A stretch of 64,000 nucleotides of DNA, from assembly GCA_030649835.1 (NCBI GenBank), contig JAUSES010000035.1:19590-83589 (forward strand). Reading direction: 5' to 3'. The translations under genes were made by a program, and so were the position numbers. Shown here in pieces: positions 1 through 64,000 of this stretch; positions within the stretch are counted from its first letter, which is position 1; every line of letters starts with the position of its first letter. This stretch comes from a bacterium (GTDB lineage: Bacteria; Patescibacteriota; Minisyncoccia; Phycocordibacterales; UBA1550). The notes under the pieces are model-generated. The model made no database searches, was not told where the DNA came from, and worked only from the letters and a program-made list of their open reading frames with translations.

Positions 1-20
1 TTAATTTGCAATTGAAACAA

Positions 21-58
21 CGAAGCCCGCGGGATCAACTGCGGGCTTCATTTTTTAT
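21..58. terminator. GC hairpin (gaagcccgc...gcgggcttc) followed by a T-run; putative intrinsic terminator at the window edge
   Basis: 9-bp perfect stem at 21-48, then attttttatatttta on the + strand. Lies just downstream of the stop of the minus-strand gene 81..329. Confidence 0.4.
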
Positions 59-80
59 ATTTTATCAGTGCTACAAAAAC

Positions 81-329
81 CTACTGCGTGAACCCAGCCG
101 TAAACGAGCTGATGAAATTGAGGATACCGTACACACCCACCATAATAGCGAGTCCAACAACCCCCCACACCATGTGTTGCTTGCCTTCACTTTGAGCGTC
201 CTCACTGCTTTGGTCTTTGACAAACTTCATTACGCCAAAAAGAAAATATGCTACCGCCACTGCCATGAGAAGCACGACAAATGGCTGCAAAATCGCATCA
301 ATTATTTTTTGCATAATGGGAAATTCCAT
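81..329 (-). CDS. small membrane protein, short paralog of the TrbC/VirB2-like pilin family
   Basis: 82 aa. The C-terminal pattern WGVVGLAIMVGVYGILNFISSF resembles the pilin-like neighbours. Two predicted TM helices. Overlaps a + strand ORF (6..380) judged spurious. Confidence 0.45.
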   Translation of the reverse strand: MEFPIMQKIIDAILQPFVVLLMAVAVAYFLFGVMKFVKDQSSEDAQSEGKQHMVWGVVGLAIMVGVYGILNFISSFTAGFTQ

Positions 330-365
330 ATTGGGGTAACTAAAACTAAATCGCTATGCCTAGAA

Positions 366-722
366 CTATATACTAAGTGATGGTGGCGCTATTGATGTAC
401 CACCAGTAAACCCAGCTGTCCCTGTGAGGAACCCTACGAGTCCCCAGACGGATGCCATCACTGCAATACCAATGATACCGTACACGATACCATTCAAGCC
501 TTCCTTACGCTTTTCCTCATCTCCTGCCGACATAACAAACTTGAATACGTTCCAAAGGAAAAATACCACTGCTGCTGCAAAAATCAAGCCTGTTGCAACA
601 TTAAGCAAGTCCTTTAGGAACACAACCAAGTTTGATGCAGAGGTTACCCCCCCTTGTAGCTGTGGCGCTGCAAAAGCGATAGACGGCAACAACATAAGAC
701 CAAATGTAATAACTTTTTTCAT
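366..722 (-). CDS. TrbC/VirB2-like pilin family protein (signal peptide + two hydrophobic helices)
   Basis: 118 aa. N-terminal signal peptide MKKVITFGLMLLPSIAFA. Conserved core FLWNVFKF...KEGLNGIVYGIIGIAVMASVWGLVGF shared with four neighbouring paralogs. Confidence 0.6.
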   Translation of the reverse strand: MKKVITFGLMLLPSIAFAAPQLQGGVTSASNLVVFLKDLLNVATGLIFAAAVVFFLWNVFKFVMSAGDEEKRKEGLNGIVYGIIGIAVMASVWGLVGFLTGTAGFTGGTSIAPPSLSI

Positions 723-960
723 GGTTAATTTTCTTAGCGAGCTACTGCGAGATTTAAAAAAATTACCACCCGGTTAAATGACTTTTTACTAAAAGTCCCT
801 GCTCTGCAGGATTTAACTGGGTAAGAATCTAATCTCTTTCCGCTCGTTACTTACTTTTTAATTTATTAATATATCTACGATTCTCATACAATATCGTATT
901 TCTTTAATTATACGAAAACTATATGTAAAGGGCAAGGGGTTTTATGGATCCCTGCCACAC

Positions 961-1070
961 ACTCTTGGATCTTCGTCTTTGCGAGTAGGTACCCCTACGA
1001 AGCAATCCAGAGCGTTAGTAATGAGCCTTGGATTGCTTCGCTATGCTCGCAAAGACAAATTATTGGGTGA
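961..1070. repeat. palindromic intergenic repeat, copy 1 (TIR GTCTTTGCGAG...CTCGCAAAGAC)
   Basis: 11-bp terminal inverted repeats enclosing nested stems (gtaggtacccctac; cgaagcaatcca/tggattgcttcg). About 90% identical to the copy at 7985-8075. Confidence 0.6.
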
Positions 1071-1096
1071 GAAGGTACTATTTTAATTTCTAGTTT

Positions 1097-1606
1097 CTAT
1101 CGATTTGGTATTGCTGAACATGTACCAAGGCGCGCGCAATCAGGAATGGAGGAACAAGTAACCCCCGCACAAGCTGGTTTGCTTCCCGGAATTTGCACGG
1201 TGGCACCACCCGCCCCACCAAAAGTACCCGTTACAAAGCTGACCAACCCCCACATGGAGGCCATGACGGCAATACCTACTATCCCCCATATCGCTTGCTC
1301 CTTCATTTTTGCGCGCTCTTCGGCGTCTCCGCTTTTCTGAATAATCCTCAACATATTCCACAAGAAAAATACCACTGCTGAGGCAAAAATAATCACAATC
1401 GCGGGAGTGATGATTGTGCTAATGATATAGTCAACAAATCCCTTAAAATCCATTGCGTTTTGTGGTCCTACGAAGTAGGGGTCTTGTCTTTCGGTCACTA
1501 CGGTTCCGGGAGACATTGGCCCCACAAATGACGGCGACTGCCCATAAGCAAATGAAACAATCGGTGATAAAAGTAGAACAAAAAGTAGAACAGCTTTTTT
1601 TAGCAT
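1097..1606 (-). CDS. TrbC/VirB2-like pilin family protein
   Basis: 169 aa with signal peptide. Core FLWNMLRIIQKSGDAEERAKMKEQAIWGIVGIAVMASMWGLVSF is paralogous to 366..722. Cys-rich C-terminal tail. Confidence 0.6.
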   Translation of the reverse strand: MLKKAVLLFVLLLSPIVSFAYGQSPSFVGPMSPGTVVTERQDPYFVGPQNAMDFKGFVDYIISTIITPAIVIIFASAVVFFLWNMLRIIQKSGDAEERAKMKEQAIWGIVGIAVMASMWGLVSFVTGTFGGAGGATVQIPGSKPACAGVTCSSIPDCARLGTCSAIPNR

Positions 1607-1611
1607 ATGGG

Positions 1612-2178
1612 TTAGTTGGTAATAGTAGATATTGTTGACCCTATTAACTGTGAAAAACCAAGGGCACCGAGCAAAATGAACGCACCTATGAGACTATACA
1701 TAATCGCCTTTTTTGCATTTCCGAGCTCCTCTACATTGCCCTGCGCTTTAATAAACAAAAATCCGGAAATCATAAAGGCGATAACCACAAACGGCATCAG
1801 CACTTTTACCACGGCGTTAATGACGGCTGATGCAAATTCATCGAACGTTTTCGCCTTGATGGGGTTTACTAGTGTGGTCTTTATCTCTGTTGCGGGCGCG
1901 TTGGTATTTGTACCACCACTAGGCGCATTAGTATTTGTACCACCTGAACCACAATATTTATTTGAATAAAATTGCTGATTCTCTGCACCAAGAGTATTCC
2001 AATTGGAAAGAATTTCTATTGGCATTCCTTCACACGCCGAAGTAGCTGCTAGTACAAACATTGTTGGAAAAAACATCATTCCAAGCACCACCGCTCCAAG
2101 TATTTTTTTCATCCGATTAGAGGCTTTTTGAAAAGTAGGTTCTGTGTAGTCAATTGTATCTTTTGTTTTATTTTTCAT
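1612..2178 (-). CDS. TrbC/VirB2-like pilin family protein with internal tandem repeat
   Basis: 188 aa. Same C-terminal architecture. In-frame 24-nt tandem duplication (SGGTNTNAP x2) at about 1885-1935. The CCTCTAACGGG motif sits 19 nt upstream of the start codon. Confidence 0.6.
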   Translation of the reverse strand: MKNKTKDTIDYTEPTFQKASNRMKKILGAVVLGMMFFPTMFVLAATSACEGMPIEILSNWNTLGAENQQFYSNKYCGSGGTNTNAPSGGTNTNAPATEIKTTLVNPIKAKTFDEFASAVINAVVKVLMPFVVIAFMISGFLFIKAQGNVEELGNAKKAIMYSLIGAFILLGALGFSQLIGSTISTITN

Positions 2179-2240
2179 CTTATTATTACTCGTTTAGCCT
2201 CTAACGGGACTAGTATCGATATTATATCTACTTTTAATAA

Positions 2241-2720
2241 TTATTGAAACAGAAACTGCATGAATGTCCGTTGGTCGTCGGACAAAAGCGCAAAAAGCCC
2301 TGTTTTTATAAGGACATACGCGCCGAGCATGATAAAGAAACCAATAGCGATATTTGAGAACGCCTCTTTGGCTTTCGTCCACTCGCCTTCTTTGTCTTGA
2401 TTAATAACCAAACGTGCACCCACAAACATAAAACCAATGGCGGTGAGCGGGACGGCTACCTTGTAGATGAGAAACTTAATGATGTTGTTGGCAAGCTGAA
2501 TGAGGTCGTTAAAATTGCACTCCTCATTGTTTCCAGAAATAATCTTGTCGCCATTAAGATCCTCCCCGCACGGAATCCCAACCTGCGCCACAGCAATAAA
2601 CGGCACTGCAAAAACGACGACTGACAGGATGGTCGCAAGTGTTTTTTGGTTTGTTCTTGTGTATTTCATATTTCGCATTGAATTAGTTTTTCCTTTTTCC
2701 CCATTCCGCATTCCATTCAA
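2241..2720 (-). CDS. TrbC/VirB2-like pilin family protein
   Basis: Paralogous core FLIYKVAVPLTAIGFMFVGARLVINQDKEGEWTKAKEAFSNIAIGFFIMLGAYVLI. The true start may be an internal Met (MKYTR...). Confidence 0.55.
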   Translation of the reverse strand: MNGMRNGEKGKTNSMRNMKYTRTNQKTLATILSVVVFAVPFIAVAQVGIPCGEDLNGDKIISGNNEECNFNDLIQLANNIIKFLIYKVAVPLTAIGFMFVGARLVINQDKEGEWTKAKEAFSNIAIGFFIMLGAYVLIKTGLFALLSDDQRTFMQFLFQ

Positions 2721-4043
2721 TCATTGTGGCTGATACTGCTCTAAAAGCCGTGCAAGGCTACTTTGTGCAGTCAAAACTGCGGACGATGGCTTTACCCGCT
2801 CTGAGGTAATGCTGTCAATCATCGTCATAAAAATATTGCTCGTATCCTCAGGAGACGGGTCCTGCCAAGCACGCGCTATCAATGCTGCGTTATAAAACAC
2901 CGAGGCTACTGCATCAGTCTGCTTAATAGAAACAAGGTCTCGACGCACTGGCGGAAGGCCCGTTATTGATCCAAAACCATCGATGCTATCTTTTTGCGAA
3001 AGAAGCGATACTGCATACAGCGCACCTGTTTTATTCTCGCTTCTATCTGCAATAGCCAGACCGTACATGCGACCAAATGTTATTTTTTTAGATACCGGCG
3101 ATATTTGTGGTATGAGTGAAACATCAAAATTAAGATGCGGATTCTTCAGTTTTATTGAAGAGTATTCGCTCGAAAACCCGAAATAAATCGCGAGGTCCCC
3201 CCGTTCAAACATGATGCGTGAAGGTGAAAGGGAGCGGTTCCATGAATATGAATCCTTGTAGTCTTTTGAGAACTCGGTAAAGAAACGCATGGTCGTAACG
3301 GCGGGGTTTTCTGTATTGGACGGTGCTTCTACAAAGATACCCGCCTTTATTGCGCCATTTGTATTTTGCACAATAGGCACTCCCGCCTGCAAGAGGAGCG
3401 TTGCAATGATTTCTTTTGCATTGGTAACATTTCTATATTCACCAAAAGAAACGAGGCTTCGTGTTATGTTGTTTTTCCCATCACGAATGGTAATTTTTGG
3501 CACAAGATTATAAAATTCTGACCATGTTTTTGGAGGGGCTGTCTCGAGTGCATCGGTAAAAATATCTCGGTTCCAATACATTATGATTGGGTCTATGGTA
3601 AAAGGGAGCGCGGAAATACCACTTGGCCACAAAAACATTTCTCCTTCTTCTATAAATGTACTTTTGAAATCACGCTCGGGAATTGATTCATATGAAATAA
3701 AACTAAGTTTATTTATATTTTTCAATATCTCATCTTGTGAAAGCATTATAATGTCGGGCCCCTGCCCCACGGCGAGTGCCTCTACAAAGTCTCTGCGAAG
3801 TGACGCGGGGTTTTTCTCTACATACTTGATAGTAATGCTTTTATCAGCACTCGTAATAGCGGTAATGAGCCCCTGCATTGGAATAGCAGGAAGATTACCC
3901 CACATGGTCACCACTCCGTAATTTATTTTTTTATCGCCTCCGGGAAGGGGAAGCTTTCCTGAAAAACCCAAAAATCCTAAAAGCAAAAACGCGACAAACA
4001 CTACCATGATCACTATTTGAAAAATTTTGGGTCCTTGAGTCAT
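2721..4043 (-). CDS. extracellular solute-binding protein (ABC transporter family 1, sugar-type), orphan
   Basis: 440 aa. N-terminal membrane anchor, overall SBP_bac_1-like composition. No permease or ATPase genes adjacent. Confidence 0.5.
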   Translation of the reverse strand: MTQGPKIFQIVIMVVFVAFLLLGFLGFSGKLPLPGGDKKINYGVVTMWGNLPAIPMQGLITAITSADKSITIKYVEKNPASLRRDFVEALAVGQGPDIIMLSQDEILKNINKLSFISYESIPERDFKSTFIEEGEMFLWPSGISALPFTIDPIIMYWNRDIFTDALETAPPKTWSEFYNLVPKITIRDGKNNITRSLVSFGEYRNVTNAKEIIATLLLQAGVPIVQNTNGAIKAGIFVEAPSNTENPAVTTMRFFTEFSKDYKDSYSWNRSLSPSRIMFERGDLAIYFGFSSEYSSIKLKNPHLNFDVSLIPQISPVSKKITFGRMYGLAIADRSENKTGALYAVSLLSQKDSIDGFGSITGLPPVRRDLVSIKQTDAVASVFYNAALIARAWQDPSPEDTSNIFMTMIDSITSERVKPSSAVLTAQSSLARLLEQYQPQ

Positions 4044-4056
4044 AGGTATGATTATA

Positions 4057-4596
4057 TCATGACTTAAACATTACAAAACCATAGTGATGTGCGCCCGCGG
4101 GGACTTCATCCTTGATGACAAAACCTTCTGCCTCACAGAGTGCACGGGCAGAATCCTTGGTGACAACCATTTTTGGTGATGGACCGAGATTGTTGAAGGA
4201 GTCACTCCAGTCGATAAGCAGGAGCTTCCCTCCTATTTTCAAAATACGCTTTGCCTCACGGAGAAGCCCCTGCTTGTCCTCGGCTTGAAAGAGTACGTTT
4301 GAAACCACGACCGCATCACACACACCATCTTTTATTTTTGTACCGCCGAGGCGCTCTATGTCACCCCACAAAAGCTCTACATTTTTGAGCCCGCGGTTCG
4401 TTGCCTCATTTTTAATGTTAGTAAGAAAATCCTTCTGCACTTCCACGGCGTACACACGCCCTGTCTCCCCGACTTTTTCTGCAAGAGGGAGCGTGTATGC
4501 GCCTATCCCAGCGCCAAGGTCGGCAATAACCATACCCTCGTGAATACCAAGCGCTTTGATGTTTACTTCGGGATTAGTGAATGTGGGGAGGTCCAT
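4057..4596 (-). CDS. class I SAM-dependent methyltransferase
   Basis: Motif VIADLGAGIGAYTLPLAEKV...RVYAVEV (MTase type 11/12). The ORF-track start at 4668 reads through a GC terminator hairpin, so the start was placed at Met 4596. Confidence 0.65.
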   Translation of the reverse strand: MDLPTFTNPEVNIKALGIHEGMVIADLGAGIGAYTLPLAEKVGETGRVYAVEVQKDFLTNIKNEATNRGLKNVELLWGDIERLGGTKIKDGVCDAVVVSNVLFQAEDKQGLLREAKRILKIGGKLLLIDWSDSFNNLGPSPKMVVTKDSARALCEAEGFVIKDEVPAGAHHYGFVMFKS

Positions 4597-4634
4597 AAAG
4601 ATGCTTATATTATACCTTGTACGAGATAAGCGTG

Positions 4635-4666
4635 CAAACAAAAGGGGCCCCGAAACTTGGGGCCCC
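4635..4666 (-). terminator. intrinsic terminator (GGGGCCCC-gaaactt-GGGGCCCC hairpin + U-run on the minus strand)
   Basis: Two self-complementary GGGGCCCC octamers form an 8-bp GC stem, followed by a T-run on the minus strand. Downstream of the stop of 4683..5009. Confidence 0.55.
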
Positions 4667-4682
4667 AAAATATTTGAGTCAA

Positions 4683-5460
4683 CTACGATGCTACCTTTTC
4701 TTTAAGAGGGCAGGATTCGAGCGCCTTGTTTACTAGTGTGTAGTCCGGATGTACTGGATTTATTTCCGTAACGCCCGGAACCACAACACCAAATAATTTA
4801 CAGAACTCTCGCCACATGTCCTCGTTCACAAAGAACATAAAGCCGTTATCTAATTCGAGCCACCCCTGTGGAATACGTGACTGCCACTTACCATCATCGC
4901 CATCCTTACTCACCCATTGTAGAGATGTAAAAAGTGTACGACTTAGATATGTGTACTCCTTCAGGAAATCCTCCTCCCCGAGTGCCAGCGTACAAATAAC
5001 ATCCTCCACATGTTGCCGGATATGGCGTGGGGCAAGGACAAAAACGGTCCCCCCCCAGCTTGTGATCCTTCCGAATCATTTCACGAGCGCTGGATTCATA
5101 TTCCTGAAACTTTCCTGATAATGAAAAATTGGGATTCCCTGAAACTGTCAGAGGATACGCTTCAAGATTCATGAAGCCATCATTCAACTTTTGAATAGCT
5201 TCTGGTAGTGCTCCCATCTCAAATTCAGAAGCGCCCATAGCATCAAACGAACAAATCGCGGAAATGATTTCCCATGCTTTTTCCGAGAGTCCTCCGTGCT
5301 TCAAGCCCCCACCAAAAGCGGGAAGGCTTTCTTTCTGTGGCAATTTAAGCCGCTGAATCAGGCGCGTCCCTTCACATCCATGGATGTAATCTGGGTTTGT
5401 GACATATTTGCCATCCACATAAATCGTACTACTGTGACAATTTTTCATTCTTTTCTCCAC
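4683..5460 (-). pseudogene. hypothetical protein split by a frameshift in a C8/G8 homopolymer (about 260 aa if the tract were G7)
   Basis: ORFs 4906..5460 and 4683..5009 join in-frame if the C run at 5049-5056 is 7 rather than 8 (KLGGTVFVLAPRHIRQHVEDVICTL...). No family recognised. Confidence 0.5.
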
Positions 5461-5540
5461 TGAGTTGAAAGGGACAGCCTTTACTTAGGTCAACGTACAA
5501 ACAACCTGAATTCAGACTAACATAAATCATTAGTACTGTC

Positions 5541-5584
5541 AAAAAAAGAGCCCCGGACTTTTTAAAAGTCCGGGGATCTTTTGT
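5541..5584. terminator. bidirectional intrinsic terminator (CCCCGGACTTTT/AAAAGTCCGGGG)
   Basis: 12-bp perfect stem with a 2-nt loop, flanked by A7 upstream and TCTTTTG downstream. Directly after the stop of the gyrA remnant on the minus strand. Confidence 0.6.
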
Positions 5585-5592
5585 TAAGGACA

Positions 5593-5880
5593 CTAGAGAC
5601 AGCTCAGTGATGCAATACTATCCCCTTCTCGTAGCTTCATGATACGTACTCCCTGGGTGTCGCGGCCAAGGGTTGGTACATCTTGCATGGTAATGCGGAT
5701 CACCTGACTCATTTTTGAAATAGCTACAATCTCTTTAAATACTGGCGTGACCACCTTCTGCAACCATGAGCTGACCAATTTTAGTTGTCACCTTTGCGGT
5801 ATTAATACCCGAGTCTCCGCGCTTCTGCACTTTATATTCCTTGATGACGGTTTTCTTGCCGTAGCCGTTTTCACTCATGA
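5593..5880 (-). pseudogene. gyrA: DNA gyrase subunit A C-terminal domain fragment (remnant, internally frameshifted)
   Basis: Two adjacent frames encode GYGKKTVIKEYKVQKRGDSGINTAK...GQLMVAE and ...VIRITMQDVPTLGRDTQGVRIMKLREGDSIASL. These match GyrA beta-pinwheel blade motifs (GYGKRT..EY..Q.RGGKG; GRNTQGVRLIRL.EGD). No upstream continuation of the gene. Confidence 0.55.
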
Positions 5881-5950
5881 CCAAAAAGCTCTGGTTTTTC
5901 TCTTATAGTTTCTTCTTTTTTAACAAAATCTAGTGGTCCCCCCATTGCAG

Positions 5951-5995
5951 AAAACAAAAATCCCCCAACTAAAATAGTCGGTGGGATTTTTGTGA
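5951..5995 (-). terminator. putative intrinsic terminator for the small K-rich ORF
   Basis: AAAAATCCC/GGGATTTTT stem. On the minus strand it is followed by TTTTTGTTTTCTG. Confidence 0.4.
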
Positions 5996-6006
5996 GAGAA
6001 AGTAAG

Positions 6007-6078
6007 TTACTTTCTTTTTGCAGTCTTCTTCTTTGCTGCCTTCTTTGCTACTTTCTTAGCCTTTTTCTTTGCTGCCAT
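6007..6078 (-). CDS. 23-aa lysine/alanine-rich basic peptide (MAAKKKAKKVAKKAAKKKTAKRK)
   Basis: Not in the ORF track because it is under 60 aa. It has its own downstream hairpin plus U-tract, and an 11-bp imperfect palindrome (TTAAGATACAT-GA-ATGCATCTTAA) upstream. Confidence 0.3.
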   Translation of the reverse strand: MAAKKKAKKVAKKAAKKKTAKRK

Positions 6079-6311
6079 GTTTTTATGTGCTGTCTTAAGA
6101 TACATGAATGCATCTTAAAACGTGTATGCAAATTATTTACGACAATCTTCGACCGAGTGAGAATAATTAATTTATATTCACTCATTGTGTGATCGTCGGA
6201 TCATCTGTGTATGAAAATATTTTTCATACACGAGGTACTGATCTACTATTATTATCGCGCACATAAAAATCAAATACAATGCATTTTGAAATTAAACTGT
6301 GGATAACTCAT

Positions 6312-6341
6312 GCGTGTAATTTTTTGAAAAAAATTACACGC
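6312..6341. terminator. perfect 14-bp palindrome GCGTGTAATTTTTT-GA-AAAAAATTACACGC downstream of murB
   Basis: Perfect inverted repeat. About 65 bp past the murB stop. Followed by direct repeat gtcacaagtcacaagt. Confidence 0.35.
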
Positions 6342-6405
6342 TAGTCGAAAGTCACAAGTCACAAGTAAAAAATAAATACAATGCGCACCAACTTTCTACT
6401 TTGTA

Positions 6406-7410
6406 CTAAAGTAAGACCACTTCTTCTTCAAGCGTCACTCCTGTTTTTTCTTTTATACTTTTTTTCATTTCACTTGCGAGCAAAATAATTTCGTCTGCAT
6501 TTGCACTGCCATAATTTACTAAAATGAGCGCTTGTTTTTCATGCACGCCCACATCTCCTGTTCGTACGCCCTTCCACCTGCCCACGTGGTCTAGAAGCCA
6601 AGCTCCAGATAGCTTAACGGTTCCATCGCCTTGTATATAAGCCTTCATTTCAGGAAATGCTTTTTTTATCTTCTCGTATTGCTCGCTTGAAACAACGGGG
6701 TTTTTAAAAAAAGAGCCTGCGGTTCCGAGTGGTGGTTGGGGGAGCTTTGCGGTGCGTATAGCAATAATGATATCGCGCATCATAGAAAGTGTTGGTGCAG
6801 AAATATTTTGCTCTGCCAAATATTTCTTCACATCTTCGTAGTCCGTGCGTGGTGTACTATCTTCTTTAAGATCAAGTGTGGTGCGGAGCACAATAAGATT
6901 TTTGTTTTTTTTAAAAATACTTTCGCGATAACCAAACTCACATTTGCTATTCAGAAAAGTTTTTATCGCCATTGTCTTTGTATCAAGTGCCTCTACAGAA
7001 AAAATAGTTTCGCGAGCCTCCATGCCGTACGCGCCAACATTTTGCACTACTGCACCTCCCACCGAGCCGGGAATGAGTGAAAGATTTTCAATCCCCCACA
7101 TGTTGTGTGCAACAACATCGCGCACTACTTCGTCCCACACCTCTCCTGCACCAACTACAATTTTTGTCCCGCTGTAATCAACTCCCTTTATTTCAATTTT
7201 CATTACGAGTCCCGGGAACCCAGTCCCTGAGACAAGGGTGTTTGATCCGCCCCCTAAAACAAAGATGGGGAGCTTTTTTTCGCGAGCAAAAAACACTGCT
7301 TCTTTCAGTTCATTCGCGCTCGCCACACGTACAAAAAAACGCGCATTGCCTCCCACCCGCATGGTGGTAAATTGCGCGAGATTTACATTTTCCTCTATAT
7401 GAATATTCAT
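6406..7410 (-). CDS. murB: UDP-N-acetylenolpyruvoylglucosamine reductase
   Basis: 334 aa. N-terminal FAD-binding region FTTMRVGGNARFFV...LPIFVLGGGSN. Length and C-terminal domain are typical of MurB. Confidence 0.85.
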   Translation of the reverse strand: MNIHIEENVNLAQFTTMRVGGNARFFVRVASANELKEAVFFAREKKLPIFVLGGGSNTLVSGTGFPGLVMKIEIKGVDYSGTKIVVGAGEVWDEVVRDVVAHNMWGIENLSLIPGSVGGAVVQNVGAYGMEARETIFSVEALDTKTMAIKTFLNSKCEFGYRESIFKKNKNLIVLRTTLDLKEDSTPRTDYEDVKKYLAEQNISAPTLSMMRDIIIAIRTAKLPQPPLGTAGSFFKNPVVSSEQYEKIKKAFPEMKAYIQGDGTVKLSGAWLLDHVGRWKGVRTGDVGVHEKQALILVNYGSANADEIILLASEMKKSIKEKTGVTLEEEVVLL

Positions 7411-7420
7411 CAGAAAGGGT

Positions 7421-7502
7421 TCAAAAATATGCTCCTATCCTCTTTTGGCCAGCGGGTGCGAACTCCAACAAATGTCTAATATGTGAGTGCAGCCGCTAGC
7501 CA
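7421..7502. promoter_or_regulatory. long imperfect hairpin (about 24-bp stem) immediately upstream of the murB start
   Basis: ctcctatcctcttttggccagcgg ... ccgctagccaaaagaggataggag with a loop of about 30 nt. Lies in a 700-bp ORF-free region. Confidence 0.4.
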
Positions 7503-7984
7503 AAAGAGGATAGGAGGATAAGGATAGTATAGGGGATTCCAAGCAAAAACACCATCTCATAACATTTGTGCAGGTACGCAAAACCCCACGTTCGTGGGGG
7601 TTTACGCAGACATTCGTTTGTTGAATCGCACAGGAGTTGCCTCCAGCGCACTCACATACGTGTATCCTAGCAGATTGCGTTCAAAAAGTCAAGCTTTTTT
7701 GGTTCTTCGACAATTAGTGTGGTGGATAACTAACAAGGACGGCTCTGTTAAGCTGTAAAAGGGTCAAGACCAACTCAAATCATCGCTAGACACCCCGCAG
7801 ATCATACAAGGCTTCCTTCTTATAAGAAATTTGTCAAAATATACTTTAAAAACAACGATTTTTAAATTTTAAGTAAATTAGCCATTAAAAGCTGAGTTAA
7901 ATCTTCCACACTAATTGTTGTAGAACCGCTTTTTTTCGAGTAACCCCCCACACCTCAATTTATAACCATGCAATTACATCCTTT

Positions 7985-8075
7985 TAATCGTCTTTGCGAG
8001 TAGGTACTCCTACGAAGCAATCCAGAGAGTTGGTAATTAACCCTGGGTTGCTTCGCTTTGCTCGCAAAGACGGAG
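7985..8075. repeat. palindromic intergenic repeat, copy 2
   Basis: Same TIRs and internal stems as copy 1. Directly after the stop of 8125..8919. Confidence 0.6.
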
Positions 8076-8124
8076 TTTAGAATCGCATAGTGTGTGAGGG
8101 GTCAAGCTTTTTTCGAAGGGAAAA

Positions 8125-8919
8125 TTAGTCGGCCCAAACGACGAATGTAAAGACTTTCTGACCGTTGCCGAGATTGCGCTCGTGGAGCGTGGTGCGCCCA
8201 TCGCGAGACTTTCGTATTTCCTTGCCCCATTCTGCTCTATTTTCAGTATCTATGTCATCAGAAACGCGTGATGCCCCCGCGCTTGAAGATGTTCTGCTAA
8301 AAAGTGTAGTAATGGTGTCCAAGTGCGCATAGATAGTTTCAAGCTGAGTGAAGTCGTGCAAGTTTGGATACTGGTTGGTGGACGGATCGTTTGTATAATC
8401 CATGCAGGTGCCAAGATTTGCATTGGTAAAAATCTCATCCTGATGGTCAAGCCCAAAAGTATGTCCAACTTCTTGGCACATTACAAATTGTCTCCAAGCG
8501 GGGGTGTTGTACTTCGCGGTGTTGAAATACGTGTCGTTCAGTTTTACCGTTCCTTGATAAATGTGGTTGCCCGATGCCCACACCGAGGCTATGCCGAGCC
8601 AGCCATTATTTCCATAAGTTTTGTTACAAACCTCCACACGACCGTTTGTCGCTCTACAATTTTTTACATTGCTCTGCCCTGCCACAACTGTAGTGTCGAG
8701 AACTGACGATGCGCTCCACATCGCTGAAGTCGTGGCGAGATGGGTATCCCACACCGATAAAACATTATCCCCTAGTTTAAGCACGAAGGGATTTGCTGTA
8801 CGAGCCCAGTGGTAGCTCCCCCACGCATGGCTTGCTAATGCTATGGTTGCAAATGCCGAAACAGACAGTACTGCGATCGCCCCCACGATTAGTCTTTTTG
8901 TGTAATGTTTTGTATTCAT
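8125..8919 (-). CDS. secreted protein with putative zinc-metallopeptidase-like motif
   Basis: 264 aa. Signal peptide. Motif CQEVGHTFGLDHQDE resembles metzincin HExxHxxGxxH but lacks the first His. CTCTAACGGG abuts the ATG. Confidence 0.4.
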   Translation of the reverse strand: MNTKHYTKRLIVGAIAVLSVSAFATIALASHAWGSYHWARTANPFVLKLGDNVLSVWDTHLATTSAMWSASSVLDTTVVAGQSNVKNCRATNGRVEVCNKTYGNNGWLGIASVWASGNHIYQGTVKLNDTYFNTAKYNTPAWRQFVMCQEVGHTFGLDHQDEIFTNANLGTCMDYTNDPSTNQYPNLHDFTQLETIYAHLDTITTLFSRTSSSAGASRVSDDIDTENRAEWGKEIRKSRDGRTTLHERNLGNGQKVFTFVVWAD

Positions 8920-8931
8920 CCCGTTAGAGGT
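8920..8931 (-). promoter_or_regulatory. start-codon-adjacent motif (RNA sense CCUACCUCUAACGGG-AUG), 3' half of a long-range inverted repeat
   Basis: Perfect 12-nt reverse complement of 9087-9098. Directly abuts the ATG of 8125..8919. Confidence 0.5.
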
Positions 8932-9086
8932 AGGAAATTATTAAAAATTTCCGTAGCTAATTATTATCCAATAAATATAAAGTGTCTTTTGTTACGATAT
9001 CCCGCGAGCATAGTCTAACAAACGGTGCCCCACCCGCCATCACTTGGGCACAACTATTTGCTGTGTTCTGGCGAAAGTGGGCGGGA

Positions 9087-9098
9087 ACCTCTAACGGG
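9087..9098 (-). promoter_or_regulatory. distal partner of the start-codon motif (ACCTCTAACGGG)
   Basis: Complementary to 8920-8931. Shares CTCTAACGGGATTCAT with the copy at 49135-49150. Confidence 0.5.
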
Positions 9099-9204
9099 AT
9101 TCATGTTTTATATTGTATACCTGCTGTTATGAATTGCAAGAGTTTTTTGAACAAGGTCTGAATGGCTCTAAAAATGCTCTGCAGAAAAGACAGTATTCCA
9201 CGGC

Positions 9205-9345
9205 TCTGTCTTTGCGAGCGGAGCGAAGCAACCCAGAGAATGTGTGATAAATCCTGGAGATAGCGTCCGAGACGTGAATTTACTAATTCAGCTTCGTCGT
9301 TGAATTAGCAAATTCACTTCCTGGGAGCTCCTCGCAAAGACACTA
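9205..9345. repeat. palindromic intergenic repeat, copy 3 (longer variant with extra internal 19-bp stem)
   Basis: Same outer TIR GTCTTTGCGAG/CTCGCAAAGAC and the cgaagcaacccagag arm. Contains an extra hairpin gtgaatttactaattcagc/gttgaattagcaaattcac. Confidence 0.55.
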
Positions 9346-9369
9346 TTTTCTACAGAGCATTCTAAAAAC

Positions 9370-11307
9370 CTATTTCAGCAACTCATTCAGCTGATTCTGT
9401 TTGCCGTTTGCTATCAAAATCTGTGAGTAGAACTTTTTTGCCTCTGGGTATTCTGGCGCAAGCTCATAGGCGCGCTTAAATGCCATTTCTGAGTTTGCCA
9501 AATCTTTCTTATTATAATATGCGCTCCCAAGCTCAAAAAGTATCGTTTGTTTTTTGGGCGAAAGCTCCGAAGCTTTGTTTAAATATGCGAGCCCTTTGTC
9601 AAAGATACCAACGCGAGAGAAAAAGCTTCCTGCAAAAACTTGATAACGCGCGTCATTAGGAAGCTCTCGTGCCTGCTTTTCAAGCTCTTCTCCTGCAAGG
9701 ATGAGAAATTGTTGCTGTATCTCTGATATCCCTTTAGATGAATCAAATCCATTCATTGCAAGCTGACCGAGCTGCTCGCGCGCTTCAGAGGTTCCAAAAG
9801 AACCATATGCGATAGTTTCTTTAAAAAGCGCAAGGTTATGTGCCGGACCCTCAGACCCACGCTCAGACATGGCGCGAATAAGCGTTGTATTTTGCTTGAA
9901 GCCGTTGTGGTTTACAAAATAGACAAGAACAATCGCAAGAATGATTGCGCCACCCGAAACCATGAAAGTGAGGTCTTCTCCATCGGTTTTTCTGCCTTCA
10001 ACCTTTTGTCTTTCATCCCCCGTCTCCCTGTGACTAATACTCACAATGTATGCAAGTATTGTCCCAAAATAAATAAGTGAGGTGAGGTTATCAAACACGA
10101 AAAGATTTTGGAAAAAATATCCGCCCAAAAGCCCCGTCAAAACACTTTTTTCAACGACGGACAGTTCATCCGCTCGACGCCAAATACAGTACATTGCGCA
10201 CGCAAATAGTGAGATATACGCAAGCAGTGCGGGAAGTCCACCGGCGATTAGCCAATCAAAGAATACATTGTGTGCGCGGTCGAACCATTGCTCTTGTCCA
10301 TACATCTTTGGGTCATAGTATTTATTAAATACATAATTAAAATTTTCCATTCCCCAGCCAAGCACAGGACGCTCTTTGAACCCTTGGTATGCCATATTCC
10401 AAACCATAAAGCGCGACTTGGTAGTCGTCTCGGTAAGGGATATTGATCCAAACCGCGAAAGTACTGGACTATCTTTTACAAACTGTGCATCGCGCATCGC
10501 TATAAATCCGCCGACAAATAAAATAACGACGGCAAGAATTCCTATTGCGCTCCCTCGTACCACTTTTCTCTCACGCTCAAATATTGCTACCAAAAGTGTT
10601 GCAAGTCCTATTCCTGCAATAAGCCCGAGCATCGCTCCACGCGTAGCGGTGTGATAGAGCACAAATGTTTGCAAGAGGACGATAGAGCCATATATTGCCA
10701 CACGCACCCTTTCCCCTATCGTAGTGAAGCTTTCGCGCACAAGGAAAAACCCTGCAAGGAAAACATTAAAAAGTGCATAGGTCCCCATGTACGCCGCGTT
10801 GCCCAGGGTGCCGTTCACCCGCACACCGTCCTGTACAATGGTCAAATCTCCCGCCCATTGAAGCACTGCGTAAATTGCCATACACACACCTACCGCAAGA
10901 TGAAAATTTAAATACGGTCGCCAGAGGTCGCGCACCGTGAGGACCGTAGATGCTACAATAAAATATGCAAAGAGGTGGAAGTATGTTACGACCCCTTCCA
11001 TGCGCTCAAAGTTTGACCAAAAGCTCTTTGTGGGGTTTTCACCAAAAATTGCTGAGAGTGTAATGATACCGAGAAACGCCACAAAGGCGCCGAGGAGCCA
11101 TGTTTTCTTTAGGCGATATGCGGGGTCAATGAACGCAAGAACAATCCACGCAGAAAACATTATCTCTACCACAAGGCGAAACGCAAAGTTTTTTCCTACA
11201 ATAAACGGGAAAAATGTGTTTTGTGACAAAACAATAAACGGAATAAATGGCACCGCCACAAACCCCGCCAAAACCACCGCATTCGCCAAAAATTTATGTA
11301 TGTTCAT
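9370..11307 (-). CDS. O-antigen ligase-like (Wzy_C) polytopic membrane protein with C-terminal TPR repeats
   Basis: 645 aa. About 12 TM segments in the N-terminal 430 aa. The soluble C-terminal region carries TPR-like repeats (AYLNKASELSPKKQTILFELGSAYYNKKDLANSEMAFKRAYELAPEY). Confidence 0.6.
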   Translation of the reverse strand: MNIHKFLANAVVLAGFVAVPFIPFIVLSQNTFFPFIVGKNFAFRLVVEIMFSAWIVLAFIDPAYRLKKTWLLGAFVAFLGIITLSAIFGENPTKSFWSNFERMEGVVTYFHLFAYFIVASTVLTVRDLWRPYLNFHLAVGVCMAIYAVLQWAGDLTIVQDGVRVNGTLGNAAYMGTYALFNVFLAGFFLVRESFTTIGERVRVAIYGSIVLLQTFVLYHTATRGAMLGLIAGIGLATLLVAIFERERKVVRGSAIGILAVVILFVGGFIAMRDAQFVKDSPVLSRFGSISLTETTTKSRFMVWNMAYQGFKERPVLGWGMENFNYVFNKYYDPKMYGQEQWFDRAHNVFFDWLIAGGLPALLAYISLFACAMYCIWRRADELSVVEKSVLTGLLGGYFFQNLFVFDNLTSLIYFGTILAYIVSISHRETGDERQKVEGRKTDGEDLTFMVSGGAIILAIVLVYFVNHNGFKQNTTLIRAMSERGSEGPAHNLALFKETIAYGSFGTSEAREQLGQLAMNGFDSSKGISEIQQQFLILAGEELEKQARELPNDARYQVFAGSFFSRVGIFDKGLAYLNKASELSPKKQTILFELGSAYYNKKDLANSEMAFKRAYELAPEYPEAKKFYSQILIANGKQNQLNELLK

Positions 11308-11425
11308 ATTGTTTAGAAATTTGTTAAATTATAGAGATTTATCAGGAAAACTTAAAAAAATCTTGACCATCTACCCAGATACTGGACACGTAGTATGACA
11401 ATCGTATCATAATTATCTAATAAAA

Positions 11426-12151
11426 TTAAATTACTAATTGATGTTGTAGCTTTTCCTTTGCAAGTATCTGTGCCCTTAAAAGACTCTCGAAAGTGCCACA
11501 GTCGATCCAGTCCCCCTTAACTTCAACAACAGCAAGCTCGCTACTTTTAAGAAACCAGTTATGAAGATCTACAATTTCAAGCTCCCCACGTAAGCTTGGT
11601 TTTATTTTTTTTGCAACCTCAATAACTCTCTTGTCGTACAAGTAAAGTCCCGTAATTGCGTGATCGCTAATTTTTTGTTTTGGTTTCTCAATAATTAACT
11701 CAGCTTTCATGTTTTCGTCAAATTTAACTACCCCAAACCTCTCTGGGTCATGAACTCTTTTCGCAAATATCTTTGCCCCTCCAGAAAAATCTTTTATATC
11801 TTGAGAAAAATCGTCTTCAAAAATGTTATCTCCCAAAATCATTGCAACGTTTTCGCTTCCGATAAAATGTTCACCAATAATAAACGCTTCAGGAAGCCCT
11901 GCAGGTTTATCTTGAATCTCATAGCTAATCTTAACACCAAATTCCTTACCACTACCAAGAAGATTTAGGTAGTCCCCCGCCCTCTCTGGTGCGACGATAA
12001 TTAAGATATCCTTTATCCCTGCTCTAATTAAGGTATTCAATGGGTAAAAGATCATTGGCCTATTATAGACGTGAAGAAGCTGTTTGCTCGTAGTTTTCGT
12101 GCAGGGGAACAGCCTAGATCCGACTCCTCCCGACAAAATAATTCCTTTCAT
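11426..12151 (-). CDS. sugar-1-phosphate nucleotidyltransferase (RfbA/RfbF-like)
   Basis: MKGIILSGGVGSRLFPCTKTTSKQLL matches the GGxGxRL signature of glucose-1-phosphate thymidylyl/cytidylyltransferases. 241 aa. Confidence 0.7.
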   Translation of the reverse strand: MKGIILSGGVGSRLFPCTKTTSKQLLHVYNRPMIFYPLNTLIRAGIKDILIIVAPERAGDYLNLLGSGKEFGVKISYEIQDKPAGLPEAFIIGEHFIGSENVAMILGDNIFEDDFSQDIKDFSGGAKIFAKRVHDPERFGVVKFDENMKAELIIEKPKQKISDHAITGLYLYDKRVIEVAKKIKPSLRGELEIVDLHNWFLKSSELAVVEVKGDWIDCGTFESLLRAQILAKEKLQHQLVI

Positions 12152-12209
12152 AGTAGTGTAAGTCTACACCGAGCCATATGTCAGCGCAACCCACTAACCT
12201 GTTCTGCGC

Positions 12210-13052
12210 TTAGTTGAGTGAACTCTTGTATATTTTGAAAATCTGTGTCAATCGATCTTTGTCGAGAGCAGGCATTGATATACCAAATGATTTTGCTTTT
12301 TTATTCGACAGGACGCAATTACTTCTTTTTGCTTTTACAATACCCTGCTCTAATTCTTTAATATTTATTATCTGATAGTTATGAGAAGGATCAATTATTT
12401 TTTTATACATTTCAAGAATTTCCTTATGTTCAATATAACCGTCATTAACTAAATTCAAAATTCCGAAGGGTTTTATTATTGCTAATTTCTCAATTGCAGG
12501 AAACATGTCCTCTATAAGGGTAACAGAATTGGGTACTGAAATTATACTTTTATACGAGATAAGTTTATTTATTAAGTTCCTTGGATGTGCCCTTGCGGAG
12601 ATCGGCATTCTTATCCGAATCTGCAATACAGGAAGTTCCTTCAGGGCCTCTTGAGCCACAACTCTCATTCGTGAGTAAAAGCTCCCAAAAAAATTAGGGG
12701 GGTCCATTTCTGTGAACGCCATATCCTTGCCCCCTTCATAAATGCATCCTGACCCAATCTGTATAGGATATGCACCAAACTCTAAAGCAGCCAGCATAAC
12801 ATTAATCACCCCACCAACGTTCACGGCGACAGTTTCATTCTTGTGGTCTTCACACCAGTCAATGTTTGGGTAGGCTCGAACTCCAGCAAAATTTACAACT
12901 ACTTCTGGTTTCGTCTCCTTGAATTTTTTACGAAGTGCTTGAAAATCTGTAACTTCTACACGCTCAGTAATAACTTCATGCCCTCTATCTTCTAAATACT
13001 GAGTGAGACCACTGCCCATAAAGCCACTAGCGCCCAAAATATAAAATTTCAT
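12210..13052 (-). CDS. NAD(P)-dependent sugar-nucleotide reductase/epimerase (RmlD-like)
   Basis: MKFYILGASGFMGSGL Rossmann motif. 280 aa, consistent with the dTDP-4-dehydrorhamnose reductase family. Confidence 0.55.
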   Translation of the reverse strand: MKFYILGASGFMGSGLTQYLEDRGHEVITERVEVTDFQALRKKFKETKPEVVVNFAGVRAYPNIDWCEDHKNETVAVNVGGVINVMLAALEFGAYPIQIGSGCIYEGGKDMAFTEMDPPNFFGSFYSRMRVVAQEALKELPVLQIRIRMPISARAHPRNLINKLISYKSIISVPNSVTLIEDMFPAIEKLAIIKPFGILNLVNDGYIEHKEILEMYKKIIDPSHNYQIINIKELEQGIVKAKRSNCVLSNKKAKSFGISMPALDKDRLTQIFKIYKSSLN

Positions 13053-13291
13053 TTTACTATTCTAACACAATTATTTTTTAATGTCTTTAAATAAATATTG
13101 TACTCCCAATATCATTATAAATTAAAATAATTTGGGCATATTTGCATTATTAATAATGTTATCACTCAAACAAAAGAACTATATTTCTACTTCACGACAA
13201 TTCTTCAATAACTACTAATCTTTTCATCCCCACTCTGTATCTACCTCAAGCCTTTATATTTTTTTCTTCTTGGGCATGAAATACATCCTAT

Positions 13292-14710
13292 TTATATATT
13301 TCGCTCATACACATCATCAAACCGCACAATATCATCCTCGCCTAGATATGCGCCATTCTGTACTTCAATAACCTCAAGGACCTCATTTGTTGGATTTTCA
13401 AGTCGATGAATAGTCTCGGTGGGAATATCGACTGTTTGGTTTATTTCATATAAGAGAGTACTTTCTCCTACTGTTGCTTTTGCTACACCTTGTATCACAA
13501 CCCAGTGCTCGGAGCGCTGGTGATGCAACTGAAGGGAGAGTCGCTCGTGCGGGTTCACCATAATTTTTTTTACTTTATATCCCAAACCTTCCTCAAGCAC
13601 GGTATAAGACCCCCATGGGCGCACTACAGTTTTGTGCTCTTTGTACTGCATTTTATTTCTTTCTTTGAGGACTGCAAATGCATTTTTTATCTTGTGGGTT
13701 TCGTCCTTGTGTACAATAAGTACCGCATCCTCTGTATCAACCACGACAATTCCACTTACTCCAATTGCAACAGTCGCCCTCTTTTCACTTCCGTATACTA
13801 AAGAGTTCTCACAATCAATGATCAATGCGTGCTCATTTAGAACATTGCCTCTTGAGTCTTTTCCCAAAAGTTCGTATAGAGACTTCCATGAACCAATATC
13901 TCTCCAGCCAAATTTCACCTTGATGACTTCGACCGCCTTACTTCTTTCAAGAAGGCCTACATCTATAGACACAGGGGAAAGAACTGAAAAATGTTCTATA
14001 AACTTTTCATTATTCGTTTCTCTTAAAGAAATCGCGTGAACAACCTCTGGTAGATATTTTTTAATCTCCTTATTAAATGTTTTTGCGCTCCAAATAAAAA
14101 TTCCTGCATTCCAAAGATACCCATCTTTTACATAAACTTCCGCTATTTCCTGTGGAGGTTTTTCAACAAAACACTCAACAGGCACGGATACCTGTTTTCC
14201 TATTGCAGAAGCTGGTTTAATGTATCCGTATTCAGGACTTGAGCTATCTGGAGCAATACCGAGAGTAATGAGCTTTCCTTCTCCCGCACGTGCGAATGCA
14301 GTAATTATACTTTTTTTAAATGCTACGGTGTCTGTGATTAGATGATCTGCAGGCGAAACAAGGATAAGTGCACCTCTATCTTTTTTTTGAATAACGTCAA
14401 CAGCGAGAGAAATGGCAGGAGCGGTATTTTTTTGAGCAGGTTCTATTATTAGCTGTTCACGGGTGAATCCATAACTTTTAAGTTGTAGTAGTATGTCAGT
14501 GGTAAATTGTTTGTTAGTAACAATGTAAATATTTTCTTTTGGAACAATACTTTCTGTTCGTGAAAATGTTTCCTGAATAAGTGTTTTGTTGCCAGTAAGA
14601 GCCAAAAGCTGTTTAGGATACATTTCACGGCTAATAGGCCAAAGTCGCGTTCCCGACCCTCCCGCAAGAATCACCGCATAATAATGGTTATTATTGAGTT
14701 GTTTTTTCAC
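13292..14710 (-). CDS. manC: mannose-1-phosphate guanylyltransferase / mannose-6-phosphate isomerase (bifunctional, cupin C-terminus)
   Basis: YAVILAGGSGTRLWPISREMYPKQLL at the N-terminus. 472 aa. C-terminal cupin region HHQRSEHWVV. Confidence 0.8.
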   Translation of the reverse strand: MKKQLNNNHYYAVILAGGSGTRLWPISREMYPKQLLALTGNKTLIQETFSRTESIVPKENIYIVTNKQFTTDILLQLKSYGFTREQLIIEPAQKNTAPAISLAVDVIQKKDRGALILVSPADHLITDTVAFKKSIITAFARAGEGKLITLGIAPDSSSPEYGYIKPASAIGKQVSVPVECFVEKPPQEIAEVYVKDGYLWNAGIFIWSAKTFNKEIKKYLPEVVHAISLRETNNEKFIEHFSVLSPVSIDVGLLERSKAVEVIKVKFGWRDIGSWKSLYELLGKDSRGNVLNEHALIIDCENSLVYGSEKRATVAIGVSGIVVVDTEDAVLIVHKDETHKIKNAFAVLKERNKMQYKEHKTVVRPWGSYTVLEEGLGYKVKKIMVNPHERLSLQLHHQRSEHWVVIQGVAKATVGESTLLYEINQTVDIPTETIHRLENPTNEVLEVIEVQNGAYLGEDDIVRFDDVYERNI

Positions 14711-14852
14711 AGAAATATGTCCCCAAGGTTACAACAGTAGATCGCAATATACCACACAAAGCAGAAAAAAGGAAAGGCTGAGAGTAACAGAATATCCTAA
14801 GTACGAATTATTTTTCTTCATTACCTTTGACCATATATCATAATGGCACCTA

Positions 14853-15137
14853 TTGACACCTTTTGATATTACGAATAATATATGTCAAATGAATAAAGAA
14901 ATCAATCTTCACGAGGTTTATACAACAACAGAAGCCCAACAGCTCCTCAAAATAAGCGACAGCACTATGAAGCGCCATCTCAAAAATGGCCTTATTCGTG
15001 CTAATAAAGTTGGTGGTCAATATCGCATTCTCGGAAAAGAGATTCTTCGCATTGTTTCTCCAGAGCTTGAGAAAGGGGCAACGAGATCATACCTTGGTCT
15101 TAAGGAAAAAGTCGTAAACACGATGAATAAATGGTAG
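14853..15137 (+). CDS. helix-turn-helix DNA-binding protein (excisionase/MerR-like HTH_17)
   Basis: TTTEAQQLLKISDSTMKRHLKNGLIRANKVGGQYRI fits the excisionase-family HTH. First gene of the + strand operon, immediately upstream of gmd. Confidence 0.45.
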   Translation: MTPFDITNNICQMNKEINLHEVYTTTEAQQLLKISDSTMKRHLKNGLIRANKVGGQYRILGKEILRIVSPELEKGATRSYLGLKEKVVNTMNKW

Positions 15138-15149
15138 TATATTAAAATT

Positions 15150-16190
15150 ATGAAAAAAGCACTTATCACGGGCATTACAGGACAGGACGGTTCGTATCTT
15201 GCTGAACTCCTTCTGGAAAAAGGTTACCAAGTGCACGGCATCATACGTCGATCGAGCACCTTCAACACCTCACGTATAGACCATATTTACGAAGACGCAC
15301 ACTCCCCCGACTGGAAGCTTCACTTGCACTATGGTGACCTTTCTGATGGGAGCAACCTAAACCGTATTTTAGAGAAAGTGCAACCGGATGAAATCTACCA
15401 TCTCGGCGCGCAAAGCCATGTTCGCGTAAGTTTTGATATGCCCGAGTACACTGGTGATGTTACGGGGCTCGGAACACTCCGTATTCTTGACGCTATACGT
15501 GAGTCAGGCATTAAGACAAAATTTTATCAAGCCTCCTCCAGTGAGATGTTTGGGAAAGCAGTGGAGCTTCCTCTCAAAGAGACAACACCGTTTCATCCAA
15601 GATCTCCGTACGGTTGTGCCAAGGTATACGCTTACTGGATAGTAAAAAACTATAGGGAGGCATACGGTATGTTTGCAACAAATGGCATACTTTTTAATCA
15701 TGAGTCCCCCCGTCGTGGCGAAACGTTTGTGACTAAAAAAATTACACGTGGCCTCGCGCGAATAAAACTAGGAAAGGATGACATGCTTTATCTCGGCAAC
15801 TTGGACGCACAGCGCGACTGGGGTTATGCAAAGGATTACGTCTATGGAATGTGGCTTATGCTTCAACACGATGAGCCGGATGACTTCATTCTTGCAACAA
15901 ACGAGACACACACTGTGCGTGAGTTTGTGGAGGAAGCCGGAAAGCACCTTGGCTTTGAAATTATCTGGAAAGGTTCTGGAGAGAATGAAGAGGGCGTGGA
16001 TAAAAAAACAGGAAAAACAATAATTAAAATTGACCCAAGATATTTTAGACCGGCGGAGGTGGATATTCTTCTTGGTGACTATTCAAAAGCAAAAGAGAAG
16101 CTTGGCTGGGAGCCAGAAACAAAGTTTAAGGAATTGGCTAAACTTATGACAGAGGAGGATTTCAAAAAAGAAAAACTCACAAAAAATTAA
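15150..16190 (+). CDS. gmd: GDP-mannose 4,6-dehydratase
   Basis: [47 protein letters not shown] is near-canonical for Gmd. 346 aa. Confidence 0.9.
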
Positions 16191-16211
16191 AACGATTTCA
16201 AAAAAAACATT

Positions 16212-16667
16212 ATGAATAATATTCCTGCGGAAATCTATGCACAGATACACCACGCGGTACCAATCGCTTGCGTTGATGTTGTGTTAAAGAAGGATAATAC
16301 TTTTTTGCTTGTTAAACGAACTAACAAGCCCGCACAAGGACAGTGGTGGATCCCCGGAGGAAGGATCCTTAAGGGGGAGATTCTTGAGGATTCGGCACGA
16401 CGCAAGGTTCGCCAAGAAACTGGGGCGGGGATACGGATTGAACGGATACTTGGTGCCGACGAAACGCTATTCTCCGATGGTCCTTTTAATGACTCAACTC
16501 ATACAATCAATGTTGTTTTTCTTGCAACAATCGAAGACCAGGATACTATTGTCAAGCTCGACCCACAGAACGATGAGTATCAATGGTTTTCATACATCGA
16601 TCCTGTATGGCATCCTTATGTGAAAAAGTTTCTTGCGCTTGCGGGATTTATTGAACAAGGAAATTAA
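16212..16667 (+). CDS. gmm: NUDIX hydrolase, GDP-mannose mannosyl hydrolase-like
   Basis: Nudix box GQWWIPGGRILKGEILEDSARRKVRQETG. Positioned between gmd and fcl, as in colanic-acid and O-antigen loci. Confidence 0.7.
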   Translation: MNNIPAEIYAQIHHAVPIACVDVVLKKDNTFLLVKRTNKPAQGQWWIPGGRILKGEILEDSARRKVRQETGAGIRIERILGADETLFSDGPFNDSTHTINVVFLATIEDQDTIVKLDPQNDEYQWFSYIDPVWHPYVKKFLALAGFIEQGN

Positions 16668-16673
16668 ACTACA

Positions 16674-17609
16674 ATGAATAAAAACTCTAAAATATTTGTT
16701 GCAGGACACAGAGGGCTTGTAGGTTCTGCTATTGTCCGTGCTCTTCAAAAAGAAGGGTTTACCAACCTCTTCCTCAAAACGCACGCTGAGCTTGATTTGC
16801 TCGACCAAAACGCAGTTAAAAGTTTTTTTGAGAGGGAAAAACCTGAATATGTTTTCCTCGCAGCAGCAAAAGTAGGGGGGATTATGGCAAATAAGACTTA
16901 TCCTGCGGATTTTATATATAGCAATGTATCTATTCAAACGAATGTAATTCATAACGCCTATGTAAATAATGTAAAAAAACTTTTGTTCCTTGGAAGCTCG
17001 TGTATCTATCCAAAACTGTGTGAACAGCCTATCAAAGAGGAGTATCTATTGTCTGGAGCACTTGAGGAGTCCAATAAAGGATATGCTCTGGCAAAAATCG
17101 CTGGGATCATTATGTGTCAATCATACAACGAGCAATACGGTACCAATTTCATTTCCCTCATGCCTACCAATCTCTACGGCCCCAATGACAATTTCGATCT
17201 CGAAAATTCTCACGTACTTCCTGCAATGATACGAAAATTCCACGAAGCCAAGGTTTCTCAAGCGCCCAGCGTCTCACTATGGGGAACAGGAAGCGCAATG
17301 CGCGAGTTTTTACATGTCGACGATCTTGCAAACGCATCCTTGTTTTTAATGGAGAATTACGATTCTTCTGCTATTATCAATGTGGGAACAGGCGAGGATA
17401 TAACAATACGAGAACTTGCGGAAAAAATTAAAAAGGCGACGGATTATCAAGGTAATATTGTATGGGATACATCAAAACCTGACGGAACTCCAAGAAAATT
17501 ACTTGATGTGACCAAGTTGCATAAACTTGGGTGGAGCCACAGTGTCTCTCTTGATGATGGCATCACTTCAACTTATGAATGGTTTAGGAAAAATTATAAA
17601 AATGAGTAA
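16674..17609 (+). CDS. fcl: GDP-L-fucose synthase (GDP-4-keto-6-deoxymannose 3,5-epimerase/4-reductase)
   Basis: [18 protein letters not shown]...[11 protein letters not shown]. 311 aa. Confidence 0.9.
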
Positions 17610-18423
17610 CATCACTATTATTAAACCCAAAAAAGTATTCAGCATGGAAGACCTCCGTGAAGTCTGGCGATACAAGGAGCTTCTTTATTTTTTCACATGG
17701 CGTGATTTCAAAGTACGCTACAAGCAAACTGCTATCGGTATACTCTGGGCCATTTTTCAGCCTTTTATGACTATGGTTGTTTTTAGTGTTTTTTTTGGAG
17801 GACTTCTCAAGGTGTCTTCTGATGGAGTTCCCTACCCTATTTTTGTTTACACAGGGCTCCTCTTCTGGCAATTCTTTTCAAGTGCCCTTTCGGAGACGAG
17901 TGGGGTACTTATTGCCAACCAGTCAATCATTACTAAGGTATACTTTCCTCGCCTCATTCTCCCTCTTTCATCTGTCGCAACAAAGTTTGTCGATTTTGCT
18001 ATCGCCTCTATTATCCTTGGAGGTATGATGTTCTACTATGGCATCACCCCGCACATTGCTAGCATCATTGTAATTCCCGTTCTCCTTGCAGTAACTTTTA
18101 TGGCGGCAGTTGGAGGAGGTCTCTTCCTTGCGGCAGTCAATGTAAAGTACCGAGACGTGCGGTTCATTCTCCCTTTCTTTATTCAGCTACTACTCTTTGT
18201 AACTCCAGTTATCTACCCTGCAAGTATTGCAGGTAAGTATTCGTGGCTTCTTGCTTTTAATCCCATGATGGGTGTCATTCAAAATGCACGTGCAGTACTG
18301 CTTGGTACTGCGTTGGTCAACTGGCTTCTTATCGGCATCTCTTTTGTTGCCTGCCTGGTGCTTCTTATCGTTGGTACAATTTATTTCAAAAAAGTTGAGC
18401 GCTATTTTGCAGACATTATTTAA
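17602..18423 (+). CDS. wzm: ABC-2 type polysaccharide export permease
   Basis: About 6 TM segments with the ABC-2 signature. Start placed at ATG 17602 (ATGA overlap with the fcl stop) rather than the ORF-track start 17527. Confidence 0.8.
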
Positions 18424-18426
18424 AAT

Positions 18427-19683
18427 ATGAACAAGCCAATTATCGAAATAAAGAATATAGGAAAAAAATACAACATAACCCATCAGAAAGGTGGCTATGT
18501 TGCTTTACGTGATGTACTTGCAGGGATTCTTAAAAACCCATTCAAATTTGCAAAAAACAAGGCAAAGCAGATTGTGAACACAAAAACAAAAGAAGAATTC
18601 TGGGCATTGCGAGGTATCGATGTAGAAATTCACAAGGGGGATATTGTTGGTATTATTGGTCATAATGGTGCGGGTAAATCCACTCTTCTTAAAATTCTCA
18701 CTGGAATAACACCACCAACTGAAGGAGAGATCATTATGCGTGGGCGTGTTGCTTCCCTTCTTGAAGTCGGAACGGGCTTTCACCCTGAGCTCACGGGTCG
18801 AGAGAACATATTTTTGAACGGCGCTATACTTGGTATGACTAAAAAGGAGATTGTAAAAAAGTTTGATGAAATTGTTGCTTTTTCCGGGGTTGAGCAGTTT
18901 CTCGACACGCCGGTAAAGTATTATTCAAGTGGCATGTACGTGCGTCTCGCTTTTTCTGTCGCGGCCCACATGGAGCCCGACATTCTTCTTGTCGATGAAG
19001 TGCTTGCAGTAGGAGATGCTGAATTTCAAAAAAAGTGCCTTGGCAAAATGGAGGAGGTTACCAAGAGCGAGGGCAGAACAATTTTGTTTGTGAGCCACAA
19101 CATGTCGGCTATACAGCAATTGTGCTCCAAAACAATCCTTATTGAAAAGGGAAAGGTAAAAATGTTTGGGGAAACCAGAGAAGTAATCACTATGTACCTT
19201 GAGGCGCTTAGTAAGAACATGATTATTCCTCTAACTAACAGAAAGGACCGTACTGGGAGCGGTCACATTACATTTGAGGAAATTAAAATCAAAGGTATCG
19301 CAGGCTCAAATACTTATGGGATTGGTGACGATATCTATGTTCATTTTAAAATAAAAAATTCATACCCCCATGATGCTACTGTTAAATTAGCACTTAATAT
19401 TCGCACAACCTCAACAGAAGAACTTATTTCTTGCGACTCTTCTTTAAATGGGGAATCGTACGTCTTGCCAGCCTCATCAACAAAAAATGTGGTTTGTAAA
19501 ATCTACTCCCCCCCTCTTAATATTGGGAATTATTATCTGAACATAGGAATTCTTCACGATGATCAATTTGAGGATCGAATCCAATCTGTTGCTGAGTTTT
19601 CAATAAGCACAGGAACGTTTGATAATCGAGTCGGAACAAACTCATTCCCTGTTTTAGCCAAATTTAATTGGGAAATCGAATAA
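18427..19683 (+). CDS. wzt: polysaccharide export ABC transporter ATP-binding protein with C-terminal glycan-binding extension
   Basis: Walker A GHNGAGKSTLLKIL, signature SSGMYVRLAF. About 170-aa C-terminal extension, as in O-antigen-binding Wzt proteins. Confidence 0.8.
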   Translation: MNKPIIEIKNIGKKYNITHQKGGYVALRDVLAGILKNPFKFAKNKAKQIVNTKTKEEFWALRGIDVEIHKGDIVGIIGHNGAGKSTLLKILTGITPPTEGEIIMRGRVASLLEVGTGFHPELTGRENIFLNGAILGMTKKEIVKKFDEIVAFSGVEQFLDTPVKYYSSGMYVRLAFSVAAHMEPDILLVDEVLAVGDAEFQKKCLGKMEEVTKSEGRTILFVSHNMSAIQQLCSKTILIEKGKVKMFGETREVITMYLEALSKNMIIPLTNRKDRTGSGHITFEEIKIKGIAGSNTYGIGDDIYVHFKIKNSYPHDATVKLALNIRTTSTEELISCDSSLNGESYVLPASSTKNVVCKIYSPPLNIGNYYLNIGILHDDQFEDRIQSVAEFSISTGTFDNRVGTNSFPVLAKFNWEIE

Positions 19684-19695
19684 ACTACCAAAAAC

Positions 19696-20523
19696 ATGTC
19701 CATCAAAAAATACATAAAAAGACTATCCTCAACAATAAGTAACTTTAGGAAGAATGCTAACAAACAACCTCTACAACCTAACGAGGTTGCCTTGAGAGAC
19801 CTCGGTAACACTAAAAAAAAGGAAGAAATTTATATCTGGATAAAGGAAGGGATTGAATATTTTAGAGAATGGTACCAGCCTGTAAACTTTGGCAATGGAG
19901 TAATAGCCCATGTAACAACACCCCCCAACTGGGAACCTAGGCCGGAACTCCTGAACACGAACGACCGAGGTCTCGGTAAATGGGAATACATTATTAAAAA
20001 GCATATACCAGAACTTGCCGGGAAGAGAGTTCTTGATATCGGTTGCAGTAGTGGTGTATTTTCTCTTGAGATGGCTCGTATGGGAGCAAAAGAGGTAGTC
20101 GGAATAGATCGCGATGTTTACATCAAACACAGGTCATCAGATACCCCACCCCCACAAAACGTGATTGCACAAGCCAATTTTGTAAAAAAAGCATCTGAAC
20201 TTTTGGATGAGGTTACTTACCCAATAACATACATCGCACATGATATTGGGAAACTAGAGGATCTAAACTTAAAAACGTTTGACCTAATTCTTGCCTTAAA
20301 TATTGTGTATCACGAACTTGATAACATGGACCATCTTGTTTCGTATCTGTCCACACTTACAGATCATCTTATACTGCAAACAAGCCTAGGTCATGGTGGA
20401 GCACTTGGCAGGAAAGCTTCTGTAAAAGAACAAGTTGACGCACTGCTAAAATCAGGGTTTACTAAAATAGAAGTTGATGCTCCCCTGGGGTACTTGTCGC
20501 CAATGATTATTGGTAAAAAATAG
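19696..20523 (+). CDS. class I SAM-dependent methyltransferase (candidate chain-terminating methyltransferase)
   Basis: RVLDIGCSSGVFSLEMARMGAKEVVGIDRD motif I. Immediately downstream of wzt. Confidence 0.6.
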   Translation: MSIKKYIKRLSSTISNFRKNANKQPLQPNEVALRDLGNTKKKEEIYIWIKEGIEYFREWYQPVNFGNGVIAHVTTPPNWEPRPELLNTNDRGLGKWEYIIKKHIPELAGKRVLDIGCSSGVFSLEMARMGAKEVVGIDRDVYIKHRSSDTPPPQNVIAQANFVKKASELLDEVTYPITYIAHDIGKLEDLNLKTFDLILALNIVYHELDNMDHLVSYLSTLTDHLILQTSLGHGGALGRKASVKEQVDALLKSGFTKIEVDAPLGYLSPMIIGKK

Positions 20524-20527
20524 AACA

Positions 20528-21109
20528 ATGATTCATTGTAAACTTTACCTAAAGAAATTACTTCTCTGGACCAAAAGATTGCTTAACGAGGCAACTCTTT
20601 TTAGTCCTTCAAATATTGCATGGAGAAGGAAGTTTAACTATGTAAGAGAGCCTAAAATTATAGACATCTCGTGGCAAAAAGTATACACTACTGGTGTTAT
20701 CGTTGTCCCAATTGATGAGGTCTACGGTAGAATTAGGACGCTAGAAGGTCTTAAGATAACACCAATTAAAAATACTCCACATTATCAGTGGATTAATGAC
20801 ATCATCAATGGCGCAGATGACTCCGTGTCACGCGCTACATACTATGATTATTCAAAGAAATTTTTTCCAGAAGAAGACGCCGGCAATCAACTGAATATAA
20901 TAGTAGAAATGGCGAAATCGTTTAAAAAACAAGGGGGTATTGAAAATACGGACATAGTAACTTTCCTGCCTGTGCTCAATGAAAACTCGACTTACTTTGT
21001 TGTGCTATATGACGGGACACACAGACTTTCAATAGCAACGGCACTTGGCTATAAATTCATTAAATGCCATGTCGTACAAGAAAAAATTAACATTCATGAT
21101 TTTATCTAG
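20528..21109 (+). CDS. hypothetical protein with ParB/Srx-like DGxxR motif
   Basis: VVLYDGTHRLSIATALGY resembles the DGHHR/DGQQR motif of ParB/sulfiredoxin-fold and DUF262 domains. Alternative start at 20510. Confidence 0.3.
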   Translation: MIHCKLYLKKLLLWTKRLLNEATLFSPSNIAWRRKFNYVREPKIIDISWQKVYTTGVIVVPIDEVYGRIRTLEGLKITPIKNTPHYQWINDIINGADDSVSRATYYDYSKKFFPEEDAGNQLNIIVEMAKSFKKQGGIENTDIVTFLPVLNENSTYFVVLYDGTHRLSIATALGYKFIKCHVVQEKINIHDFI

Positions 21110-21136
21110 AAAGTATTAAGAATAATTAACACAAAT

Positions 21137-22627
21137 ATGTCAAATGTTTTTATAGGGATGGCTGCATATAACGCTGAAAAACACATTGGTAAGGCAATTG
21201 ATTCCTTACTAAATCAATCATATCTAAATTTTAAACTTTTTATCTCTGATGATGCCTCAACTGATACTACCAGTCAGATTTGCCTTGACTACGCAAAGAA
21301 AGACGCGAGGGTCATATATTATCGCCAGAAACAAAATCTAGGGATGCTACCTAACCTTAAATTTGTGCTTGATAAAGCAGACGAAGTTTTTTTTACGTGG
21401 GTAGATGCTGACGACATCCGTGAAAAAGATTTCTTGAAGGTATGTGTCGCAGCATTAATAAAAAAAAATGTTGACGCAGCAATCACCGTAATAGCAGATA
21501 TAGATTCGTATGACAGAAACCTGCGAGAACCAACTAATATTACAGACTTTTCAGGAAAACCAAGTTCCCGACAAGTAGCAAAATATGTTCTTCAGCCTGA
21601 AGTATTCGGTAAAAGCAATCTCATGTACAGCGTTTTTAAAACTGAGATAGTAAAAAGAATCTGGGAACTTGCTCCTCAGAGAAATGAATGGGGCTCTGAC
21701 TACCACTTTGGATTAGCTCTCGTTAGTCACTATAGCGTTTATGTAGACAAAAGAATACTTATAAAAAAGAGGACGGGCGGCATTTCAAGCATAGACGCCA
21801 CAAAAAACGATGTTCCAGAGAATGTTATAAGAATTAAACTCAAAAACCCCAAAAATCATATGTTCCCACTTATACGCTTCAAACAATACTTTATCGGACA
21901 AATGAGCTCTCTTCGAGGAACACCGTACGGGCCATTGGTTGCATTTTTGCTTTTTACTCGCCTCCCTCGAGCTATTTTTATCTATATGAAAGAACGAAAC
22001 TATACAAAATTTTTTATGAAATTAATTAAATTTTTTCTTAAAACTACCTTTATTCTCCCTGTCCTACATAAAATAAAATTTATAAGGATGCAAAGCAACA
22101 ACGAGAAACGTCACGGAGAAAAACAGGATGTTTTACTTTACTATAAAAACAAATATTCACTGGATACACTCATTGAGACAGGAACGTACCAAGGGGACAT
22201 GGTGGCTGCGATGGCTAAACATTTTAATTCAATATACTCGACAGAACTTAGTGTTCCTTTGTATGAAAGAGCAAAGAACAGATTCAGAAATAACAATAAA
22301 ATTCATTTGTTTCAAGGTGACAGCAGTGATGTTCTACCCGTGATCGTCAAGAGCATCAGAAAGCCATGTTTATTTTGGCTTGATGCCCACTATTCTCGAG
22401 GAGAGACAGCCTGCGGCTCAATTGAAACACCCATAATGAGGGAACTTCAGGAAATATTAAGACACTCTGTGAAAAACCACATTATACTCATCGATGATGC
22501 TCGTTGCTTTAATGGAACCCAGGACTACCCAACAATTGAAGAGGTTAAAAAACTACTAGAAGAAACCAATCATGGATATATTCTAGCCGTAGAAAGTGAT
22601 ATTATAAGAATCTATCCCCGTGCATAG
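21137..22627 (+). CDS. family 2 glycosyltransferase fused to a C-terminal methyltransferase-like domain
   Basis: N-terminus IGMAAYNAEKHIGKAIDSLLNQSY...ISDDASTD (GT2). C-terminal about 170 aa LIETGTYQGDMV...LFQGDSSDV...LFWLDAHYS resembles TylF/CmcI-type O-methyltransferases. Confidence 0.6.
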   Translation: MSNVFIGMAAYNAEKHIGKAIDSLLNQSYLNFKLFISDDASTDTTSQICLDYAKKDARVIYYRQKQNLGMLPNLKFVLDKADEVFFTWVDADDIREKDFLKVCVAALIKKNVDAAITVIADIDSYDRNLREPTNITDFSGKPSSRQVAKYVLQPEVFGKSNLMYSVFKTEIVKRIWELAPQRNEWGSDYHFGLALVSHYSVYVDKRILIKKRTGGISSIDATKNDVPENVIRIKLKNPKNHMFPLIRFKQYFIGQMSSLRGTPYGPLVAFLLFTRLPRAIFIYMKERNYTKFFMKLIKFFLKTTFILPVLHKIKFIRMQSNNEKRHGEKQDVLLYYKNKYSLDTLIETGTYQGDMVAAMAKHFNSIYSTELSVPLYERAKNRFRNNNKIHLFQGDSSDVLPVIVKSIRKPCLFWLDAHYSRGETACGSIETPIMRELQEILRHSVKNHIILIDDARCFNGTQDYPTIEEVKKLLEETNHGYILAVESDIIRIYPRA

Positions 22628-22639
22628 ATTTCATGGAAC

Positions 22640-23578
22640 ATGAATTTACTATTAAAAAACAAAACAATGCAATCTTCATCAATTCTCATAACAGGCGGGC
22701 TTGGCTTTATTTTCTCTCACGTAACTGAATATTTTACTGCTAAAGGCTGGCGAGTTATTGTTATAGACAACTTATCAAGAGGAAGTCAACCACAAATTGT
22801 CAATGGCACATTTAAGCACTACAACTTAGATGTATCTGATGAAGCTGTGATGGACGTCATCAAGAGCGAAAATCCTGAATTTGTTGTTCACGCAGCAGCT
22901 ATCAGTGATGTTGACTATTCAATCAAAAACCCACATGAAACTTTAAAAAAGAACATCTTGGCAAATATTAATGTTTTTGAGGCTTGCAGGAGTCTTCCAA
23001 ATCTTAAAAAACTTATCTACGTGTCTACTGATGAGGTGTACGGCGAGTGTGAACACAGGAAGAGTGAGGAAGAAATTATCTTTCCTAAAAACCCATACTC
23101 GTGCTCGAAAGCAGCAGGCTCACTACTTCGTATCGCATACGATAACACTTACACAAGTTTAATGAACAAAACTGCTGAAACTAGGTTTTGTAATGTTTTT
23201 GGCCCACGCCAAGATAGTGCAAAGATCATGTCAGCAATCAAAAGAAGCATCAATGGTGAATACTCAATCCCACTTCACGGTGAAGGCGGTGGGTACAGAG
23301 AGTACACATACGTCAGAAATATAGCCCCAGCAATAGAACTCATCCTAGAGAGTGGTAATAGAACATACAATCTGACATCAAATGACGGCTTTACAGTTAA
23401 AGATCTTATTCAAAAAGTCGAGGAAGTTACAGGCAAAAAAATAATAACTCATCCTGGCGATCGACCAGGAATGGACATGAAGTATCAAATGGATGCAACA
23501 CGAATAAGGGAACTAGGATGGAAACCGCTGTACACATTTGAGGAAGGATTAAAAGAATATTTTTCAACAGAAGAGTAG
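22640..23578 (+). CDS. NAD-dependent sugar-nucleotide epimerase/dehydratase (extended SDR)
   Basis: ILITGGLGFIFSHV glycine-rich loop, YxxxK (YSCSK). 312 aa. Confidence 0.7.
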   Translation: MNLLLKNKTMQSSSILITGGLGFIFSHVTEYFTAKGWRVIVIDNLSRGSQPQIVNGTFKHYNLDVSDEAVMDVIKSENPEFVVHAAAISDVDYSIKNPHETLKKNILANINVFEACRSLPNLKKLIYVSTDEVYGECEHRKSEEEIIFPKNPYSCSKAAGSLLRIAYDNTYTSLMNKTAETRFCNVFGPRQDSAKIMSAIKRSINGEYSIPLHGEGGGYREYTYVRNIAPAIELILESGNRTYNLTSNDGFTVKDLIQKVEEVTGKKIITHPGDRPGMDMKYQMDATRIRELGWKPLYTFEEGLKEYFSTEE

Positions 23579-23583
23579 GAATT

Positions 23584-24105
23584 ATGCTTACTAACCAAGA
23601 AAATTTTGAGCTTATTCGACTTCTTAATAAAATAGAGTGGCCTGTTCGTTCAGATCTATTTGATGCATTTTGTGGTAATATGTTGACTAGCCCAGTTGAC
23701 CTCGCTCTTTTGAAAAAAAGTGCTGCCGGGTTTGAAATATTCCTAATCTACCGAAAAGATAAATTTTTTGATGGTTGGCATGTCCCTGGAAGCGTGATGT
23801 TGCCGGGCAGGACAGTTTTGACAGTACTGAAGGATGTAATGGAACGAGAAATTAATATTCATGAAAAAAATTTTGATTTTAAGTTTATTGGATTTCATCA
23901 ATTCATGAAGGGTCATGAATTTGGACAATGCTCTCGAGGACAAGAAACTGAACTTCTGTACGTACTTTTTTTAGAAGAAAGTACCAAAATTAGAACAGAC
24001 AATGAGAGGAAATTTTTTTCAATAGAAAAACTTCCTGATGATATTTTATCTCATCACCAGATACTCATCTCAAGTATCAAAAATTACCTTAATCATGTTG
24101 ACTAA
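23584..24105 (+). CDS. hypothetical protein, possibly a divergent NUDIX-like hydrolase
   Basis: WHVPGSVMLPGRTVLTVLKDVMEREINIHE is weakly reminiscent of a Nudix box. Low confidence. Confidence 0.3.
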   Translation: MLTNQENFELIRLLNKIEWPVRSDLFDAFCGNMLTSPVDLALLKKSAAGFEIFLIYRKDKFFDGWHVPGSVMLPGRTVLTVLKDVMEREINIHEKNFDFKFIGFHQFMKGHEFGQCSRGQETELLYVLFLEESTKIRTDNERKFFSIEKLPDDILSHHQILISSIKNYLNHVD

Positions 24106-24125
24106 CAAGTAAAGAAATAACATTT

Positions 24126-25175
24126 ATGCGAACAATAAAATTATTTAAACCATTTGTAAGCTGGCACGCAGTGTGGAATACTGTAAAAGTTCTTCGCAGT
24201 GGACAGCTTGCTGAAGGTCCAAAAGTAAGAGAATTTGAGGAAAAGTTTGAACAACGATTCAACACCAGAAATGTTCTAACTGTAAATTCTGGCACAGCAG
24301 CTCTTGAACTCGCTTATGAACTTGCTGGGATAGGTAAAAATGACGAAGTAATTACGCCAGTGCTTACATGTACCGCCACAAATCTCCCCTTAATACACAG
24401 GGGGGCCTCAATAGTGTTTGCGGATATTGATCGCGATTTAAACATTAGTATTGAGGATGTTAGAAGAAAGATTACGGCTCGAACTAAGGCAATTGTTTTC
24501 GTACATTTTGGAGGGAATAATCGTGGACTGCAAGAATTACTTGATATTGCTCGTGAAAAAAATATTATTCTCATCGAAGATGCTGCTCAAGCTATCGCAT
24601 CAAATTTCTGGGGCAAAGCCGATTTCACCTGCTTGTCATTTCAAGCCATTAAAACTCTCACGTGTGGGGATGGAGGGGGGCTAATCTGTAAAGACCGCAC
24701 TCTTTACGAAAAGGGAAAGAGGCTACGATGGTTTGGCTACGATAGAGAAAAAAAGCAAAAGCTTGGCGACACAGACCTCATTGAAGCTGGTTATAAATAT
24801 CACATGAACGACGTAAGTGCAACAATTGGCCTTGGGAACCTCAGGGTATTTGACAGAATACTCGCTCATCACCAAAAGCTCATAAAAGAGTACGGGAAAG
24901 GTGGCATTATTGCGCACCCGTGGTTTGCACTAGTTCTCGTTGACAATCGAGACTCTTTGAAAAAATACTTATTTGAGCACGGCATAGACTCAGGTACACA
25001 CCATTATCGTAATGACAAATACACAATTTTTGGCGGGCGGAAACCATTTACTGTTATGGATGAATTGGAGAATAAATACCTACTTCTTCCTCTACATATG
25101 GGAGTAACTACCAAAGACGTGAGAAAAATTTGCGAATTAGTACACAACTTCAATGAAATACAAAAATCCAATTGA
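24126..25175 (+). CDS. DegT/DnrJ/EryC1/StrS family PLP-dependent sugar aminotransferase
   Basis: VLTVNSGTAALELAYELAGIGKNDEVITPVLTCTATN and lysine region SFQAIKTLTCGDGG. Confidence 0.8.
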   Translation: MRTIKLFKPFVSWHAVWNTVKVLRSGQLAEGPKVREFEEKFEQRFNTRNVLTVNSGTAALELAYELAGIGKNDEVITPVLTCTATNLPLIHRGASIVFADIDRDLNISIEDVRRKITARTKAIVFVHFGGNNRGLQELLDIAREKNIILIEDAAQAIASNFWGKADFTCLSFQAIKTLTCGDGGGLICKDRTLYEKGKRLRWFGYDREKKQKLGDTDLIEAGYKYHMNDVSATIGLGNLRVFDRILAHHQKLIKEYGKGGIIAHPWFALVLVDNRDSLKKYLFEHGIDSGTHHYRNDKYTIFGGRKPFTVMDELENKYLLLPLHMGVTTKDVRKICELVHNFNEIQKSN

Positions 25176-25716
25176 AATAGAATCCTCGTATATTGAAAAT
25201 GACCTAGGGAGAACTCTCTATGATTTAGTATTAAAGTATAAGCCCAAAAAGATCGTTGAATTTGGTATTCTTTACGGCTACTCAACTGTTGCCATGGCTA
25301 TGGCGCTTGATGAAATTGGGGATGGGCATATTTATGCAAATGACCTCTTTGAAGATTACGCATTTAAGCACTCGACAACTCAGGAGGTTCAAGAGAACAT
25401 TAATCGTTACGGACTCGAAAAATACGTTACCCTTGGCAAGAAAAATTTTGATGAATGGTTAAAACAGCCTGAAGATTTTGATTTTCTACACGTAGATGTA
25501 TCAAATAAGGGCGACACAGTCGAGCGCCTATATGATGCAGTTAAAAACCAAGTTGCTCGGGGGGCAATAGTTGTTTTTGAGGGAGGATCGGACGAACGTG
25601 ATAATGTAGAATGGATGATTAGATACAATAGTAAAAAGATTCGCAGCACTAATATTCCCTTTGAAGTGATTGATCCGAGGTTCCCCTCTTTATCACAAAT
25701 CACATGCAAAAAATAG
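25153..25716 (+). CDS. class I SAM-dependent (O-)methyltransferase
   Basis: KKIVEFGILYGYSTVAMAMAL...ANDL resembles O-MT family 3 / Methyltransf_24. Confidence 0.5.
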   Translation: MKYKNPIEIESSYIENDLGRTLYDLVLKYKPKKIVEFGILYGYSTVAMAMALDEIGDGHIYANDLFEDYAFKHSTTQEVQENINRYGLEKYVTLGKKNFDEWLKQPEDFDFLHVDVSNKGDTVERLYDAVKNQVARGAIVVFEGGSDERDNVEWMIRYNSKKIRSTNIPFEVIDPRFPSLSQITCKK

Positions 25717-25759
25717 ACTTTGTCACGAAGTACATTCACGTTATCATGACACAAAATTT

Positions 25760-26638
25760 ATGATTATCGTAAAACTACAAGGTGGTCTTGGCAATCAAAT
25801 GTTTCAATATGCTCTCGGAAGGCATCTTTCCGTTATAAATAATGTGTCACTTAAACTCGACACTTCGGCCATTGATGAGGCCAATTCTGGTATAACCAAA
25901 AGAAAGTACGGCATTTCTGTGTTTAAGATAAAAGAGTCATTTGCGACAAAAAAAGAGATCGCCTGGTTCAAAAAATATCATTTTAAAAATGGTAAAATTT
26001 GGTTTTGGTATAATCGTATATTTGCGAACAGGGCTCGCTATGCGTGGGAAACTCGTTTTAATTTTGATCCGTGGATTATGGAATTAAAAGACCCATTTTA
26101 TCTTGATGGCTATTGGCAGACTGAAAAATATTTCAAGAACATTGAGGATATTATTCGCAAGGAATATACACTAAGGAACCCTCTCGGAGTAAAATCGAAT
26201 GAGCTCCTTTCTGAAATTTCTAAAACAGAGTCTGTTTCTCTTCACGTTAGACGCGGAGACTACGTTTCTGATCAAAAGACTAATGATTGGCTCGGCGTTT
26301 GCTCTGTTGAGTACTACAATAAGGCAATAGAAACAATATCTGCTCGTGTAAAAAATCCTCATTTTTTCGTTTTTTCTGATGACCCTGTCTGGGCAAAAGA
26401 GAATATTACGCCCTCTTTTGCAACTACGTATGCATCAGATAACCATAATCATCCTGAGGAAGATATGTTTCTTATGAGTAAGTGTAAGCATAATATTATT
26501 GCAAATAGCTCCTTCTCCTGGTGGGGCGCGTGGCTCAACATAAATCCAGAGAAAATTGTTATAGCGCCACGACAGTGGTACAAAACTCAAAAAATGGATA
26601 CTCGTGATATAATTCCAGATACCTGGGTAAAAATATAA
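25760..26638 (+). CDS. alpha-1,2-fucosyltransferase (GT11)
   Basis: MIIVKLQGGLGNQMFQYA at the N-terminus and HVRRGDY motif (LHVRRGDYVSD). Start placed at ATG 25760, not the ORF-track 25670. Confidence 0.8.
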   Translation: MIIVKLQGGLGNQMFQYALGRHLSVINNVSLKLDTSAIDEANSGITKRKYGISVFKIKESFATKKEIAWFKKYHFKNGKIWFWYNRIFANRARYAWETRFNFDPWIMELKDPFYLDGYWQTEKYFKNIEDIIRKEYTLRNPLGVKSNELLSEISKTESVSLHVRRGDYVSDQKTNDWLGVCSVEYYNKAIETISARVKNPHFFVFSDDPVWAKENITPSFATTYASDNHNHPEEDMFLMSKCKHNIIANSSFSWWGAWLNINPEKIVIAPRQWYKTQKMDTRDIIPDTWVKI

Positions 26639-26646
26639 TCATATCT

Positions 26647-28440
26647 ATGTGTGGAATTGTTACCATTGTAAAAAATACTGAAACTCAAGAGTTGCCTGAT
26701 ATAGACGCAATGCTTGTTTCTCTGTACAAGAGAGGTCCTGACGACCATGGCATACTTTCGTTCCCCCTCTGTACGCTTGGGCAAACTCGCTTGTCAATTA
26801 TTGATCTTTCAGGAGGTCACCAGCCGATGCGCGACAACATGCGCGATATGGCAATCACCTTCAATGGAGAAATCTATAATTATAAAGACTTGCGAAGCGA
26901 GCTTGAAGCAAAAGGGTATGTATTCACAACTAACTCTGATACAGAAGTTATTTTGAAGGCATATCAAGAATATGGTGAAGAGTGCCCAAAATACCTTGAT
27001 GGGATGTTTGCTTTTGTAATTTGGGACAATAAAGAGAAAAGACTCTTTATGGCACGAGATCATTTTGGAAAAAAACCTCTTTACTACGCGTTTGATGATG
27101 ATAAAAACTTACTAATTGCCTCAGAAATTAAAGCTCTTTTCGCCTCTGCAAAAATTATGGGCACGATTGATCACCATACAATCGATAACTATCTAGCCCT
27201 AATGTATGTCCCCCCGCACAAGACTATTTATAAAAATATTTTTGTCATTGAACCAGCTGAGCTCGCTACATATAAAGGTGGTGTATTAAGGAAGGAGAAA
27301 TATTGGCAACTTGAGTACACACCAATCAATATTTCTTATGCTGAAGCAAGAGAAAAAGTCAGAGAGCTTCTCACTAGATCTGTAGAAAGAAGAATGATTG
27401 CGGACGTAGAAATAGGCGCGTTTCTTTCTGGTGGCGTTGATTCTACCCTTGTCACGTCGATAGCACAATCTTTTTTGCATTCACCAATAAAAACATTTGC
27501 GGTAGGCTATCAAGATTATGTCAGTGAGCTTCTCTTTGCCTTGGAGGCATCAAATAAAATTGAAACTGATCACCAAACTCTTCAAGCAAAAGACGATATG
27601 GTTGAAGAACTTCAAAGTGTTATGGAGTATTTTGACGAACCACATGCTGACTCCTCTGATTTTCCACAACATTTGATTTCAAAGTTTGCGGCGAGCAAAG
27701 TAAAAGTTGCACTGTCTGGGGACGGTGCTGATGAGCTTTTCTTTGGCTACGGATGGTATACGAAACATATGAACCTATCCTATCGGGCCCATTTGTTCGA
27801 TAAATTGTTTCTTAACCCATACCAAATATATATTAAAAATATTTCAGTCTTTAGTACCGCGGAACGAAGAAAACTGTGGGGCAAAAACAAGGATTATGTT
27901 AGTGATTTCGTTCGTCCTGATATTAAAACAAGCAAACTTGACCCTATTACAAAAATAAACTTCTTTGACCTCACGACCTATCTTCCTGGGCAACTTCTTA
28001 CAAAAATAGACAGAATGGGTATGATGAACTCACTTGAGGTGCGCTCCCCTTTTCTTGACCAACATCTCGCAGAATTCGTTTACAGCCTTCCACAGAAATA
28101 TAAAACAGGAAAATATGAGGGCAAGAAAATTTTAAAAGACTTACTTGAAGAGACAATGCCGCCAGAGTTTGTAAATCGAAGAAAACAAGGTTTTGGAGCA
28201 CCTGTTACTATTTGGTTGAAGAAACCTGCGTTCAAGAAACTTGTAGAGAAAGTCTTTTTGTTTCAAGAGTCCCACGTATACCAATTTCTAGATAAGCGTG
28301 AGGTAAATAGAATCATTAACAGCTTCTACGTAACTGGCGATGATTCGTATTTTTATAAAATATGGGTTCTTTTATGCCTTGAGCTTTGGTTTGATTCACA
28401 CAAAAAATACCACAGAGACACTAGAGCTCCTCGGCAATAA
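26647..28440 (+). CDS. asnB: asparagine synthetase (glutamine-hydrolysing)-like amidotransferase
   Basis: N-terminal MCGI (class II GATase Cys2), SGGVDS PP-loop. 597 aa. Confidence 0.85.
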   Translation: MCGIVTIVKNTETQELPDIDAMLVSLYKRGPDDHGILSFPLCTLGQTRLSIIDLSGGHQPMRDNMRDMAITFNGEIYNYKDLRSELEAKGYVFTTNSDTEVILKAYQEYGEECPKYLDGMFAFVIWDNKEKRLFMARDHFGKKPLYYAFDDDKNLLIASEIKALFASAKIMGTIDHHTIDNYLALMYVPPHKTIYKNIFVIEPAELATYKGGVLRKEKYWQLEYTPINISYAEAREKVRELLTRSVERRMIADVEIGAFLSGGVDSTLVTSIAQSFLHSPIKTFAVGYQDYVSELLFALEASNKIETDHQTLQAKDDMVEELQSVMEYFDEPHADSSDFPQHLISKFAASKVKVALSGDGADELFFGYGWYTKHMNLSYRAHLFDKLFLNPYQIYIKNISVFSTAERRKLWGKNKDYVSDFVRPDIKTSKLDPITKINFFDLTTYLPGQLLTKIDRMGMMNSLEVRSPFLDQHLAEFVYSLPQKYKTGKYEGKKILKDLLEETMPPEFVNRRKQGFGAPVTIWLKKPAFKKLVEKVFLFQESHVYQFLDKREVNRIINSFYVTGDDSYFYKIWVLLCLELWFDSHKKYHRDTRAPRQ

Positions 28441-29812
28441 AAATTCTATCAAGGAAACTGCGTTTGACGGCATTCTTGTCGTAAGCAAGTTGCTCGTGGA
28501 TTTTTTCACCTGGGCGTATCCCTATTTCCTTTATGACAATATCAACATGTGGCTCAAGGCCGTGAACTCGAATGAGGTTTATCGCAAGATCAAGAATTTT
28601 TATTGGTTCACCCATATCTAAAAGAAGAATTTGTCCATTCTTTGAAATAATCCACGAGGACAGAACGAGGGAAACTGCCTCTGGTATCGACATAAAATAG
28701 CGAGTCATTTCCAAATCGGTAATGGTCACCGCAGAACGACTTCGAATCTGTTTCAAAAACTTAGGAACAATACTTCCTGATGAATTTAAAACATTCCCGA
28801 AACGAACTGCGCAAAATCGTGATTTGAGATTTTTACGTGCGTATGCTCTTACTAAAAGCTCTGCGGCTCTCTTTGTTTCCCCCATAACACATGACGGATT
28901 AACAGCTTTATCTGTTGAAATCAAAACAAAGTCTTTAATGCCATACTTTACGGTAAGGCTAAGCATGTTTTTTGTACCAAGGTAATTTGTCTTATGTGCT
29001 TCACCCTGATTGTCCTCCATTAATGGTACGTGCTTGTAAGCTGCGGCGTGTATGATTACATCAATATGCGAAAGTTTCAAAATTTCCTCGATTCTTTTTT
29101 TATCGCGAATATTTCCTATGAATGTTTTTAACTTAGGTCGTCCGTGATGATTCTTCGAGCCCAACTCCTCAAGTAGGTTGAAGATCCCCTCCTCCCATGA
29201 ATCAACTACCGTCACGGACTTTGCCTCCGAATCATAAAGCTGCCTTACAATCTCGCTTCCAATAGACCCAGCACCCCCTGTAATAAGAAAATTTTTTCCT
29301 TTCGCTTTCTTAGAAATAAGCTCTTGGTCTGATCTAACAAGTGGCCTTCCAATTAAATCGGATGGGTCAAGATCTCTAACCTGCGAAAAATGAACATCTC
29401 CCAGGATTACTGAGGAGATACTCGGTAAAACCTTGATGGGAATATTCATCGGAACGGGGAGCAATTGCGCAACTCTTGTGACAAGTGTACCACCAACTGA
29501 CGGCATAGAAATCAAAATCTGGTCAACTTTTGATTTTTTTATAATCCTCGGGATATCGTCAATTCTGCCAAGAACTCGAACTCCGTCAATTTCCTTACCT
29601 TGTTTTTTTTCATCATCATCAACAAATCCAACAGGAATGATATTTGTACCAATCTCGTTCTTTATTTGCTTAATGATTTTGCGCCCTGCATCTCCAGCGC
29701 CAACGATAAGGACGTTGTTCTTTTTTCCCCTGTCCATGTCGTCAGCAGACAACGTCTTTTTTTCACCGTCCTTCCTTGTGTTATTTTTTGAGTTTTTAGT
29801 TTTTAGATTCAT
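28421..29812 (-). CDS. polysaccharide biosynthesis protein CapD/PglF/WbpM-like (nucleotide-sugar 4,6-dehydratase)
   Basis: Two Rossmann motifs (VLIVGAGDAGRKI; FLITGGAGSIGSEIVRQL). The 3' end overlaps asnB convergently by 20 bp. Confidence 0.75.
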   Translation of the reverse strand: MNLKTKNSKNNTRKDGEKKTLSADDMDRGKKNNVLIVGAGDAGRKIIKQIKNEIGTNIIPVGFVDDDEKKQGKEIDGVRVLGRIDDIPRIIKKSKVDQILISMPSVGGTLVTRVAQLLPVPMNIPIKVLPSISSVILGDVHFSQVRDLDPSDLIGRPLVRSDQELISKKAKGKNFLITGGAGSIGSEIVRQLYDSEAKSVTVVDSWEEGIFNLLEELGSKNHHGRPKLKTFIGNIRDKKRIEEILKLSHIDVIIHAAAYKHVPLMEDNQGEAHKTNYLGTKNMLSLTVKYGIKDFVLISTDKAVNPSCVMGETKRAAELLVRAYARKNLKSRFCAVRFGNVLNSSGSIVPKFLKQIRSRSAVTITDLEMTRYFMSIPEAVSLVLSSWIISKNGQILLLDMGEPIKILDLAINLIRVHGLEPHVDIVIKEIGIRPGEKIHEQLAYDKNAVKRSFLDRIFIAEEL

Positions 29813-29896
29813 ACGTAAATACCAAGTTAATCACTGCATCATAGCACACTGAGCTGGTTTGTGAAGTCCTATAAAATATGATAAAATTTAAAAAAT

Positions 29897-31078
29897 ATGT
29901 TTAATCTCCTGTCGCGATATGTAGTAGCCTACCGCAACAAATTAACCAATAAATTTTTTGGGATCGTATCTGTTGCGCACACAGGAGAAAAGAAAAAAGG
30001 GGTGGTACTTCTTTCTTTTTTAACAGGACCATTTACCAAGGCTCCTGGGGAGTTCTATACTGACCCACATTCAAACTACTGGGTTTCAACTGAGCTCGCC
30101 ACACTATTCACAAAGCGTGGATATGATGTAGATATTATTAACTGGGATGACACTCAGTTTATTCCAAAAAAGGACTATGTGGTTTGCATTGATATGCAAT
30201 ACAACCTTGAGAGGCTCTCAGAATACCTTCCCAAAAACTGCATTAAGGTTATGCATCTTATTGCATCCTACCCTGAGTTTCAAAACAACGAGGAGCAAAA
30301 AAGGATAGATGCGGTTGAAAAAAGAAGAGGTGTGACCCTCCCCCCTGTGCGCACCAGCCCTCTTACAAGCAACCCTGGAGTGGCAGACTTTCTTGAGGGA
30401 TATGGCAACAAGACCGTTCATGGTACGTACGCCAGATTTGGTAAGGAAATTATTCCTATCCCCGTACCTATAATGGAGACGTATTCTTTTCCTGAGCATA
30501 AAAATTTTGAAACTGCGCGCAAAAATTTTCTTTGGTTTGGTGGTGGGGGTGCAATCCTGAAAGGGCTTGATCTCGTAATTGAAGCTTTTGCAGGGCTTCC
30601 ACACTTACACCTTACGATTATGGGTCCAGCCTCGTACGAAAAGGAGTTTGAGGAGATCTACGCCCATGAGCTCTCCCTCCCCAATATTATGCGCTATGGT
30701 CGCCCTCGATTTAACAGAGAGAGTGGTGAGAGTATGGTTGGAGATAAATATGTCCGTGAGGTTATGGACCAGTGTGCTGCGGTTATTGGACTTTCAGCGT
30801 CCGAAGGGGGAGGTGGGGCGGTGGTGCAGGCAATGCAAGCAGGCTTATTCCCCATCGTTACTCCACAGACAGGTATAAATGAACTCGCGCCAAGCATCGT
30901 CGTTCAAGATTTAGATATTAATAACATCCGTAGAATCATTGAGGATTTTTCAAATCTTCCGTCTGAAAAAATAGCTAGTCTTGCGCGCGATTCGTGGACG
31001 TTTGCAAAAAATAGTCATACAAAGGAGGTCTTCTCAAAAGTGTACGAAAATTTCATAGATACTAAATTAAAAATATGA
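29897..31078 (+). CDS. glycosyltransferase (GT-B fold, GT4-like)
   Basis: C-terminal E..GGGGAVVQAMQAGLFPIVTPQTG resembles the GT4 nucleotide-binding region. Confidence 0.45.
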   Translation: MFNLLSRYVVAYRNKLTNKFFGIVSVAHTGEKKKGVVLLSFLTGPFTKAPGEFYTDPHSNYWVSTELATLFTKRGYDVDIINWDDTQFIPKKDYVVCIDMQYNLERLSEYLPKNCIKVMHLIASYPEFQNNEEQKRIDAVEKRRGVTLPPVRTSPLTSNPGVADFLEGYGNKTVHGTYARFGKEIIPIPVPIMETYSFPEHKNFETARKNFLWFGGGGAILKGLDLVIEAFAGLPHLHLTIMGPASYEKEFEEIYAHELSLPNIMRYGRPRFNRESGESMVGDKYVREVMDQCAAVIGLSASEGGGGAVVQAMQAGLFPIVTPQTGINELAPSIVVQDLDINNIRRIIEDFSNLPSEKIASLARDSWTFAKNSHTKEVFSKVYENFIDTKLKI

Positions 31079-31926
31079 GTCGCCCATTAATATCAGTTAT
31101 TATTCCTACGCATAGTTCAACAACATTGGACATAGCGGTGAAGTCTATTTGCAAACAAACTTATAAAAATCTTGAGATTATTATAGTAGGAGATAACCCG
31201 AAAGAAGAAACTGAAAGACTTGCTAAAGAATGCGTAGCAAGGGACTCACGTATAAAATACTATAGACTTCCCCATGATGACCCAAAACGATTTAATAAAC
31301 GCGGGCGTAATATAAACGCTGGGTATTCAGCGCGCAACTATGGTTTCGAAAAAGTAACGGGCGAATGGATAACATTTCAAGATGCCGACGATGCTTCTCT
31401 TTTGAATCGAATTGAGGTGCAATATAAACTCGCATTGCAATATAACGCAACACATCTCTGTGTTGACTGGCAACAATTTAACCCTGAGTATTTAGAGAAA
31501 GCGCTTAACGTTCAGAAAATCCTCAAGGAGCATTCTGACGCCATAATACTCCCCGAGGGGATTATCACTCTGGCAAAAAACACAAAGGGGATAATTATTC
31601 CCATCCTAGGACCACTCAATAAATATATTCCTTTTGAGTGGAAGCGTTTACGAATTATTAATAAACTTTTTTTCAAGTCTCTCGCACCCTATCCGGGTAC
31701 AGGGAATAGTCCTCTTTTTAAACGTTCCGTAGTCGAGAAGGTACGTTTTCGAGCACTTCCCAATCGCATTTGGCCATCATTTACGGGGCGTGGTGCCGAT
31801 AGGGATTTTAATTTTCAAGTCGCAGAAACATTCAAAAATAGCTATGTTTTCAAACTTCCTCTGTATCTTTGGCGACAGAATTCACAGAATGTAGAGTATG
31901 TGGGCTACAATAAATACCTAATATGA
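31075..31926 (+). CDS. family 2 glycosyltransferase
   Basis: SVIIPTHSSTT...ICKQTYKNLEIIIVGDNP, DAD motif (QDADD). Confidence 0.7.
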   Translation: MSRPLISVIIPTHSSTTLDIAVKSICKQTYKNLEIIIVGDNPKEETERLAKECVARDSRIKYYRLPHDDPKRFNKRGRNINAGYSARNYGFEKVTGEWITFQDADDASLLNRIEVQYKLALQYNATHLCVDWQQFNPEYLEKALNVQKILKEHSDAIILPEGIITLAKNTKGIIIPILGPLNKYIPFEWKRLRIINKLFFKSLAPYPGTGNSPLFKRSVVEKVRFRALPNRIWPSFTGRGADRDFNFQVAETFKNSYVFKLPLYLWRQNSQNVEYVGYNKYLI

Positions 31927-32840
31927 AATTTTCAATTGTTACGCCAGTCTATAATGGTGAAAAGTATCTAGCAGATACAATAAAAAGCGTTCTCTCTCAA
32001 GAGGGGGATTTTGAAATTGAATATATCATTCAAGATGGTGGCTCACAAGACAAAACCTTAGAGATTGCAAAATCCTATGCGGAACAGATTAACTCTGGTA
32101 AGTTTCCTATCCGTTGCAAGAAAATAACAGTCAAGTATTTTTCAGAGAAAGATAAAGGTATGTATGATGCCATTAATAAAGGGTTTGCGCGGACTACGGG
32201 AGAAGTCTGTGCGTATATCAATGCTGACGATATATATCTTCCAAATGCCTTTATGGTTGTGGCAGAAACTTTTAGAAAATTCCCTCAAATAATGTGGGTT
32301 ACAGGAGCGACACTATATGACTACGAGGACAATCGAACTGCACAGAAAATACCTATGTGCTATATTTACAATCAGGAATGGATAGCCCGAGGAGTTTATG
32401 GCCGAAACGCTTATTTTATTCACCAAGATAGTGTTTTTTGGAAAAAACAGCTTGCTGTCGAAGCTGGGAGTATCCCCTCTTACCTTCGTTATGCCGGGGA
32501 CTACTACCTATGGACCAAGTTTGCAAGGATAACTGAGCTCTGGTCCATAAACTTCCCCATAAGTCGCTTTCGCATACGAGCAGGGCAACTGAGTGCTGAT
32601 ATGACTCCCTATCGCAAGGAACAAAAAATGATCTCGGGTGAAAAAATTCCATCCTCATTTTTAATAAAAATATTTTTTTCTTTGCGGAATATCTTTCAGC
32701 AAAAATGGCTACTTATATTTTTTAAAATAATTTATCGTAGTATATTTTTTAAAAGAAACAAACAATATATTGGAATTAAAAACCTTGATCCAGAAATGCG
32801 TACTGCAGAATATTATGAGCTACCAATAGAAAACCTATGA
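31923..32840 (+). CDS. family 2 glycosyltransferase
   Basis: FSIVTPVYNGEKYLADTIKSVLSQ...NADD. Confidence 0.7.
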   Translation: MKFSIVTPVYNGEKYLADTIKSVLSQEGDFEIEYIIQDGGSQDKTLEIAKSYAEQINSGKFPIRCKKITVKYFSEKDKGMYDAINKGFARTTGEVCAYINADDIYLPNAFMVVAETFRKFPQIMWVTGATLYDYEDNRTAQKIPMCYIYNQEWIARGVYGRNAYFIHQDSVFWKKQLAVEAGSIPSYLRYAGDYYLWTKFARITELWSINFPISRFRIRAGQLSADMTPYRKEQKMISGEKIPSSFLIKIFFSLRNIFQQKWLLIFFKIIYRSIFFKRNKQYIGIKNLDPEMRTAEYYELPIENL

Positions 32841-33649
32841 ATAATATCTTGAAAAAAATAAAGCAGATACTATACGGTCGAAAACTATTTCAGGTATTTT
32901 TTGAGTCTCTCTATCGTATCTCCCTATACGGAATGAACATAGGGAGTGGTGGAGATGTTTCGACAAGCGGTGAAATGCTCGTTCTTGAAAGAGCGCGGAA
33001 GTATTTTGATAAAGATACAATTATTACAATATTTGATGTTGGAGCAAATAAGGGTGAGTATGCTCGAACGATTATCGATATTTTTTTGGGGAAATCAATA
33101 AGCCTTTTTGTGTTTGAACCCTCAAAAACTGCTTTTTCTCTACTTAAAACAACTATGGCGCTCGTGCCTCACAATGTCACGCTCATAAATAAGGGCCTTG
33201 GGGAAAAGAGCGAAGTGGTACCCCTCTATTCAAACTCTCCCGGCTCAAAACTAGGAAGTATCTACGAACGTGTCGTTCCTGGAAAAGCGTTTAACGAGAA
33301 AGAAGAAATTTTTTTGACTACAATTGATGAGTTTTGTAGTGCAAATAAAATTAGCCGTATTAATTTTATTAAACTTGACATTGAGGGAAATGAATTACGA
33401 GCTCTTCATGGCGCAAAAAATATGCTGGAGGCGGGGAATATTGATATAATTCAGTTCGAATTTGGTGGCGCAAATATTGATGCACGCACATATTTTCGTG
33501 ATTTCTGGGATTTACTTTCTTCGAATTATAGATTATTTAGAGTACTTAAAGATGGGTTACAGCATATCCCCAAGTATGACGAAAAATTTGAATTATTTTC
33601 AACTACAAACTATGTTGCTATCAATAAAGAATCTGTGAAGAATTTATGA
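32837..33649 (+). CDS. FkbM-family methyltransferase
   Basis: FDVGANKGEY...FEPSKTAF...FIKLDIEGNELRAL is typical of the FkbM domain. Confidence 0.7.
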   Translation: MNNILKKIKQILYGRKLFQVFFESLYRISLYGMNIGSGGDVSTSGEMLVLERARKYFDKDTIITIFDVGANKGEYARTIIDIFLGKSISLFVFEPSKTAFSLLKTTMALVPHNVTLINKGLGEKSEVVPLYSNSPGSKLGSIYERVVPGKAFNEKEEIFLTTIDEFCSANKISRINFIKLDIEGNELRALHGAKNMLEAGNIDIIQFEFGGANIDARTYFRDFWDLLSSNYRLFRVLKDGLQHIPKYDEKFELFSTTNYVAINKESVKNL

Positions 33650-34581
33650 AAAAAGCAATAATTTTAAGCGCAGATGGCAATGAACTCGCCAATCAGTTAT
33701 GGAATTACGCGAGCATCTATGCGTACACGGTCGAGCGGGGTTATAAAATCGTAAACCCATCATTTTTTGAATATGGTGAATATTTCACGATGCCTGCTCC
33801 TAACTGGTTTTTTAGAATAATCTTTTATTTGCCTTTTAAAAATTATACGAAGCGAAAAACAGCTTTCCGTAGAAAGCTGTGGCGAAAACTCTACTCATGG
33901 CTCATTTATTTTTCTATGAAGATATCCGCTGATAGAATGCTTTCGTATTCGAATAAAAAAAATCTTCCTTTTTATTTACCTCCTACAGAGTCCCCGCAGG
34001 CAGAACTTTCCAGACTAGAACACGGTGAGCAGAATATTTATTTCAATGGTTGGCTTTTTAGAAATCCTATAGGTCTCGAAAAATACAGAGTTGATGTACT
34101 AAAATACTTTAAACCACGTGAGGATATTGAAACCGAAGTGCATAAGCAGATTAACAATTTGAGAGTTAGGTTTAAGAATATTGTTGGTGTTCATGTAAGA
34201 CAGGGTGACTATGTAAATTGGCGTGGCGGAGCATATTTTATCGCGCAACCGCGTGTTAGAGAAATCCTAAACGAATACTCTACTGTTTTAGGACTTAACA
34301 CCCTGGAAACGTGTTTCGTGATCACTTCTGATGGCCCTATTAATACTTCACTTTTTGCTGGGCTAAATATTTTAGTAAGTACCGGTAATGCTGTGAATGA
34401 TTTATTTTTACTTTCGTTGACCGACACAGTCGTAGGTTCAAACAGTACCTTTGGTGCCTTCGCTTCATATTATGGGAACATTCCGTTCGTAGTGATGCAA
34501 AGTACTGAAGTAGAGTGGAGCTACTACTTAAACAAAAAAAACTACTTCGAAAACAAGTATTCAACTTTTGTACACTACTAG
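33646..34581 (+). CDS. divergent GT11-like (fucosyl)transferase
   Basis: HVRQGDYVNW matches the GT11 HxRRGDY motif. The N-terminus ADGNELANQLWNYASIYAY is analogous to GGLGNQMFQYA. Confidence 0.45.
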   Translation: MKKAIILSADGNELANQLWNYASIYAYTVERGYKIVNPSFFEYGEYFTMPAPNWFFRIIFYLPFKNYTKRKTAFRRKLWRKLYSWLIYFSMKISADRMLSYSNKKNLPFYLPPTESPQAELSRLEHGEQNIYFNGWLFRNPIGLEKYRVDVLKYFKPREDIETEVHKQINNLRVRFKNIVGVHVRQGDYVNWRGGAYFIAQPRVREILNEYSTVLGLNTLETCFVITSDGPINTSLFAGLNILVSTGNAVNDLFLLSLTDTVVGSNSTFGAFASYYGNIPFVVMQSTEVEWSYYLNKKNYFENKYSTFVHY

Positions 34582-34593
34582 ATCTTTATACCC

Positions 34594-35529
34594 CTAGTCT
34601 TTTGGTTGCTTTTTTGCCCATTCTATATATCTATCAATTCCCTCCCATATCGAAATTTTCGGTATGTACCCTAAACTTTTTGCAAAGGAAATGTCTGCGG
34701 GGATCCGCATCACCTCTCCATGACGAGCTGGGCCATTTACTATTTTTGCGTCAAATTTCCTAGCCACATATTCCACGATTTCTCGGACTTGTGTACTTTT
34801 GCCACTTGCGAAATTGATTGACTTTCCTTTTAAATTACTGTTATTAAGTACTAAATAGTATGCTCGAACCGCATCATCAATATGACAATAATCCCTCTCT
34901 GCAGTGCCATCGCCAAAAATTATGAGCTCTTGACCGCGCAAAGCTCTGTCGACAATAATAGGAATGAGCGCACCAAATAGTCCGCTCTTTTGTCTTTCCC
35001 CAAAAATATTAAAGGGTCTGACAATAGTCACATCTAGGTCAAACGACCTAAAATAAGAGTAGGCAATTCTATCTGCAGCAGCCTTGGATGACGCATATGG
35101 ATTATTTGGTTTAAGTTCAGCCGTCTCATTGATAAGTCCATCCATCTTTTCATCATGTCCATCTCCATAAACTTCGCTTGTTGATGTTAGAATGAGACGA
35201 CTATTATATTTTCTACATGCCTCAAATATATTATACGTACCTAGAACATTTGCTTCGATAAAGCCGCGTGGGTCCTTCATAGACTCGTCTACATTACCAT
35301 GCCCCGCTAGATGAAATACCACCTCGTGTCCACGAACACTTTTATCAACAATTTCCTTATCGGTAACACTTCCCCAGATAAGATTTATCTTATTTATAAT
35401 ACTAGATAAATTTTTTTTTGAATTTTCAGAATATGTATTTAGTACAGAAATAGTATGCCCTTCTTTTACTAAAAACTCCGCAAGGTGACTTCCCTGGAAC
35501 CCTCCTCCTCCTGTGATTAAGATTTTCAT
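34594..35529 (-). CDS. NAD-dependent epimerase/dehydratase (GalE/UXS-like)
   Basis: MKILITGGGGFQGSHLAEFL, YASSK (YxxxK). Confidence 0.7.
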   Translation of the reverse strand: MKILITGGGGFQGSHLAEFLVKEGHTISVLNTYSENSKKNLSSIINKINLIWGSVTDKEIVDKSVRGHEVVFHLAGHGNVDESMKDPRGFIEANVLGTYNIFEACRKYNSRLILTSTSEVYGDGHDEKMDGLINETAELKPNNPYASSKAAADRIAYSYFRSFDLDVTIVRPFNIFGERQKSGLFGALIPIIVDRALRGQELIIFGDGTAERDYCHIDDAVRAYYLVLNNSNLKGKSINFASGKSTQVREIVEYVARKFDAKIVNGPARHGEVMRIPADISFAKSLGYIPKISIWEGIDRYIEWAKKQPKD

Positions 35530-35640
35530 TATCTATCAAAAATACCATTTTAAATCTATGAAAGCAACTATGCTTTTCTGTGGCATGTTTGCTAATTTTA
35601 CACTATACTATTTATTAAATAACGTGCCGACAAGAAATTT

Positions 35641-35946
35641 ATGCATACCACTAGCACGGAATCCTTTTTTGCTCGATATATACACCTCTTTCTTCTAGGA
35701 GGTGCTCTTATTTTTTCTTTCCTTGCGCTCGTTGCAGTACTAAAATTTGATAACTCACAGCTTAAGGCATTTGGGCCCACTGCTCGCGTGTACTTTGATG
35801 GGATGAAATCAGGATTATTTACTGCAACCACTATACTTTTTATTGCATTTATTTCTTCTTTAATTTTAAGAAAATATCTAGAAAAAACAGAGAATTACCT
35901 GAAATTTCTATTCTCTTCGTTTAGTACTATTAAAAAAATGGTCTGA
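35641..35946 (+). CDS. small membrane protein (two TM helices), hypothetical
   Basis: 101 aa with two hydrophobic helices. Upstream of the large membrane protein on the same strand. Confidence 0.3.
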   Translation: MHTTSTESFFARYIHLFLLGGALIFSFLALVAVLKFDNSQLKAFGPTARVYFDGMKSGLFTATTILFIAFISSLILRKYLEKTENYLKFLFSSFSTIKKMV

Positions 35947-36014
35947 TTCTTGTAGTTTGCTTTATTTTTTCCTTCGCGAGTCATTTCGGAAACATAACAA
36001 GTGGTTACTTTAAT

Positions 36015-37913
36015 ATGGACGATATCGAAGTTATCGGCCTCAACCATAGTGCCCCGTTTTCACAATCCCTACTTACACCACATGGGAATGACCACACGAT
36101 TCCCCTCTTTACTGCAGAAATGGAAATACTAGATATATTGTTTGGACAAAATGAGGCTGCATATAATATTTTTGTTTTTATACTTTTTGCCTTAATACCA
36201 TTTTTTACCTATCTAACCCTAGCGAGACTGGGTGTTAAACTCAGTAGCTTTTTTATATTCTTGATACTCTTTAGTGGTGCAACAGGTTGGGCAGAAATGC
36301 TTACTGGTTTTTATATTATGTCAATATACCTCCAGATTATATTGTTTTTTACAATCACTATGTGGGCATATACGGCATGGGGTCAAACCAGTCAAAAAAA
36401 ATATCTTACCTTTTTTGTGGTTTCTCTTTTGTTTGCTCTTGCTGCTGATACATCTGGAGTATGGATAATCCCCGCAACACTTATTTTTATAATGCATTCT
36501 TACTGGTCCCAGAGTGACTCATTCAAAATACGACGTGTGGATATAATGAAATTCTTGAAAACGAATAGGGCTCCTTTATTACTCCTTCTTGGAGCCTCCA
36601 CCCTGTTTGTTATTTTCCTAACAATTACATTTATGATATTACAGCCAAATACTTTTCTATCTGCACTGAGTGATACAGGGACTTCAACTACAGGTAGCAA
36701 GGAGGTACTTTGGAGATTTTTTCCTCTTGTTGAAAACTTTCTTGCTTTTTTTTCTTCTGGTGTATCGCTTTCTCTGTTTGCTCCTAACATTGTCAAAATA
36801 TTGGTTCATCCGTCGATACAAGGTCATGTAAAATCATTTTGGTATATCATTGAGGCTATAATACTTGTATTAAACGCAGGACTTTTTTGGTTTACTTTGA
36901 AATATTCACAAAACAAAGAGAAGAAACTTTTTATTCTCTTGGGGCTTATCATGTTTATTACTATTTCAATGGTTGTAGTAGCACGACCAAACCACGAAAT
37001 CATTCCTGATTTCGATTACCGATACGCTGGTGCGCCTTATTATTTATATTGTTTACTTATTGCGGTTGGTGCCTCCCATTTTTTAGAAATAGGTGGCAGA
37101 AAATCACTGCGGATAATAGTATCAATTGTAATTATTCTTTTTGCTACTCAGCAGGCCTTTAGTTTTCAGGCCGTGAGAACGAGAACTGAATCTGTACTTA
37201 GAAAGGAGGCTGTAACGAGGTTGGACAGGACTCTTTTGTCTGAGCTCGCTACGCTAAGCAAGAACAGTAGCTCCCTTGTAATACCAAATTTAAGTGGCAC
37301 ACATATTTTTGAGCAAACAATGTCAGGATTCACTCTCGCGGATTATTTACTATTTTTTGACAAAAAAACACCAATCAAACTTGTTAGAAATGCTGAGATG
37401 CCTCCAGATGTCAAAACTCGAAGTGTAATGACCGTTCCAAGCATTCGATCTGTTGTAAGTAAGGACTTTTTAAGTGAACTTTCGGCTTCTTCAGTTGTTC
37501 GTTCCTATTATGCAACTTCTGGCATATTGAGTTATAAGATTCTTCCTCCCCTCGTGGACGAAGCGGAGAATAAATTAAAAATTGATTCAGGTAGAAAAAT
37601 TTTAATTTATCAAAGAAATATTGATCCAGAAAAACTACATGTAGTTGACATTACACTCTATACAGACAACGTACATGGAAACCTAGAGCTTTCATTTTAT
37701 TTCAAAAATGATTTTGATGCTAGTAATGAACTAGGAAAAATACGCATAGATGACTACACTCCTTACGTACTTAAAGGCGACAAGCGTTACTACCATATTG
37801 AGGTAGACCTTCTGCAGATTTACACATATGCACTTTCGGAAAAAATATCTGGTCTTTCACTTTATGTTCCAGAAGTAAAGAGTCCAACAGTTAATGCTAT
37901 CTATCTTCGGTAG
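36015..37913 (+). CDS. large polytopic membrane protein with C-terminal extracytoplasmic domain (possible GT-C/polymerase-like)
   Basis: 632 aa. About 11-12 TM segments in the N-terminal 400 aa. No recognisable catalytic motif. Confidence 0.45.
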   Translation: MDDIEVIGLNHSAPFSQSLLTPHGNDHTIPLFTAEMEILDILFGQNEAAYNIFVFILFALIPFFTYLTLARLGVKLSSFFIFLILFSGATGWAEMLTGFYIMSIYLQIILFFTITMWAYTAWGQTSQKKYLTFFVVSLLFALAADTSGVWIIPATLIFIMHSYWSQSDSFKIRRVDIMKFLKTNRAPLLLLLGASTLFVIFLTITFMILQPNTFLSALSDTGTSTTGSKEVLWRFFPLVENFLAFFSSGVSLSLFAPNIVKILVHPSIQGHVKSFWYIIEAIILVLNAGLFWFTLKYSQNKEKKLFILLGLIMFITISMVVVARPNHEIIPDFDYRYAGAPYYLYCLLIAVGASHFLEIGGRKSLRIIVSIVIILFATQQAFSFQAVRTRTESVLRKEAVTRLDRTLLSELATLSKNSSSLVIPNLSGTHIFEQTMSGFTLADYLLFFDKKTPIKLVRNAEMPPDVKTRSVMTVPSIRSVVSKDFLSELSASSVVRSYYATSGILSYKILPPLVDEAENKLKIDSGRKILIYQRNIDPEKLHVVDITLYTDNVHGNLELSFYFKNDFDASNELGKIRIDDYTPYVLKGDKRYYHIEVDLLQIYTYALSEKISGLSLYVPEVKSPTVNAIYLR

Positions 37914-37927
37914 AGTTTGTGCTTCTT

Positions 37928-39609
37928 TTATTCAGATTTTTTTAGAACAACCAAAACAGAAACGCCAAATGGAAAACCTAATTTTTTTAGTATCTTTCTT
38001 TCAAAATTGAAAACGGCAAACAAAAGTTTATTCAAGAAAGGACTATTGATATCGAAATCTGATTCCCTTCCCCGTATGCCTAGTATTTTGCTTCCCAGAC
38101 GCACTATTGCGATAGGAATAAAAAGTAATGTATTAAAGTAGGAAGAACGAACCACACTCAGAGATGTTGATTCTTTAATTTTCTTCAAAAGTGAGCCTTT
38201 GGTGTAGCGTCGATAATGATGAGCGACGTCATCCTGCACCCCCCAAAGGAACATGTATGCTGGCACCATAATAACAGAAATTCCGCCAGGTTTTAGCACT
38301 CTCCTTATTTCGTCCAGTGCCCATTCTTCATCCTCTAGGTGCTCTAGGACATCAAGGGTGCAGACCGCATCAAAAGTATTGTCAGGAAAATCAATTTTGT
38401 GCGCATCAATAACTCCCAGGTTTTTATACCCTGAAGCACCCCAAATTTAATCGCTTCCTCAGAGATGTCTAGCCCATGAGCTTTATACCCAAGCGTTGCT
38501 ATCTCATCTACAAAAATCCCTGATCCACAGCCAAAATCGAGAACCTTTGTTTCTCTTGGGGGTTTTACAGAGTAAGACTTAAGATTATCCTCGACAATCA
38601 TTCTTCTTACTACCATGAGCCAGTGCTCTTTTTCTATTTTAAAATAATTTTTATAAAAGCTTCTTTCCATACCTGAAGTATTAAGGTCCCACAAGTTCCA
38701 ATTAAATCTATCGATGTACTCCTTCAAGCATATCCTCCAGTCTCTAGTAAGGTGAGGGGCTACTTTTTTCAATTCTATATTTATAAGCTTTTCTGACCGT
38801 GGGCGTTTTGCAAAATAATTTTCTGCAAAATAACTTGAGTCAACTTCCTTAACCTTTACTTGGTTATCTAACCCCAGACATTCTAGGAGATACCTAGATA
38901 TATCCGCTCTGCTTCCTCCACCTTCACAGGCACCATGGTATAGGCCGTACTCATTGTTGTCAAGAAGATATTTTATAGACTGCGCGAGATCATATGTGTG
39001 ACATGGTGTACCAAATTTGTCATTTACAATCGCTAATTCCTTTGACCCTGCGCGTAGCTGCTTAATAATCTTATTTATAAATTTTTTATCTTTTTTGGGT
39101 CCTCCTCCCATCATCCAACCGGCTCTAATTACAATCGATTTTGGGAGTGTTTTTGCCACAAGCTCCCCACCGTATTTTGATTTGCCATACACACTAAGTG
39201 GATTTGGAACATCAGTCTCAGTGTATTCATCCTTCCCGCCATCAAAAATACCCGCAGTGGAAATATAAACTAAAGGTATGTTGTGCTCTCTCGCATATTC
39301 CACAACATTTTGTACCCCGCCTGTATTAGTCGCGTAAGCCTCTTCAGGATGAAGCTCGCAGTATTCCATATCGGTCAATGCTGCAAGATGAACAATGTAG
39401 TTAGGTTTTACCTTTTCCAAATACAACGCGACATCCTTGGCAACTGACACGTCGAGGCGCTCAAGCCATGGTACGTTTAAGTCAATATCAGAGGCTCGAA
39501 CCTGACATGCATCCTTAAAAATATCGAAGACTGCTTCTCCAAGCATTCCCCCGCATCCCGTTATTACGACCCTGTCTGTCTTGTGTATCATAAAATTATA
39601 GTGCTCCAA
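37928..39609 (-). pseudogene. SDR epimerase/dehydratase fused to SAM methyltransferase domain, interrupted by a frameshift in an A5/T5 run
   Basis: N-terminus VVITGCGGMLGEAV (Rossmann), then VLDFGCGSGIFV (MTase motif I). The reading frame breaks at about 38421-38425. An extra A restores ...GIKNLGVIDAHKIDFPDNTFDAVCTLDVLEHLEDEE...LKPGG (MTase motifs II and III). Confidence 0.55.
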
Positions 39610-40303
39610 ATCTGTATTTTATCATATCCCTAATCGTATCCATAACTACGTTGAATTTCGAGCCGGACGCAACTCCTTCTGTACGAGGAAAATGTGTAAC
39701 CGGAAATTGTGCAACTATAAATCCCGCTTTTTTTGCTTTAATAATCATTTCTGCATCAATAAAACAGCTGGGACTCTTAATTTGAATATTGTTCAAAACA
39801 TTTCGTTTGTAAATTTTCATTGCACAATCTATATCACGGCACCAAACAAAAAATAAAATTCTTATTAGCCAGTTGTAGACCTCTGATTGAACCTTTCGAC
39901 GAAATGATGCGGCTTTTTTGGTGACATATCCACTTAATACGTCTGCATCACTTAAAAGATATAGGTTAGGCAAAAATTCCCGTACATCATATTGATTATC
40001 ACCATCTGTATACATCACATAATCATATTTTGCGGCTGAAAATCCGTCTCTTAGGGTTACCCCATAACCAAGATTTTTAGGATGATGTATTACTCTGACA
40101 TGGGGGAATTCTGTGGCTAACCCGTCTGCTACCTCCCCCGTTTTATCTGGTCCGCCATCGTGCACAATTATTATTTCATAGGTATCGGTTATTTCGGAAA
40201 GAAACTTAGAAACGTACGGTACGAGAACGGGTAAGTTCTTCTCGTCGTTATATGCTGGACAAAAGAAGGATACGCTTGATAATTTGTTTTGTTTTATTTC
40301 CAT
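39596..40303 (-). CDS. family 2 glycosyltransferase, polyprenyl-phosphate sugar transferase (DPM1/GtrB-like)
   Basis: VSFFCPAYNDEKNLP...HDGGPDKTGEVADGL...NLGYGVTLRDGF. Confidence 0.75.
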   Translation of the reverse strand: MEIKQNKLSSVSFFCPAYNDEKNLPVLVPYVSKFLSEITDTYEIIIVHDGGPDKTGEVADGLATEFPHVRVIHHPKNLGYGVTLRDGFSAAKYDYVMYTDGDNQYDVREFLPNLYLLSDADVLSGYVTKKAASFRRKVQSEVYNWLIRILFFVWCRDIDCAMKIYKRNVLNNIQIKSPSCFIDAEMIIKAKKAGFIVAQFPVTHFPRTEGVASGSKFNVVMDTIRDMIKYRFGAL

Positions 40304-40313
40304 ATTTAAATAA

Positions 40314-41021
40314 CTATCTCCCTGTTGCCCAAAACCTAAGAATTCTTAAAATTATTTTTATACCGTCTCGGTATCGTATTTTTTTCCCTGCGTCTTCTGC
40401 ACGTGGGTCATAGGATACTGGTACTTCAACGATTTTATAACCTTCTTTGAGAACGCGCGTTATAAAAATCATTTCAGCTTCAAACCTACCAACAGTAAAA
40501 TAGTCAAAAGTCGCACGAGGAAAAAGTTTGTATCCCATTAGGGCGTCCGTTAATGATGAACCGTAAAGGAAATTAATAAGTTTCGTTATAGACAACGAAC
40601 CTATTCTTGGGAAGAACTTACCTTTTCCCGAGTCCCCTTCTCTGTTTAGCTCTCGTGAACCCATAACAACCACCTTGGCGTCAGAAGAAATACCCTGTAG
40701 GGGTACGAGGAGGAGTGGTATCTCCTCTGGGGTGCATTCAAGATCAGCATCCTGAATAATGGCGTAGTCCCCTGTTGCAGCAGTTATTCCTGCTTTTACG
40801 GCGCTTCCTTTACCACTATTTTGAACAAGGTTTATTACTCTTACTTTTGTTGCAAACTTTTCCAAGACCGTTGCAGTGCCATCTGTTGAACCATCGTTAA
40901 TGACAATGATTTCAGGATCCCATCCCGAAAAAGGAACATTGAGTAAGCGCTCCACAACAAGACCGACTGTTCCTTCTTCATTGTAGCACGGGATAATTAT
41001 TGACAACCTTTTATTGTTCAT
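40314..41021 (-). CDS. family 2 glycosyltransferase, polyprenyl-phosphate sugar transferase (DPM1/GtrB-like)
   Basis: LSIIIPCYNEEGTVGLVV...INDGSTDGTATVL...NSGKGSAVKAGI. Confidence 0.75.
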   Translation of the reverse strand: MNNKRLSIIIPCYNEEGTVGLVVERLLNVPFSGWDPEIIVINDGSTDGTATVLEKFATKVRVINLVQNSGKGSAVKAGITAATGDYAIIQDADLECTPEEIPLLLVPLQGISSDAKVVVMGSRELNREGDSGKGKFFPRIGSLSITKLINFLYGSSLTDALMGYKLFPRATFDYFTVGRFEAEMIFITRVLKEGYKIVEVPVSYDPRAEDAGKKIRYRDGIKIILRILRFWATGR

Positions 41022-41029
41022 AATGAAAA

Positions 41030-42814
41030 TTATTTTTTAATACTTCTATAAGATAACATCAAACCGGAATAAGCGATAGCAAAAATAATAGGCTCTACAG
41101 GCATGCGAAACCTAGCATTCACCGCTAGCCCATTTATCATAGTGGTGAGCATAAAATAAAATACTATAATACTTACAAAAACAAGTGCTCCCGAAAAAAG
41201 ACGCTCTCTCCAAAGCCGATATAAACCAACTCCAAAGAATACCGTCATGACAACCCAAAAAATACGAGCCAACAAAACAGCCCCCATTGAGGTATGTATT
41301 TGTACGAAAACAGATTTAGTAAGCTCCCATGGCGTAGTGAGCAACATAATAAGTGCCGGTTTCTGAAGAAACGAAACAGGACTTACTCCGGCTGCCTGCA
41401 AAAAGGTGAGCATTCCATCATGCGTAAAAAAAGTAAAAGCACTTAACGCAGAAAGTTCAATTAACGCAACAGGGTGCTGTGCTATCTCCTTAATCGATCG
41501 CGCAGACAAAGCAGACATTTCAGAAAGACTTAGATCTAGATAAATTGGAAGTTTCGCCTGTTCCACACTAAAACTAGTGCTATTTGCTATGGCCAAAACT
41601 GACGGCAATAGCACCCCGTGAAGGTTAAATGGCATTTGGGAACTTAGATTAGCAGCACCAAACGTCTCATAATTGCGATAGAGCCATGGTGACATGACCA
41701 ACAGAAACGCAGAGAGAAGCAAGCCGAATCTAATCAATTGTTTTTTGTTTAAGTTCCCCCTGAAATGCCACAATGAAAAAATAATTACCACGAGTGCTAA
41801 ATATTGAACAGTGGGTTTAACAAGTGTTGCGATGCCCAAAAGAAGTCCTGTGGCAAGTGCCAGTTTGGTTGAGGGTGTTTTTAGAAAATTCAAAAAAACA
41901 ATAAGAAATAATCCAAAAATCACCGTAAAAAGTGTCTCTGTATAAAAAATAAAGGAAAAGAGAATCTGATATGGAGAGAAAGCAAGCAATAAGCCTACAA
42001 CAAGTGGTGCGTTTCGAAAGGAAGGAACAATCAGACGAGTCAAATACATTCCTAATACAGGTATAGTAGCGCCCAAGATGAGTTGAGTCATACCAGTTAC
42101 TGCGTAGCTACCTGTTAGCCATAAAATCCCAAATAAGAAAAACGGATATCCAGGGACCCCGTACGAGTACGGGAGAAAGGGTTGTTCTGAATTAATACTA
42201 AAACCATTGCCAAGGAGCAAGTTCCGGCTCAATTGAAAATATCCATCCTGTCCGCGTATTGTTGTAATGAGGTCTCCACCATTGGCATGGAGACAGATAA
42301 AAAAGAATACTAAGCGAGCCAAAACTGCAAGCAGAAAAACACCAATTACTATTTTGTGCGTTTTGAAAAAAATGAATATTCTTGTTTTAAAAAATGGCAT
42401 CGCCTCGTGGTCTCCAAAAACTATATATTTGTTGCTTAAAAAAGTTACGACAGTAACCATCCCCATTGTGATTATTTGAGCAATGACATACCAGATCTGA
42501 AATATATCTACGAAAATGTACATTAACAAAACATTGAGCGAGAGCGCTATTAAAATAAGTATCGCATACAAGGCTGCTTGGAAATGTGCTCTGCGCATTG
42601 AACGGTCATTAAATGTCCAGAATTTTTGCAAACAAAAAGCAATAGAAGCAGAAAAGAAGAATGCGTACACTACTGCTAAAAGATGCCATACGTGAACGCG
42701 CTCTACTAGAAAAACGAGCATCCCGAGCTGAGATACTGCGGCGATTGATCCAGAAATAATATATTTTGCGATAAGTCTATAATCCCTCGCCTGGGCTAAT
42801 AAAAATTCAAGCAT
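41030..42814 (-). CDS. GtrA-like domain fused to a GT-C (ArnT/PMT-like) polytopic glycosyltransferase
   Basis: The N-terminal 120 aa carry the GtrA-family pattern (GSIAAVSQLGMLVFLV...FFFSASIAFCLQKFWTF). About 14 further TM segments follow. Confidence 0.55.
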   Translation of the reverse strand: MLEFLLAQARDYRLIAKYIISGSIAAVSQLGMLVFLVERVHVWHLLAVVYAFFFSASIAFCLQKFWTFNDRSMRRAHFQAALYAILILIALSLNVLLMYIFVDIFQIWYVIAQIITMGMVTVVTFLSNKYIVFGDHEAMPFFKTRIFIFFKTHKIVIGVFLLAVLARLVFFFICLHANGGDLITTIRGQDGYFQLSRNLLLGNGFSINSEQPFLPYSYGVPGYPFFLFGILWLTGSYAVTGMTQLILGATIPVLGMYLTRLIVPSFRNAPLVVGLLLAFSPYQILFSFIFYTETLFTVIFGLFLIVFLNFLKTPSTKLALATGLLLGIATLVKPTVQYLALVVIIFSLWHFRGNLNKKQLIRFGLLLSAFLLVMSPWLYRNYETFGAANLSSQMPFNLHGVLLPSVLAIANSTSFSVEQAKLPIYLDLSLSEMSALSARSIKEIAQHPVALIELSALSAFTFFTHDGMLTFLQAAGVSPVSFLQKPALIMLLTTPWELTKSVFVQIHTSMGAVLLARIFWVVMTVFFGVGLYRLWRERLFSGALVFVSIIVFYFMLTTMINGLAVNARFRMPVEPIIFAIAYSGLMLSYRSIKK

Positions 42815-42930
42815 GTTTATTTTTTAAAACTCTTTGGATGACCCCAACCTCTCCAATGTCCATTAATATCTATGTATCCTAGCATAGAAAAGGCAAAATA
42901 TACAGACTATTATGACTAGAGTTGTATAAT

Positions 42931-44103
42931 TTACTTCTTCTCTATAAAGTCCAAAATTCTTCCCGCTCGTTTTTTCCAAGTACGTAGCTCGACATCACGA
43001 TATGCCTTTTCTATAATAGTCTTTGTGAGACTTTCGTCATCTATTGCCTTTTTAATTCCTTCCGCCATCGCGTCTGGATCGTCTGGTAAAACAATAATCG
43101 CATTTGTCTCACCAAGAATTTCACGTATCGATGGAATATCAGTAGCAACAATAGGTCTCATGCTTGCCATGTATTCAAAAAGCTTCATTGGAGAAGTATA
43201 GTATTTTGAAATATTTTCTTTAGCGGTATTTGGTAAAACGAGTACATCTGCTGCTTTTTGCCAAATAGGAACCTCTGAGTGTTGCTTCCACCCAACTATT
43301 AAAATATTTGTTGTCCTTTTGTGTGCATCTTCGAGCTTTCTTATGTCCTCTGGTGTACCACCTACAAAAACCACCAAGTAATTTTTAGGGAGTTTGGTAG
43401 CGGCAAAAGCAAGAGTATCCACCCCTTTCCATGAATACAAATGTCCTGTGTATACTACAACTTTTTTATCATTTGGGAGTGATAGTTTTTGGCGAGCCTC
43501 CTCTTTAGAAAGAGCGATATCAAAATCTTCTATTTGGACAGCATTAGCCTCACATATAATTTTATTTTTATTAATATCAAAAATTTCCTCGGCAGTTTTC
43601 GCTTTCCAGTTGTTGTGAATTAATACCCACTTCATTCTTCTAATGAAAATTCCAAAAATTCCACGACAATTTTCTGGAAAATCATGCATTTCATAAAAAG
43701 TATTTCTAAATACAGCGGATGCAAAAAAAAGTGGAAGATATTCGTTTGAGTAGATAATGTCCTCATTTTTTGCAAATCTCAATAAATACAAAAGACAAAA
43801 CAGAGAAAAAGAAACGTAGCTCAAAACAAAACGGAATGACTCTATAAAACTAGGAAAATGAATGTCTAAAATTGGCAAATATACAATAGAAAAATTGTTT
43901 TTTACTTTATAATATTCATAAGGATTACCTTTTTCCCTGCCGAGTCGTCTCGACACCATGAGTACTACCTGAACACCTTCCTCTGCAAATGCTTCAGCAC
44001 TCTTGGCAGCAAAAAGTGACGCAGCTTTATTGCTTGGTAATCTCCCGTGAAAAATCAAAAATAGTTTTTTTGATTTTTTATTTTGTAATGTATCTTGAGT
44101 CAT
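42931..44103 (-). CDS. GT4 glycosyltransferase
   Basis: C-terminal region ...SWKGVDTL...PMKLFEYMASMRPIVATD. Confidence 0.7.
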   Translation of the reverse strand: MTQDTLQNKKSKKLFLIFHGRLPSNKAASLFAAKSAEAFAEEGVQVVLMVSRRLGREKGNPYEYYKVKNNFSIVYLPILDIHFPSFIESFRFVLSYVSFSLFCLLYLLRFAKNEDIIYSNEYLPLFFASAVFRNTFYEMHDFPENCRGIFGIFIRRMKWVLIHNNWKAKTAEEIFDINKNKIICEANAVQIEDFDIALSKEEARQKLSLPNDKKVVVYTGHLYSWKGVDTLAFAATKLPKNYLVVFVGGTPEDIRKLEDAHKRTTNILIVGWKQHSEVPIWQKAADVLVLPNTAKENISKYYTSPMKLFEYMASMRPIVATDIPSIREILGETNAIIVLPDDPDAMAEGIKKAIDDESLTKTIIEKAYRDVELRTWKKRAGRILDFIEKK

Positions 44104-45188
44104 TTCGTTAGGAAGTCTGTTATCTTTATTGCCTTACTCTCCCATGAATAACCTTTTACTTTTTCATATGCTTGAAGAACATGTTTATCAGCCTCTTTTT
44201 TATTGTTGGCAATTTTTAAAACTGCCTCTGCAAAACTACTAGAATCACCAGGAATAAACGGGTATGCGCAGTCTCCAATAACCTCCTCGACTAAACCCAA
44301 CTTAGAATAAATTATTGGCCGTCTACTTGCCATATATTCATAAACCTTCATTGGATAGCCAAATCCTGGCTGATCTGGATATGGTATTGCGATAATATCC
44401 ATAGACATTTGGTACTGTGCAACTTCGTCCCCCTTTTTAACTCCAAAGAAAAAACACCTTGCCTCAACTCCATGAGCTTTCGCAAGCTCCGTGTACTCAC
44501 GTATCTCATCATTCTTTCCACCTACAAAAGCCATTGCAAATTCGTCGGAAAGAAGTGCGAGAGCACGAATCATTGTTGGTATCCCCTTTTCAAGCCCAAA
44601 AGTCTTGAAGTAGCCGATGTATCCAATGAGGTTTTTCCCTTCAGGAAGCCCAAGTGATGCTTGATTTGAAAAAAAAGTATCATTGTAAATATTTAAATTC
44701 ACACCTCCATATGCAAAAAAAATATTATCTCCAGGAACTTCCCCGAGCTTTATTAGGTCATCTTTTAGTCTCCTAGACGTGGTTATTAAGGCATCACTAT
44801 TTCTTATAATAAATTTTTCTTTTTTATTATAGTGCAGATGGTGCCAATCAGAGCAAATTCGATAATTAAATCTTAGAAATTTTTTCCAAAAAATCAAAAA
44901 CGTCAATAGAAAAGTGTCATTGCTAAAAAAAACTAAATCTTTTTCCTTCCTTGATATAAATACAAAATACGGTATCCAAAAGAAAAAAAATGGTGACCTA
45001 AATTTTTTAATTTTTAAAGCTAGATTCAAACAATTAATATCCTTAAGTTCGTCTGAAAAATTATTAGCTACAACGAAAATAAATTTCTCTTTTAAAACCT
45101 TAGTAAACTCCTTTGCCAATTCCCGCGCATATATTTTCATGCCGTTGTCGGCTGGGTATCTCATTGATGTAAAATATATAAGTTTCAT
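44100..45188 (-). CDS. GT4 glycosyltransferase
   Basis: GYPMKVYEYMASRRPIIYSKLGLVEEVI. Confidence 0.65.
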   Translation of the reverse strand: MKLIYFTSMRYPADNGMKIYARELAKEFTKVLKEKFIFVVANNFSDELKDINCLNLALKIKKFRSPFFFFWIPYFVFISRKEKDLVFFSNDTFLLTFLIFWKKFLRFNYRICSDWHHLHYNKKEKFIIRNSDALITTSRRLKDDLIKLGEVPGDNIFFAYGGVNLNIYNDTFFSNQASLGLPEGKNLIGYIGYFKTFGLEKGIPTMIRALALLSDEFAMAFVGGKNDEIREYTELAKAHGVEARCFFFGVKKGDEVAQYQMSMDIIAIPYPDQPGFGYPMKVYEYMASRRPIIYSKLGLVEEVIGDCAYPFIPGDSSSFAEAVLKIANNKKEADKHVLQAYEKVKGYSWESKAIKITDFLTK

Positions 45189-45195
45189 ATGTTTT

Positions 45196-45861
45196 CTATT
45201 TTACTACCTTCATTACAAAAGATAGGGCGAACAAGGATGGAAACATTTTTGCGAGAAACCTAGTACAAGCGCCAATGAGAATATAATTTTCAAATATCGT
45301 GTTTGTTTTTATTATAGAAACCTGAAGGTTACTATGCTTAAGCATGCCCATTAGGTTTTCGTAATTAAACCAAAAAACATGACCCTTGTGAGGACGGTTG
45401 TTCTCAGGAACACCACCAAACAAAACCTGCAACCGTGCCGGAAGCGAATTAAAATTTGGTACACTGATAATAATATGTTTTTTAGACGTACGAACTGCCT
45501 CCTCTAAAAGTTTTTCTGGGAAATAAAGATGCTCTAGAACATCAAGCATAATCACAGTATCAAACGCACCATTCTTGAAGGGGAGTTTTTCACTTGCAAT
45601 ATCGACCAATGAAACATCGAGTCCTTTTTCTCTGCACTTTTTTATAGCCTCATCCGAAATATCAACTCCAGCGACTATCGCGCCTTTTCCTTTAAGCTCT
45701 TGAAGAAGAAGTCCGTCCCCGCAAGCAATGTCTAATATTCTTTCACCTTTTTCTATCATCTCAATAGTTTCTGCATGACGAAAAACAGGTTTCTGGTCCC
45801 CTTCTCTCCATCTTCTATTCTCAAATTCTTTTATTTCACTCATAAATGAATTATATAACAA
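45196..45861 (-). CDS. class I SAM-dependent methyltransferase (type 11)
   Basis: RILDIACGDGLLLQELKGKGAIVAGVDISDEAI...IMLDVLEHL. Confidence 0.7.
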   Translation of the reverse strand: MLYNSFMSEIKEFENRRWREGDQKPVFRHAETIEMIEKGERILDIACGDGLLLQELKGKGAIVAGVDISDEAIKKCREKGLDVSLVDIASEKLPFKNGAFDTVIMLDVLEHLYFPEKLLEEAVRTSKKHIIISVPNFNSLPARLQVLFGGVPENNRPHKGHVFWFNYENLMGMLKHSNLQVSIIKTNTIFENYILIGACTRFLAKMFPSLFALSFVMKVVK

Positions 45862-46900
45862 TCTGCTTGATAAGGTTTTCTACGAGAACCGGAAGACTGT
45901 GTTTCTTAATACTTTCAGATAAAGCGTTATGAAGCTGAACGCGTTCCTCCTTTGTGGCAGAAAGGAAAATGTCTAATTTTTTTGCGAGCATTTCTGGATT
46001 GTTCTCTTCAAAAATGTATTTTTCACCCACGAGCTCTGCAAAGTCGCGACTTGTAGCCAAGACCAAGCATCCACACACTGCTGCCTTAAAGATTGTTTTA
46101 TCCAGCATACCGCTCCTGCTACAGTTCACAAAGTTCTCTGAACTACGATAATAACGATACGTCTCAGTATTGGGTACTGCGCCAACAAACGTAATGCGAT
46201 CAGCTATTCCTAATTTTTCCACCTGAGCGCGAAGGACTGCTGGATAATCTGAATCCTCCTTTGATGGGCCGCCAACAAAGGAGGCAGTAAAATCAATGCC
46301 TTCATTTTTAAGAATGCCAAGTGCATCAATAAGGACATCTGGTCTCTTTGACTCATCAAGTCTTCCTAAAAAAAGAATCGATCTAGGGATACGTAAAATT
46401 GGTTCATCCATGTGTGCTGATTCAACATCGACTCCCACGGACATTAAAACCGTTTTTTTTAAGCGTGCAGTATAAGAATACTTTGAAGTACAAAATATTC
46501 TATTACAAAACATTGCCGCAATGTTTGTAAGGAAACTGCCCTCGTAATGATTGCGCCACATATACACTTTCTTTCCAAAAAGTTTCCAAAAAATACCTGC
46601 AAGCAATATATATTCCTGATTCATGTGCACAAATACGGCATCATAATCCTTGCGTAAACTCCACACAAGCTGGTAAAAACGAACGACGTATCTCAAGCGC
46701 CTTAAAAAAGCTGGGCCAGAAATATTTTCCTTGCCGAGTGAATGAACACGCGCGTTTGCAGGTAGTGTGTGTTCCCCTTCCTTCAGGCAAATCACCTCAA
46801 TACTGCCATAGTGTGGTGCAAGTGAAATAACCCATTTTTGAAAAAAACCAAGGGCTGATTCTTTTCTATCCATTACCTGAGTACAAATCAAAAGTTTCAT
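45851..46900 (-). CDS. GT4 glycosyltransferase
   Basis: GT-B C-terminal half (ILFLGRLDESKRPDVLIDAL...). 349 aa. Confidence 0.6.
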   Translation of the reverse strand: MKLLICTQVMDRKESALGFFQKWVISLAPHYGSIEVICLKEGEHTLPANARVHSLGKENISGPAFLRRLRYVVRFYQLVWSLRKDYDAVFVHMNQEYILLAGIFWKLFGKKVYMWRNHYEGSFLTNIAAMFCNRIFCTSKYSYTARLKKTVLMSVGVDVESAHMDEPILRIPRSILFLGRLDESKRPDVLIDALGILKNEGIDFTASFVGGPSKEDSDYPAVLRAQVEKLGIADRITFVGAVPNTETYRYYRSSENFVNCSRSGMLDKTIFKAAVCGCLVLATSRDFAELVGEKYIFEENNPEMLAKKLDIFLSATKEERVQLHNALSESIKKHSLPVLVENLIKQIVI

Positions 46901-46920
46901 AAATATAAAAAATTTAAATA

Positions 46921-47781
46921 CTAACTCTCAAGCCTTGTCTTAATTTTTTCAATATCTCCATATGTTTCCTCTAGTAACTTTATGTCTTTTTTTGAAGAAA
47001 TTAGTAGATCATTATTCTTTGCCTCAAAACTGCGGAGGAGGTTGCCTCCTAATTTGTCTCCCACGACACGTTCATATTCCTCGCGAAAGGCTGCGAAGTC
47101 CTTTATAAAACAGTGTCCCCCTGCGCCCCGTCCTGTTTTGTGTACGGGGTTCATGTGCGACGACCCAATGCGCGCATCGCTTGCAACTCCGTCACGCACC
47201 GCTTCCCATGAGCCTCCTTCTTTTAGTGCGAGATCATAAAGCATATTCATAAACACAACCTTCGTGTAAAGAAACGCGTTTGCGCCGTACTTAATGAGCT
47301 CAGACTCGCGTGCGGTACAAATGTTTTCATAGGGTGCGCGGGGTAATAGTTCCATCACTTGGTCTGCAGCACGTCTGTACCTTTCGTTAAAAAATGGAAC
47401 ACCAATAATATTTCGAGAAGGATTCGCCACATCGTGAACTACTGTCGCCTCAACTAAAAACTCTGGAGAATGAAGAACAACTATATTTGGATTCTCCTTT
47501 TGGATCGACTCCGTCGTCCCTGGAAGAATCGTTGATTTGATCACTGCAGTTTTCCCTGCTCCGACAAGCGAGACCACCATGCGCACAATTGAATCATCAA
47601 ACCCCTGTGTCGTTGTTGGAGTTGGTACAGCAATAAATACCACGTCACACAGAGCAATAGTTTCCTTGTTTAAATCATACGGTTCTTCCTTCGCATAACG
47701 CACCACTTCATAGCCACGCTCTTCAAAATTGTCCGCATAATTTTTACCAATCCACCCTTGTCCGATAAATCCAATTTTCAT
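46921..47781 (-). CDS. nucleotide-sugar dehydrogenase (UDP-glucose/GDP-mannose dehydrogenase family), lacking the C-terminal UDP-binding domain
   Basis: KIGFIGQGWIGKNY, VFIAVPTP, IKSTILPGTT, and catalytic-Cys motif GGHCFIKD. Start placed at MKIGF (47781) where CTCTAATGGG abuts the ATG. The ORF-track start is 47868. Confidence 0.5.
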   Translation of the reverse strand: MKIGFIGQGWIGKNYADNFEERGYEVVRYAKEEPYDLNKETIALCDVVFIAVPTPTTTQGFDDSIVRMVVSLVGAGKTAVIKSTILPGTTESIQKENPNIVVLHSPEFLVEATVVHDVANPSRNIIGVPFFNERYRRAADQVMELLPRAPYENICTARESELIKYGANAFLYTKVVFMNMLYDLALKEGGSWEAVRDGVASDARIGSSHMNPVHKTGRGAGGHCFIKDFAAFREEYERVVGDKLGGNLLRSFEAKNNDLLISSKKDIKLLEETYGDIEKIKTRLES

Positions 47782-47793
47782 CCCATTAGAGGT
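47782..47793 (-). promoter_or_regulatory. start-codon-adjacent motif (variant CCUACCUCUAAUGGG-AUG)
   Basis: Complementary to 47882-47893 with one G·U wobble, which works only in minus-sense RNA. Confidence 0.45.
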
Positions 47794-47881
47794 AGGGCGC
47801 GACGAATCTTTGTCCATAGAATTATCTGTAGAGCTTTTAGTTATTTTATTCTTCGTGATTTTTGTCATATTTGCAGTCGTG

Positions 47882-47893
47882 ACCTCTAACGGG
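47882..47893 (-). promoter_or_regulatory. distal partner motif ACCTCTAACGGG
   Basis: 88 nt upstream (minus sense) of its partner. Same spacing as the pair near 49 kb. Confidence 0.45.
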
Positions 47894-47906
47894 ACACGTA
47901 ATTTCT

Positions 47907-49034
47907 CTATATTAGCAGGAAACTGGTGTCTCTGCGAATGTGGTCATCCCATGACTTTTTATATGTAGCAAGGTATTCTTCCTTGCTGGATAATACTGGT
48001 ATTTTTACTGTCAATCTTACATTATTAGAGATCAGGCTCTCCATGGCACGAACAAGCGCCTGAGAGTCGCCTACGGGCACTATAAGGCCATTTTCGTTGT
48101 CTTTTACTACTTCCCCTGCACAACCCACATCAGTCATTATGACAGGGCATCCCGCAGAAAGCGCCTCCACAACCGTCATGCCATATCCCTCGTAATTTGA
48201 AGTAAGGAGAAAAATATCAGCAGAGCGATAATATGGTGAAAGGTCCTTCTGCCAACTCTCAAATAGAACGTTCTTCTCAAGGCTGTATTCTCTTACTAAA
48301 CTTTTCAGGTGCGTTTCCTCTGTGCCCTCCCCCACAATGACAAGTCCTGCCTGTGGATATTTTTTGATCACCGCGCGCATAGCATCAAGTGCCATGTCAA
48401 TATTTTTTTCTTGCGCAAGTCGCGAGGCAACGAGAATGACTTTGTTGAACTGAGGATATTTTTTCCTTAAATCGGGTTCGGAGGCATGGTTAGTATTTTC
48501 GATGTTACTAGTAATCGGAAGCACCGTTATTGATGTATTCTTTTTTACTATACTTTCAATTGATTTTTTAATGCGCATTGAAACAACACGAATTGCGTGA
48601 GCTCGGGGAATCAAAAATTTTGCTAGCATCACTCGGATACGATTTACCATTGATTCATTTCTAAAATACGGACTCATCACATCTGTGTGAATTTGCAGAT
48701 GTAAGTGCGATTTAAATATGCGAGCAATAATGTATCCTGCAAATCCAGCCTCAAATGGATCTTGCGTTGTCACGACATCGATCATCACGCCACGACGCCT
48801 CAGTTTAAGCGCAAATAAAATAGCAGAAGCAATATAAAAAAATTTACTAATGGAGTTGGTCGGGTAGAGAAAAATATTTGGCTCAATTACCTCATCGTGA
48901 AGTCCAAGACTTTTTTTTGCGAACACAATGACATGGAGCTCTTCTATAAGTCCTCCATACTCAAGAAGCCGCGATCGCACAGCGCTCCCTTTTTCAAAAA
49001 CCATGCGGTCCGTTGAGATAGATAAAACCTTCAT
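47907..49034 (-). CDS. GT4 glycosyltransferase
   Basis: EGYGMTVVEALSAGCPVIMTDVG. CTCTAACGGG abuts the ATG. Confidence 0.7.
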   Translation of the reverse strand: MKVLSISTDRMVFEKGSAVRSRLLEYGGLIEELHVIVFAKKSLGLHDEVIEPNIFLYPTNSISKFFYIASAILFALKLRRRGVMIDVVTTQDPFEAGFAGYIIARIFKSHLHLQIHTDVMSPYFRNESMVNRIRVMLAKFLIPRAHAIRVVSMRIKKSIESIVKKNTSITVLPITSNIENTNHASEPDLRKKYPQFNKVILVASRLAQEKNIDMALDAMRAVIKKYPQAGLVIVGEGTEETHLKSLVREYSLEKNVLFESWQKDLSPYYRSADIFLLTSNYEGYGMTVVEALSAGCPVIMTDVGCAGEVVKDNENGLIVPVGDSQALVRAMESLISNNVRLTVKIPVLSSKEEYLATYKKSWDDHIRRDTSFLLI

Positions 49035-49046
49035 CCCGTTAGAGAC
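49035..49046 (-). promoter_or_regulatory. start-codon-adjacent motif (CCUGUCUCUAACGGG-AUG)
   Basis: Perfect 12-nt complement of 49135-49146. Carries compensatory changes relative to the 8.9-kb pair. Confidence 0.5.
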
Positions 49047-49134
49047 AGGAGATAAAATCTCCGTGTCTAATTACATTAAACTGCCAATAATATTTATTCA
49101 ACATATGTTTATATTAACAAAAAATAACATGAGG

Positions 49135-49146
49135 GTCTCTAACGGG
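49135..49146 (-). promoter_or_regulatory. distal partner motif GTCTCTAACGGG, nested in a local hairpin ATGAGGG...CCCTCAT
   Basis: Lies in the divergent intergenic region between 47907..49034 and 49199..50344. Confidence 0.5.
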
Positions 49147-49198
49147 ATTCATACCCCTCATAGTACCACAAATAGAGCTGTGATATACTGGGGAAATT

Positions 49199-50344
49199 AT
49201 GAAAATCCTCATCGCGACCCCCATTTATCCCCCAGAAATTGGCGGTCCTGCTACGTATATTAAAGAGCTCTGTGGACACCTTTCGGGCTCAAATGAAATA
49301 ACCGTTATTGCATATACCAACAGCGCTGATGCTTTCCCCAATACACGGCTCGTGCCAGTCGGCAAAGGTCGCCCACTTCCTATTCGATTGGCTATTTTTT
49401 TTCTAAAACTACTTAGAGAGGTTAAAAAAACAAAGCCAGATGTAATGTACGTCCAAAACGCAATGGCCGCGGGACTTCCTGTTGCACTCGTACACCTTCT
49501 AACTAAAGTTCCTTTTGTACTTAAATTTGTAGGAGACGAAGCGTGGGAGCGTGCAACGGGGCGGAAGCGCACAAAAAAACGTCTCGAAGAATTTATGGCG
49601 GACCCTGACGGAGGAATTAAAATTCGCTTGATGATGATGATTCAAGGATTTGTTCTTCGCCGTGCGAGCGTCGTCACGACACCATCGGCATATTTAAGTG
49701 AAGCACTCATTCGAACCTATGACGTAAAAAAAGAAAACGCAGTTGTAAATTATAATGCAGCTGAGCGACCCGAAAGCATACCTTTTCCGACCACGCGCAA
49801 ACCGCACCAGATAGCCACAACCGCACGACTTGTTGCATGGAAGGGCATTGGTGGTATCATTCGCGCTCTCGCAATCATTAAAAAAAGTTTCCCTGATGCG
49901 CGCCTTGTCATTGCGGGAGACGGGCCTCTGCTTGAAAATTTGCAAAAGATTGCGGAAGATTTTGAAGTTTTAGATAGTGTCACGTTCCTCGGAAATGTGT
50001 CCCGTGCCGAAACATGGCAACTTCGCAAAAATTCTGAAGTGTATGTTCTAAACTCAACATACGAGGGGCTCCCCCACACCGCACTTACAAGCTTTGCCGC
50101 CGAGATTCCTATGGTAGCAACCAACATCCCCGGCACTAACGAGGCCGTCTACCATGAAAAAACAGGGCTTCTCGTAGAAGCTGGCGATGACATAGAACTT
50201 GCAAAAGCAGTGGAGCGTCTTTTTACTAACAAAAAATTAGCGGAACAATTGGCAAAAGATGCCACCTTGCTTCTCAAAGAGAAGTTCTCATGGGAAGCGC
50301 ACACAAAAACCCTACTTAATATTTTTAAATCTGTTCTCGCGTAG
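49199..50344 (+). CDS. GT4 glycosyltransferase
   Basis: EGLPHTALTSFAAEIPMVATNIPGTNEAV. Confidence 0.7.
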   Translation: MKILIATPIYPPEIGGPATYIKELCGHLSGSNEITVIAYTNSADAFPNTRLVPVGKGRPLPIRLAIFFLKLLREVKKTKPDVMYVQNAMAAGLPVALVHLLTKVPFVLKFVGDEAWERATGRKRTKKRLEEFMADPDGGIKIRLMMMIQGFVLRRASVVTTPSAYLSEALIRTYDVKKENAVVNYNAAERPESIPFPTTRKPHQIATTARLVAWKGIGGIIRALAIIKKSFPDARLVIAGDGPLLENLQKIAEDFEVLDSVTFLGNVSRAETWQLRKNSEVYVLNSTYEGLPHTALTSFAAEIPMVATNIPGTNEAVYHEKTGLLVEAGDDIELAKAVERLFTNKKLAEQLAKDATLLLKEKFSWEAHTKTLLNIFKSVLA

Positions 50345-51304
50345 CCACTTTACAAACTTCATAATCCCCTCTTCGAGTGACACCTGTTGCTCCCAACCCA
50401 AAACTTTTTTTGCTTTGTTTGTATTTGCAAATGTAGATTCTACGCTCGCATGATGACTAGGGCGGCTCTTAGCAATTGCTTTTTTATCAAGTGCTTTTTC
50501 AACAAGTGAGAGGAGTTTTTTTAACGTAACCGGTTTTGAATTTCCAATATTAAAAATCTCGTAGCTTCCTTTCGAGCTAAGTGCGAGCTCAATTGCGTGA
50601 ACGATATCGCCCACATACGTAAAATCACGCGCTCTTTTACCGGTACCGGACATCTCAATTGGCTTTCCTTTCAGGATGTTTTCTACCCATTTATAGATCA
50701 CGAGGTCTGGACGTTGACGCTCTCCATATGCATTAAAAAGGCGTAGGCACACTACGGGGAGTTTAAAATTATGCGCGTATGTGTGCGCGAGGACTTCCCC
50801 TGCCTTCTTGCTCGAACCATAAGGAGCGAGCGGGAAATCTGTTGAGCTTAATTCTGAAAATGGAGACTTTGCACTGTTGCCATAGACAGACGAGGAAGAA
50901 GTAAAAATAAATTTCTTAACTTTTTGGTCTTTTGAAAGCTCCAGGAGATTGAGGGTTCCGTGTATATTCACCGTTTCATATTCTTCTGGATCTTTCACTG
51001 AAAGGCGAGCGTTTGCCTTTGCTGCTATGTGCACCACGTGCGTCGGCACTTCTTTTATAAAAATTTTTTCTAGCGCAGAAAAATTGCGAATATCTGTTTT
51101 ATAAAACTTAAATTTCTCATTCTTCAAAAAAGGCTTGATATTCTCTCTCTTAAATGCAGGATCATAAAATGGGTCCAGGTTGTCTACGCAGACCACACGG
51201 TCCACATTTTTGCGTTTCAGGAGTGTTTCTATGAGGTTTGAGCCGATAAATCCCGCCCCACCGGTGACAAATACTGTCTGTGATTTTTTATTTTTGGTGC
51301 TCAT
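50312..51304 (-). CDS. NAD-dependent nucleotide-sugar epimerase (WbpP/GalE-like)
   Basis: QTVFVTGGAGFIGSNLIETLL. Start placed at MSTKNKK (51304). Confidence 0.75.
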   Translation of the reverse strand: MSTKNKKSQTVFVTGGAGFIGSNLIETLLKRKNVDRVVCVDNLDPFYDPAFKRENIKPFLKNEKFKFYKTDIRNFSALEKIFIKEVPTHVVHIAAKANARLSVKDPEEYETVNIHGTLNLLELSKDQKVKKFIFTSSSSVYGNSAKSPFSELSSTDFPLAPYGSSKKAGEVLAHTYAHNFKLPVVCLRLFNAYGERQRPDLVIYKWVENILKGKPIEMSGTGKRARDFTYVGDIVHAIELALSSKGSYEIFNIGNSKPVTLKKLLSLVEKALDKKAIAKSRPSHHASVESTFANTNKAKKVLGWEQQVSLEEGIMKFVKWLRENRFKNIK

Positions 51305-51335
51305 ATACGTAGTATACAGATTAATTTGAGGTAGG

Positions 51336-51363
51336 GTGGTTGGCGGGCAGGCCCGCCCCACCA
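51336..51363. promoter_or_regulatory. GC-rich hairpin GGTGG-tt-GGCGGGC-ag-GCCCGCC-cc-ACC in a divergent intergenic region
   Basis: 7-bp GC stem extended by GGTGG/CCACC. Unusual GC island in AT-rich spacer, 30 nt upstream of the 50312..51304 start. Confidence 0.35.
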
Positions 51364-51425
51364 GTAACTAAAATTGTTTTCATAAGGTTGTAAAAAATGC
51401 TCTGTCATTATAGGATACAATTACC

Positions 51426-52520
51426 GTGAAATCAACACAGAAGAACGAATCCTTGGAAACCACAAGGAAAGGTGAGATTGAGAAAATTTCTAGTATTTTA
51501 GGGGAAATTGGATTTTCTCTAAAAGACGACCAACCTCATCTCAGTGGGGAACGCTATCTCATGACAAAGGACAAATTGGTTCTTTTGGGAGAACACATAA
51601 AGAATAATGAGCGTGTGATAATAAAGACAAGTAAACACCCCAATGGACGCAAGGAGATTGAAACTGAAAAAAATACACGCGACCTTTTAAAGTCTCTTTC
51701 TTTCACTAAAAAAAATATTATGCTTCCTGCGGAGCTTTATTATGCAGAGCATGATGGTTTCCTTGTTTGGATTACTTCGTATGTACCACAAGAAAAAGTA
51801 TTCGTTGCACACACTCTTGAAGAGCAGTTTTTTCTTGCATTACGCGCATTTGAAGCTCAGGAGGCTTTTCATGCTGCAACATTTGAACACCTTCGTACTA
51901 TTAAGAATACATTTCCTGTTTTTGATGCAGACAAAAATGTTGAAAAATTTGAGTTTTTTAAGAAAAAGATTGAAGAGAATTTTCCAAATAAAAATCTCTC
52001 CTCAACACTTGAAACAGCAACTCATTTTTTGAAATCCAATAAACCGATAATAGACCGATATTCAAGGTATCTCGTTCATCAAGATTTTGTGCCACACAAC
52101 TTTAGAATAAAGAATAGCGAGGTCTATATGCTCGACTGTTCTGCGGTATATTTTTCAAACAAATATGAAGGATGGGCGCGCTTTCTAAACTATATGCTCA
52201 TACATAACCCGAAGCTTGAAAAACTTCTTACTAGATATATTTTAGACAATCGAGGTGAGGAAGAATATTTGAGTTTGCGCCTCATGCGAGTACTTAAAGT
52301 TGCCGAGCTCCTTGAATACTACACGCGGTCACTCAAGAAAACTGAAGGAAATTTGCGTCTTCTTACTGAGGTCCGTATAGAATTTTGGCACGATGTACTC
52401 AAGGCATTACCTACTAACAAAGAACTCGCAGACAACATCCGCAGCGATTACCTTACAAAAAGAGACTCACTTCGCTCTGTAGAAGAAAAAGAACGCCAAC
52501 GAGAATTTGCCTTAGCCTAA
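51426..52520 (+). CDS. protein kinase-like phosphotransferase (APH/choline-kinase fold)
   Basis: LVHQDFVPHNFRI matches the catalytic-loop HGDxxxxN motif of the APH/ChoK family. Confidence 0.5.
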   Translation: MKSTQKNESLETTRKGEIEKISSILGEIGFSLKDDQPHLSGERYLMTKDKLVLLGEHIKNNERVIIKTSKHPNGRKEIETEKNTRDLLKSLSFTKKNIMLPAELYYAEHDGFLVWITSYVPQEKVFVAHTLEEQFFLALRAFEAQEAFHAATFEHLRTIKNTFPVFDADKNVEKFEFFKKKIEENFPNKNLSSTLETATHFLKSNKPIIDRYSRYLVHQDFVPHNFRIKNSEVYMLDCSAVYFSNKYEGWARFLNYMLIHNPKLEKLLTRYILDNRGEEEYLSLRLMRVLKVAELLEYYTRSLKKTEGNLRLLTEVRIEFWHDVLKALPTNKELADNIRSDYLTKRDSLRSVEEKERQREFALA

Positions 52521-53312
52521 AAGCGAGAGTACGGCCTTCTCAATACTCTCATTGTTGGACATAAATACTTTTTGCGGCTCTTTTGAGAACGTAATCGCAT
52601 CGCCATTTTTATTTACCACACGACCGCCTGCTTCAACAAGGATACCTATCGCACTCGCAATATCAAAAGTAGAGAGTCTTCCGTAAATGTTTGCTTCCAC
52701 GCGTCCAGAAGCCACAAAACAGGTATCAAGCGCAGAACCCCCAAAATTGCCCGATTTATTTGCGTTTGCGAGAAGCCTTTCGTATCCTTCACCACCCCAC
52801 TTCCATAGCTCTGGCTTTCTTCCCGCTTTAAATAATACCTGAGCTTTCTTGAGGTCAGTTATTTTGGAAACCTCTATCCTCTCTCCATTCAAATATGCAC
52901 CTTCGCCTTTTTTAAAACTAAACATTTCGCGCGTGATGGGGTTATAAACAACACCGAGTACAGGAACACCCTTATACAAAAGCCCTACGCAAATTGCAAA
53001 GTGCGGAATGTGTCTCGCAAAATTTGCAGAGCCATCTATTGGGTCTATTGCCCACACGTATTCCCCGCTTAATAGTTCTGGTCCAGGACCTGAATCTGCT
53101 GATTCAGAGCCCTCCTCAGAATAAATACCGTACGTTGGAAATTCATTCTTAAGCGCGGTTACCAAAAAATCATTCACTACAATATCAACCGCGGTCACAA
53201 TGTCTCTTGGATCATTGTTTTTCATAGTCACCGAAAAAGTCTCTTTTGATTGTTTCAACAAAAGTTCGCCTGCATTCTTTACCAGCGCGAGTACAAAATC
53301 ATAAGTATTCAT
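52512..53312 (-). CDS. inositol monophosphatase family protein
   Basis: WAIDPIDGSANFARHIPHFAICVGL (IMPase motif). Start placed at MNTYDF because the ORF-track start overlaps the upstream terminator hairpin. Confidence 0.7.
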   Translation of the reverse strand: MNTYDFVLALVKNAGELLLKQSKETFSVTMKNNDPRDIVTAVDIVVNDFLVTALKNEFPTYGIYSEEGSESADSGPGPELLSGEYVWAIDPIDGSANFARHIPHFAICVGLLYKGVPVLGVVYNPITREMFSFKKGEGAYLNGERIEVSKITDLKKAQVLFKAGRKPELWKWGGEGYERLLANANKSGNFGGSALDTCFVASGRVEANIYGRLSTFDIASAIGILVEAGGRVVNKNGDAITFSKEPQKVFMSNNESIEKAVLSLLG

Positions 53313-53344
53313 TCCTTTATCATACTCGTTTGTGTAAAAATTGG

Positions 53345-53373
53345 CAAAAAAATGCTCCCTGCAAGCAGGGAGC
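53345..53373 (-). terminator. intrinsic terminator (GCTCCCTGC-aa-GCAGGGAGC + U7)
   Basis: 9-bp stem followed by U-run on the minus strand, downstream of 53391..54158. Confidence 0.6.
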
Positions 53374-53390
53374 ACACGCTCAGAGCGATT

Positions 53391-54158
53391 TCAAACTTGC
53401 TGTGGGTAGCCTGCCAAAATACCGCTACGGATGAAGGAGAAGTCAGCTTCCATGCGATCTAATTCTATTTGTTGTAGTCCAAGCTTTTTCGATATAATTT
53501 CATCGTGATGAAGCCTCGCTTCAGCAGTTTGCCGAATATTAAGTGTAGGCTTTAATTTTGGATTGAGAATTGCAATACATGGGCCATGTTCGCAAATCAA
53601 TCTTACTGACGGAGCAATCTCCTCAACAGTAGTTTCGGAATCAAACCCTCCAACGTCGCGAAGCGCCTTGATGTCCCACCCTGCAAACGTGTTTTGCACA
53701 CGCCCACCGAGAACAACATCCTGAAGCTCGTCCACCGCAACACCAACAACTTTTGCGCCCTTGTCGAATGCCTCGAGCATTGCTACCATTGTATCTGTCG
53801 TCAATGCTTCTATGGCCTTGTTCGAAATAATGACGGCATAGTCAAACGAGGACAAGTCGAGAATTGTAATCCCCACATTAAGGGCTCCGCATGAATGATG
53901 CCCCGAGGCCTCTTGGACCAGTGTGCTGACATCGCAGTCTTCAAAAAGATTGATTTCTTTTGGCAGAGCTCTGTAGGTTTCCCCACAATCGTAATCTCGC
54001 GGAACAAGAACAACAATAGCCTGAAATATCGCTTCGCCGTCTGGATAATACAAGCTGTTAGCATGTGCGATACTTTTTTGAGCGCGAGCTACAACACCTG
54101 CGACATCTTCTGGGGTTTTTGCATAGCTTCTCAAAAGTAGTCCTATTTTCTTACTCAA
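53391..54158 (-). CDS. hypothetical protein (possible nucleotidyltransferase-like fold)
   Basis: 255 aa with no confident motif. Followed by its own terminator. Confidence 0.35.
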   Translation of the reverse strand: MSKKIGLLLRSYAKTPEDVAGVVARAQKSIAHANSLYYPDGEAIFQAIVVLVPRDYDCGETYRALPKEINLFEDCDVSTLVQEASGHHSCGALNVGITILDLSSFDYAVIISNKAIEALTTDTMVAMLEAFDKGAKVVGVAVDELQDVVLGGRVQNTFAGWDIKALRDVGGFDSETTVEEIAPSVRLICEHGPCIAILNPKLKPTLNIRQTAEARLHHDEIISKKLGLQQIELDRMEADFSFIRSGILAGYPQQV

Positions 54159-54237
54159 TTTTCATCTCCTCAGGTTGACAAAAAACTATAAAGCTTATTT
54201 CTAAGCCACCATTTACACAGCAACAATTGTATCACCT

Positions 54238-55440
54238 TTATATTATCCTGTCAAATACTTTTCCTTTCATATCGCGCGCTATGAAATCCCAATTGTAGTT
54301 TTCGGAAACTAGCTTGTATGCAGTGGCGACAACTTTTTTTACTTGTTCGGGGTGCGCGAGAATATCCTTTACCGCTTCGGCAATTTTCTCTGGACTATCT
54401 TTGTCTACAACCCACGCGGTGGTCTCTTTGTCGGGATTGCGCTTTGCATCGAAAATAAAATCTATGAGTCCCCCCTCTTGGGTCGCAATGATGGGGATGC
54501 GCGAAGCCATTGCTGAAGCAAATGAATTTCCCATTCCCTCCGAGCGACTGGGGCGCGCAAAAATATCAGAGATTGCTCTACACTCTGCAGTTTGCTTGCG
54601 GTCTACCTGCCCGGTAAACCTCACGCGAGTTTCTATTTTTAATTCTCGCGCTAGATTTTTCAACATTTCTTCATCAGGTCCACCCCCAACAACAAGCAAC
54701 TTTATGTCCTGTGGCAAACGCGAAAGAGCGCGAATAATATCATCTACTGCATTTTTTTCTACCAATCGCGAGACCGTTACAATAAAAATATCTCCTTCCT
54801 TCTTTCCATATTTTTCCTTGAGTGCTCTTATTTCGGAATCTGAATAACTTTCTTGTGCGGGAAGCGATGCGCCGTTTGGGATGAGTTCAAGTGGGCCTTT
54901 AAATCCTCTCGCGCGCGCCCAGTTGCCGAGGAAGCTAGAAATAACCTGCACGACGTCTGCCCGCGTAAATGCACGTGTAAAAAGTGGCCACAGTGGTCGC
55001 ACTGTTTTTTCGATATAGGGAATTGGATCGCCCTCTTGAAGCGTTAGTGCGTACCCAACCTTAGGGTTCAAAATTTTAAAAATTGCTGCGGGAACACCGA
55101 CAGCATGCGCCATCATTGCCCAAATACCATCGTAGTGATATTTGCGATGCAAACGTATCGCCATGAACGCGGCACTAAACTGAAAAATAAACTTGTTTAG
55201 GTGAAGTGGAAATTTCTTTAAATCTTCTGCTGTGGGACTCTGTGTTGAAAATCCAATACGGTGCACGATCACATTTCCAATTTTTTCTACTTTTGGTAAT
55301 GTGCTATCAAATCGCAAACACACCATATGAAATTCAATATCATCTGGCGAAATCCGGTCGGTAATCTCCTTGATAGCTACTTCTGCGCCCCCAACTGAAT
55401 TAGGATAGTAAGTAAGGGAAAAAATGAGAATTTTTTTCAT
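54238..55440 (-). CDS. GT4 glycosyltransferase
   Basis: GMGNSFASAMASRIPIIATQEGG. Confidence 0.7.
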   Translation of the reverse strand: MKKILIFSLTYYPNSVGGAEVAIKEITDRISPDDIEFHMVCLRFDSTLPKVEKIGNVIVHRIGFSTQSPTAEDLKKFPLHLNKFIFQFSAAFMAIRLHRKYHYDGIWAMMAHAVGVPAAIFKILNPKVGYALTLQEGDPIPYIEKTVRPLWPLFTRAFTRADVVQVISSFLGNWARARGFKGPLELIPNGASLPAQESYSDSEIRALKEKYGKKEGDIFIVTVSRLVEKNAVDDIIRALSRLPQDIKLLVVGGGPDEEMLKNLARELKIETRVRFTGQVDRKQTAECRAISDIFARPSRSEGMGNSFASAMASRIPIIATQEGGLIDFIFDAKRNPDKETTAWVVDKDSPEKIAEAVKDILAHPEQVKKVVATAYKLVSENYNWDFIARDMKGKVFDRII

Positions 55441-55452
55441 GGAAATACTACT

Positions 55453-56355
55453 TTATGTTCTGGGGTTCTTTGCTAGGAACTCGTTAACGTAGTCCTCGAG
55501 TGTCCGTGTGGCTTTCCATCCAAGCGCTTCTATCTGTGTAGTATCGATAGTAGATGACGGTCTACTCGTACTGCGGGCAGGAAGCATCGTTATCTCAGTC
55601 TTAAATAATTTTGCTACCTCCATTGTTGAATATTCTTTTGCGGAGCTAATGCCGTAGCCATCACCTAATCCTTTCTCTGCAACCAAAATAAGTGCGTCAA
55701 CAGTGTCCTCCACAGAAGTGTAGCTTCTCTTTTGTGTCCCTGGTAGTCGCATGGGTATTGGTTCGTTGTTTAAATATTTTTGCTTAAATATTTCAATGAC
55801 TGTTCCGTATTTACCCTCGAGCTCGCGTGGGCCAAATACATTATGAAAATATACAATGGCATATTTAAGGTCATACCACTCACCATAATTTTTTACAAGG
55901 TCGGTGTTTGCAGATTTTATCCATGTGTAGGGAGACAAATCCTTCCCTTCGGTGCCGTCTGCACGGGCCTCAGAGAATTTTGTGGACGAACCCGCGTACA
56001 CTAATTTAAATTTATGTTTCCTCCAAAATTCCAACACAGCGCAAGTACCATTCATGTTTAAATCCCACACGAGGTGTGGCTCCTCCATGCTTTGTGCTAC
56101 ACGAGAGTATTCCCCGAGATGAAAAACTACGTCAGGGACAAAATCTATAAGAGTTGCAATGTCCTTTGTGTGCCCCTCAATATACGTCACGCCTGTAATG
56201 TGATTTTCCTTTTTCCCCGTAAAATAATTGTCGAGCGAATAAACATTATTTGCTGGATCCATCACCAGACGCTCAACAAGATTTGACCCTATGAATCCCG
56301 CCCCACCGGTGACGAGGATGGTTTTTTTAGCAGATTTTTTAGTTGTTTCAACCAT
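55453..56355 (-). CDS. NAD-dependent epimerase/dehydratase
   Basis: KTILVTGGAGFIGSNLVERLV. Confidence 0.7.
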   Translation of the reverse strand: MVETTKKSAKKTILVTGGAGFIGSNLVERLVMDPANNVYSLDNYFTGKKENHITGVTYIEGHTKDIATLIDFVPDVVFHLGEYSRVAQSMEEPHLVWDLNMNGTCAVLEFWRKHKFKLVYAGSSTKFSEARADGTEGKDLSPYTWIKSANTDLVKNYGEWYDLKYAIVYFHNVFGPRELEGKYGTVIEIFKQKYLNNEPIPMRLPGTQKRSYTSVEDTVDALILVAEKGLGDGYGISSAKEYSTMEVAKLFKTEITMLPARSTSRPSSTIDTTQIEALGWKATRTLEDYVNEFLAKNPRT

Positions 56356-56391
56356 AATTTAGGTATTATATCACTCAATCTCCACAAAAGA

Positions 56392-56416
56392 AATGCCGTC
56401 GAGATGAACCCGACGG
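56392..56416 (-). terminator. intrinsic terminator (GCCGTCG...CGACGGC + U-rich)
   Basis: 7-bp stem followed by AUUUCUUUUGU on the minus strand, downstream of 56440..57090. Confidence 0.5.
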
Positions 56417-56439
56417 CAAAATTCCAAAAAAACTAGATA

Positions 56440-57090
56440 TCAAATAGTGCTCCTTTGATAGACCTCTCGCGCATGTGCTGTCTCTGAACGAATAGTGAGA
56501 ACACTGATGTTCATATCTGCTCGTCCAAGCCGTGATCTGATGTTTTGTTGAATAGCTGAGCTTGTCTTAAAGACATCCTTCCTGATGAGCGCAAGAAAAT
56601 CCTTCTCAATGCTTCCACTAAATACAATCCTGTCGTCTCTCTTCATACGACTTCGTGCAATTTCAATACGACACTCGAGTTTGCCCATTCGTGCGGAAAG
56701 TAGAATGTCTTGATTGCCCTTGGCTTCAATTTTAAAGATGCGGTTAAAACATTCCTCCGCGCGCTCAAATTTCTCAGCGCGCAAAAGAGCATCGCCTGCA
56801 TACAATAAAACATACGAATAATTTTCAAATTTGCGAGCTTCCTCGCTGTGGAGATGGCTCATGAGTTTAACTGTTAGCATTTCTCGCTGAACGGTTAAAA
56901 CTATTTTCCAGATCCACAAGCAAGAGATTTTCCAAAATGGAGCCTCCTTTAAAAATCCATTCAATGGAACGGCGAGAGCGTTTATGTCACGTATCTTCTG
57001 CACTTTGTAGAGAACCTGCTGTTCTGCGTTCATCACACACCTCCTTTCCTTCTTAAGTTGACCAGCCCTTATTAAACCATCTTTTGACAA
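56440..57090 (-). CDS. hypothetical protein
   Basis: 216 aa with no recognisable family. Possible alpha-helical repeat region. Confidence 0.35.
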   Translation of the reverse strand: MSKDGLIRAGQLKKERRCVMNAEQQVLYKVQKIRDINALAVPLNGFLKEAPFWKISCLWIWKIVLTVQREMLTVKLMSHLHSEEARKFENYSYVLLYAGDALLRAEKFERAEECFNRIFKIEAKGNQDILLSARMGKLECRIEIARSRMKRDDRIVFSGSIEKDFLALIRKDVFKTSSAIQQNIRSRLGRADMNISVLTIRSETAHAREVYQRSTI

Positions 57091-57134
57091 AAAAAGCTAG
57101 CCCGCCCAACTTTTTCACAATCTGCACAAATTAG

Positions 57135-57175
57135 AAAATTCCCAATAAGAACGCGGCCGTGTTCTTATTGGGAAT
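57135..57175 (-). terminator. intrinsic terminator (17-bp stem AAATTCCCAATAAGAAC...GTTCTTATTGGGAATTT)
   Basis: Long perfect stem downstream of the LTD protein stop. U-rich after the stem on the minus strand. Confidence 0.6.
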
Positions 57176-57211
57176 TTCAACTCTGTAGTGAATATGTAAA
57201 AGTTAGTAGGG

Positions 57212-58600
57212 TTAGTGTGGTTTTTCGTTCTCGTTGCTATTTTCTGTTTCTTCCAATATCTCAAAATCGTCGGCAGAGAAGGTTGTTTTTGGAGAGGTGA
57301 CCTGAGTGAGGCGAAAACCAACGAGCGCAAGAGCTCCTAAAAATGCTGCACCAATATACCACGGCCAGAGTGTCCCCTCTTCTTGTTTTAGAGGTACTGG
57401 TGTATCTTGAACCGATTCAGCAACTGCCGCCTGCAAACTTCCTACCGCCTGTGAAGCAACTTTAGGAGCGATATTTTTTACCGTTTGAGCTTGGGTAATT
57501 TTTTGAGGAGGTATTGTTTCAACAACAGAATTTTTTTTAATATCAATACGAGAACCATTTGGCAGAAGTAGCTCAGGATTATTTCCCGCAGACGTGCTGA
57601 GTCCCGTCACTTCACTCGCAAAAGTAGCGCTCTTGTGCGCACCGAGAATCGTGTTTTTAGGCAGGATAAAAGTTTTTGTGTCACTTATGATTTGCCAGAG
57701 TGAGAGGTCTAGCTCCTCTCCACCATTGTTTTGAATTGTTACAAAAGAACGCGCAGTATCCCCACCTGTGCGTAAAGAAATATTTGGCAAAACTACGCGC
57801 ACAAGCATTCGGTCTGTCGCTACAGTGCTTCCTGAAATCACGTCGATAACCGCCGTGTATTCGCCCGGATAATAATATGTGTGCGTTACGCTCTCCCCTT
57901 CAGCCGAGGCGCCGTCGCCAAATGACCATACGGTGCGGGGCTTTCCCGCACTACTATTTTCTGATGCAGAAATCCTTCCTTCAAAAATTATAGGCACTCC
58001 TGCGAGCACTATACGCGCCTGGGAGACTGCTTTCACTGATATCTGGGGAGAAGTGGGGGTTGGGGCGGTATTCGTGTTTGTGCCTATTTTTGTGCTTTCA
58101 CCTGTGTTTACCGTAGGAGAAGAATTTGTACTTTGTGAGGTGGTGTTTGCGGTGCCGGGGGTTGGGGAAGCGGTCGTCCACTGGCCTCCCGAGGTTCGCT
58201 GATAGCTTTTGCCGTCGGCTAAACTCCCCCACATAACTTGGTCAACATCATTTCCTTTTGAATCTCTTATTCGAATAGTGTTGGACTCGGTAAGTGTTAG
58301 GTCTGTAACAAGATTGGAGTTACTCAACTGACTTCGAGAAATTAAAAAATAACTTTGTGCGGGAAGTTTCTTACCCATTAACTGGGTACTTGATACAAGG
58401 GAACCAAAACTACTGCCCGTTGCAGTTTTTCTTTGAATATACCAACCTGTTAAGTCAACATCTGAATTATCAGAATTATAAAGTTCAATAAATCTTTCAT
58501 TTATCGGTGCAACTTGAATTTCATTTATCAACACTGCTGCAGATGTAGTCTGCGCGAAAAATAGAAAAGGAAGGACTATAAAATACTTCATGTTAGTCAT
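57212..58600 (-). CDS. cell-surface type I membrane protein with two lamin-tail domains and a PKD domain
   Basis: Signal peptide. LINEIQVAPINERFIELYNSDNSDVDLTGWYI and FVTIQNNGGEELDLSLWQI (LTD hallmarks). HTYYYPGEYTAVIDV (PKD). C-terminal TM WPWYIGAAFLGALALVGF plus acidic tail. Confidence 0.6.
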   Translation of the reverse strand: MTNMKYFIVLPFLFFAQTTSAAVLINEIQVAPINERFIELYNSDNSDVDLTGWYIQRKTATGSSFGSLVSSTQLMGKKLPAQSYFLISRSQLSNSNLVTDLTLTESNTIRIRDSKGNDVDQVMWGSLADGKSYQRTSGGQWTTASPTPGTANTTSQSTNSSPTVNTGESTKIGTNTNTAPTPTSPQISVKAVSQARIVLAGVPIIFEGRISASENSSAGKPRTVWSFGDGASAEGESVTHTYYYPGEYTAVIDVISGSTVATDRMLVRVVLPNISLRTGGDTARSFVTIQNNGGEELDLSLWQIISDTKTFILPKNTILGAHKSATFASEVTGLSTSAGNNPELLLPNGSRIDIKKNSVVETIPPQKITQAQTVKNIAPKVASQAVGSLQAAVAESVQDTPVPLKQEEGTLWPWYIGAAFLGALALVGFRLTQVTSPKTTFSADDFEILEETENSNENEKPH

Positions 58601-60599
58601 CGCCCATTAAAATTGCGGTCAAAACATCCTCAGGAACTTCACGTGGTGGAGTACTTTGGTTTTGGGAATTAAAATTTTGTGGTGGCTTTTGTGGGGGTGG
58701 CGGCGGAGCTTGTTCTTTTTTCTGCTCACTCTGCGGTGCTGGAGAGAACGCCTGTTCTGGTTTTTTTTCTTCTTTCTTCAATACATCCGCAAGGGCATTT
58801 TTAAGATCACTCATGTTCGCTGGCGTAGGGCTTTTGCTTTTTATTGGCGCGACAATTCCGATTGGCCTTTTTGGTTGAGAAAGGGTTGCTAGGCTTGCGT
58901 GTGGCGTTTCTGTTTGCGGCTGTGGCGGGGTCTGTGGTTGTGGTTCGGGTTTTTGGGGGGGTTTTTGAATATCCTGAAACGCCTGTGCGAAGGGCTTTTC
59001 ATATTTTTTGGGAGCGGAGAACTGAGGTGCGGTTCTCTTTTCTGTATTTTGTTGGACTGGATTTCTTGGTGGAAAACTCGGTGCTGGCCGTGGCTTAAAA
59101 GACTCGTTATTTTCCTTCTTGACCCATGGTTCTCGTGTTGCCTGTGGTGTGGTGGATGGGCGCGGAGGAAACTGTGTGCTCGGTGCAGGTGAGCTCGCCT
59201 GGGGGACAACGCGCTCTCGAACCGGTGCTGGTGATACTTCGCTACCACTCGCAAACCAGTCAGCAATATTTTTTTCTACCACAGCGCGCGGGTGTCCATA
59301 CAATGTACGTGATGACTGTATCACTTCTTCGCGAAGCGACTTTGGTGGAGGAGCTATTGGCCCGAGAGTAACTGCTGAAAAAGGATGCGAAGCAACACCA
59401 TCAATCATAAGTTTCAAATATATTTGCGTAAAACCGAGGCTCACCATATCCTCCGCAGTAAAAACCGGTGCGTATTCCTTCTCCAAAACTTCCGCATCGG
59501 GAGCGCCCACACGAAACATAATTTGCGTACCTACGTTACCAAAAACAGCATCTGCCACCTTCTCGTCCATCTGCTTGATGTACTGGTGCGCTACCACGAG
59601 TGCGAGTTTATACTTGCGTGCCTCAGAAAGAATATCGGCAAATGATTCGTTTGCAAATGACTGAAACTCATCCACGTACATATAAAAATTGGGGAGCGGT
59701 TTGAGCTCGGCTTCGGTGAGGTCTGCGCGCGACATCGCTGCGAGATAAATTTTTGTAATAATCATACCACCGAGAAGGTTTGCGTTCCCTTCCCCGAGTT
59801 GCCCTTTGGATAGATTCACTATCAAAATTTTTCGCTCGTCCATCATTTTACGCAAATCAAAACTTGAGCGTGGCTGTCCTATGATGTTACGGATGAGCGG
59901 GTTTGAGGTGAACTGACCCAGTTTGTTTTGGATACCCGGTACGGCATCCTTTGCATAATTCTCACTGTACTTTGCAAACTCATCAACCCAATACGCTTTC
60001 ACGGATGGGTCTTTCACATTGTCCACCACTTTTTTTCGATATGCTTTGTCGGTGAGCATACGGCTTACACCGAGGAGCGTGGACTCTGGGTACTCAAGGA
60101 GAGCCAAGAGTGCGTTCATCATTATGTACTCCATACGTGCGGAAAAAGTCTCTGGCCCCCAGATTTTTTTGAACGCAGAAAGGAGCCCGTTTGCAACGAG
60201 ATGTCGTTTGTCGGGGCCCACATCTTCCATCACGTTAAAAGAGACAGGCGTGTCTGTATCAAATGGCGCAAAATACACAACATCTTTTACTCGGTCCGCG
60301 GGAATATAGTCTAGGAGCATCGCAGCCGATTTCCCGTGCGGATCAATAAAGGCGAAGCCTTCGCCGTTTTTAATATCCTGTGCAACCATATTTTCAATGA
60401 GCGTGGACTTACCCATACCCGTTTTGCCAATGATATACATGTGGCGCGTGCGGTCCTCCGCCTTGATGCCAAACGGCACTCGCTTGTTCCTGCGGTCCGT
60501 CTCGGCAAAGTATGTAATGCGGTTTTTATCGTAGAGATACATGGGGTAGTTAATAGCCACTAGCCAATAGTGAATAGTAGATGTTATAAAGTATAACAT
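58593..60599 (-). CDS. T4SS-type ATPase (VirD4/TraG/TraD-like, DUF87) with proline/glutamine-rich disordered C-terminal tail
   Basis: Walker A IIGKTGMGKST, FIDPHG, VVAHQYIKQ motifs. The C-terminal about 200 aa are a low-complexity P/Q/K-rich tail (PQPQTPPQPQTE). The stop overlaps the start of the LTD gene by 8 bp. Confidence 0.55.
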   Translation of the reverse strand: MLYFITSTIHYWLVAINYPMYLYDKNRITYFAETDRRNKRVPFGIKAEDRTRHMYIIGKTGMGKSTLIENMVAQDIKNGEGFAFIDPHGKSAAMLLDYIPADRVKDVVYFAPFDTDTPVSFNVMEDVGPDKRHLVANGLLSAFKKIWGPETFSARMEYIMMNALLALLEYPESTLLGVSRMLTDKAYRKKVVDNVKDPSVKAYWVDEFAKYSENYAKDAVPGIQNKLGQFTSNPLIRNIIGQPRSSFDLRKMMDERKILIVNLSKGQLGEGNANLLGGMIITKIYLAAMSRADLTEAELKPLPNFYMYVDEFQSFANESFADILSEARKYKLALVVAHQYIKQMDEKVADAVFGNVGTQIMFRVGAPDAEVLEKEYAPVFTAEDMVSLGFTQIYLKLMIDGVASHPFSAVTLGPIAPPPKSLREEVIQSSRTLYGHPRAVVEKNIADWFASGSEVSPAPVRERVVPQASSPAPSTQFPPRPSTTPQATREPWVKKENNESFKPRPAPSFPPRNPVQQNTEKRTAPQFSAPKKYEKPFAQAFQDIQKPPQKPEPQPQTPPQPQTETPHASLATLSQPKRPIGIVAPIKSKSPTPANMSDLKNALADVLKKEEKKPEQAFSPAPQSEQKKEQAPPPPPQKPPQNFNSQNQSTPPREVPEDVLTAILMGDD

Positions 60600-60623
60600 T
60601 AATCAATAGCAAAATAAAAACAG

Positions 60624-60658
60624 GCAGTGGGGGTTAGCTTCGCCAACCCCCACTGCCT
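60624..60658 (-). terminator. intrinsic terminator (13-bp stem GGCAGTGGGGGTT...AACCCCCACTGCC)
   Basis: Followed by UGUUUUUAUUUUG on the minus strand, downstream of 60670..61911. Confidence 0.6.
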
Positions 60659-60669
60659 ATTCTTTTGCC

Positions 60670-61911
60670 CTACTCTTTCAAGAGTGCTTCCTTGGTATAC
60701 AAATTCTTTGGGTCCCATAAAAACCATGAGTTGAGGCCGGAATCGTAGGTGGCTTGTATCTGTGCGCGGACTTCCACCGCAGTATAGTCTCCACCATAAT
60801 CAAAATCCTGAAGCCATGGGCGAAGCTTGTTGCGATTATAGACATCCTTTGTATATATTGCGGGGGTTGATGTTCCTACTCGTACACCGCCAAAATGCTC
60901 TACCACGGTTGTTGTCGCCACAGCGCGCTCAGCACCCTTGGTCATTACAAATTTAATGAGGTCATACGAATGATTGTTAGGGTTTTTCCATCCGTTAAAA
61001 TTTGGCGGATAGTGCGACGGATACACCATCGGCGCAACATAGTCAAAATACGGCATCGTTCGTTCAAGCACCTGCCCAATGTTCAAATCATCCGTGTTCG
61101 TTGTTGTCATACCGAAAAGATCTGCGGATGTTTTTACTCCAGTGTCTTTGAACGCATTATGAAGGTACACAAAAAAATGTTCCAGTGCCTCGGGCTTGGT
61201 CATCCCCTTGCTCCACGTAAACTCAATGTCCTTCATGTCGCCATCCGACGGGAAACGAATGTAGTCAAAGTTGAGCTCATCAAAACCCATTGCGTATGAT
61301 TCTTTGCCAAGCGCTACCACATATTCCCAATACGGCTTTGCGCTCACATCCACAAAGCTCAACCCCTTGCGGTCCTTCCACACACTGCCGTCACTTTTTT
61401 TGTGCACTGCGAGCTCTGGGTGATTTTTTGTAAAATAGGGATCCTGAAAAACGGTAATGCGCGCGATAGTATAAATTCCTTTTTTGTGAAGCTCTGCGAT
61501 AAACTCACGTAAGTCTTTTGTGCGACATCCTGTTCCTGCATTGTCCTTCAAGAGCGGGTGTACGGGGGTAAAGGCAATCGTTCCACTAAAATCTTTTACA
61601 TCAATAATGATACTGTTTACCTCTGTGGTATCTGCAATAGCGACCAATTTATTACGAAAAGACGGCATCGTTGCCACACATGCAGTCATATAGATCGCCT
61701 TTACTGCATTTGGGGTTTGTACATGAGTCGCCACAAATTCTGGCTCCTTACCTTCTGTGCTTGAGGCAACATTTTGCGTGTCTCTAGAAGGTGTGTCACT
61801 GTCTGACTTGTATGCTACAGAAGAAAGCGAGGGAATAAAAAAGTAGAAGGCAAAAAATGCAAGAATGGCAACGGCAGCGGCTATAAAAAAATGATTTCTA
61901 ATTCGTATCAC
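60670..61911 (-). CDS. putative glycoside-hydrolase-like TIM-barrel protein (DUF4015-like), N-terminal membrane anchor
   Basis: 413 aa. N-terminal TM, motif IYMTA...VNSIIIDVKD. Family assignment is tentative. Confidence 0.4.
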   Translation of the reverse strand: MIRIRNHFFIAAAVAILAFFAFYFFIPSLSSVAYKSDSDTPSRDTQNVASSTEGKEPEFVATHVQTPNAVKAIYMTACVATMPSFRNKLVAIADTTEVNSIIIDVKDFSGTIAFTPVHPLLKDNAGTGCRTKDLREFIAELHKKGIYTIARITVFQDPYFTKNHPELAVHKKSDGSVWKDRKGLSFVDVSAKPYWEYVVALGKESYAMGFDELNFDYIRFPSDGDMKDIEFTWSKGMTKPEALEHFFVYLHNAFKDTGVKTSADLFGMTTTNTDDLNIGQVLERTMPYFDYVAPMVYPSHYPPNFNGWKNPNNHSYDLIKFVMTKGAERAVATTTVVEHFGGVRVGTSTPAIYTKDVYNRNKLRPWLQDFDYGGDYTAVEVRAQIQATYDSGLNSWFLWDPKNLYTKEALLKE

Positions 61912-62150
61912 TGTATTTTGGGGCGAGGCGCTACTTCATTGTTTGGTGTTACCTCTGGAAGTGCCTGCTCTGCATCCTCAATTAGTTTTTTGCAGTTACT
62001 GCAGTACACAACGGAAGAAAGGTATGAGAGTACTGAGATTGTTATTCCGCCAATAACGAGAAGTGAGGTGCGCGCCCACGAAGGGAAACCTCCGAGCGCC
62101 ACAACCACCACAGCGACGCCCAAAATTGTCATTACGGTGTGTTTTGTCAT
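61908..62150 (-). CDS. small membrane protein, hypothetical
   Basis: 80 aa with two hydrophobic helices. Overlaps the upstream gene start by 4 bp. Confidence 0.3.
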   Translation of the reverse strand: MTKHTVMTILGVAVVVVALGGFPSWARTSLLVIGGITISVLSYLSSVVYCSNCKKLIEDAEQALPEVTPNNEVAPRPKIQ

Positions 62151-62189
62151 CTGCCTAGTGTACCCTATTATTTATTCTCAATCAAATTT

Positions 62190-62873
62190 CTATTTTGTTT
62201 CTATAATTACCACAAATTCCCCCCTTACGCGGTCCTGATTTTTTGCGAAGTGTGCAATAACTTCTGCGACTGTCCCGCGAACAAACTCCTCATATATTTT
62301 TGTAAGCTCGCGCGCGACGATAACCCTGCGCTCCGCACCACAAAATTTTTCCAATGATGCAAGTGTTTTTTCAATGCGATGCGGGGATTCATAAAAAGCC
62401 ATGGCGCGTGCAGAACCAGCAATTTCTTTAAAAAGTGTTTCTCTTCCCTTTTTGTGTGGAAGGAACCCAAGAAACGTAAACTCCGCGACAGAGATGCCCG
62501 AAGCCGAAAGTGCTGTCACTAGTGCCGATGGCCCCGGAAGTGGAACGATGGAAACCTTATCTCCAAATTTCTCTCGCACCTGCGCGAGAAGGAGCGAGCC
62601 GGGGTCTGAGATGCACGGCGTACCCGCATCGGACACGAGTGCCAGATTTTTCCCCTCTTCGAGTAGCGACAAAATTTTGTCCACCTTTGAAAGCTTTGAC
62701 TGCGCGTGGTAGCTCATCGTCGGCGTACTTATTTCATATTTTGAAAGAAGCTTTTTCGTCACCCGCGTATCCTCACACAGCACCAAATCCACTTCCTTGA
62801 GCACGCGCAAAGCGCGCAAGGTAATATCCTCGAGGTTGCCAATGGGAGTGCCGACTATAAATAGTGTTGTCAT
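62190..62873 (-). CDS. rsmI: 16S rRNA (cytidine1402-2'-O)-methyltransferase
   Basis: TLFIVGTPIGNLEDITLRALRVLKEVDLVLCEDTR is the canonical RsmI N-terminus. Confidence 0.85.
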   Translation of the reverse strand: MTTLFIVGTPIGNLEDITLRALRVLKEVDLVLCEDTRVTKKLLSKYEISTPTMSYHAQSKLSKVDKILSLLEEGKNLALVSDAGTPCISDPGSLLLAQVREKFGDKVSIVPLPGPSALVTALSASGISVAEFTFLGFLPHKKGRETLFKEIAGSARAMAFYESPHRIEKTLASLEKFCGAERRVIVARELTKIYEEFVRGTVAEVIAHFAKNQDRVRGEFVVIIETK

Positions 62874-62876
62874 TGA

Positions 62877-63338
62877 TTATTCTTTATAAGCAAACGATAA
62901 TTCATTGTATTCTTTTGTATCATAAACACAAATTTCTTCTTTGTGGTACAAAGCAAAATATTTTATACCAGCATCAAGTGACATTTTGCTACAAATAGTA
63001 CAATACGGCTTACCAGAATATTTCATTCCGCCATCGTCATCTAGGCGAATAAAATAGAGCGTTGAGCCATTTAATCTGTCTGGGTTATTTTTTAAAGCAT
63101 CCATTATTGCCCGCTGTTCTGCGTGCACACAACACGTTTTGTCTGACTTAAAAGTGGAGGGCAGCTCATGTTTTCGATTGCACCTCCTGATAGAGACGTC
63201 ATCCTGTGGTGGCGCATTATACCCACGTCCAATAACGTTTCCGTTCACATCTACAACTATAGACCCGCATTTCGAACGCAAACAAAGGGCTTTGCGCGCA
63301 TCCTCCGTTGCCTCTTTAAAATATTCCACTGCTTCCAT
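62877..63338 (-). CDS. dCMP/cytidine deaminase family zinc-dependent deaminase
   Basis: CVHAEQRAI and PCTICS zinc-binding motifs (HAE...PCxxC). Confidence 0.75.
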   Translation of the reverse strand: MEAVEYFKEATEDARKALCLRSKCGSIVVDVNGNVIGRGYNAPPQDDVSIRRCNRKHELPSTFKSDKTCCVHAEQRAIMDALKNNPDRLNGSTLYFIRLDDDGGMKYSGKPYCTICSKMSLDAGIKYFALYHKEEICVYDTKEYNELSFAYKE

Positions 63339-63403
63339 TCCCGTAGGCTAACAGAATATGAGGGAAAAGAAAACCGGGCGCTATTTAGCCCCCGGCCAGA
63401 ATC

Positions 63404-63844
63404 CTATTTGAAAAAAATTACTAGATATCCATTCTTATGGCCTGTCCAAACACAATCGCAACCATCTTCTTTGATAACAATGGGAGGTCCATACCCTTTT
63501 ACGCTGACCTTATGGTATGTCATCTCCTCTATCAAGGAGGAGAAATTTTCTGTTACTGTCGCTGTTTTAAATATTATTACAAGCTCGCTGTTTTTACCGG
63601 AGTATTCTTGGTATATCGAATCTATCACCCCCTTAAAGACCTTGTTTGGTAGATGAATCTCTGCATAAGCAAGAAAACATTTGTGAAAAAGCTCGATACT
63701 CCATCTTGGGGTGGAATCATCACCTATATGTTCGAGTTTTCGCCCATATACTTTCATCAATCCACCAGTCTTTCGAAATATTTTTTTGATCCAGCGTACA
63801 GTGAAAATTGCAATCAGCCCGTACCACATCCTTAATTTTCTCAT
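63404..63844 (-). CDS. hypothetical protein
   Basis: 146 aa with no recognisable motifs. Adjacent to the deaminase. Confidence 0.3.
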   Translation of the reverse strand: MRKLRMWYGLIAIFTVRWIKKIFRKTGGLMKVYGRKLEHIGDDSTPRWSIELFHKCFLAYAEIHLPNKVFKGVIDSIYQEYSGKNSELVIIFKTATVTENFSSLIEEMTYHKVSVKGYGPPIVIKEDGCDCVWTGHKNGYLVIFFK

Positions 63845-64000
63845 TTCTTTGCCCCCTCAATTTGTACAAAGTCATCCAGTCTCTCATGAAAATGGACCCC
63901 TGAGCTTCTAAAAACAAAGAATAACACAGACTCCTAAATTATCCTAAAAGTGCCTCCCCCACTTTGTAAATATCCCCTGCTCCCATAGTAATAATGACGT

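Follow-up and report, generated by a model that had tools for sequence, protein, structure and literature searches.

What does a short motif that recurs directly upstream of minus-strand start codons mark in a 64,000-nucleotide stretch of Patescibacteria DNA (the whole stretch that was analysed, hereafter the window)? The first-pass annotation had counted seven copies and read them as a 5′-UTR hairpin that hides the start-codon region, or as the binding site of a regulator. The count held up: with at most one mismatch, the 10-mer occurs seven times in the window, against a mean of 2.0 in shuffled sequences, and 0 of 100 shuffles reached seven. The motif marks the inverted ends of a mobile element, and we therefore propose a transposon-like family instead of a shared gene-regulatory switch. 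Very probably, this is a non-autonomous, MITE-like family that sits in start codons across the Patescibacteria (CPR). The literature, searched by exact motif and by topic, contained no description of the element, and within those searches the family appears to be previously undescribed.

A paired-arm scan of the window recovered exactly four elements, all on the minus strand (Table 1), while 20 shuffles yielded 0–2 strand hits. In each copy the distal arm reads TCCCGTTAGAG and the proximal arm CTCTAAYGGGA, the final A of which is the A of the true ATG. In the focal copy at 8.9 kb the arms form a 14-nt perfect inverted repeat, including the flanking A/T, with 155 nt between them; the 49-kb arms are likewise perfect over 14 nt and lie 88 nt apart, and the 47.8-kb arms pair over 13 nt with one G·U, also across 88 nt. 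These three pairs and their spacings had been recognized before, but the total is four, since the 2.2-kb pair (14 nt, 86% complementary, one mismatch and one wobble, 70 nt between arms) had been missed. At that locus the motif near position 2178 had been taken for a start-proximal copy; the copy at 2199-2208 is instead the distal arm, and the element encloses the ATG at 2178. The partner of this arm is CTCTAATCGG (2113-2122), which adjoins an ATG at 2112-2110 that opens MKKILGAVVLGMMFF, the signal-peptide-like N-terminus of a T4SS_pilin protein. This ATG is the true start of the T4SS-pilin gene, and a −10 box, TATAAT, stands at 2221-2226. The 47.8-kb copy has the GT4 stop on one side and the true UDP-glucose dehydrogenase start (47781-47779) on the other. 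Moving the start of 46921..47868 to 47781, as suggested earlier, proved sound: the long ORF matches the Pfam Rossmann domain only from residue 31 onward, MKIGFIGQGWIGK comes directly after the proximal arm, and the ortholog in locus L121 shares this layout. Thus, 4 of the 57 window genes (~7%) have a mobile hairpin in the start codon. Inside the focal copy, an additional GC-rich hairpin is what accounts for its unusual length; this hairpin may be a nested remnant, and nothing similar was found elsewhere in the loci examined.

Table 1 Positions of the four elements and of their flanking features in the window
Feature	Position	Strand	Details
8.9-kb copy (focal)	8919..9099	-	181 nt; arms 9087-9099 / 8919-8931
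Old start codon copy ATGAA, 8.9 kb	9100..9104	-	TGAA 9100-9103 = distal target-duplication copy
Rebuilt start ATGAA of gene 8125..8919	8915..8919	-	A from element; TGAA 8915-8918 = proximal duplication copy
Promoter-like sequence, 8.9 kb	9112..9139	-	TTGCAA 9134-9139, 16-nt spacer, TACAAT 9112-9117
Local hairpin GGAAATTTTTAATAATTTCC, 8.9 kb	8933..8952	-	1 nt from proximal arm; defines element orientation
Additional GC-rich hairpin, 8.9 kb	9028..9085	-	inside focal copy
49-kb copy	49034..49147	-	114 nt; arms 49135-49147 / 49034-49046; before GT4 gene 47907..49034
Local hairpin, 49 kb	49048-49062	-	
TGAA copies, 49 kb	49148-49151 + 49030-49033	-	
Old ATG, 49 kb	49150-49152	-	
−10 box TACTAT, 49 kb	49160-49165	-	
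47.8-kb copy	47781..47894	-	114 nt; arms 47882-47894 / 47781-47793
2.2-kb copy (degenerate)	2112..2209	-	98 nt; arms 2196-2209 / 2112-2125

Beyond the window, the element ends consist of an invariant 11-nt inverted repeat, TCCCGTTAGAG ... CTCTAACGGGA, plus two covarying base pairs, in more than 250 copies. The elements measure 88–181 nt, most of them 90–120 nt, and contain no ORF. The paired-arm scan returned at least 120 loci from species-representative genomes, nearly all Patescibacteria, where ~4 are expected by chance, and at least 240 loci, again almost all from Patescibacteria, were listed from public genomes and metagenomes together; because the scan pattern demanded perfect arms, young or selected copies may be over-represented and the share at start codons too high. 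No copy was found in viral contigs. Rfam 15, applied to the window and to type-A loci at gathering and at relaxed E-value thresholds, gave no family match. Among 72 distinct copies of the matches listed, stem pair 12 is AU in 37, GC in 11, UA in 7 and CG in 3, and pair 13 is UA in 37 and CG in 27; pairs 12–13 score 0.173 for covariation, shuffles 0.099, and none of 500 shuffles scored as high. Compensatory changes between arm pairs had been noted in the window, and the inner pairs do covary across the family; what they reflect is differences between repeat-end subfamilies, not the conserved leader first envisaged. The 11-nt ends are identical across phylum-level lineages and each genome holds few, dissimilar copies, which is unusual for a MITE burst.

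Comparison of filled and empty sites supports insertion. At the 49-kb locus, the syntenic L121 is an exact empty site, equal to the window locus minus exactly 118 nt, and the 8.9-kb element is absent from four orthologous loci on six contigs (L243–L248). A copy 94% identical to the 49-kb copy stands in front of a different gene in L055, and tandem and nested copies exist among the matches listed. The 47.8-kb copy is present at the same site in L121, where the proximal arm has a second wobble; its 89% identity equals that of the flanking DNA and is therefore uninformative on extra constraint. The flanks also point to insertion. Among the matches listed, 61 of 92 copies have the same 4 nt on both sides (TGAA in 49 and TGGA in 6, also TGAG, TGTA and TGCC). 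In 58 of these 61 an A precedes the upstream flank copy, which with TGAA flanks gives ATGAA on both sides; matching flanks are absent from the other 31 of the 92. One subfamily has AC[T/C/G]TG where the duplication would stand, and the 47.8-kb copy, with a distal flank of ACGTG (47895-47899), has no flank duplication. Copies far from genes carry the duplications TTTA, TAAA, TCAA or TTGA. The target is TNNA with a 4-nt duplication, TGAA being the commonest. On this sequence evidence, we identify the arms as terminal inverted repeats that bound a mobile insertion.

The family thus has the hallmarks of MITEs: terminal inverted repeats, a duplication of fixed length, dispersed small copies with no ORF, and filled as well as empty sites. 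The hallmark of a transposase-encoding partner with the same ends did not appear in ~1.7 Mb of loci, where neither an autonomous copy nor a cognate transposase was found and no arm pair encloses an ORF; the long-range arm pairs in these loci are all degenerate single copies, none of them an autonomous element. An IS200-type (Y1 transposase) gene is present in L249 and is not flanked by arms; this, the duplications and the start-codon position led us to reject a REPIN/RAYT assignment, and no RAYT link was found at the loci examined. Integron attC sites (5′-RYYYAAC ... GTTRRRY-3′) were rejected as well: the box order is reversed on either strand (GTTAGAG ... CTCTAAC), the copies are scattered and stand at housekeeping genes, and the insert is the hairpin alone, not an ORF with its site.

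The position of these insertions is highly biased. Among the matches listed, 93 of 126 copies (~74%) adjoin an ATG that opens an ORF of at least 60 aa, and in about three-quarters of copies the element entered at the TGAA within an A|TGAA start. The window offers ~52 intergenic TGAA/TTCA sites against 23 ATGAA starts, and yet nearly all TGAA-flanked copies among the matches listed are at starts. The terminal A of the element and the duplicated TG together rebuild the ATG, so the ORF stays intact; homologues of gene 8125..8919 cover 100% of the query counted from the rebuilt ATG. The old ATGAA is retained ~115 nt upstream, beside the old promoter. Among the gene-abutting copies of the matches listed, an NTG codon is kept 3–6 nt before the distal arm in 120 of 136, and 16 of 136 have no upstream start-type codon. 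Pairing of an ACUUG flank with the start-codon region found no backing, as no covariation with the +4/+5 bases was seen by inspection.

The focal −10 box ends 7 nt ahead of the old ATG, as in a leaderless gene, and in orthologs of the 8.9-kb gene TATAAT or TACAAT stands 6–7 nt before the ATG, with ATGAA directly after it; with a −10 box at this distance, the genes look leaderless. Window genes are generally without Shine-Dalgarno motifs, and a Shine-Dalgarno-like motif precedes the old ATG in only 4 of 58 copies among the matches listed. Moreover, counting from the position 5 nt upstream of the distal arm, −10-like hexamers are most frequent 6–9 nt further upstream (37 in 79 TSD-class and 18 in 24 ACYTG-class copies among the matches listed, against ~1–4 per position elsewhere). 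These −10 boxes precede the distal arm, so both arms are probably transcribed, in agreement with the initial placement of both arms on one transcript strand. Leaderless initiation, according to PMC8459731, is limited by start-codon accessibility and leader length.

Copies at genes also share one orientation. The orientation marker stands at 48:1 among the matches listed, with the GC hairpin on the gene side, and among 157 of these matches 86 have the hairpin directly beside the proximal arm and 12 beside the distal arm (Wilcoxon p = 1e-17). An inverton, in which the inverted repeats flank a promoter flipped by a recombinase, would account for inverted repeats ~100 nt apart before surface-related window genes; the single orientation, the flank duplications and empty sites typical of insertion, and a promoter that lies outside the repeats leave this reading with practically no chance of being right. 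Nor does a promoter firing outward from inside the element explain the orientation: −10-like hexamers are equally common on both strands and full promoter-like sites inside the element number 19 sense and 21 antisense in 92 copies of the matches listed; no strand-specific promoter for a recombinase to flip is thus present.

Folding predictions were compared between the two strands. The proximal hairpin is more stable as sense than as antisense RNA, by −0.61 kcal/mol against −0.12 kcal/mol in composition-matched shuffles (p = 0.008–0.018), and its G·U pairs number 76 sense against 32 antisense, which points to a modest bias toward slightly better folding as sense RNA. A G·U pair in the 47.8-kb arms had been offered as strand evidence, and it does not generalize. 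At arm position 5, 98 copies among the matches listed have a C-to-T change, with sense G·U in 41 and sense A·C in 19; about 21 of the 41 G·U copies come from one subfamily, so that ~22–26 against 19 are left, which is not significant. In all four window copies the arm stem closes the predicted leader fold, at −67.1, −29.1, −40.1 and −17.8 kcal/mol (z from −5.6 to −2.3). The hairpin stacked on the arm stem makes a helix of ~20–22 bp, with a bulge or junction always on the gene side. By these predictions the mRNA stem is real and should bury the start codon.

Such a stem was at the core of the first interpretation, in which a cis-regulatory 5′-UTR hairpin, or a paired operator for one regulator, would co-control envelope genes. 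The hairpin at the start codon survives, in that the predicted pairing buries the A and U of the real AUG in all four leaders; the dedicated regulatory leader does not. The four target genes of the window do have envelope or secreted functions, and the modest sense-RNA bias of the proximal hairpin is compatible with a regulatory stem. Among the matches listed, however, the downstream genes belong to 148 Pfam families with no common theme, including RF1/2, SSB, SHMT, Mur ligases and RNase J, and the element also stands at ribosomal protein S17 inside a ribosomal protein operon (L249). Unrelated and often essential downstream genes exclude a regulon, and a regulator binding site common to a gene set finds no support. 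Orthologous genes do without the element, the flank duplications and the tandem or nested copies bespeak insertion, no Rfam family matches, and the wobble test loses significance once one subfamily is set aside. We consider regulatory control of this kind very unlikely.

A different role for the helix is raised by tRNA genes. ARAGORN found tRNAs in 6 of 254 copies among the matches listed, all of them arm-flanked tRNA-Thr, with three anticodons in the six cases and a uniform arrangement (leader of 10 nt, G1..C72, U73, trailer of 9 nt). In addition, a tRNA-Leu gene is interrupted by an arm-flanked tRNA-Thr block. Deleting the tRNA-Thr block restored the host tRNA in L053, where it is a tRNA-Leu(GAG), but not in L117, L135, L146 or L240, and no group I intron was detected at these tRNA loci. 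Descent of the element from tRNA-Thr was rejected, as type-A copies aligned to the arm-flanked tRNA-Thr showed no convincing similarity beyond the arms. A tRNA-derived or tRNA-like element was rejected too: tRNA models found no cloverleaf in ordinary copies, and the Rfam tRNA model gave no hits on them, sub-threshold ones included. The tRNA-Thr flanking nonetheless hints at an RNA-processing role for the arm helix itself.

The element could accordingly be pictured as a spreading host RNA-processing signal, whose arm helix would be cut by RNase III or by the enzymes that mature tRNA-Thr. Removal of the interior would free the ORF with ~8–13 nt of leader; this is compatible with mobility, and the helix would be functional, not incidental. 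Such a signal would be the bacterial counterpart of tRNA punctuation, or of the rRNA intervening sequences that RNase III excises. The arms flank tRNA-Thr exactly, and those tRNAs must be freed by cleavage at the arm boundaries. The stacked helix with its gene-side bulge or junction, the strict sense orientation with the sense-RNA bias of the hairpin, and the tolerance of essential genes all fit. Against it, ordinary copies are not matched by the tRNA model and share no convincing tRNA-Thr homology beyond the arms, the stems of old copies such as those at 2.2 kb and 47.8 kb are weakened and not conserved, and RNase III is not known to require an 11-bp sequence. We regard this as a possibility, albeit a doubtful one.

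Returning to a mobile insertion at start codons, we propose a plausible course of events. Transcription would start ~5 nt before the distal arm, and the arms would pair in the mRNA as a 13-bp GC-clamped stem with the real AUG at its 3′ foot. Copies elsewhere would disrupt genes or be deleted from streamlined genomes; at a start codon, imprecise loss of the element would be impossible, and copies would survive mainly there. Expression would be possible only where the GC hairpin is on the gene side. For translation, we propose that the stem is most likely unfolded in the mRNA or taken out of it. The distal arm might be melted by ribosomes loading on the start codon kept near the 5′ end; upstream ORFs that run into this arm, or end at its TAG, show no frame preference (8/8/2). 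Or else an RNase specific for double strands or for structure might cleave the stacked helix of ~20 bp, so that the leader left on the mRNA would be short and free.

Ribosome loading upstream could also be imagined to end in a hand-over, with a ribosome on the old 5′-terminal AUGAA crossing the folded element by shunt or bypass to its duplicate at the opposite foot of the stem. Among the matches listed, the take-off and landing sites, one at each foot, share the same 5 nt in 58 of 92 copies; the old AUG lies at the probable 5′ end of the transcript, and short uORFs of 6–39 codons run from it. Target duplication alone explains the identity, however, and the uORF stops fall anywhere. Moreover, 16 of 136 copies have no start-type codon upstream, the ACYTG class has no matching site, and known bypasses are far shorter than the 95–180-nt gap of this element. 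This reading is extremely unlikely.

A more specific form of the insertion model is that of a self-neutralising insertion built for leaderless genes. The element would enter at the first transcribed nucleotides and keep the old 5′-terminal start codon, and its arm helix would clamp the 5′ end of the mRNA to the rebuilt AUG. Expression would be restored by tRNA-Thr-like processing, with a punctuation-like release of near-leaderless mRNA, or by ribosome passage. In this full form, the model is rather unlikely. If it is true, self-neutralising insertion is a new means by which transposons settle in essential genes, and an experimental handle on Shine-Dalgarno-free translation start in Patescibacteria.

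The family has consequences for annotation and for the biology of its hosts. Gene callers misplace starts, as at 1612..2178, at 46921..47868 and at S17 in L249. Patescibacteria must initiate beside, or remove, a 13-bp GC-clamped stem in mRNAs without Shine-Dalgarno motifs, and the stem-bearing mRNAs are a concrete entry to initiation and RNA processing in this group. The tRNA-Thr flanks and the interrupted tRNA-Leu gene suggest an unusual tRNA gene organisation as well. That transposon ends rebuild the codon they interrupt is a rare case, and could explain the persistence of a selfish element in small, streamlined genomes.

Several known systems share parts of this picture. RPE of Rickettsia and the enterobacterial ERIC/RU are small palindromic mobile repeats tolerated in or at the edge of genes, essential ones included (PMC2759123). 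RPE are read through in frame as peptide, whereas the element described here stands upstream of a rebuilt ATG, has stops in all frames and does not become part of the protein. The byp elements found in the mitochondria of Magnusiomyces, and the coding gap of T4 gene 60, are likewise hairpin insertions with identical short sequences at their feet, in expressed genes whose protein has to come out intact; they are 27–55 nt long, lie inside ORFs and are skipped by ribosomes, whereas the present element occupies 95–180 nt at the initiation codon. The element also resembles REPIN/RAYT systems, in which ~100-nt hairpin doublets have conserved ends and the stem stays complementary while the sequence drifts. 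REPINs persist for long periods without a nearby transposase copy. They have no target duplication and are extragenic, mostly at gene 3′ ends, in contrast to the duplicated flanks and start-codon position seen here. The 23S rRNA intervening sequences excised by RNase III and the tRNA punctuation of mitochondria are similar in consisting of inserted helices or tRNAs; the arms here also flank tRNA-Thr. Both are removed by host RNases and leave functional flanking RNA, in mitochondria as leaderless mRNAs. Ordinary copies of the element are not tRNA-like by covariance-model search. Correia/NEMIS repeats of Neisseria, finally, are like the present element in being non-autonomous, ~100–150 nt long and bounded by terminal inverted repeats; they too duplicate a short target and lie beside genes. 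They are co-transcribed with these genes, and their repeat ends form an mRNA hairpin, which in Correia elements is cut by RNase III, altering expression. The present element differs in its end sequences and in its 4-nt TNNA duplication (TA in Correia); it rebuilds the start codon, in one orientation, in front of genes without Shine-Dalgarno motifs, and it spans a superphylum with few copies per genome, whereas Correia repeats belong to one genus.

The recurrent motif flagged by the first-pass annotation is over-represented in the window: seven copies of the 10-mer or its complement are present with at most one mismatch, compared with a mean of 2.0 in 100 dinucleotide-preserving shuffles of the window, none of which reached seven. 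Its inverted-repeat pairs are also real, but reading of the minus strand and an inverted-repeat search give four pairs rather than the three claimed. Each joins a distal arm, TCCCGTTAGAG, to a proximal arm on the gene side, CTCTAAYGGGA, and in every window pair the proximal arm's final A doubles as the first base of an ATG. A relaxed paired-arm scan detected exactly these four elements (2.2, 8.9, 47.8 and 49 kb) and none further, with 0–2 strand hits in shuffled windows. At 2.2 kb, the motif at 2199–2208 had been mistaken for a start-proximal copy; it is a distal arm, whose partner at 2113–2122 (CTCTAATCGG) abuts an ATG at 2112 that opens the signal-peptide-like N-terminus of a T4SS-pilin-family protein. 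Relocation of the start of 46921..47868 to 47781 is correct: in the long ORF, the Rossmann-fold Pfam match does not begin until residue 31. The arm stem is predicted to close all four window leaders.

The stem had been read as a shared hairpin that occludes the start codon or binds a regulator. That reading is only partly right: the stem is real and very probably forms, but its arms are the paired ends of a mobile element occupying the start codons of leaderless-type genes. A contig from another genome (L121), syntenic with window 46.9–50.3 kb, has the same promoter region with a single ATGAA, and the extra length in the window, exactly 118 nt, is accounted for by the 49-kb copy (114 nt) plus TGAA. 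Over 120 nt, this copy shares 94% identity with one in a further genome (L055) that precedes a nucleotidyltransferase gene and whose flanks do not align with those in the window. The 47.8-kb copy, found at the same place in L121 with 89% identity, is older. The gene at 8.9 kb is a member of a very widespread and well conserved family in Parcubacteria, and its homologues cover the query from ATG 8919; four orthologous loci (six contigs fetched, two of them syntenic) contain no element, and a TATAAT or TACAAT box stands 6–7 nt ahead of the gene start. The window retains this TACAAT box, 7 nt before the old ATGAA, which is followed by the 181-nt element.

Other repeats lie nearby. An imperfect palindrome of 220 nt (9155–9375; RNA MFE −88.9 kcal/mol, z −7.7) separates the Wzy_C/TPR gene stop from the 8.9-kb gene promoter and is absent from two syntenic contigs (L247, L248), where that spacer is 50–70 nt. 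A second repeat, GTCTTTGCGAGC..AGCGAAGCAAYCCAG, appears to represent a further family of hairpins located at gene ends; the copies just 3′ of 8125..8919 and 1097..1606 are followed by the complement CTCTGGATTGCTTCG.

Beyond the window, arm pairs again exceed chance: requiring both 11-nt arms 66–96 nt apart, we found at least 120 loci in species-representative genomes, against ~4 expected. A metagenome scan with a one-base arm variant gave further matches, for at least 240 loci in genomes and metagenomes together. Nearly all matches listed are Patescibacteria (Saccharibacteria and many Paceibacteria/Parcubacteria lineages), and the element ends are identical across distant lineages. A few MAGs among the matches listed are labelled Omnitrophota, WOR-3, Nitrospirota or Elusimicrobia; these copies (L008, L017, L071, L088, L094, L101) have identical 11-nt ends, mostly TTTA or TAAA flank repeats and positions away from gene starts, and could represent real spread or binning errors.

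Among the genome matches listed, 93 of 126 elements have one end at which the terminal A and the flanking TG form an ATG that opens an ORF of 60 aa or longer. The 4-nt flanks are identical on both sides in 61/92 (TGAA 49, TGGA 6, then TGAG, TGTA, TGCC and TGAT), and an A precedes the upstream copy in 58 of these 61, so that ATGNN stands on both sides of the element. Copies away from genes carry matched TTTA, TAAA, TCAA or TTGA flanks instead. Tandem elements have one flank copy in common (for instance L018, L033 and L076), and nested elements also occur, including a 50-nt mini variant (TCCCGTTAGAAGC..GCTTCTAACGGGA) lodged within the loop of a larger copy's hairpin. One subfamily has AC[T/C/G]TG immediately upstream of the distal arm and no duplicated flank; its proximal arm is nearly always CTCTAATGGGA, and the A of AC[T/C/G]TG is spaced from a −10 box as a transcription start would be. 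In this subfamily, NTG-TCC-CGT-TAG would form a mini-ORF of three codons that terminates within the arm. A search of ~1.7 Mb of loci revealed neither an autonomous copy nor a transposase with these arms; an IS200-type Y1 transposase gene (141 aa) beside an orthologous locus is not flanked by the arms.

The window offers ~52 intergenic TGAA/TTCA sites versus 23 ATGAA starts, yet nearly all TGAA-flanked copies sit at starts, an association beyond target availability; the start-abutting fraction of 74% may be inflated, as the perfect-arm requirement may over-sample young or selected copies. Element orientation hardly varies: 48 of 92 copies have CCT before the gene-proximal arm, and a single copy has the mirror image. 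Of 157 copies, 86 have a stable local hairpin next to the proximal arm and 12 have one next to the distal arm (mean MFE −6.2 versus −2.2 kcal/mol, p = 1e-17); in 23 others the arm stem is lengthened instead and has a 4-nt gene-side bulge. Since an A terminates either end, ATG would be rebuilt equally well both ways round, so something else must select the orientation. An internal promoter is ruled out as the cause by promoter-like sites being equally common on both strands.

The proximal hairpin folds better as sense than as antisense RNA (difference −0.61 kcal/mol versus −0.12 in composition-matched shuffles, p = 0.008; p = 0.018 once similar copies are collapsed), with 76 G·U pairs in sense folds and 32 in antisense, a modest indication that the mRNA is under selection. 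The corresponding test on the arms gave no such signal, and the earlier G·U wobble argument does not hold as a general rule: the C-to-T change lies 41 times on the gene side, where it makes a sense G·U (about 21 of these in one subfamily), and 19 times on the far side. Stem pairs 12 and 13 covary, with at least four pair types each, consistent with selection for the hairpin; subfamily inheritance also contributes.

Most window genes lack a Shine-Dalgarno sequence and several have a TATAAT-like −10 box 6–9 nt before the ATG; the organism, for which T4SS_pilin genes and homologues point to Paceibacteria/Parcubacteria, seems to depend on initiation that is leaderless or non-SD. Shine-Dalgarno-like motifs precede the old ATG copy at 4 of 58 loci. 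Because −10-like hexamers peak 6–9 nt before the nucleotide lying 5 nt upstream of the distal arm, many element-bearing mRNAs probably begin 5 nt before the stem. An NTG codon 3–6 nt before the distal arm is kept in 120/136 gene-abutting copies. ORFs from the old ATG span 6–39 codons and stop anywhere, and those entering the distal arm have no frame preference for its TAG (8/8/2). Start-codon accessibility and leader length matter in leaderless initiation, according to PMC8459731; on that basis, a stem of 13 bp clamped by CCCG/CGGG at the AUG would be expected to inhibit unless opened or removed, and we infer that one or the other precedes translation. Our two best guesses are that ribosomes on the retained 5′-proximal start codon would melt the stem, or that an RNase would cut the roughly 20-bp stacked helix. 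Cleavage by an RNase would, in addition, account for the orientation rule, since the gene side is where the bulge or junction always lies.

A regulon motif is excluded by the genes served: the proteins encoded directly after 92 elements match 148 Pfam families, none of which is found in more than four of them. No Rfam family matches the element. Among the proteins are release factors, SSB, SHMT, Mur ligases, RNase J, RbfA, RecR and glycosyltransferases. One copy lies in a ribosomal protein operon (L249) between the L29 and S17 genes; there the L29 ORF stops at a TAG inside the distal arm, and the gene caller placed the S17 start on an ATG within the element.

Among 254 copies, the arms flank a tRNA gene exactly in six cases, always tRNA-Thr (anticodons UGU, GGU and CGU) and no other type, and lengthen its acceptor stem by ten pairs. 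In L053 (~2700–2900, minus strand), a tRNA-Leu(GAG) gene is interrupted between variable arm and T stem by the tRNA-Thr block plus 14 nt; removing 105 nt gives back an 88-nt tRNA of canonical form. Just downstream lies an ORF in which two LAGLIDADG-like motifs were recognized by eye. Block deletion restored no host tRNA at L117, L135, L146 or L240, and no group I intron was detected at the arm-flanked loci. As ordinary elements show no tRNA likeness by ARAGORN or the Rfam tRNA model, and alignment gave nothing convincing in homology to tRNA-Thr beyond the arms, descent from tRNA-Thr is only a lead. To make tRNA-Thr from these genes, cells must cut at the arm boundaries, and the helix may therefore have a role in RNA processing.

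Coordinates of arm-flanked tRNA-Thr genes, element copies and other features
Feature	Locus	Position	Remark
Arm-flanked tRNA-Thr	L053	2731–2821	
Arm-flanked tRNA-Thr	L117	1158–1248	
Arm-flanked tRNA-Thr	L146	1469–1560	
Arm-flanked tRNA-Thr	L135	2241–2332	
Arm-flanked tRNA-Thr	L240	10750–10841	plus truncated copy at 10670
AC[T/C/G]TG subfamily	L049, L055, L063, L079, L086, L123, L127		and ~20 more
AC[T/C/G]TG subfamily	window	47895–47899	ACGTG
Element	L249	411 to ~530	between rpmC and rpsQ
Y1 transposase gene	L249	2788–3213	
Mini variant	L055	435–484	
Mini variant	L204	1352–1401	
Second repeat	window	9204–9236	
Second repeat	window	8043–8075	3′ of 8125..8919
Second repeat	window	1029–1057	3′ of 1097..1606
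Second repeat	L057	5459–5490	

Neither the exact sequence nor the topic retrieved a prior description of the element from the searchable literature. In kind it is a MITE; what is new is its behaviour, in that it rebuilds a start codon, keeps one fixed orientation, is superphylum-wide and is linked to tRNA-Thr.

Follow-up and report, generated by a model that had tools for sequence, protein, structure and literature searches.

The reference systems for ABC transporter-dependent O-polysaccharide are those of Escherichia coli O8/O9a, equivalent to Klebsiella pneumoniae O5/O3, and of K. pneumoniae O7, O12 and O4. Export is modelled as a terminator working with the Wzt CBM; the terminators known so far have a long coiled coil as a ruler, and the O7 terminator has an AmiN-like kinase (PMC11231755). 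The locus described here has in common with O8/O9a-type systems a Wzm/Wzt pair whose Wzt ends in a Wzt_C domain, a transporter-adjacent methyltransferase (MT), several cytoplasmic glycosyltransferases (GTs) and a WaaL-like ligase. It differs in that its host belongs to the CPR bacteria, which are described as having neither LPS nor an outer membrane, that its MT resembles WbdD at the SAM motif only (E=0.05), and that a ParB/Srx-like protein stands in place of an attached eukaryotic-type or AmiN-type kinase. In addition, no long coiled-coil ruler is evident, and the window, by which we mean the whole 64,000-nucleotide stretch of DNA analysed, holds no WecA-type initiator. A second point of comparison is the slg cluster of Geobacillus stearothermophilus NRS 2004/3a, reportedly a monoderm system that combines wzm/wzt export with the Wzy_C-family transferase WsaB and whose methylated non-reducing end is said to be made by the multidomain methyltransferase/GT WsaE. 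It matches the present locus in its single-membrane context, wzm/wzt, a Wzy_C-family transferase and the MT-based cap proposed here, whereas its product is a rhamnan rather than a fucose-linked glycan, its capping genes are unrelated in sequence, and the present locus has no identified S-layer gene and a ligase with TPR repeats.

The 47-kb stretch between positions 9370 and 56355 is a genuine, very dense sugar-polymer gene island of a tiny-genome Paceibacteria/CPR bacterium (Table 1). Coding density reaches 96.8%, 37 of the 45 annotated genes (the small HTH gene included and a frameshifted pair merged into one) encode a glycan-synthesis-type domain in Pfam scans, and the closest Wzt relatives are Parcubacteria/Paceibacterota MAGs. 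Annotation with Pfam and NCBIfam essentially upheld the gene content given in the preliminary description: a large surface-glycan locus with Wzm/Wzt export (ABC2_membrane, ABC_tran and the glycan-binding Wzt_C), the GDP-fucose pathway, many methyltransferases, DegT, AsnB and CapD proteins, and a UGDH-like gene truncated to its N-terminal and central domains. The seven GT4 genes were all recovered (starting at 29897, 42931, 44100, 45851, 47907, 49199 and 54238, the first of them weak), as were both GT11 genes (25670-26638, 146 bits; 33646-34581, a marginal 26.4 bits against a cutoff of 23.9). Other counts shifted, Pfam giving five GT2 domains where at least six had been claimed; the richness in methyltransferases stands, but about seven domains were found instead of six, with one gene frameshifted and one domain weak, and four are clear (19696, 25153, 32837 and 45196). 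The Wzy_C-TPR ligase, the Gtr-type decoration genes, the ParB/Srx-like protein and the frameshift in a reductase-methyltransferase gene had gone unmentioned.

Table 1. Features of the gene island, with positions in the window, strand and supporting matches.
Feature	Position	Strand	Basis
WaaL-like membrane protein with 9 or more TM segments, a Wzy_C domain and a C-terminal TPR domain	9370..11307	-	Pfam Wzy_C 77 bits, TPR
RmlA-like sugar-1-phosphate nucleotidyltransferase (241 aa) and short RmlD-like SDR (280 aa)	11426..13052	-	RmlA-like: Pfam NTP_transferase 178 bits, NCBIfam rmlA 275 bits (cutoff 360); RmlD-like: NCBIfam rmlD 66 bits
ManC, mannose-1-phosphate guanylyltransferase / mannose-6-phosphate isomerase	13292..14710	-	Pfam NTP_transferase, ManC beta-helix, MannoseP_isomer
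Small HTH_17 DNA-binding protein	14889..15137	+	Pfam HTH_17 E=1.5e-10
GDP-L-fucose genes Gmd, NUDIX (Gmm-like), Fcl	15150..17609	+	
Gmd	15150-16190	+	518 bits
NUDIX	16212-16667	+	65 bits; Gmm model 63 bits (cutoff 146)
Fcl	16674-17609	+	NCBIfam 496.8 bits (cutoff 500)
ABC-2 permease Wzm; ATPase Wzt with the glycan-binding Wzt_C domain at its C-terminus (residues ~263-418)	17644..19683	+	Pfam; Wzt_C 37 bits (cutoff 30.4)
Class I SAM methyltransferase (DUF1698/Methyltransf_9-like, 275 aa)	19696..20523	+	Pfam
193-199-aa protein, ParB/sulfiredoxin-like C-terminal core	20528..21109	+	
GT2 with C-terminal methyltransferase-like domain (496 aa)	21137..22627	+	Pfam GT2 97 bits
Sugar modification/transfer genes: SDR, 173-aa protein without family, DegT aminotransferase, Methyltransf_24, GT11 fucosyltransferase-like, AsnB-like amidotransferase	22667..29812	mixed	Pfam
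CapD/PglF-like dehydratase	within 22667..29812	-	Pfam
GT4 (weak), two GT2, FkbM methyltransferase, marginal GT11	29897..35529	mixed	Pfam
SDR	within 29897..35529	-	Pfam
Small 2-TM protein and 632-aa protein	35641..37913	+	
RmlD-like reductase fused to class I methyltransferase	37928..39609	-	RmlD_sub_bind 184 bits, partial MT
Gtr-type set for glycosylation outside the membrane: a pair of 235-aa GT2 resembling polyprenyl-phosphate sugar synthases, GtrA fused to GT-C-like (PMT_2)	39596..42814	-	
Four GT4, Methyltransf_11, truncated UGDH-like dehydrogenase	42931..49034	-	Pfam
Paceibacteria-conserved block, in order: GT4 (+), SDR (-), APH-fold kinase (+), IMPase-family phosphatase (-), 255-aa protein without family, GT4 (-), SDR (-)	49199..56355	mixed	Pfam
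APH-like kinase	51426-52520	+	AlphaFold model, Foldseek

The top PDB match of the encoded Wzt is Aquifex Wzt (8dku, E=1.4e-69), in an alignment that extends into the C-domain. Among 80 Wzt loci used for comparison (25 from Patescibacteria and 55 others), a similar C-domain was found in one, L003 (52.6% identity; runner-up 28%), which is also the sole locus of the set with the MT (62%) and the 199-aa gene (38%), arranged as in the window. Four more loci, reached through the MT and 199-aa genes (L084, L088 from Geotalea, L089 from Armatimonadota, and L090), all hold the full set, with C-domain identities of 43-92% and a 199-aa homologue close by; in these four, as in L003, the MT homologue lies directly 3' of wzt. 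C-domains 43-53% identical to this one occur solely in loci with both genes, and this C-domain type is accompanied by the MT in every locus examined. The Wzt C-domain, the MT and the 193-199-aa protein are co-inherited across at least four phyla, including the cultured Geotalea uraniireducens (strain Rf4, CP000698, about 1.9437-1.9527 Mb). Such co-variation with putative capping genes is as expected if the C-domain reads the cap, and it makes credible the earlier suggestion that the MT after wzt terminates the chain.

The third gene of the cassette encodes the 496-aa GT2. Its C-terminus gives weak methyltransferase matches alone (Methyltransf_24 E=0.039), and homologues of this domain lie directly after wzt in L020 and L028. 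In locus P0156, a GT2 and a ParB/Srx-like domain precede the same domain, and a Methyltransf_9-type gene occupies the post-wzt position. From gene content and conservation, we propose that the MT is the chain-terminating enzyme, that the cassette beside the pump probably makes a 'finished' tag read by Wzt, and that the C-domain/MT/ParB-Srx-like set is a candidate new chain-capping module, whose cap may be methyl or methyl-phosphate. Homologues of the GT11 at 25670-26638 (42-44% identity) accompany the cassette in L088-L090; the link between fucose and the cap is weak, since Wzt loci without the cassette often carry GT11 genes.

The 193-199-aa protein has no match in Pfam or NCBIfam, and its family counts 89 representatives among 1.84 billion proteins, found in glycan loci only or in fusions with GT2 and MT domains (GT2+199-like, GT2+199-like+MT-like and 199-like+MT). 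The DGxHR motif is invariant, as is a TPHY motif in an extra, beta-rich N-terminal half, and both are kept in the homologues from cassette loci. The predicted model (AF2, pLDDT 93.7) includes a ~27-residue N-terminal helix, without a longer coiled coil, and nearly all of its 50 listed Foldseek matches belong to the ParB/Srx superfamily, at modest E-values (7e-3 and above) and TM 0.2-0.3 over the C-terminal 65-135 residues only. With sulfiredoxin and the ParB/Srx-fold small-molecule kinases SerK and SbnI the family shares its core fold and the nucleotide-binding motif DG(x)HR; it differs from them in lying outside Pfam and in its additional N-terminal half. A 2025 survey of ParB-fold fusions does not contain the word 'polysaccharide', and 'glycosyl' occurs once, in a reference title (PMC12704722).

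We propose that this protein is an NTP-using partner of the MT. There is also a real, if slightly less than even, chance that the cap is a plain O-methyl, resembling that of E. coli O8 or of the Geobacillus S-layer rhamnan, and that the protein serves as a termination scaffold, switch or regulator instead of a kinase. Methyl-only caps are on record (PMC11231755), ParB-fold proteins are often NTP-dependent switches rather than enzymes (PMC12704722), and the fold similarity is partial. However, the top match of the family profile is the serine kinase SbnI (E=7.7e-4; sulfiredoxin 0.17), across the DGvHR nucleotide-binding motif, and the fusions to catalytic GT2 and MT domains suit an enzyme acting on the same substrate.

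Divergent from wzm lies the gene for the Wzy_C-TPR protein, which matches the WaaL structure 7tpg (E=9e-6). Of the 25 Patescibacteria loci, 14 have a Wzy_C homologue no more than 10 kb from wzt, versus 2 of the 55 others; it is mostly divergent from wzm, and directly so in L084, L021, L013 and L008. In the same lineage, AsnB, the GT4 at 29897 and the first GT2 occur together in an identical set of six loci (6/25, against 0/55). The left part of the island (9.4-35.5 kb) is a variable Wzm/Wzt system, which in Patescibacteria is associated with a divergent WaaL-like gene, and the Wzy_C-TPR protein is proposed as the ligase for the exported glycan, likely its last step. Neither an initiating phosphoglycosyltransferase nor an obvious acceptor gene was found in the window. 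Tentatively, and with somewhat lower probability, the protein might instead be an O-oligosaccharyltransferase that, modelled on WsaB, transfers the glycan to an S-layer or pilin protein rather than to a lipid or wall acceptor. The described absence of LPS and outer membrane from CPR bacteria would suit this, as would the O-oligosaccharyltransferases within the Wzy_C family, the protein binding common for TPR domains, the lack of an LCP ligase in the window and the reported makeup of the Gram-positive slg cluster (wzm/wzt, Wzy_C transferase and methylated cap). Against it, the sole solved relative matched is the WaaL ligase, the loci examined show no linked gene for an S-layer or pilin substrate, and the cell-wall gene murB is the neighbour conserved in three loci.

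Farther right, the Gtr-type set resembles three-component glycosylation systems (GtrA-GtrB-GtrC; GacI-L; CsbB/YfhO) in its ArnC/DPMS/GtrB-like GT2 (structures of all three were matched), GtrA domain and polytopic GT-C-like protein. Unlike in those systems, GtrA is fused to the GT-C (12 TM segments; GtrA 66 bits), both GT2 lack membrane helices, and the PMT_2 similarity (22.9 bits) is below the Pfam cutoff. The 632-aa protein, with at least seven TM segments and, at its C-terminus, a soluble domain of ~250 aa, is possibly a second GT-C; neither it nor the small protein beside it has a Pfam match, and its last 194 aa are 49% identical in L004. At a T5 run (38421-38425), a frameshift of one base splits the neighbouring reductase-methyltransferase gene, and frame analysis shows the MT domain carrying on in another frame.

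The rightmost block occurs in the same order beside TrwB and DUF4015 in L083 and L091/L092, two other Paceibacteria lineages, in which its core (GT4_381/SDR/kinase/IMPase/GT4_400) is 40-68% identical and no wzm/wzt was called within 10 kb either side of the kinase; L083 and L091 also have comparable GT4/MT gene runs ahead of it. The kinase itself, correctly named APH-like beforehand, has no Pfam match, but its AlphaFold model (pLDDT 87) matches APH/MPH/AmiN kinases (Foldseek E about 1e-7). Synteny separates the right part (about 41-56 kb, with GtrA/GT-C, GT4, SDR, kinase and IMPase genes), kept as a block in these two lineages, from the Wzm/Wzt system, contrary to the single glycan envisaged in the preliminary description. 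These comparisons suggest at least two separate systems in the 47 kb, and we consider it fairly probable that the island combines modules that differ in evolutionary history: a capped ABC-exported glycan, the Gtr set and the conserved GT4/SDR/kinase/IMPase block. They may nonetheless contribute to a single product, since homologues of the Gtr set (59-66% identity), its GtrA-GT-C genes among them, abut wzm in L004, the closest Wzt relative. That arrangement, the contiguity and dense coding of the island's genes and a real APH fold with AmiN among its matches, recalling the K. pneumoniae O7 terminator (PMC11231755), speak for a single heavily methylated fucose polymer made by all ~45 genes, its length set by a WbdD-like pair split into the MT and the distant kinase. 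We regard this as unlikely: the kinase lies 31 kb from wzt, has over 1100 homologues (50-74% identity), in contrast to the variable genes linked to wzt, and has no homologue in any of the 80 Wzt loci. Lying in a block kept in two other lineages, with no wzm/wzt called there within 10 kb on either side, the kinase is an unlikely WbdD partner.

If the island is modular as proposed, GDP-fucose and other activated sugars would be produced in the cytoplasm, and GT2, GT4 and GT11 enzymes would assemble a chain on a lipid carrier. The wzt-adjacent cassette (MT, ParB/Srx-like protein and GT2-MT-like protein, with a GT11 nearby) would cap the non-reducing end, the Wzt C-domain would recognise the cap, Wzm/Wzt would export the chain, and the Wzy_C-TPR protein would join it to its final acceptor. 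The two polyprenyl-phosphate sugar synthases and the GtrA-GT-C fusion may add sugars outside the membrane, and the kinase-containing block may make or prime a second glycoconjugate, lineage-wide across Paceibacteria.

An assembly chimera of unrelated contigs is highly improbable: the Logan assembly of the same run does break at 15161-15185, and in the close relative L084 the segment at 11.4-17.6 kb, from ligase gene to wzm, is missing, but the window equals two Logan contigs that overlap there by 25 bases (from locus coordinates), L001 is identical to it across all 14523 bases, in L023 the ligase ... ManC(-)/Gmd-NUDIX-Fcl arrangement recurs, its ManC(-)/Gmd(+) junction included, with 65-82% identity, and a 91.5-kb NCBI MAG contig carries genes from both flanks of the central region. 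Gene calling on the Logan contig also recovers the HTH_17 gene, which lies just 5' of gmd and whose product is a possible regulator.

Pfam scans of all ORFs of at least 100 aa that were taken as likely genes bore out nearly all of the gene content listed in the preliminary description, with minor corrections of counts. The 9370-56355 interval holds 45 annotated genes at a coding density of 96.8%, and its G+C content (0.38-0.41) lies below that of the flanks (0.43-0.45). ManC, Gmd and Fcl together make up the de novo pathway to GDP-L-fucose; Fcl scored 496.8 bits with NCBIfam, just below the equivalog cutoff of 500 bits, and a NUDIX protein near it is weakly Gmm-like (63 bits, cutoff 146). Export is represented by Wzm (ABC2_membrane, 58.5 bits) and Wzt (ABC_tran, 78 bits). 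The best solved relative of the latter is the Aquifex Wzt (PDB, E=1.4e-69), with an alignment that extends into the Aquifex C-domain; in the island's Wzt, whose C-domain spans about residues 263-418, a Wzt_C match of 37 bits (cutoff 30.4) marks a candidate carbohydrate-binding domain, as had been read from the sequence.

Among the glycosyltransferases, the seven GT4 (one weak) and two GT11 proteins reported previously were recovered, one GT11 at 146 bits and the other at a marginal 26.4 bits, and GT2 proteins numbered five rather than at least six. Four methyltransferase domains are clear, a fifth lies in a frameshifted fusion with an RmlD-like reductase, and a sixth, weak one forms the C-terminus of a 496-aa GT2 protein. 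The frameshift, of one base in a run of five T (38421-38425, within 38415-38430), splits the fusion into two ORFs; sequencing error, pseudogene formation and phase variation are possible explanations. Sugar-modifying enzymes comprise DegT, AsnB, CapD, at least six SDR enzymes and a UGDH-like protein whose C-terminal domain is absent, in agreement with its description as truncated. With its glycosyltransferase, methyltransferase and Wzm/Wzt assignments upheld by Pfam, the island stands as an ABC-dependent, fucose-linked and methylation-rich glycan locus, and as a whole it is of a known kind, the ABC transporter-dependent locus with a Wzt bearing a carbohydrate-binding module (CBM).

Relaxed-threshold Pfam and NCBIfam searches returned nothing for the 199-, 173-, 255-, 101- and 632-aa proteins, and tRNA and Rfam scans of the whole window gave no matches. 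None of the window's scanned ORFs (at least 100 aa) contains a Bac_transf or MraY/WecA domain, and the initiating polyprenyl-phosphate phosphoglycosyltransferase may be encoded outside it, as the initiator WecA of E. coli is encoded elsewhere; no LCP ligase was found within the window. Some CPR bacteria read UGA as glycine; this code was rejected here, since table 11 gives long, contiguous ORFs and 8 of the 45 genes end in TGA.

Features of the window with their coordinates
Feature	Position	Strand	Match or remark
Three tandem T4SS_pilin genes	1097-2720	-	PF18895
Secreted 264-aa protein	8125-8919	-	weak zinc-metalloprotease (Reprolysin-like)
Wzy_C-TPR gene (WaaL-like candidate ligase)	9370-11307	-	
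ManC	13292-14710	-	Pfam
Gmd	15150-16190		518 bits
Methyltransferase after wzt	19696-20523		
199-aa ParB/Srx-like protein	20528-21109	+	
AsnB-like amidotransferase, weak GT4 (29897) and GT2 (31075)	26647-31926		
RmlD-like reductase/methyltransferase fusion, two ORFs	38344-39609 and 37928-38299		
APH-like kinase	51426-52520	+	
IMPase-family phosphatase	52512-54158, together with the 255-aa protein	-	
462-aa protein	57212-58600	-	Lamin Tail Domain, PKD domains
TrwB/TraG-like coupling ATPase	58593-60599		
DUF4015 putative glycosyl hydrolase	60670-61911	-	290 bits

A 91.5-kb NCBI MAG contig (locus tags Q7K40_...) encodes the same proteins, as do two Logan contigs from run SRR13727527, which by locus coordinates overlap by 25 bases at 15161-15185. 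Misassembly, raised previously as a possible objection to the locus, is unlikely, since a related MAG (L023) repeats the order ManC(-), Gmd-NUDIX-Fcl at 65-82% identity; the Logan overlap and the identity of contig L001 to the window across all 14523 of its bases likewise speak against a chimera. The Logan break falls between an HTH_17 gene and gmd. In a close relative, L084, the whole sugar-nucleotide segment at 11.4-17.6 kb is absent between the ligase gene and wzm, which suggests a strain-level insertion or deletion. The closest Wzt relatives belong to Parcubacteria/Paceibacterota MAGs, and identity in the ATPase domain reaches 85%. T4SS-pilin-like genes and a gene for a TrwB-like ATPase flank the island, a kind of gene set associated with CPR genomes; the premise of a small-genome organism is reasonable.

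A cassette lies next to wzt. All window proteins were compared with 80 Wzt-containing loci (25 from Patescibacteria, 55 from other lineages), among which only one, in a Prolixibacteraceae MAG (L003, Bacteroidota), has a similar Wzt C-domain (52.6% identity; next best 28%). It is also the sole locus of the 80 with homologues of both the post-wzt methyltransferase (62%) and the 199-aa gene (38%), and the gene order is conserved. For the methyltransferase, 71 relatives were found; in all three further contexts opened, from Geotalea uraniireducens Rf4, an Armatimonadota MAG and a JGI contig, it follows wzm and a wzt with Wzt_C in a head-to-tail arrangement. Relative to the window, these three loci show identities of 43-46% in the Wzt C-domain, 56-59% in the methyltransferase, 24-30% in a 202-204-aa homologue of the 199-aa protein and 42-44% in GT11. 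The Geotalea locus (CP000698.1, about 1,943,700-1,952,700) comprises wzm, wzt, the methyltransferase gene, an SDR, a further methyltransferase, GT11, the 202-aa ParB/Srx-like gene and Wzy_C. The close relative L084 retains the full order wzm, wzt, methyltransferase, 199-aa gene and GT2-methyltransferase. In one metagenome locus, wzm and wzt are followed by a Methyltransf_9-type gene, and a 199-like domain is fused into a GT2 and methyltransferase-like protein 2 kb away. In total, six loci combine a Wzt C-domain of this type with the methyltransferase and the ParB/Srx-like gene, a pattern of co-inheritance.

The 199-aa protein has no Pfam match up to E=5, ParBc included, and no NCBIfam match. 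A word-index homologue search retrieved four relatives, and an exhaustive search was needed to collect the 89 representatives of the family among 1.84 billion proteins. About one third of these are C-terminal domains of 430-690-aa proteins; the fused homologues inspected start with a GT2 domain, and one of them ends in the methyltransferase-like domain of the window's 496-aa GT2. A further homologue is fused to a class I methyltransferase. Such a fusion occurs on the Logan ERR4801149 contig (L085, 5311-6501), where the surrounding glycan locus includes a sulfotransferase and fucosyltransferase-like genes of GT10 and GT11. The family profile matches the ParB/Srx-fold serine kinase SbnI (E=7.7e-4) over "iyDGvHRaaiakalG", with sulfiredoxin at E=0.17. 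The AlphaFold model (pLDDT 93.7) gave 50 listed matches, nearly all from the ParB/Srx superfamily, with modest scores and over the C-terminal 65-135 residues; sulfiredoxin, Noc, ParB-N, PadC, SbnI, SerK and KorB are among the Foldseek matches listed. P90, Y111, D168, G169, H171 and R172 are invariant, and the motifs hold in distant homologues. The protein combines the nucleotide-binding motif DGxHR/GxxR with the core ParB/Srx fold, at modest fold scores.

Sequence and model suggest that the 199-aa protein would bind NTP and work on the chain end together with the methyltransferase, possibly as a phosphotransferase. A switch with no catalytic role is just as plausible, a reading based on a survey of ParB-fold fusions in which the word "polysaccharide" occurs nowhere and "glycosyl" once, in a reference title (PMC12704722). 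As for its partner, the published terminator/CBM model predicts that a Wzt C-domain and its terminator are inherited together (PMC11231755), and because the observed co-inheritance fits that model, the earlier proposal that the methyltransferase after wzt is a terminator gains support. The same enzyme could be a CmoB-type carboxymethyl transferase, as its Methyltransf_9 match would allow; no CmoA-like Pfam match occurs among the scanned ORFs. The suggested kinship with WbdD is not supported, because similarity to WbdD is confined to SAM motif I (E=0.05), and the kinase cast as its split partner, a separate gene 31 kb away within a conserved block, is unlikely to have that role. WbdD terminators unite kinase and methyltransferase in one coiled-coil protein that acts on the chain end, whereas in the island the methyltransferase and the APH-like kinase are separate genes; nor does the AF2 model of the 199-aa protein contain a coiled-coil ruler, its N-terminal helix measuring 27 residues.

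What sets the cassette apart from known terminators is its composition, namely a Wzt C-domain, a DUF1698-type methyltransferase and a ParB/Srx-like domain, and on comparative grounds it appears to be a new variant of the capping arrangement. A fuller scheme is possible but doubtful: the ParB/Srx-like protein would represent a third, unrelated terminator type, an NTP-dependent phosphotransferase that builds a methyl-phosphate-type cap with the methyltransferase and whose product is read by the matched Wzt CBM. The three components would then travel together between phyla, among Paceibacteria, Bacteroidota, Desulfobacterota and Armatimonadota, and in the CPR host the capped chain would pass through the WaaL-like TPR ligase to a non-LPS acceptor. 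How a cell recognises that a lipid-linked polysaccharide is complete and can be exported has been worked out for just a few enterobacterial O antigens, to which a compact, portable cassette would add a new capping solution; the copy in the cultured Geotalea uraniireducens Rf4 makes the idea open to genetics and NMR.

The ligase itself belongs to a recurrent layout in Patescibacteria, consisting of murB (in three loci), a Wzy_C-TPR gene (-), optional gmd/fcl, wzm with wzt, and variable glycosyltransferases. Of the 25 Patescibacteria loci, 14 have a Wzy_C membrane-domain homologue no more than 10 kb from wzt, compared with 2 of the 55 others, and in L084 the Wzy_C-TPR gene and wzm are direct neighbours in divergent orientation. 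Its product matches a solved structure, that of the WaaL ligase 7tpg. ABC-dependent pathways do not need a Wzy polymerase, and its natural role would therefore be to ligate the exported chain. CPR bacteria are described as lacking LPS, and a WaaL-like TPR ligase encoded alongside wzm/wzt poses the question of the polymer's acceptor; literature searches on CPR with O-antigen ligase, Patescibacteria glycans and DUF1698 with Wzt found no earlier description. CPR cells spend their lives attached to other microbes, which makes a role of their surface glycans in host and phage recognition plausible. The three genes for the AsnB-like amidotransferase, the weak GT4 and the GT2 at 31075 are found as a set in one and the same group of 6 Wzt loci out of the 25 from Patescibacteria, and in 0 of the 55 others; they might make up a conserved module with a primer or adaptor function. 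The 264-aa protein, with a signal-like N-terminus, is encoded between murB and the ligase gene. Just outside the opposite end of the locus, the 462-aa protein has hydrophobic segments at both ends; it may be exposed on the surface and is a possible acceptor of the glycan.

The right part of the island, at ~41-56 kb, presents a different picture from that of a single glycan, as initially proposed. The order GT4(+), SDR(-), kinase(+), IMPase(-), GT4(-), TrwB, DUF4015 recurs in L083 (Minisyncoccota) and in L091/L092 (Taylorbacteria-like), where the block is preceded by runs of GT4 and methyltransferase genes and, in L091, also by GtrA and PMT_2 genes. Across Paceibacteria, homologues of the kinase at 50-74% identity number more than 1100, and no wzm or wzt was called within the 10 kb fetched on each side of it in L083 and L091/L092. 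Because of this conserved order, homologue spread and lack of a called transporter near the kinase, the block would serve a second glycoconjugate, conserved in the lineage, rather than being the variable tail of one O-antigen-like polymer. It points to a lineage-wide envelope glycoconjugate of which no description was found in the literature searched; a PIM/LAM-like inositol-anchored lipoglycan is offered purely by analogy.

The kinase has no Pfam match, with APH recorded for one homologue, and searches of the 364-aa protein against PDB by single sequence and profile gave nothing useful. Matches came from the fold search alone: its AlphaFold model (pLDDT 87) resembles APH(2''), MPH and AmiN in Foldseek (E ~1e-7, probability 1.0), so its earlier naming as APH-like holds. 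H218, D220 and N225 of the HxDxxxxN catalytic loop are invariant among homologues.

Two 235-aa GT2 proteins match ArnC, DPMS and GtrB, and a GtrA domain (66 bits) is fused to a 12-TM protein with a PMT_2 score of 22.9 bits, under the cutoff of 26.1. The GT2 pair and the GtrA-GT-C fusion appear to form a Gtr-type system that would add sugars outside the membrane, and a second transferase of this sort may be the 632-aa protein, which has at least 7 TM segments and a soluble tail. Because GtrA-GT-C genes abut wzm in locus L004, the left and right modules may cooperate.

Within the block, the IMPase-family phosphatase falls under every NCBIfam equivalog cutoff (nearest HisN, FBPase/IMPase and CysQ) and lies beside the 255-aa protein. 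The coupling ATPase, on the flank opposite the pilin genes, adjoins the GT4/kinase block in L083 and L091 too, and the DUF4015 gene lies beside TrwB in L083 (60% identity) and L091/L092. A reverse transcriptase gene follows a few kb past the block in L091 (19995-20897) and L092 (19979-21098), in the latter with a bAvd gene next, and the arrangement looks like a diversity-generating retroelement.
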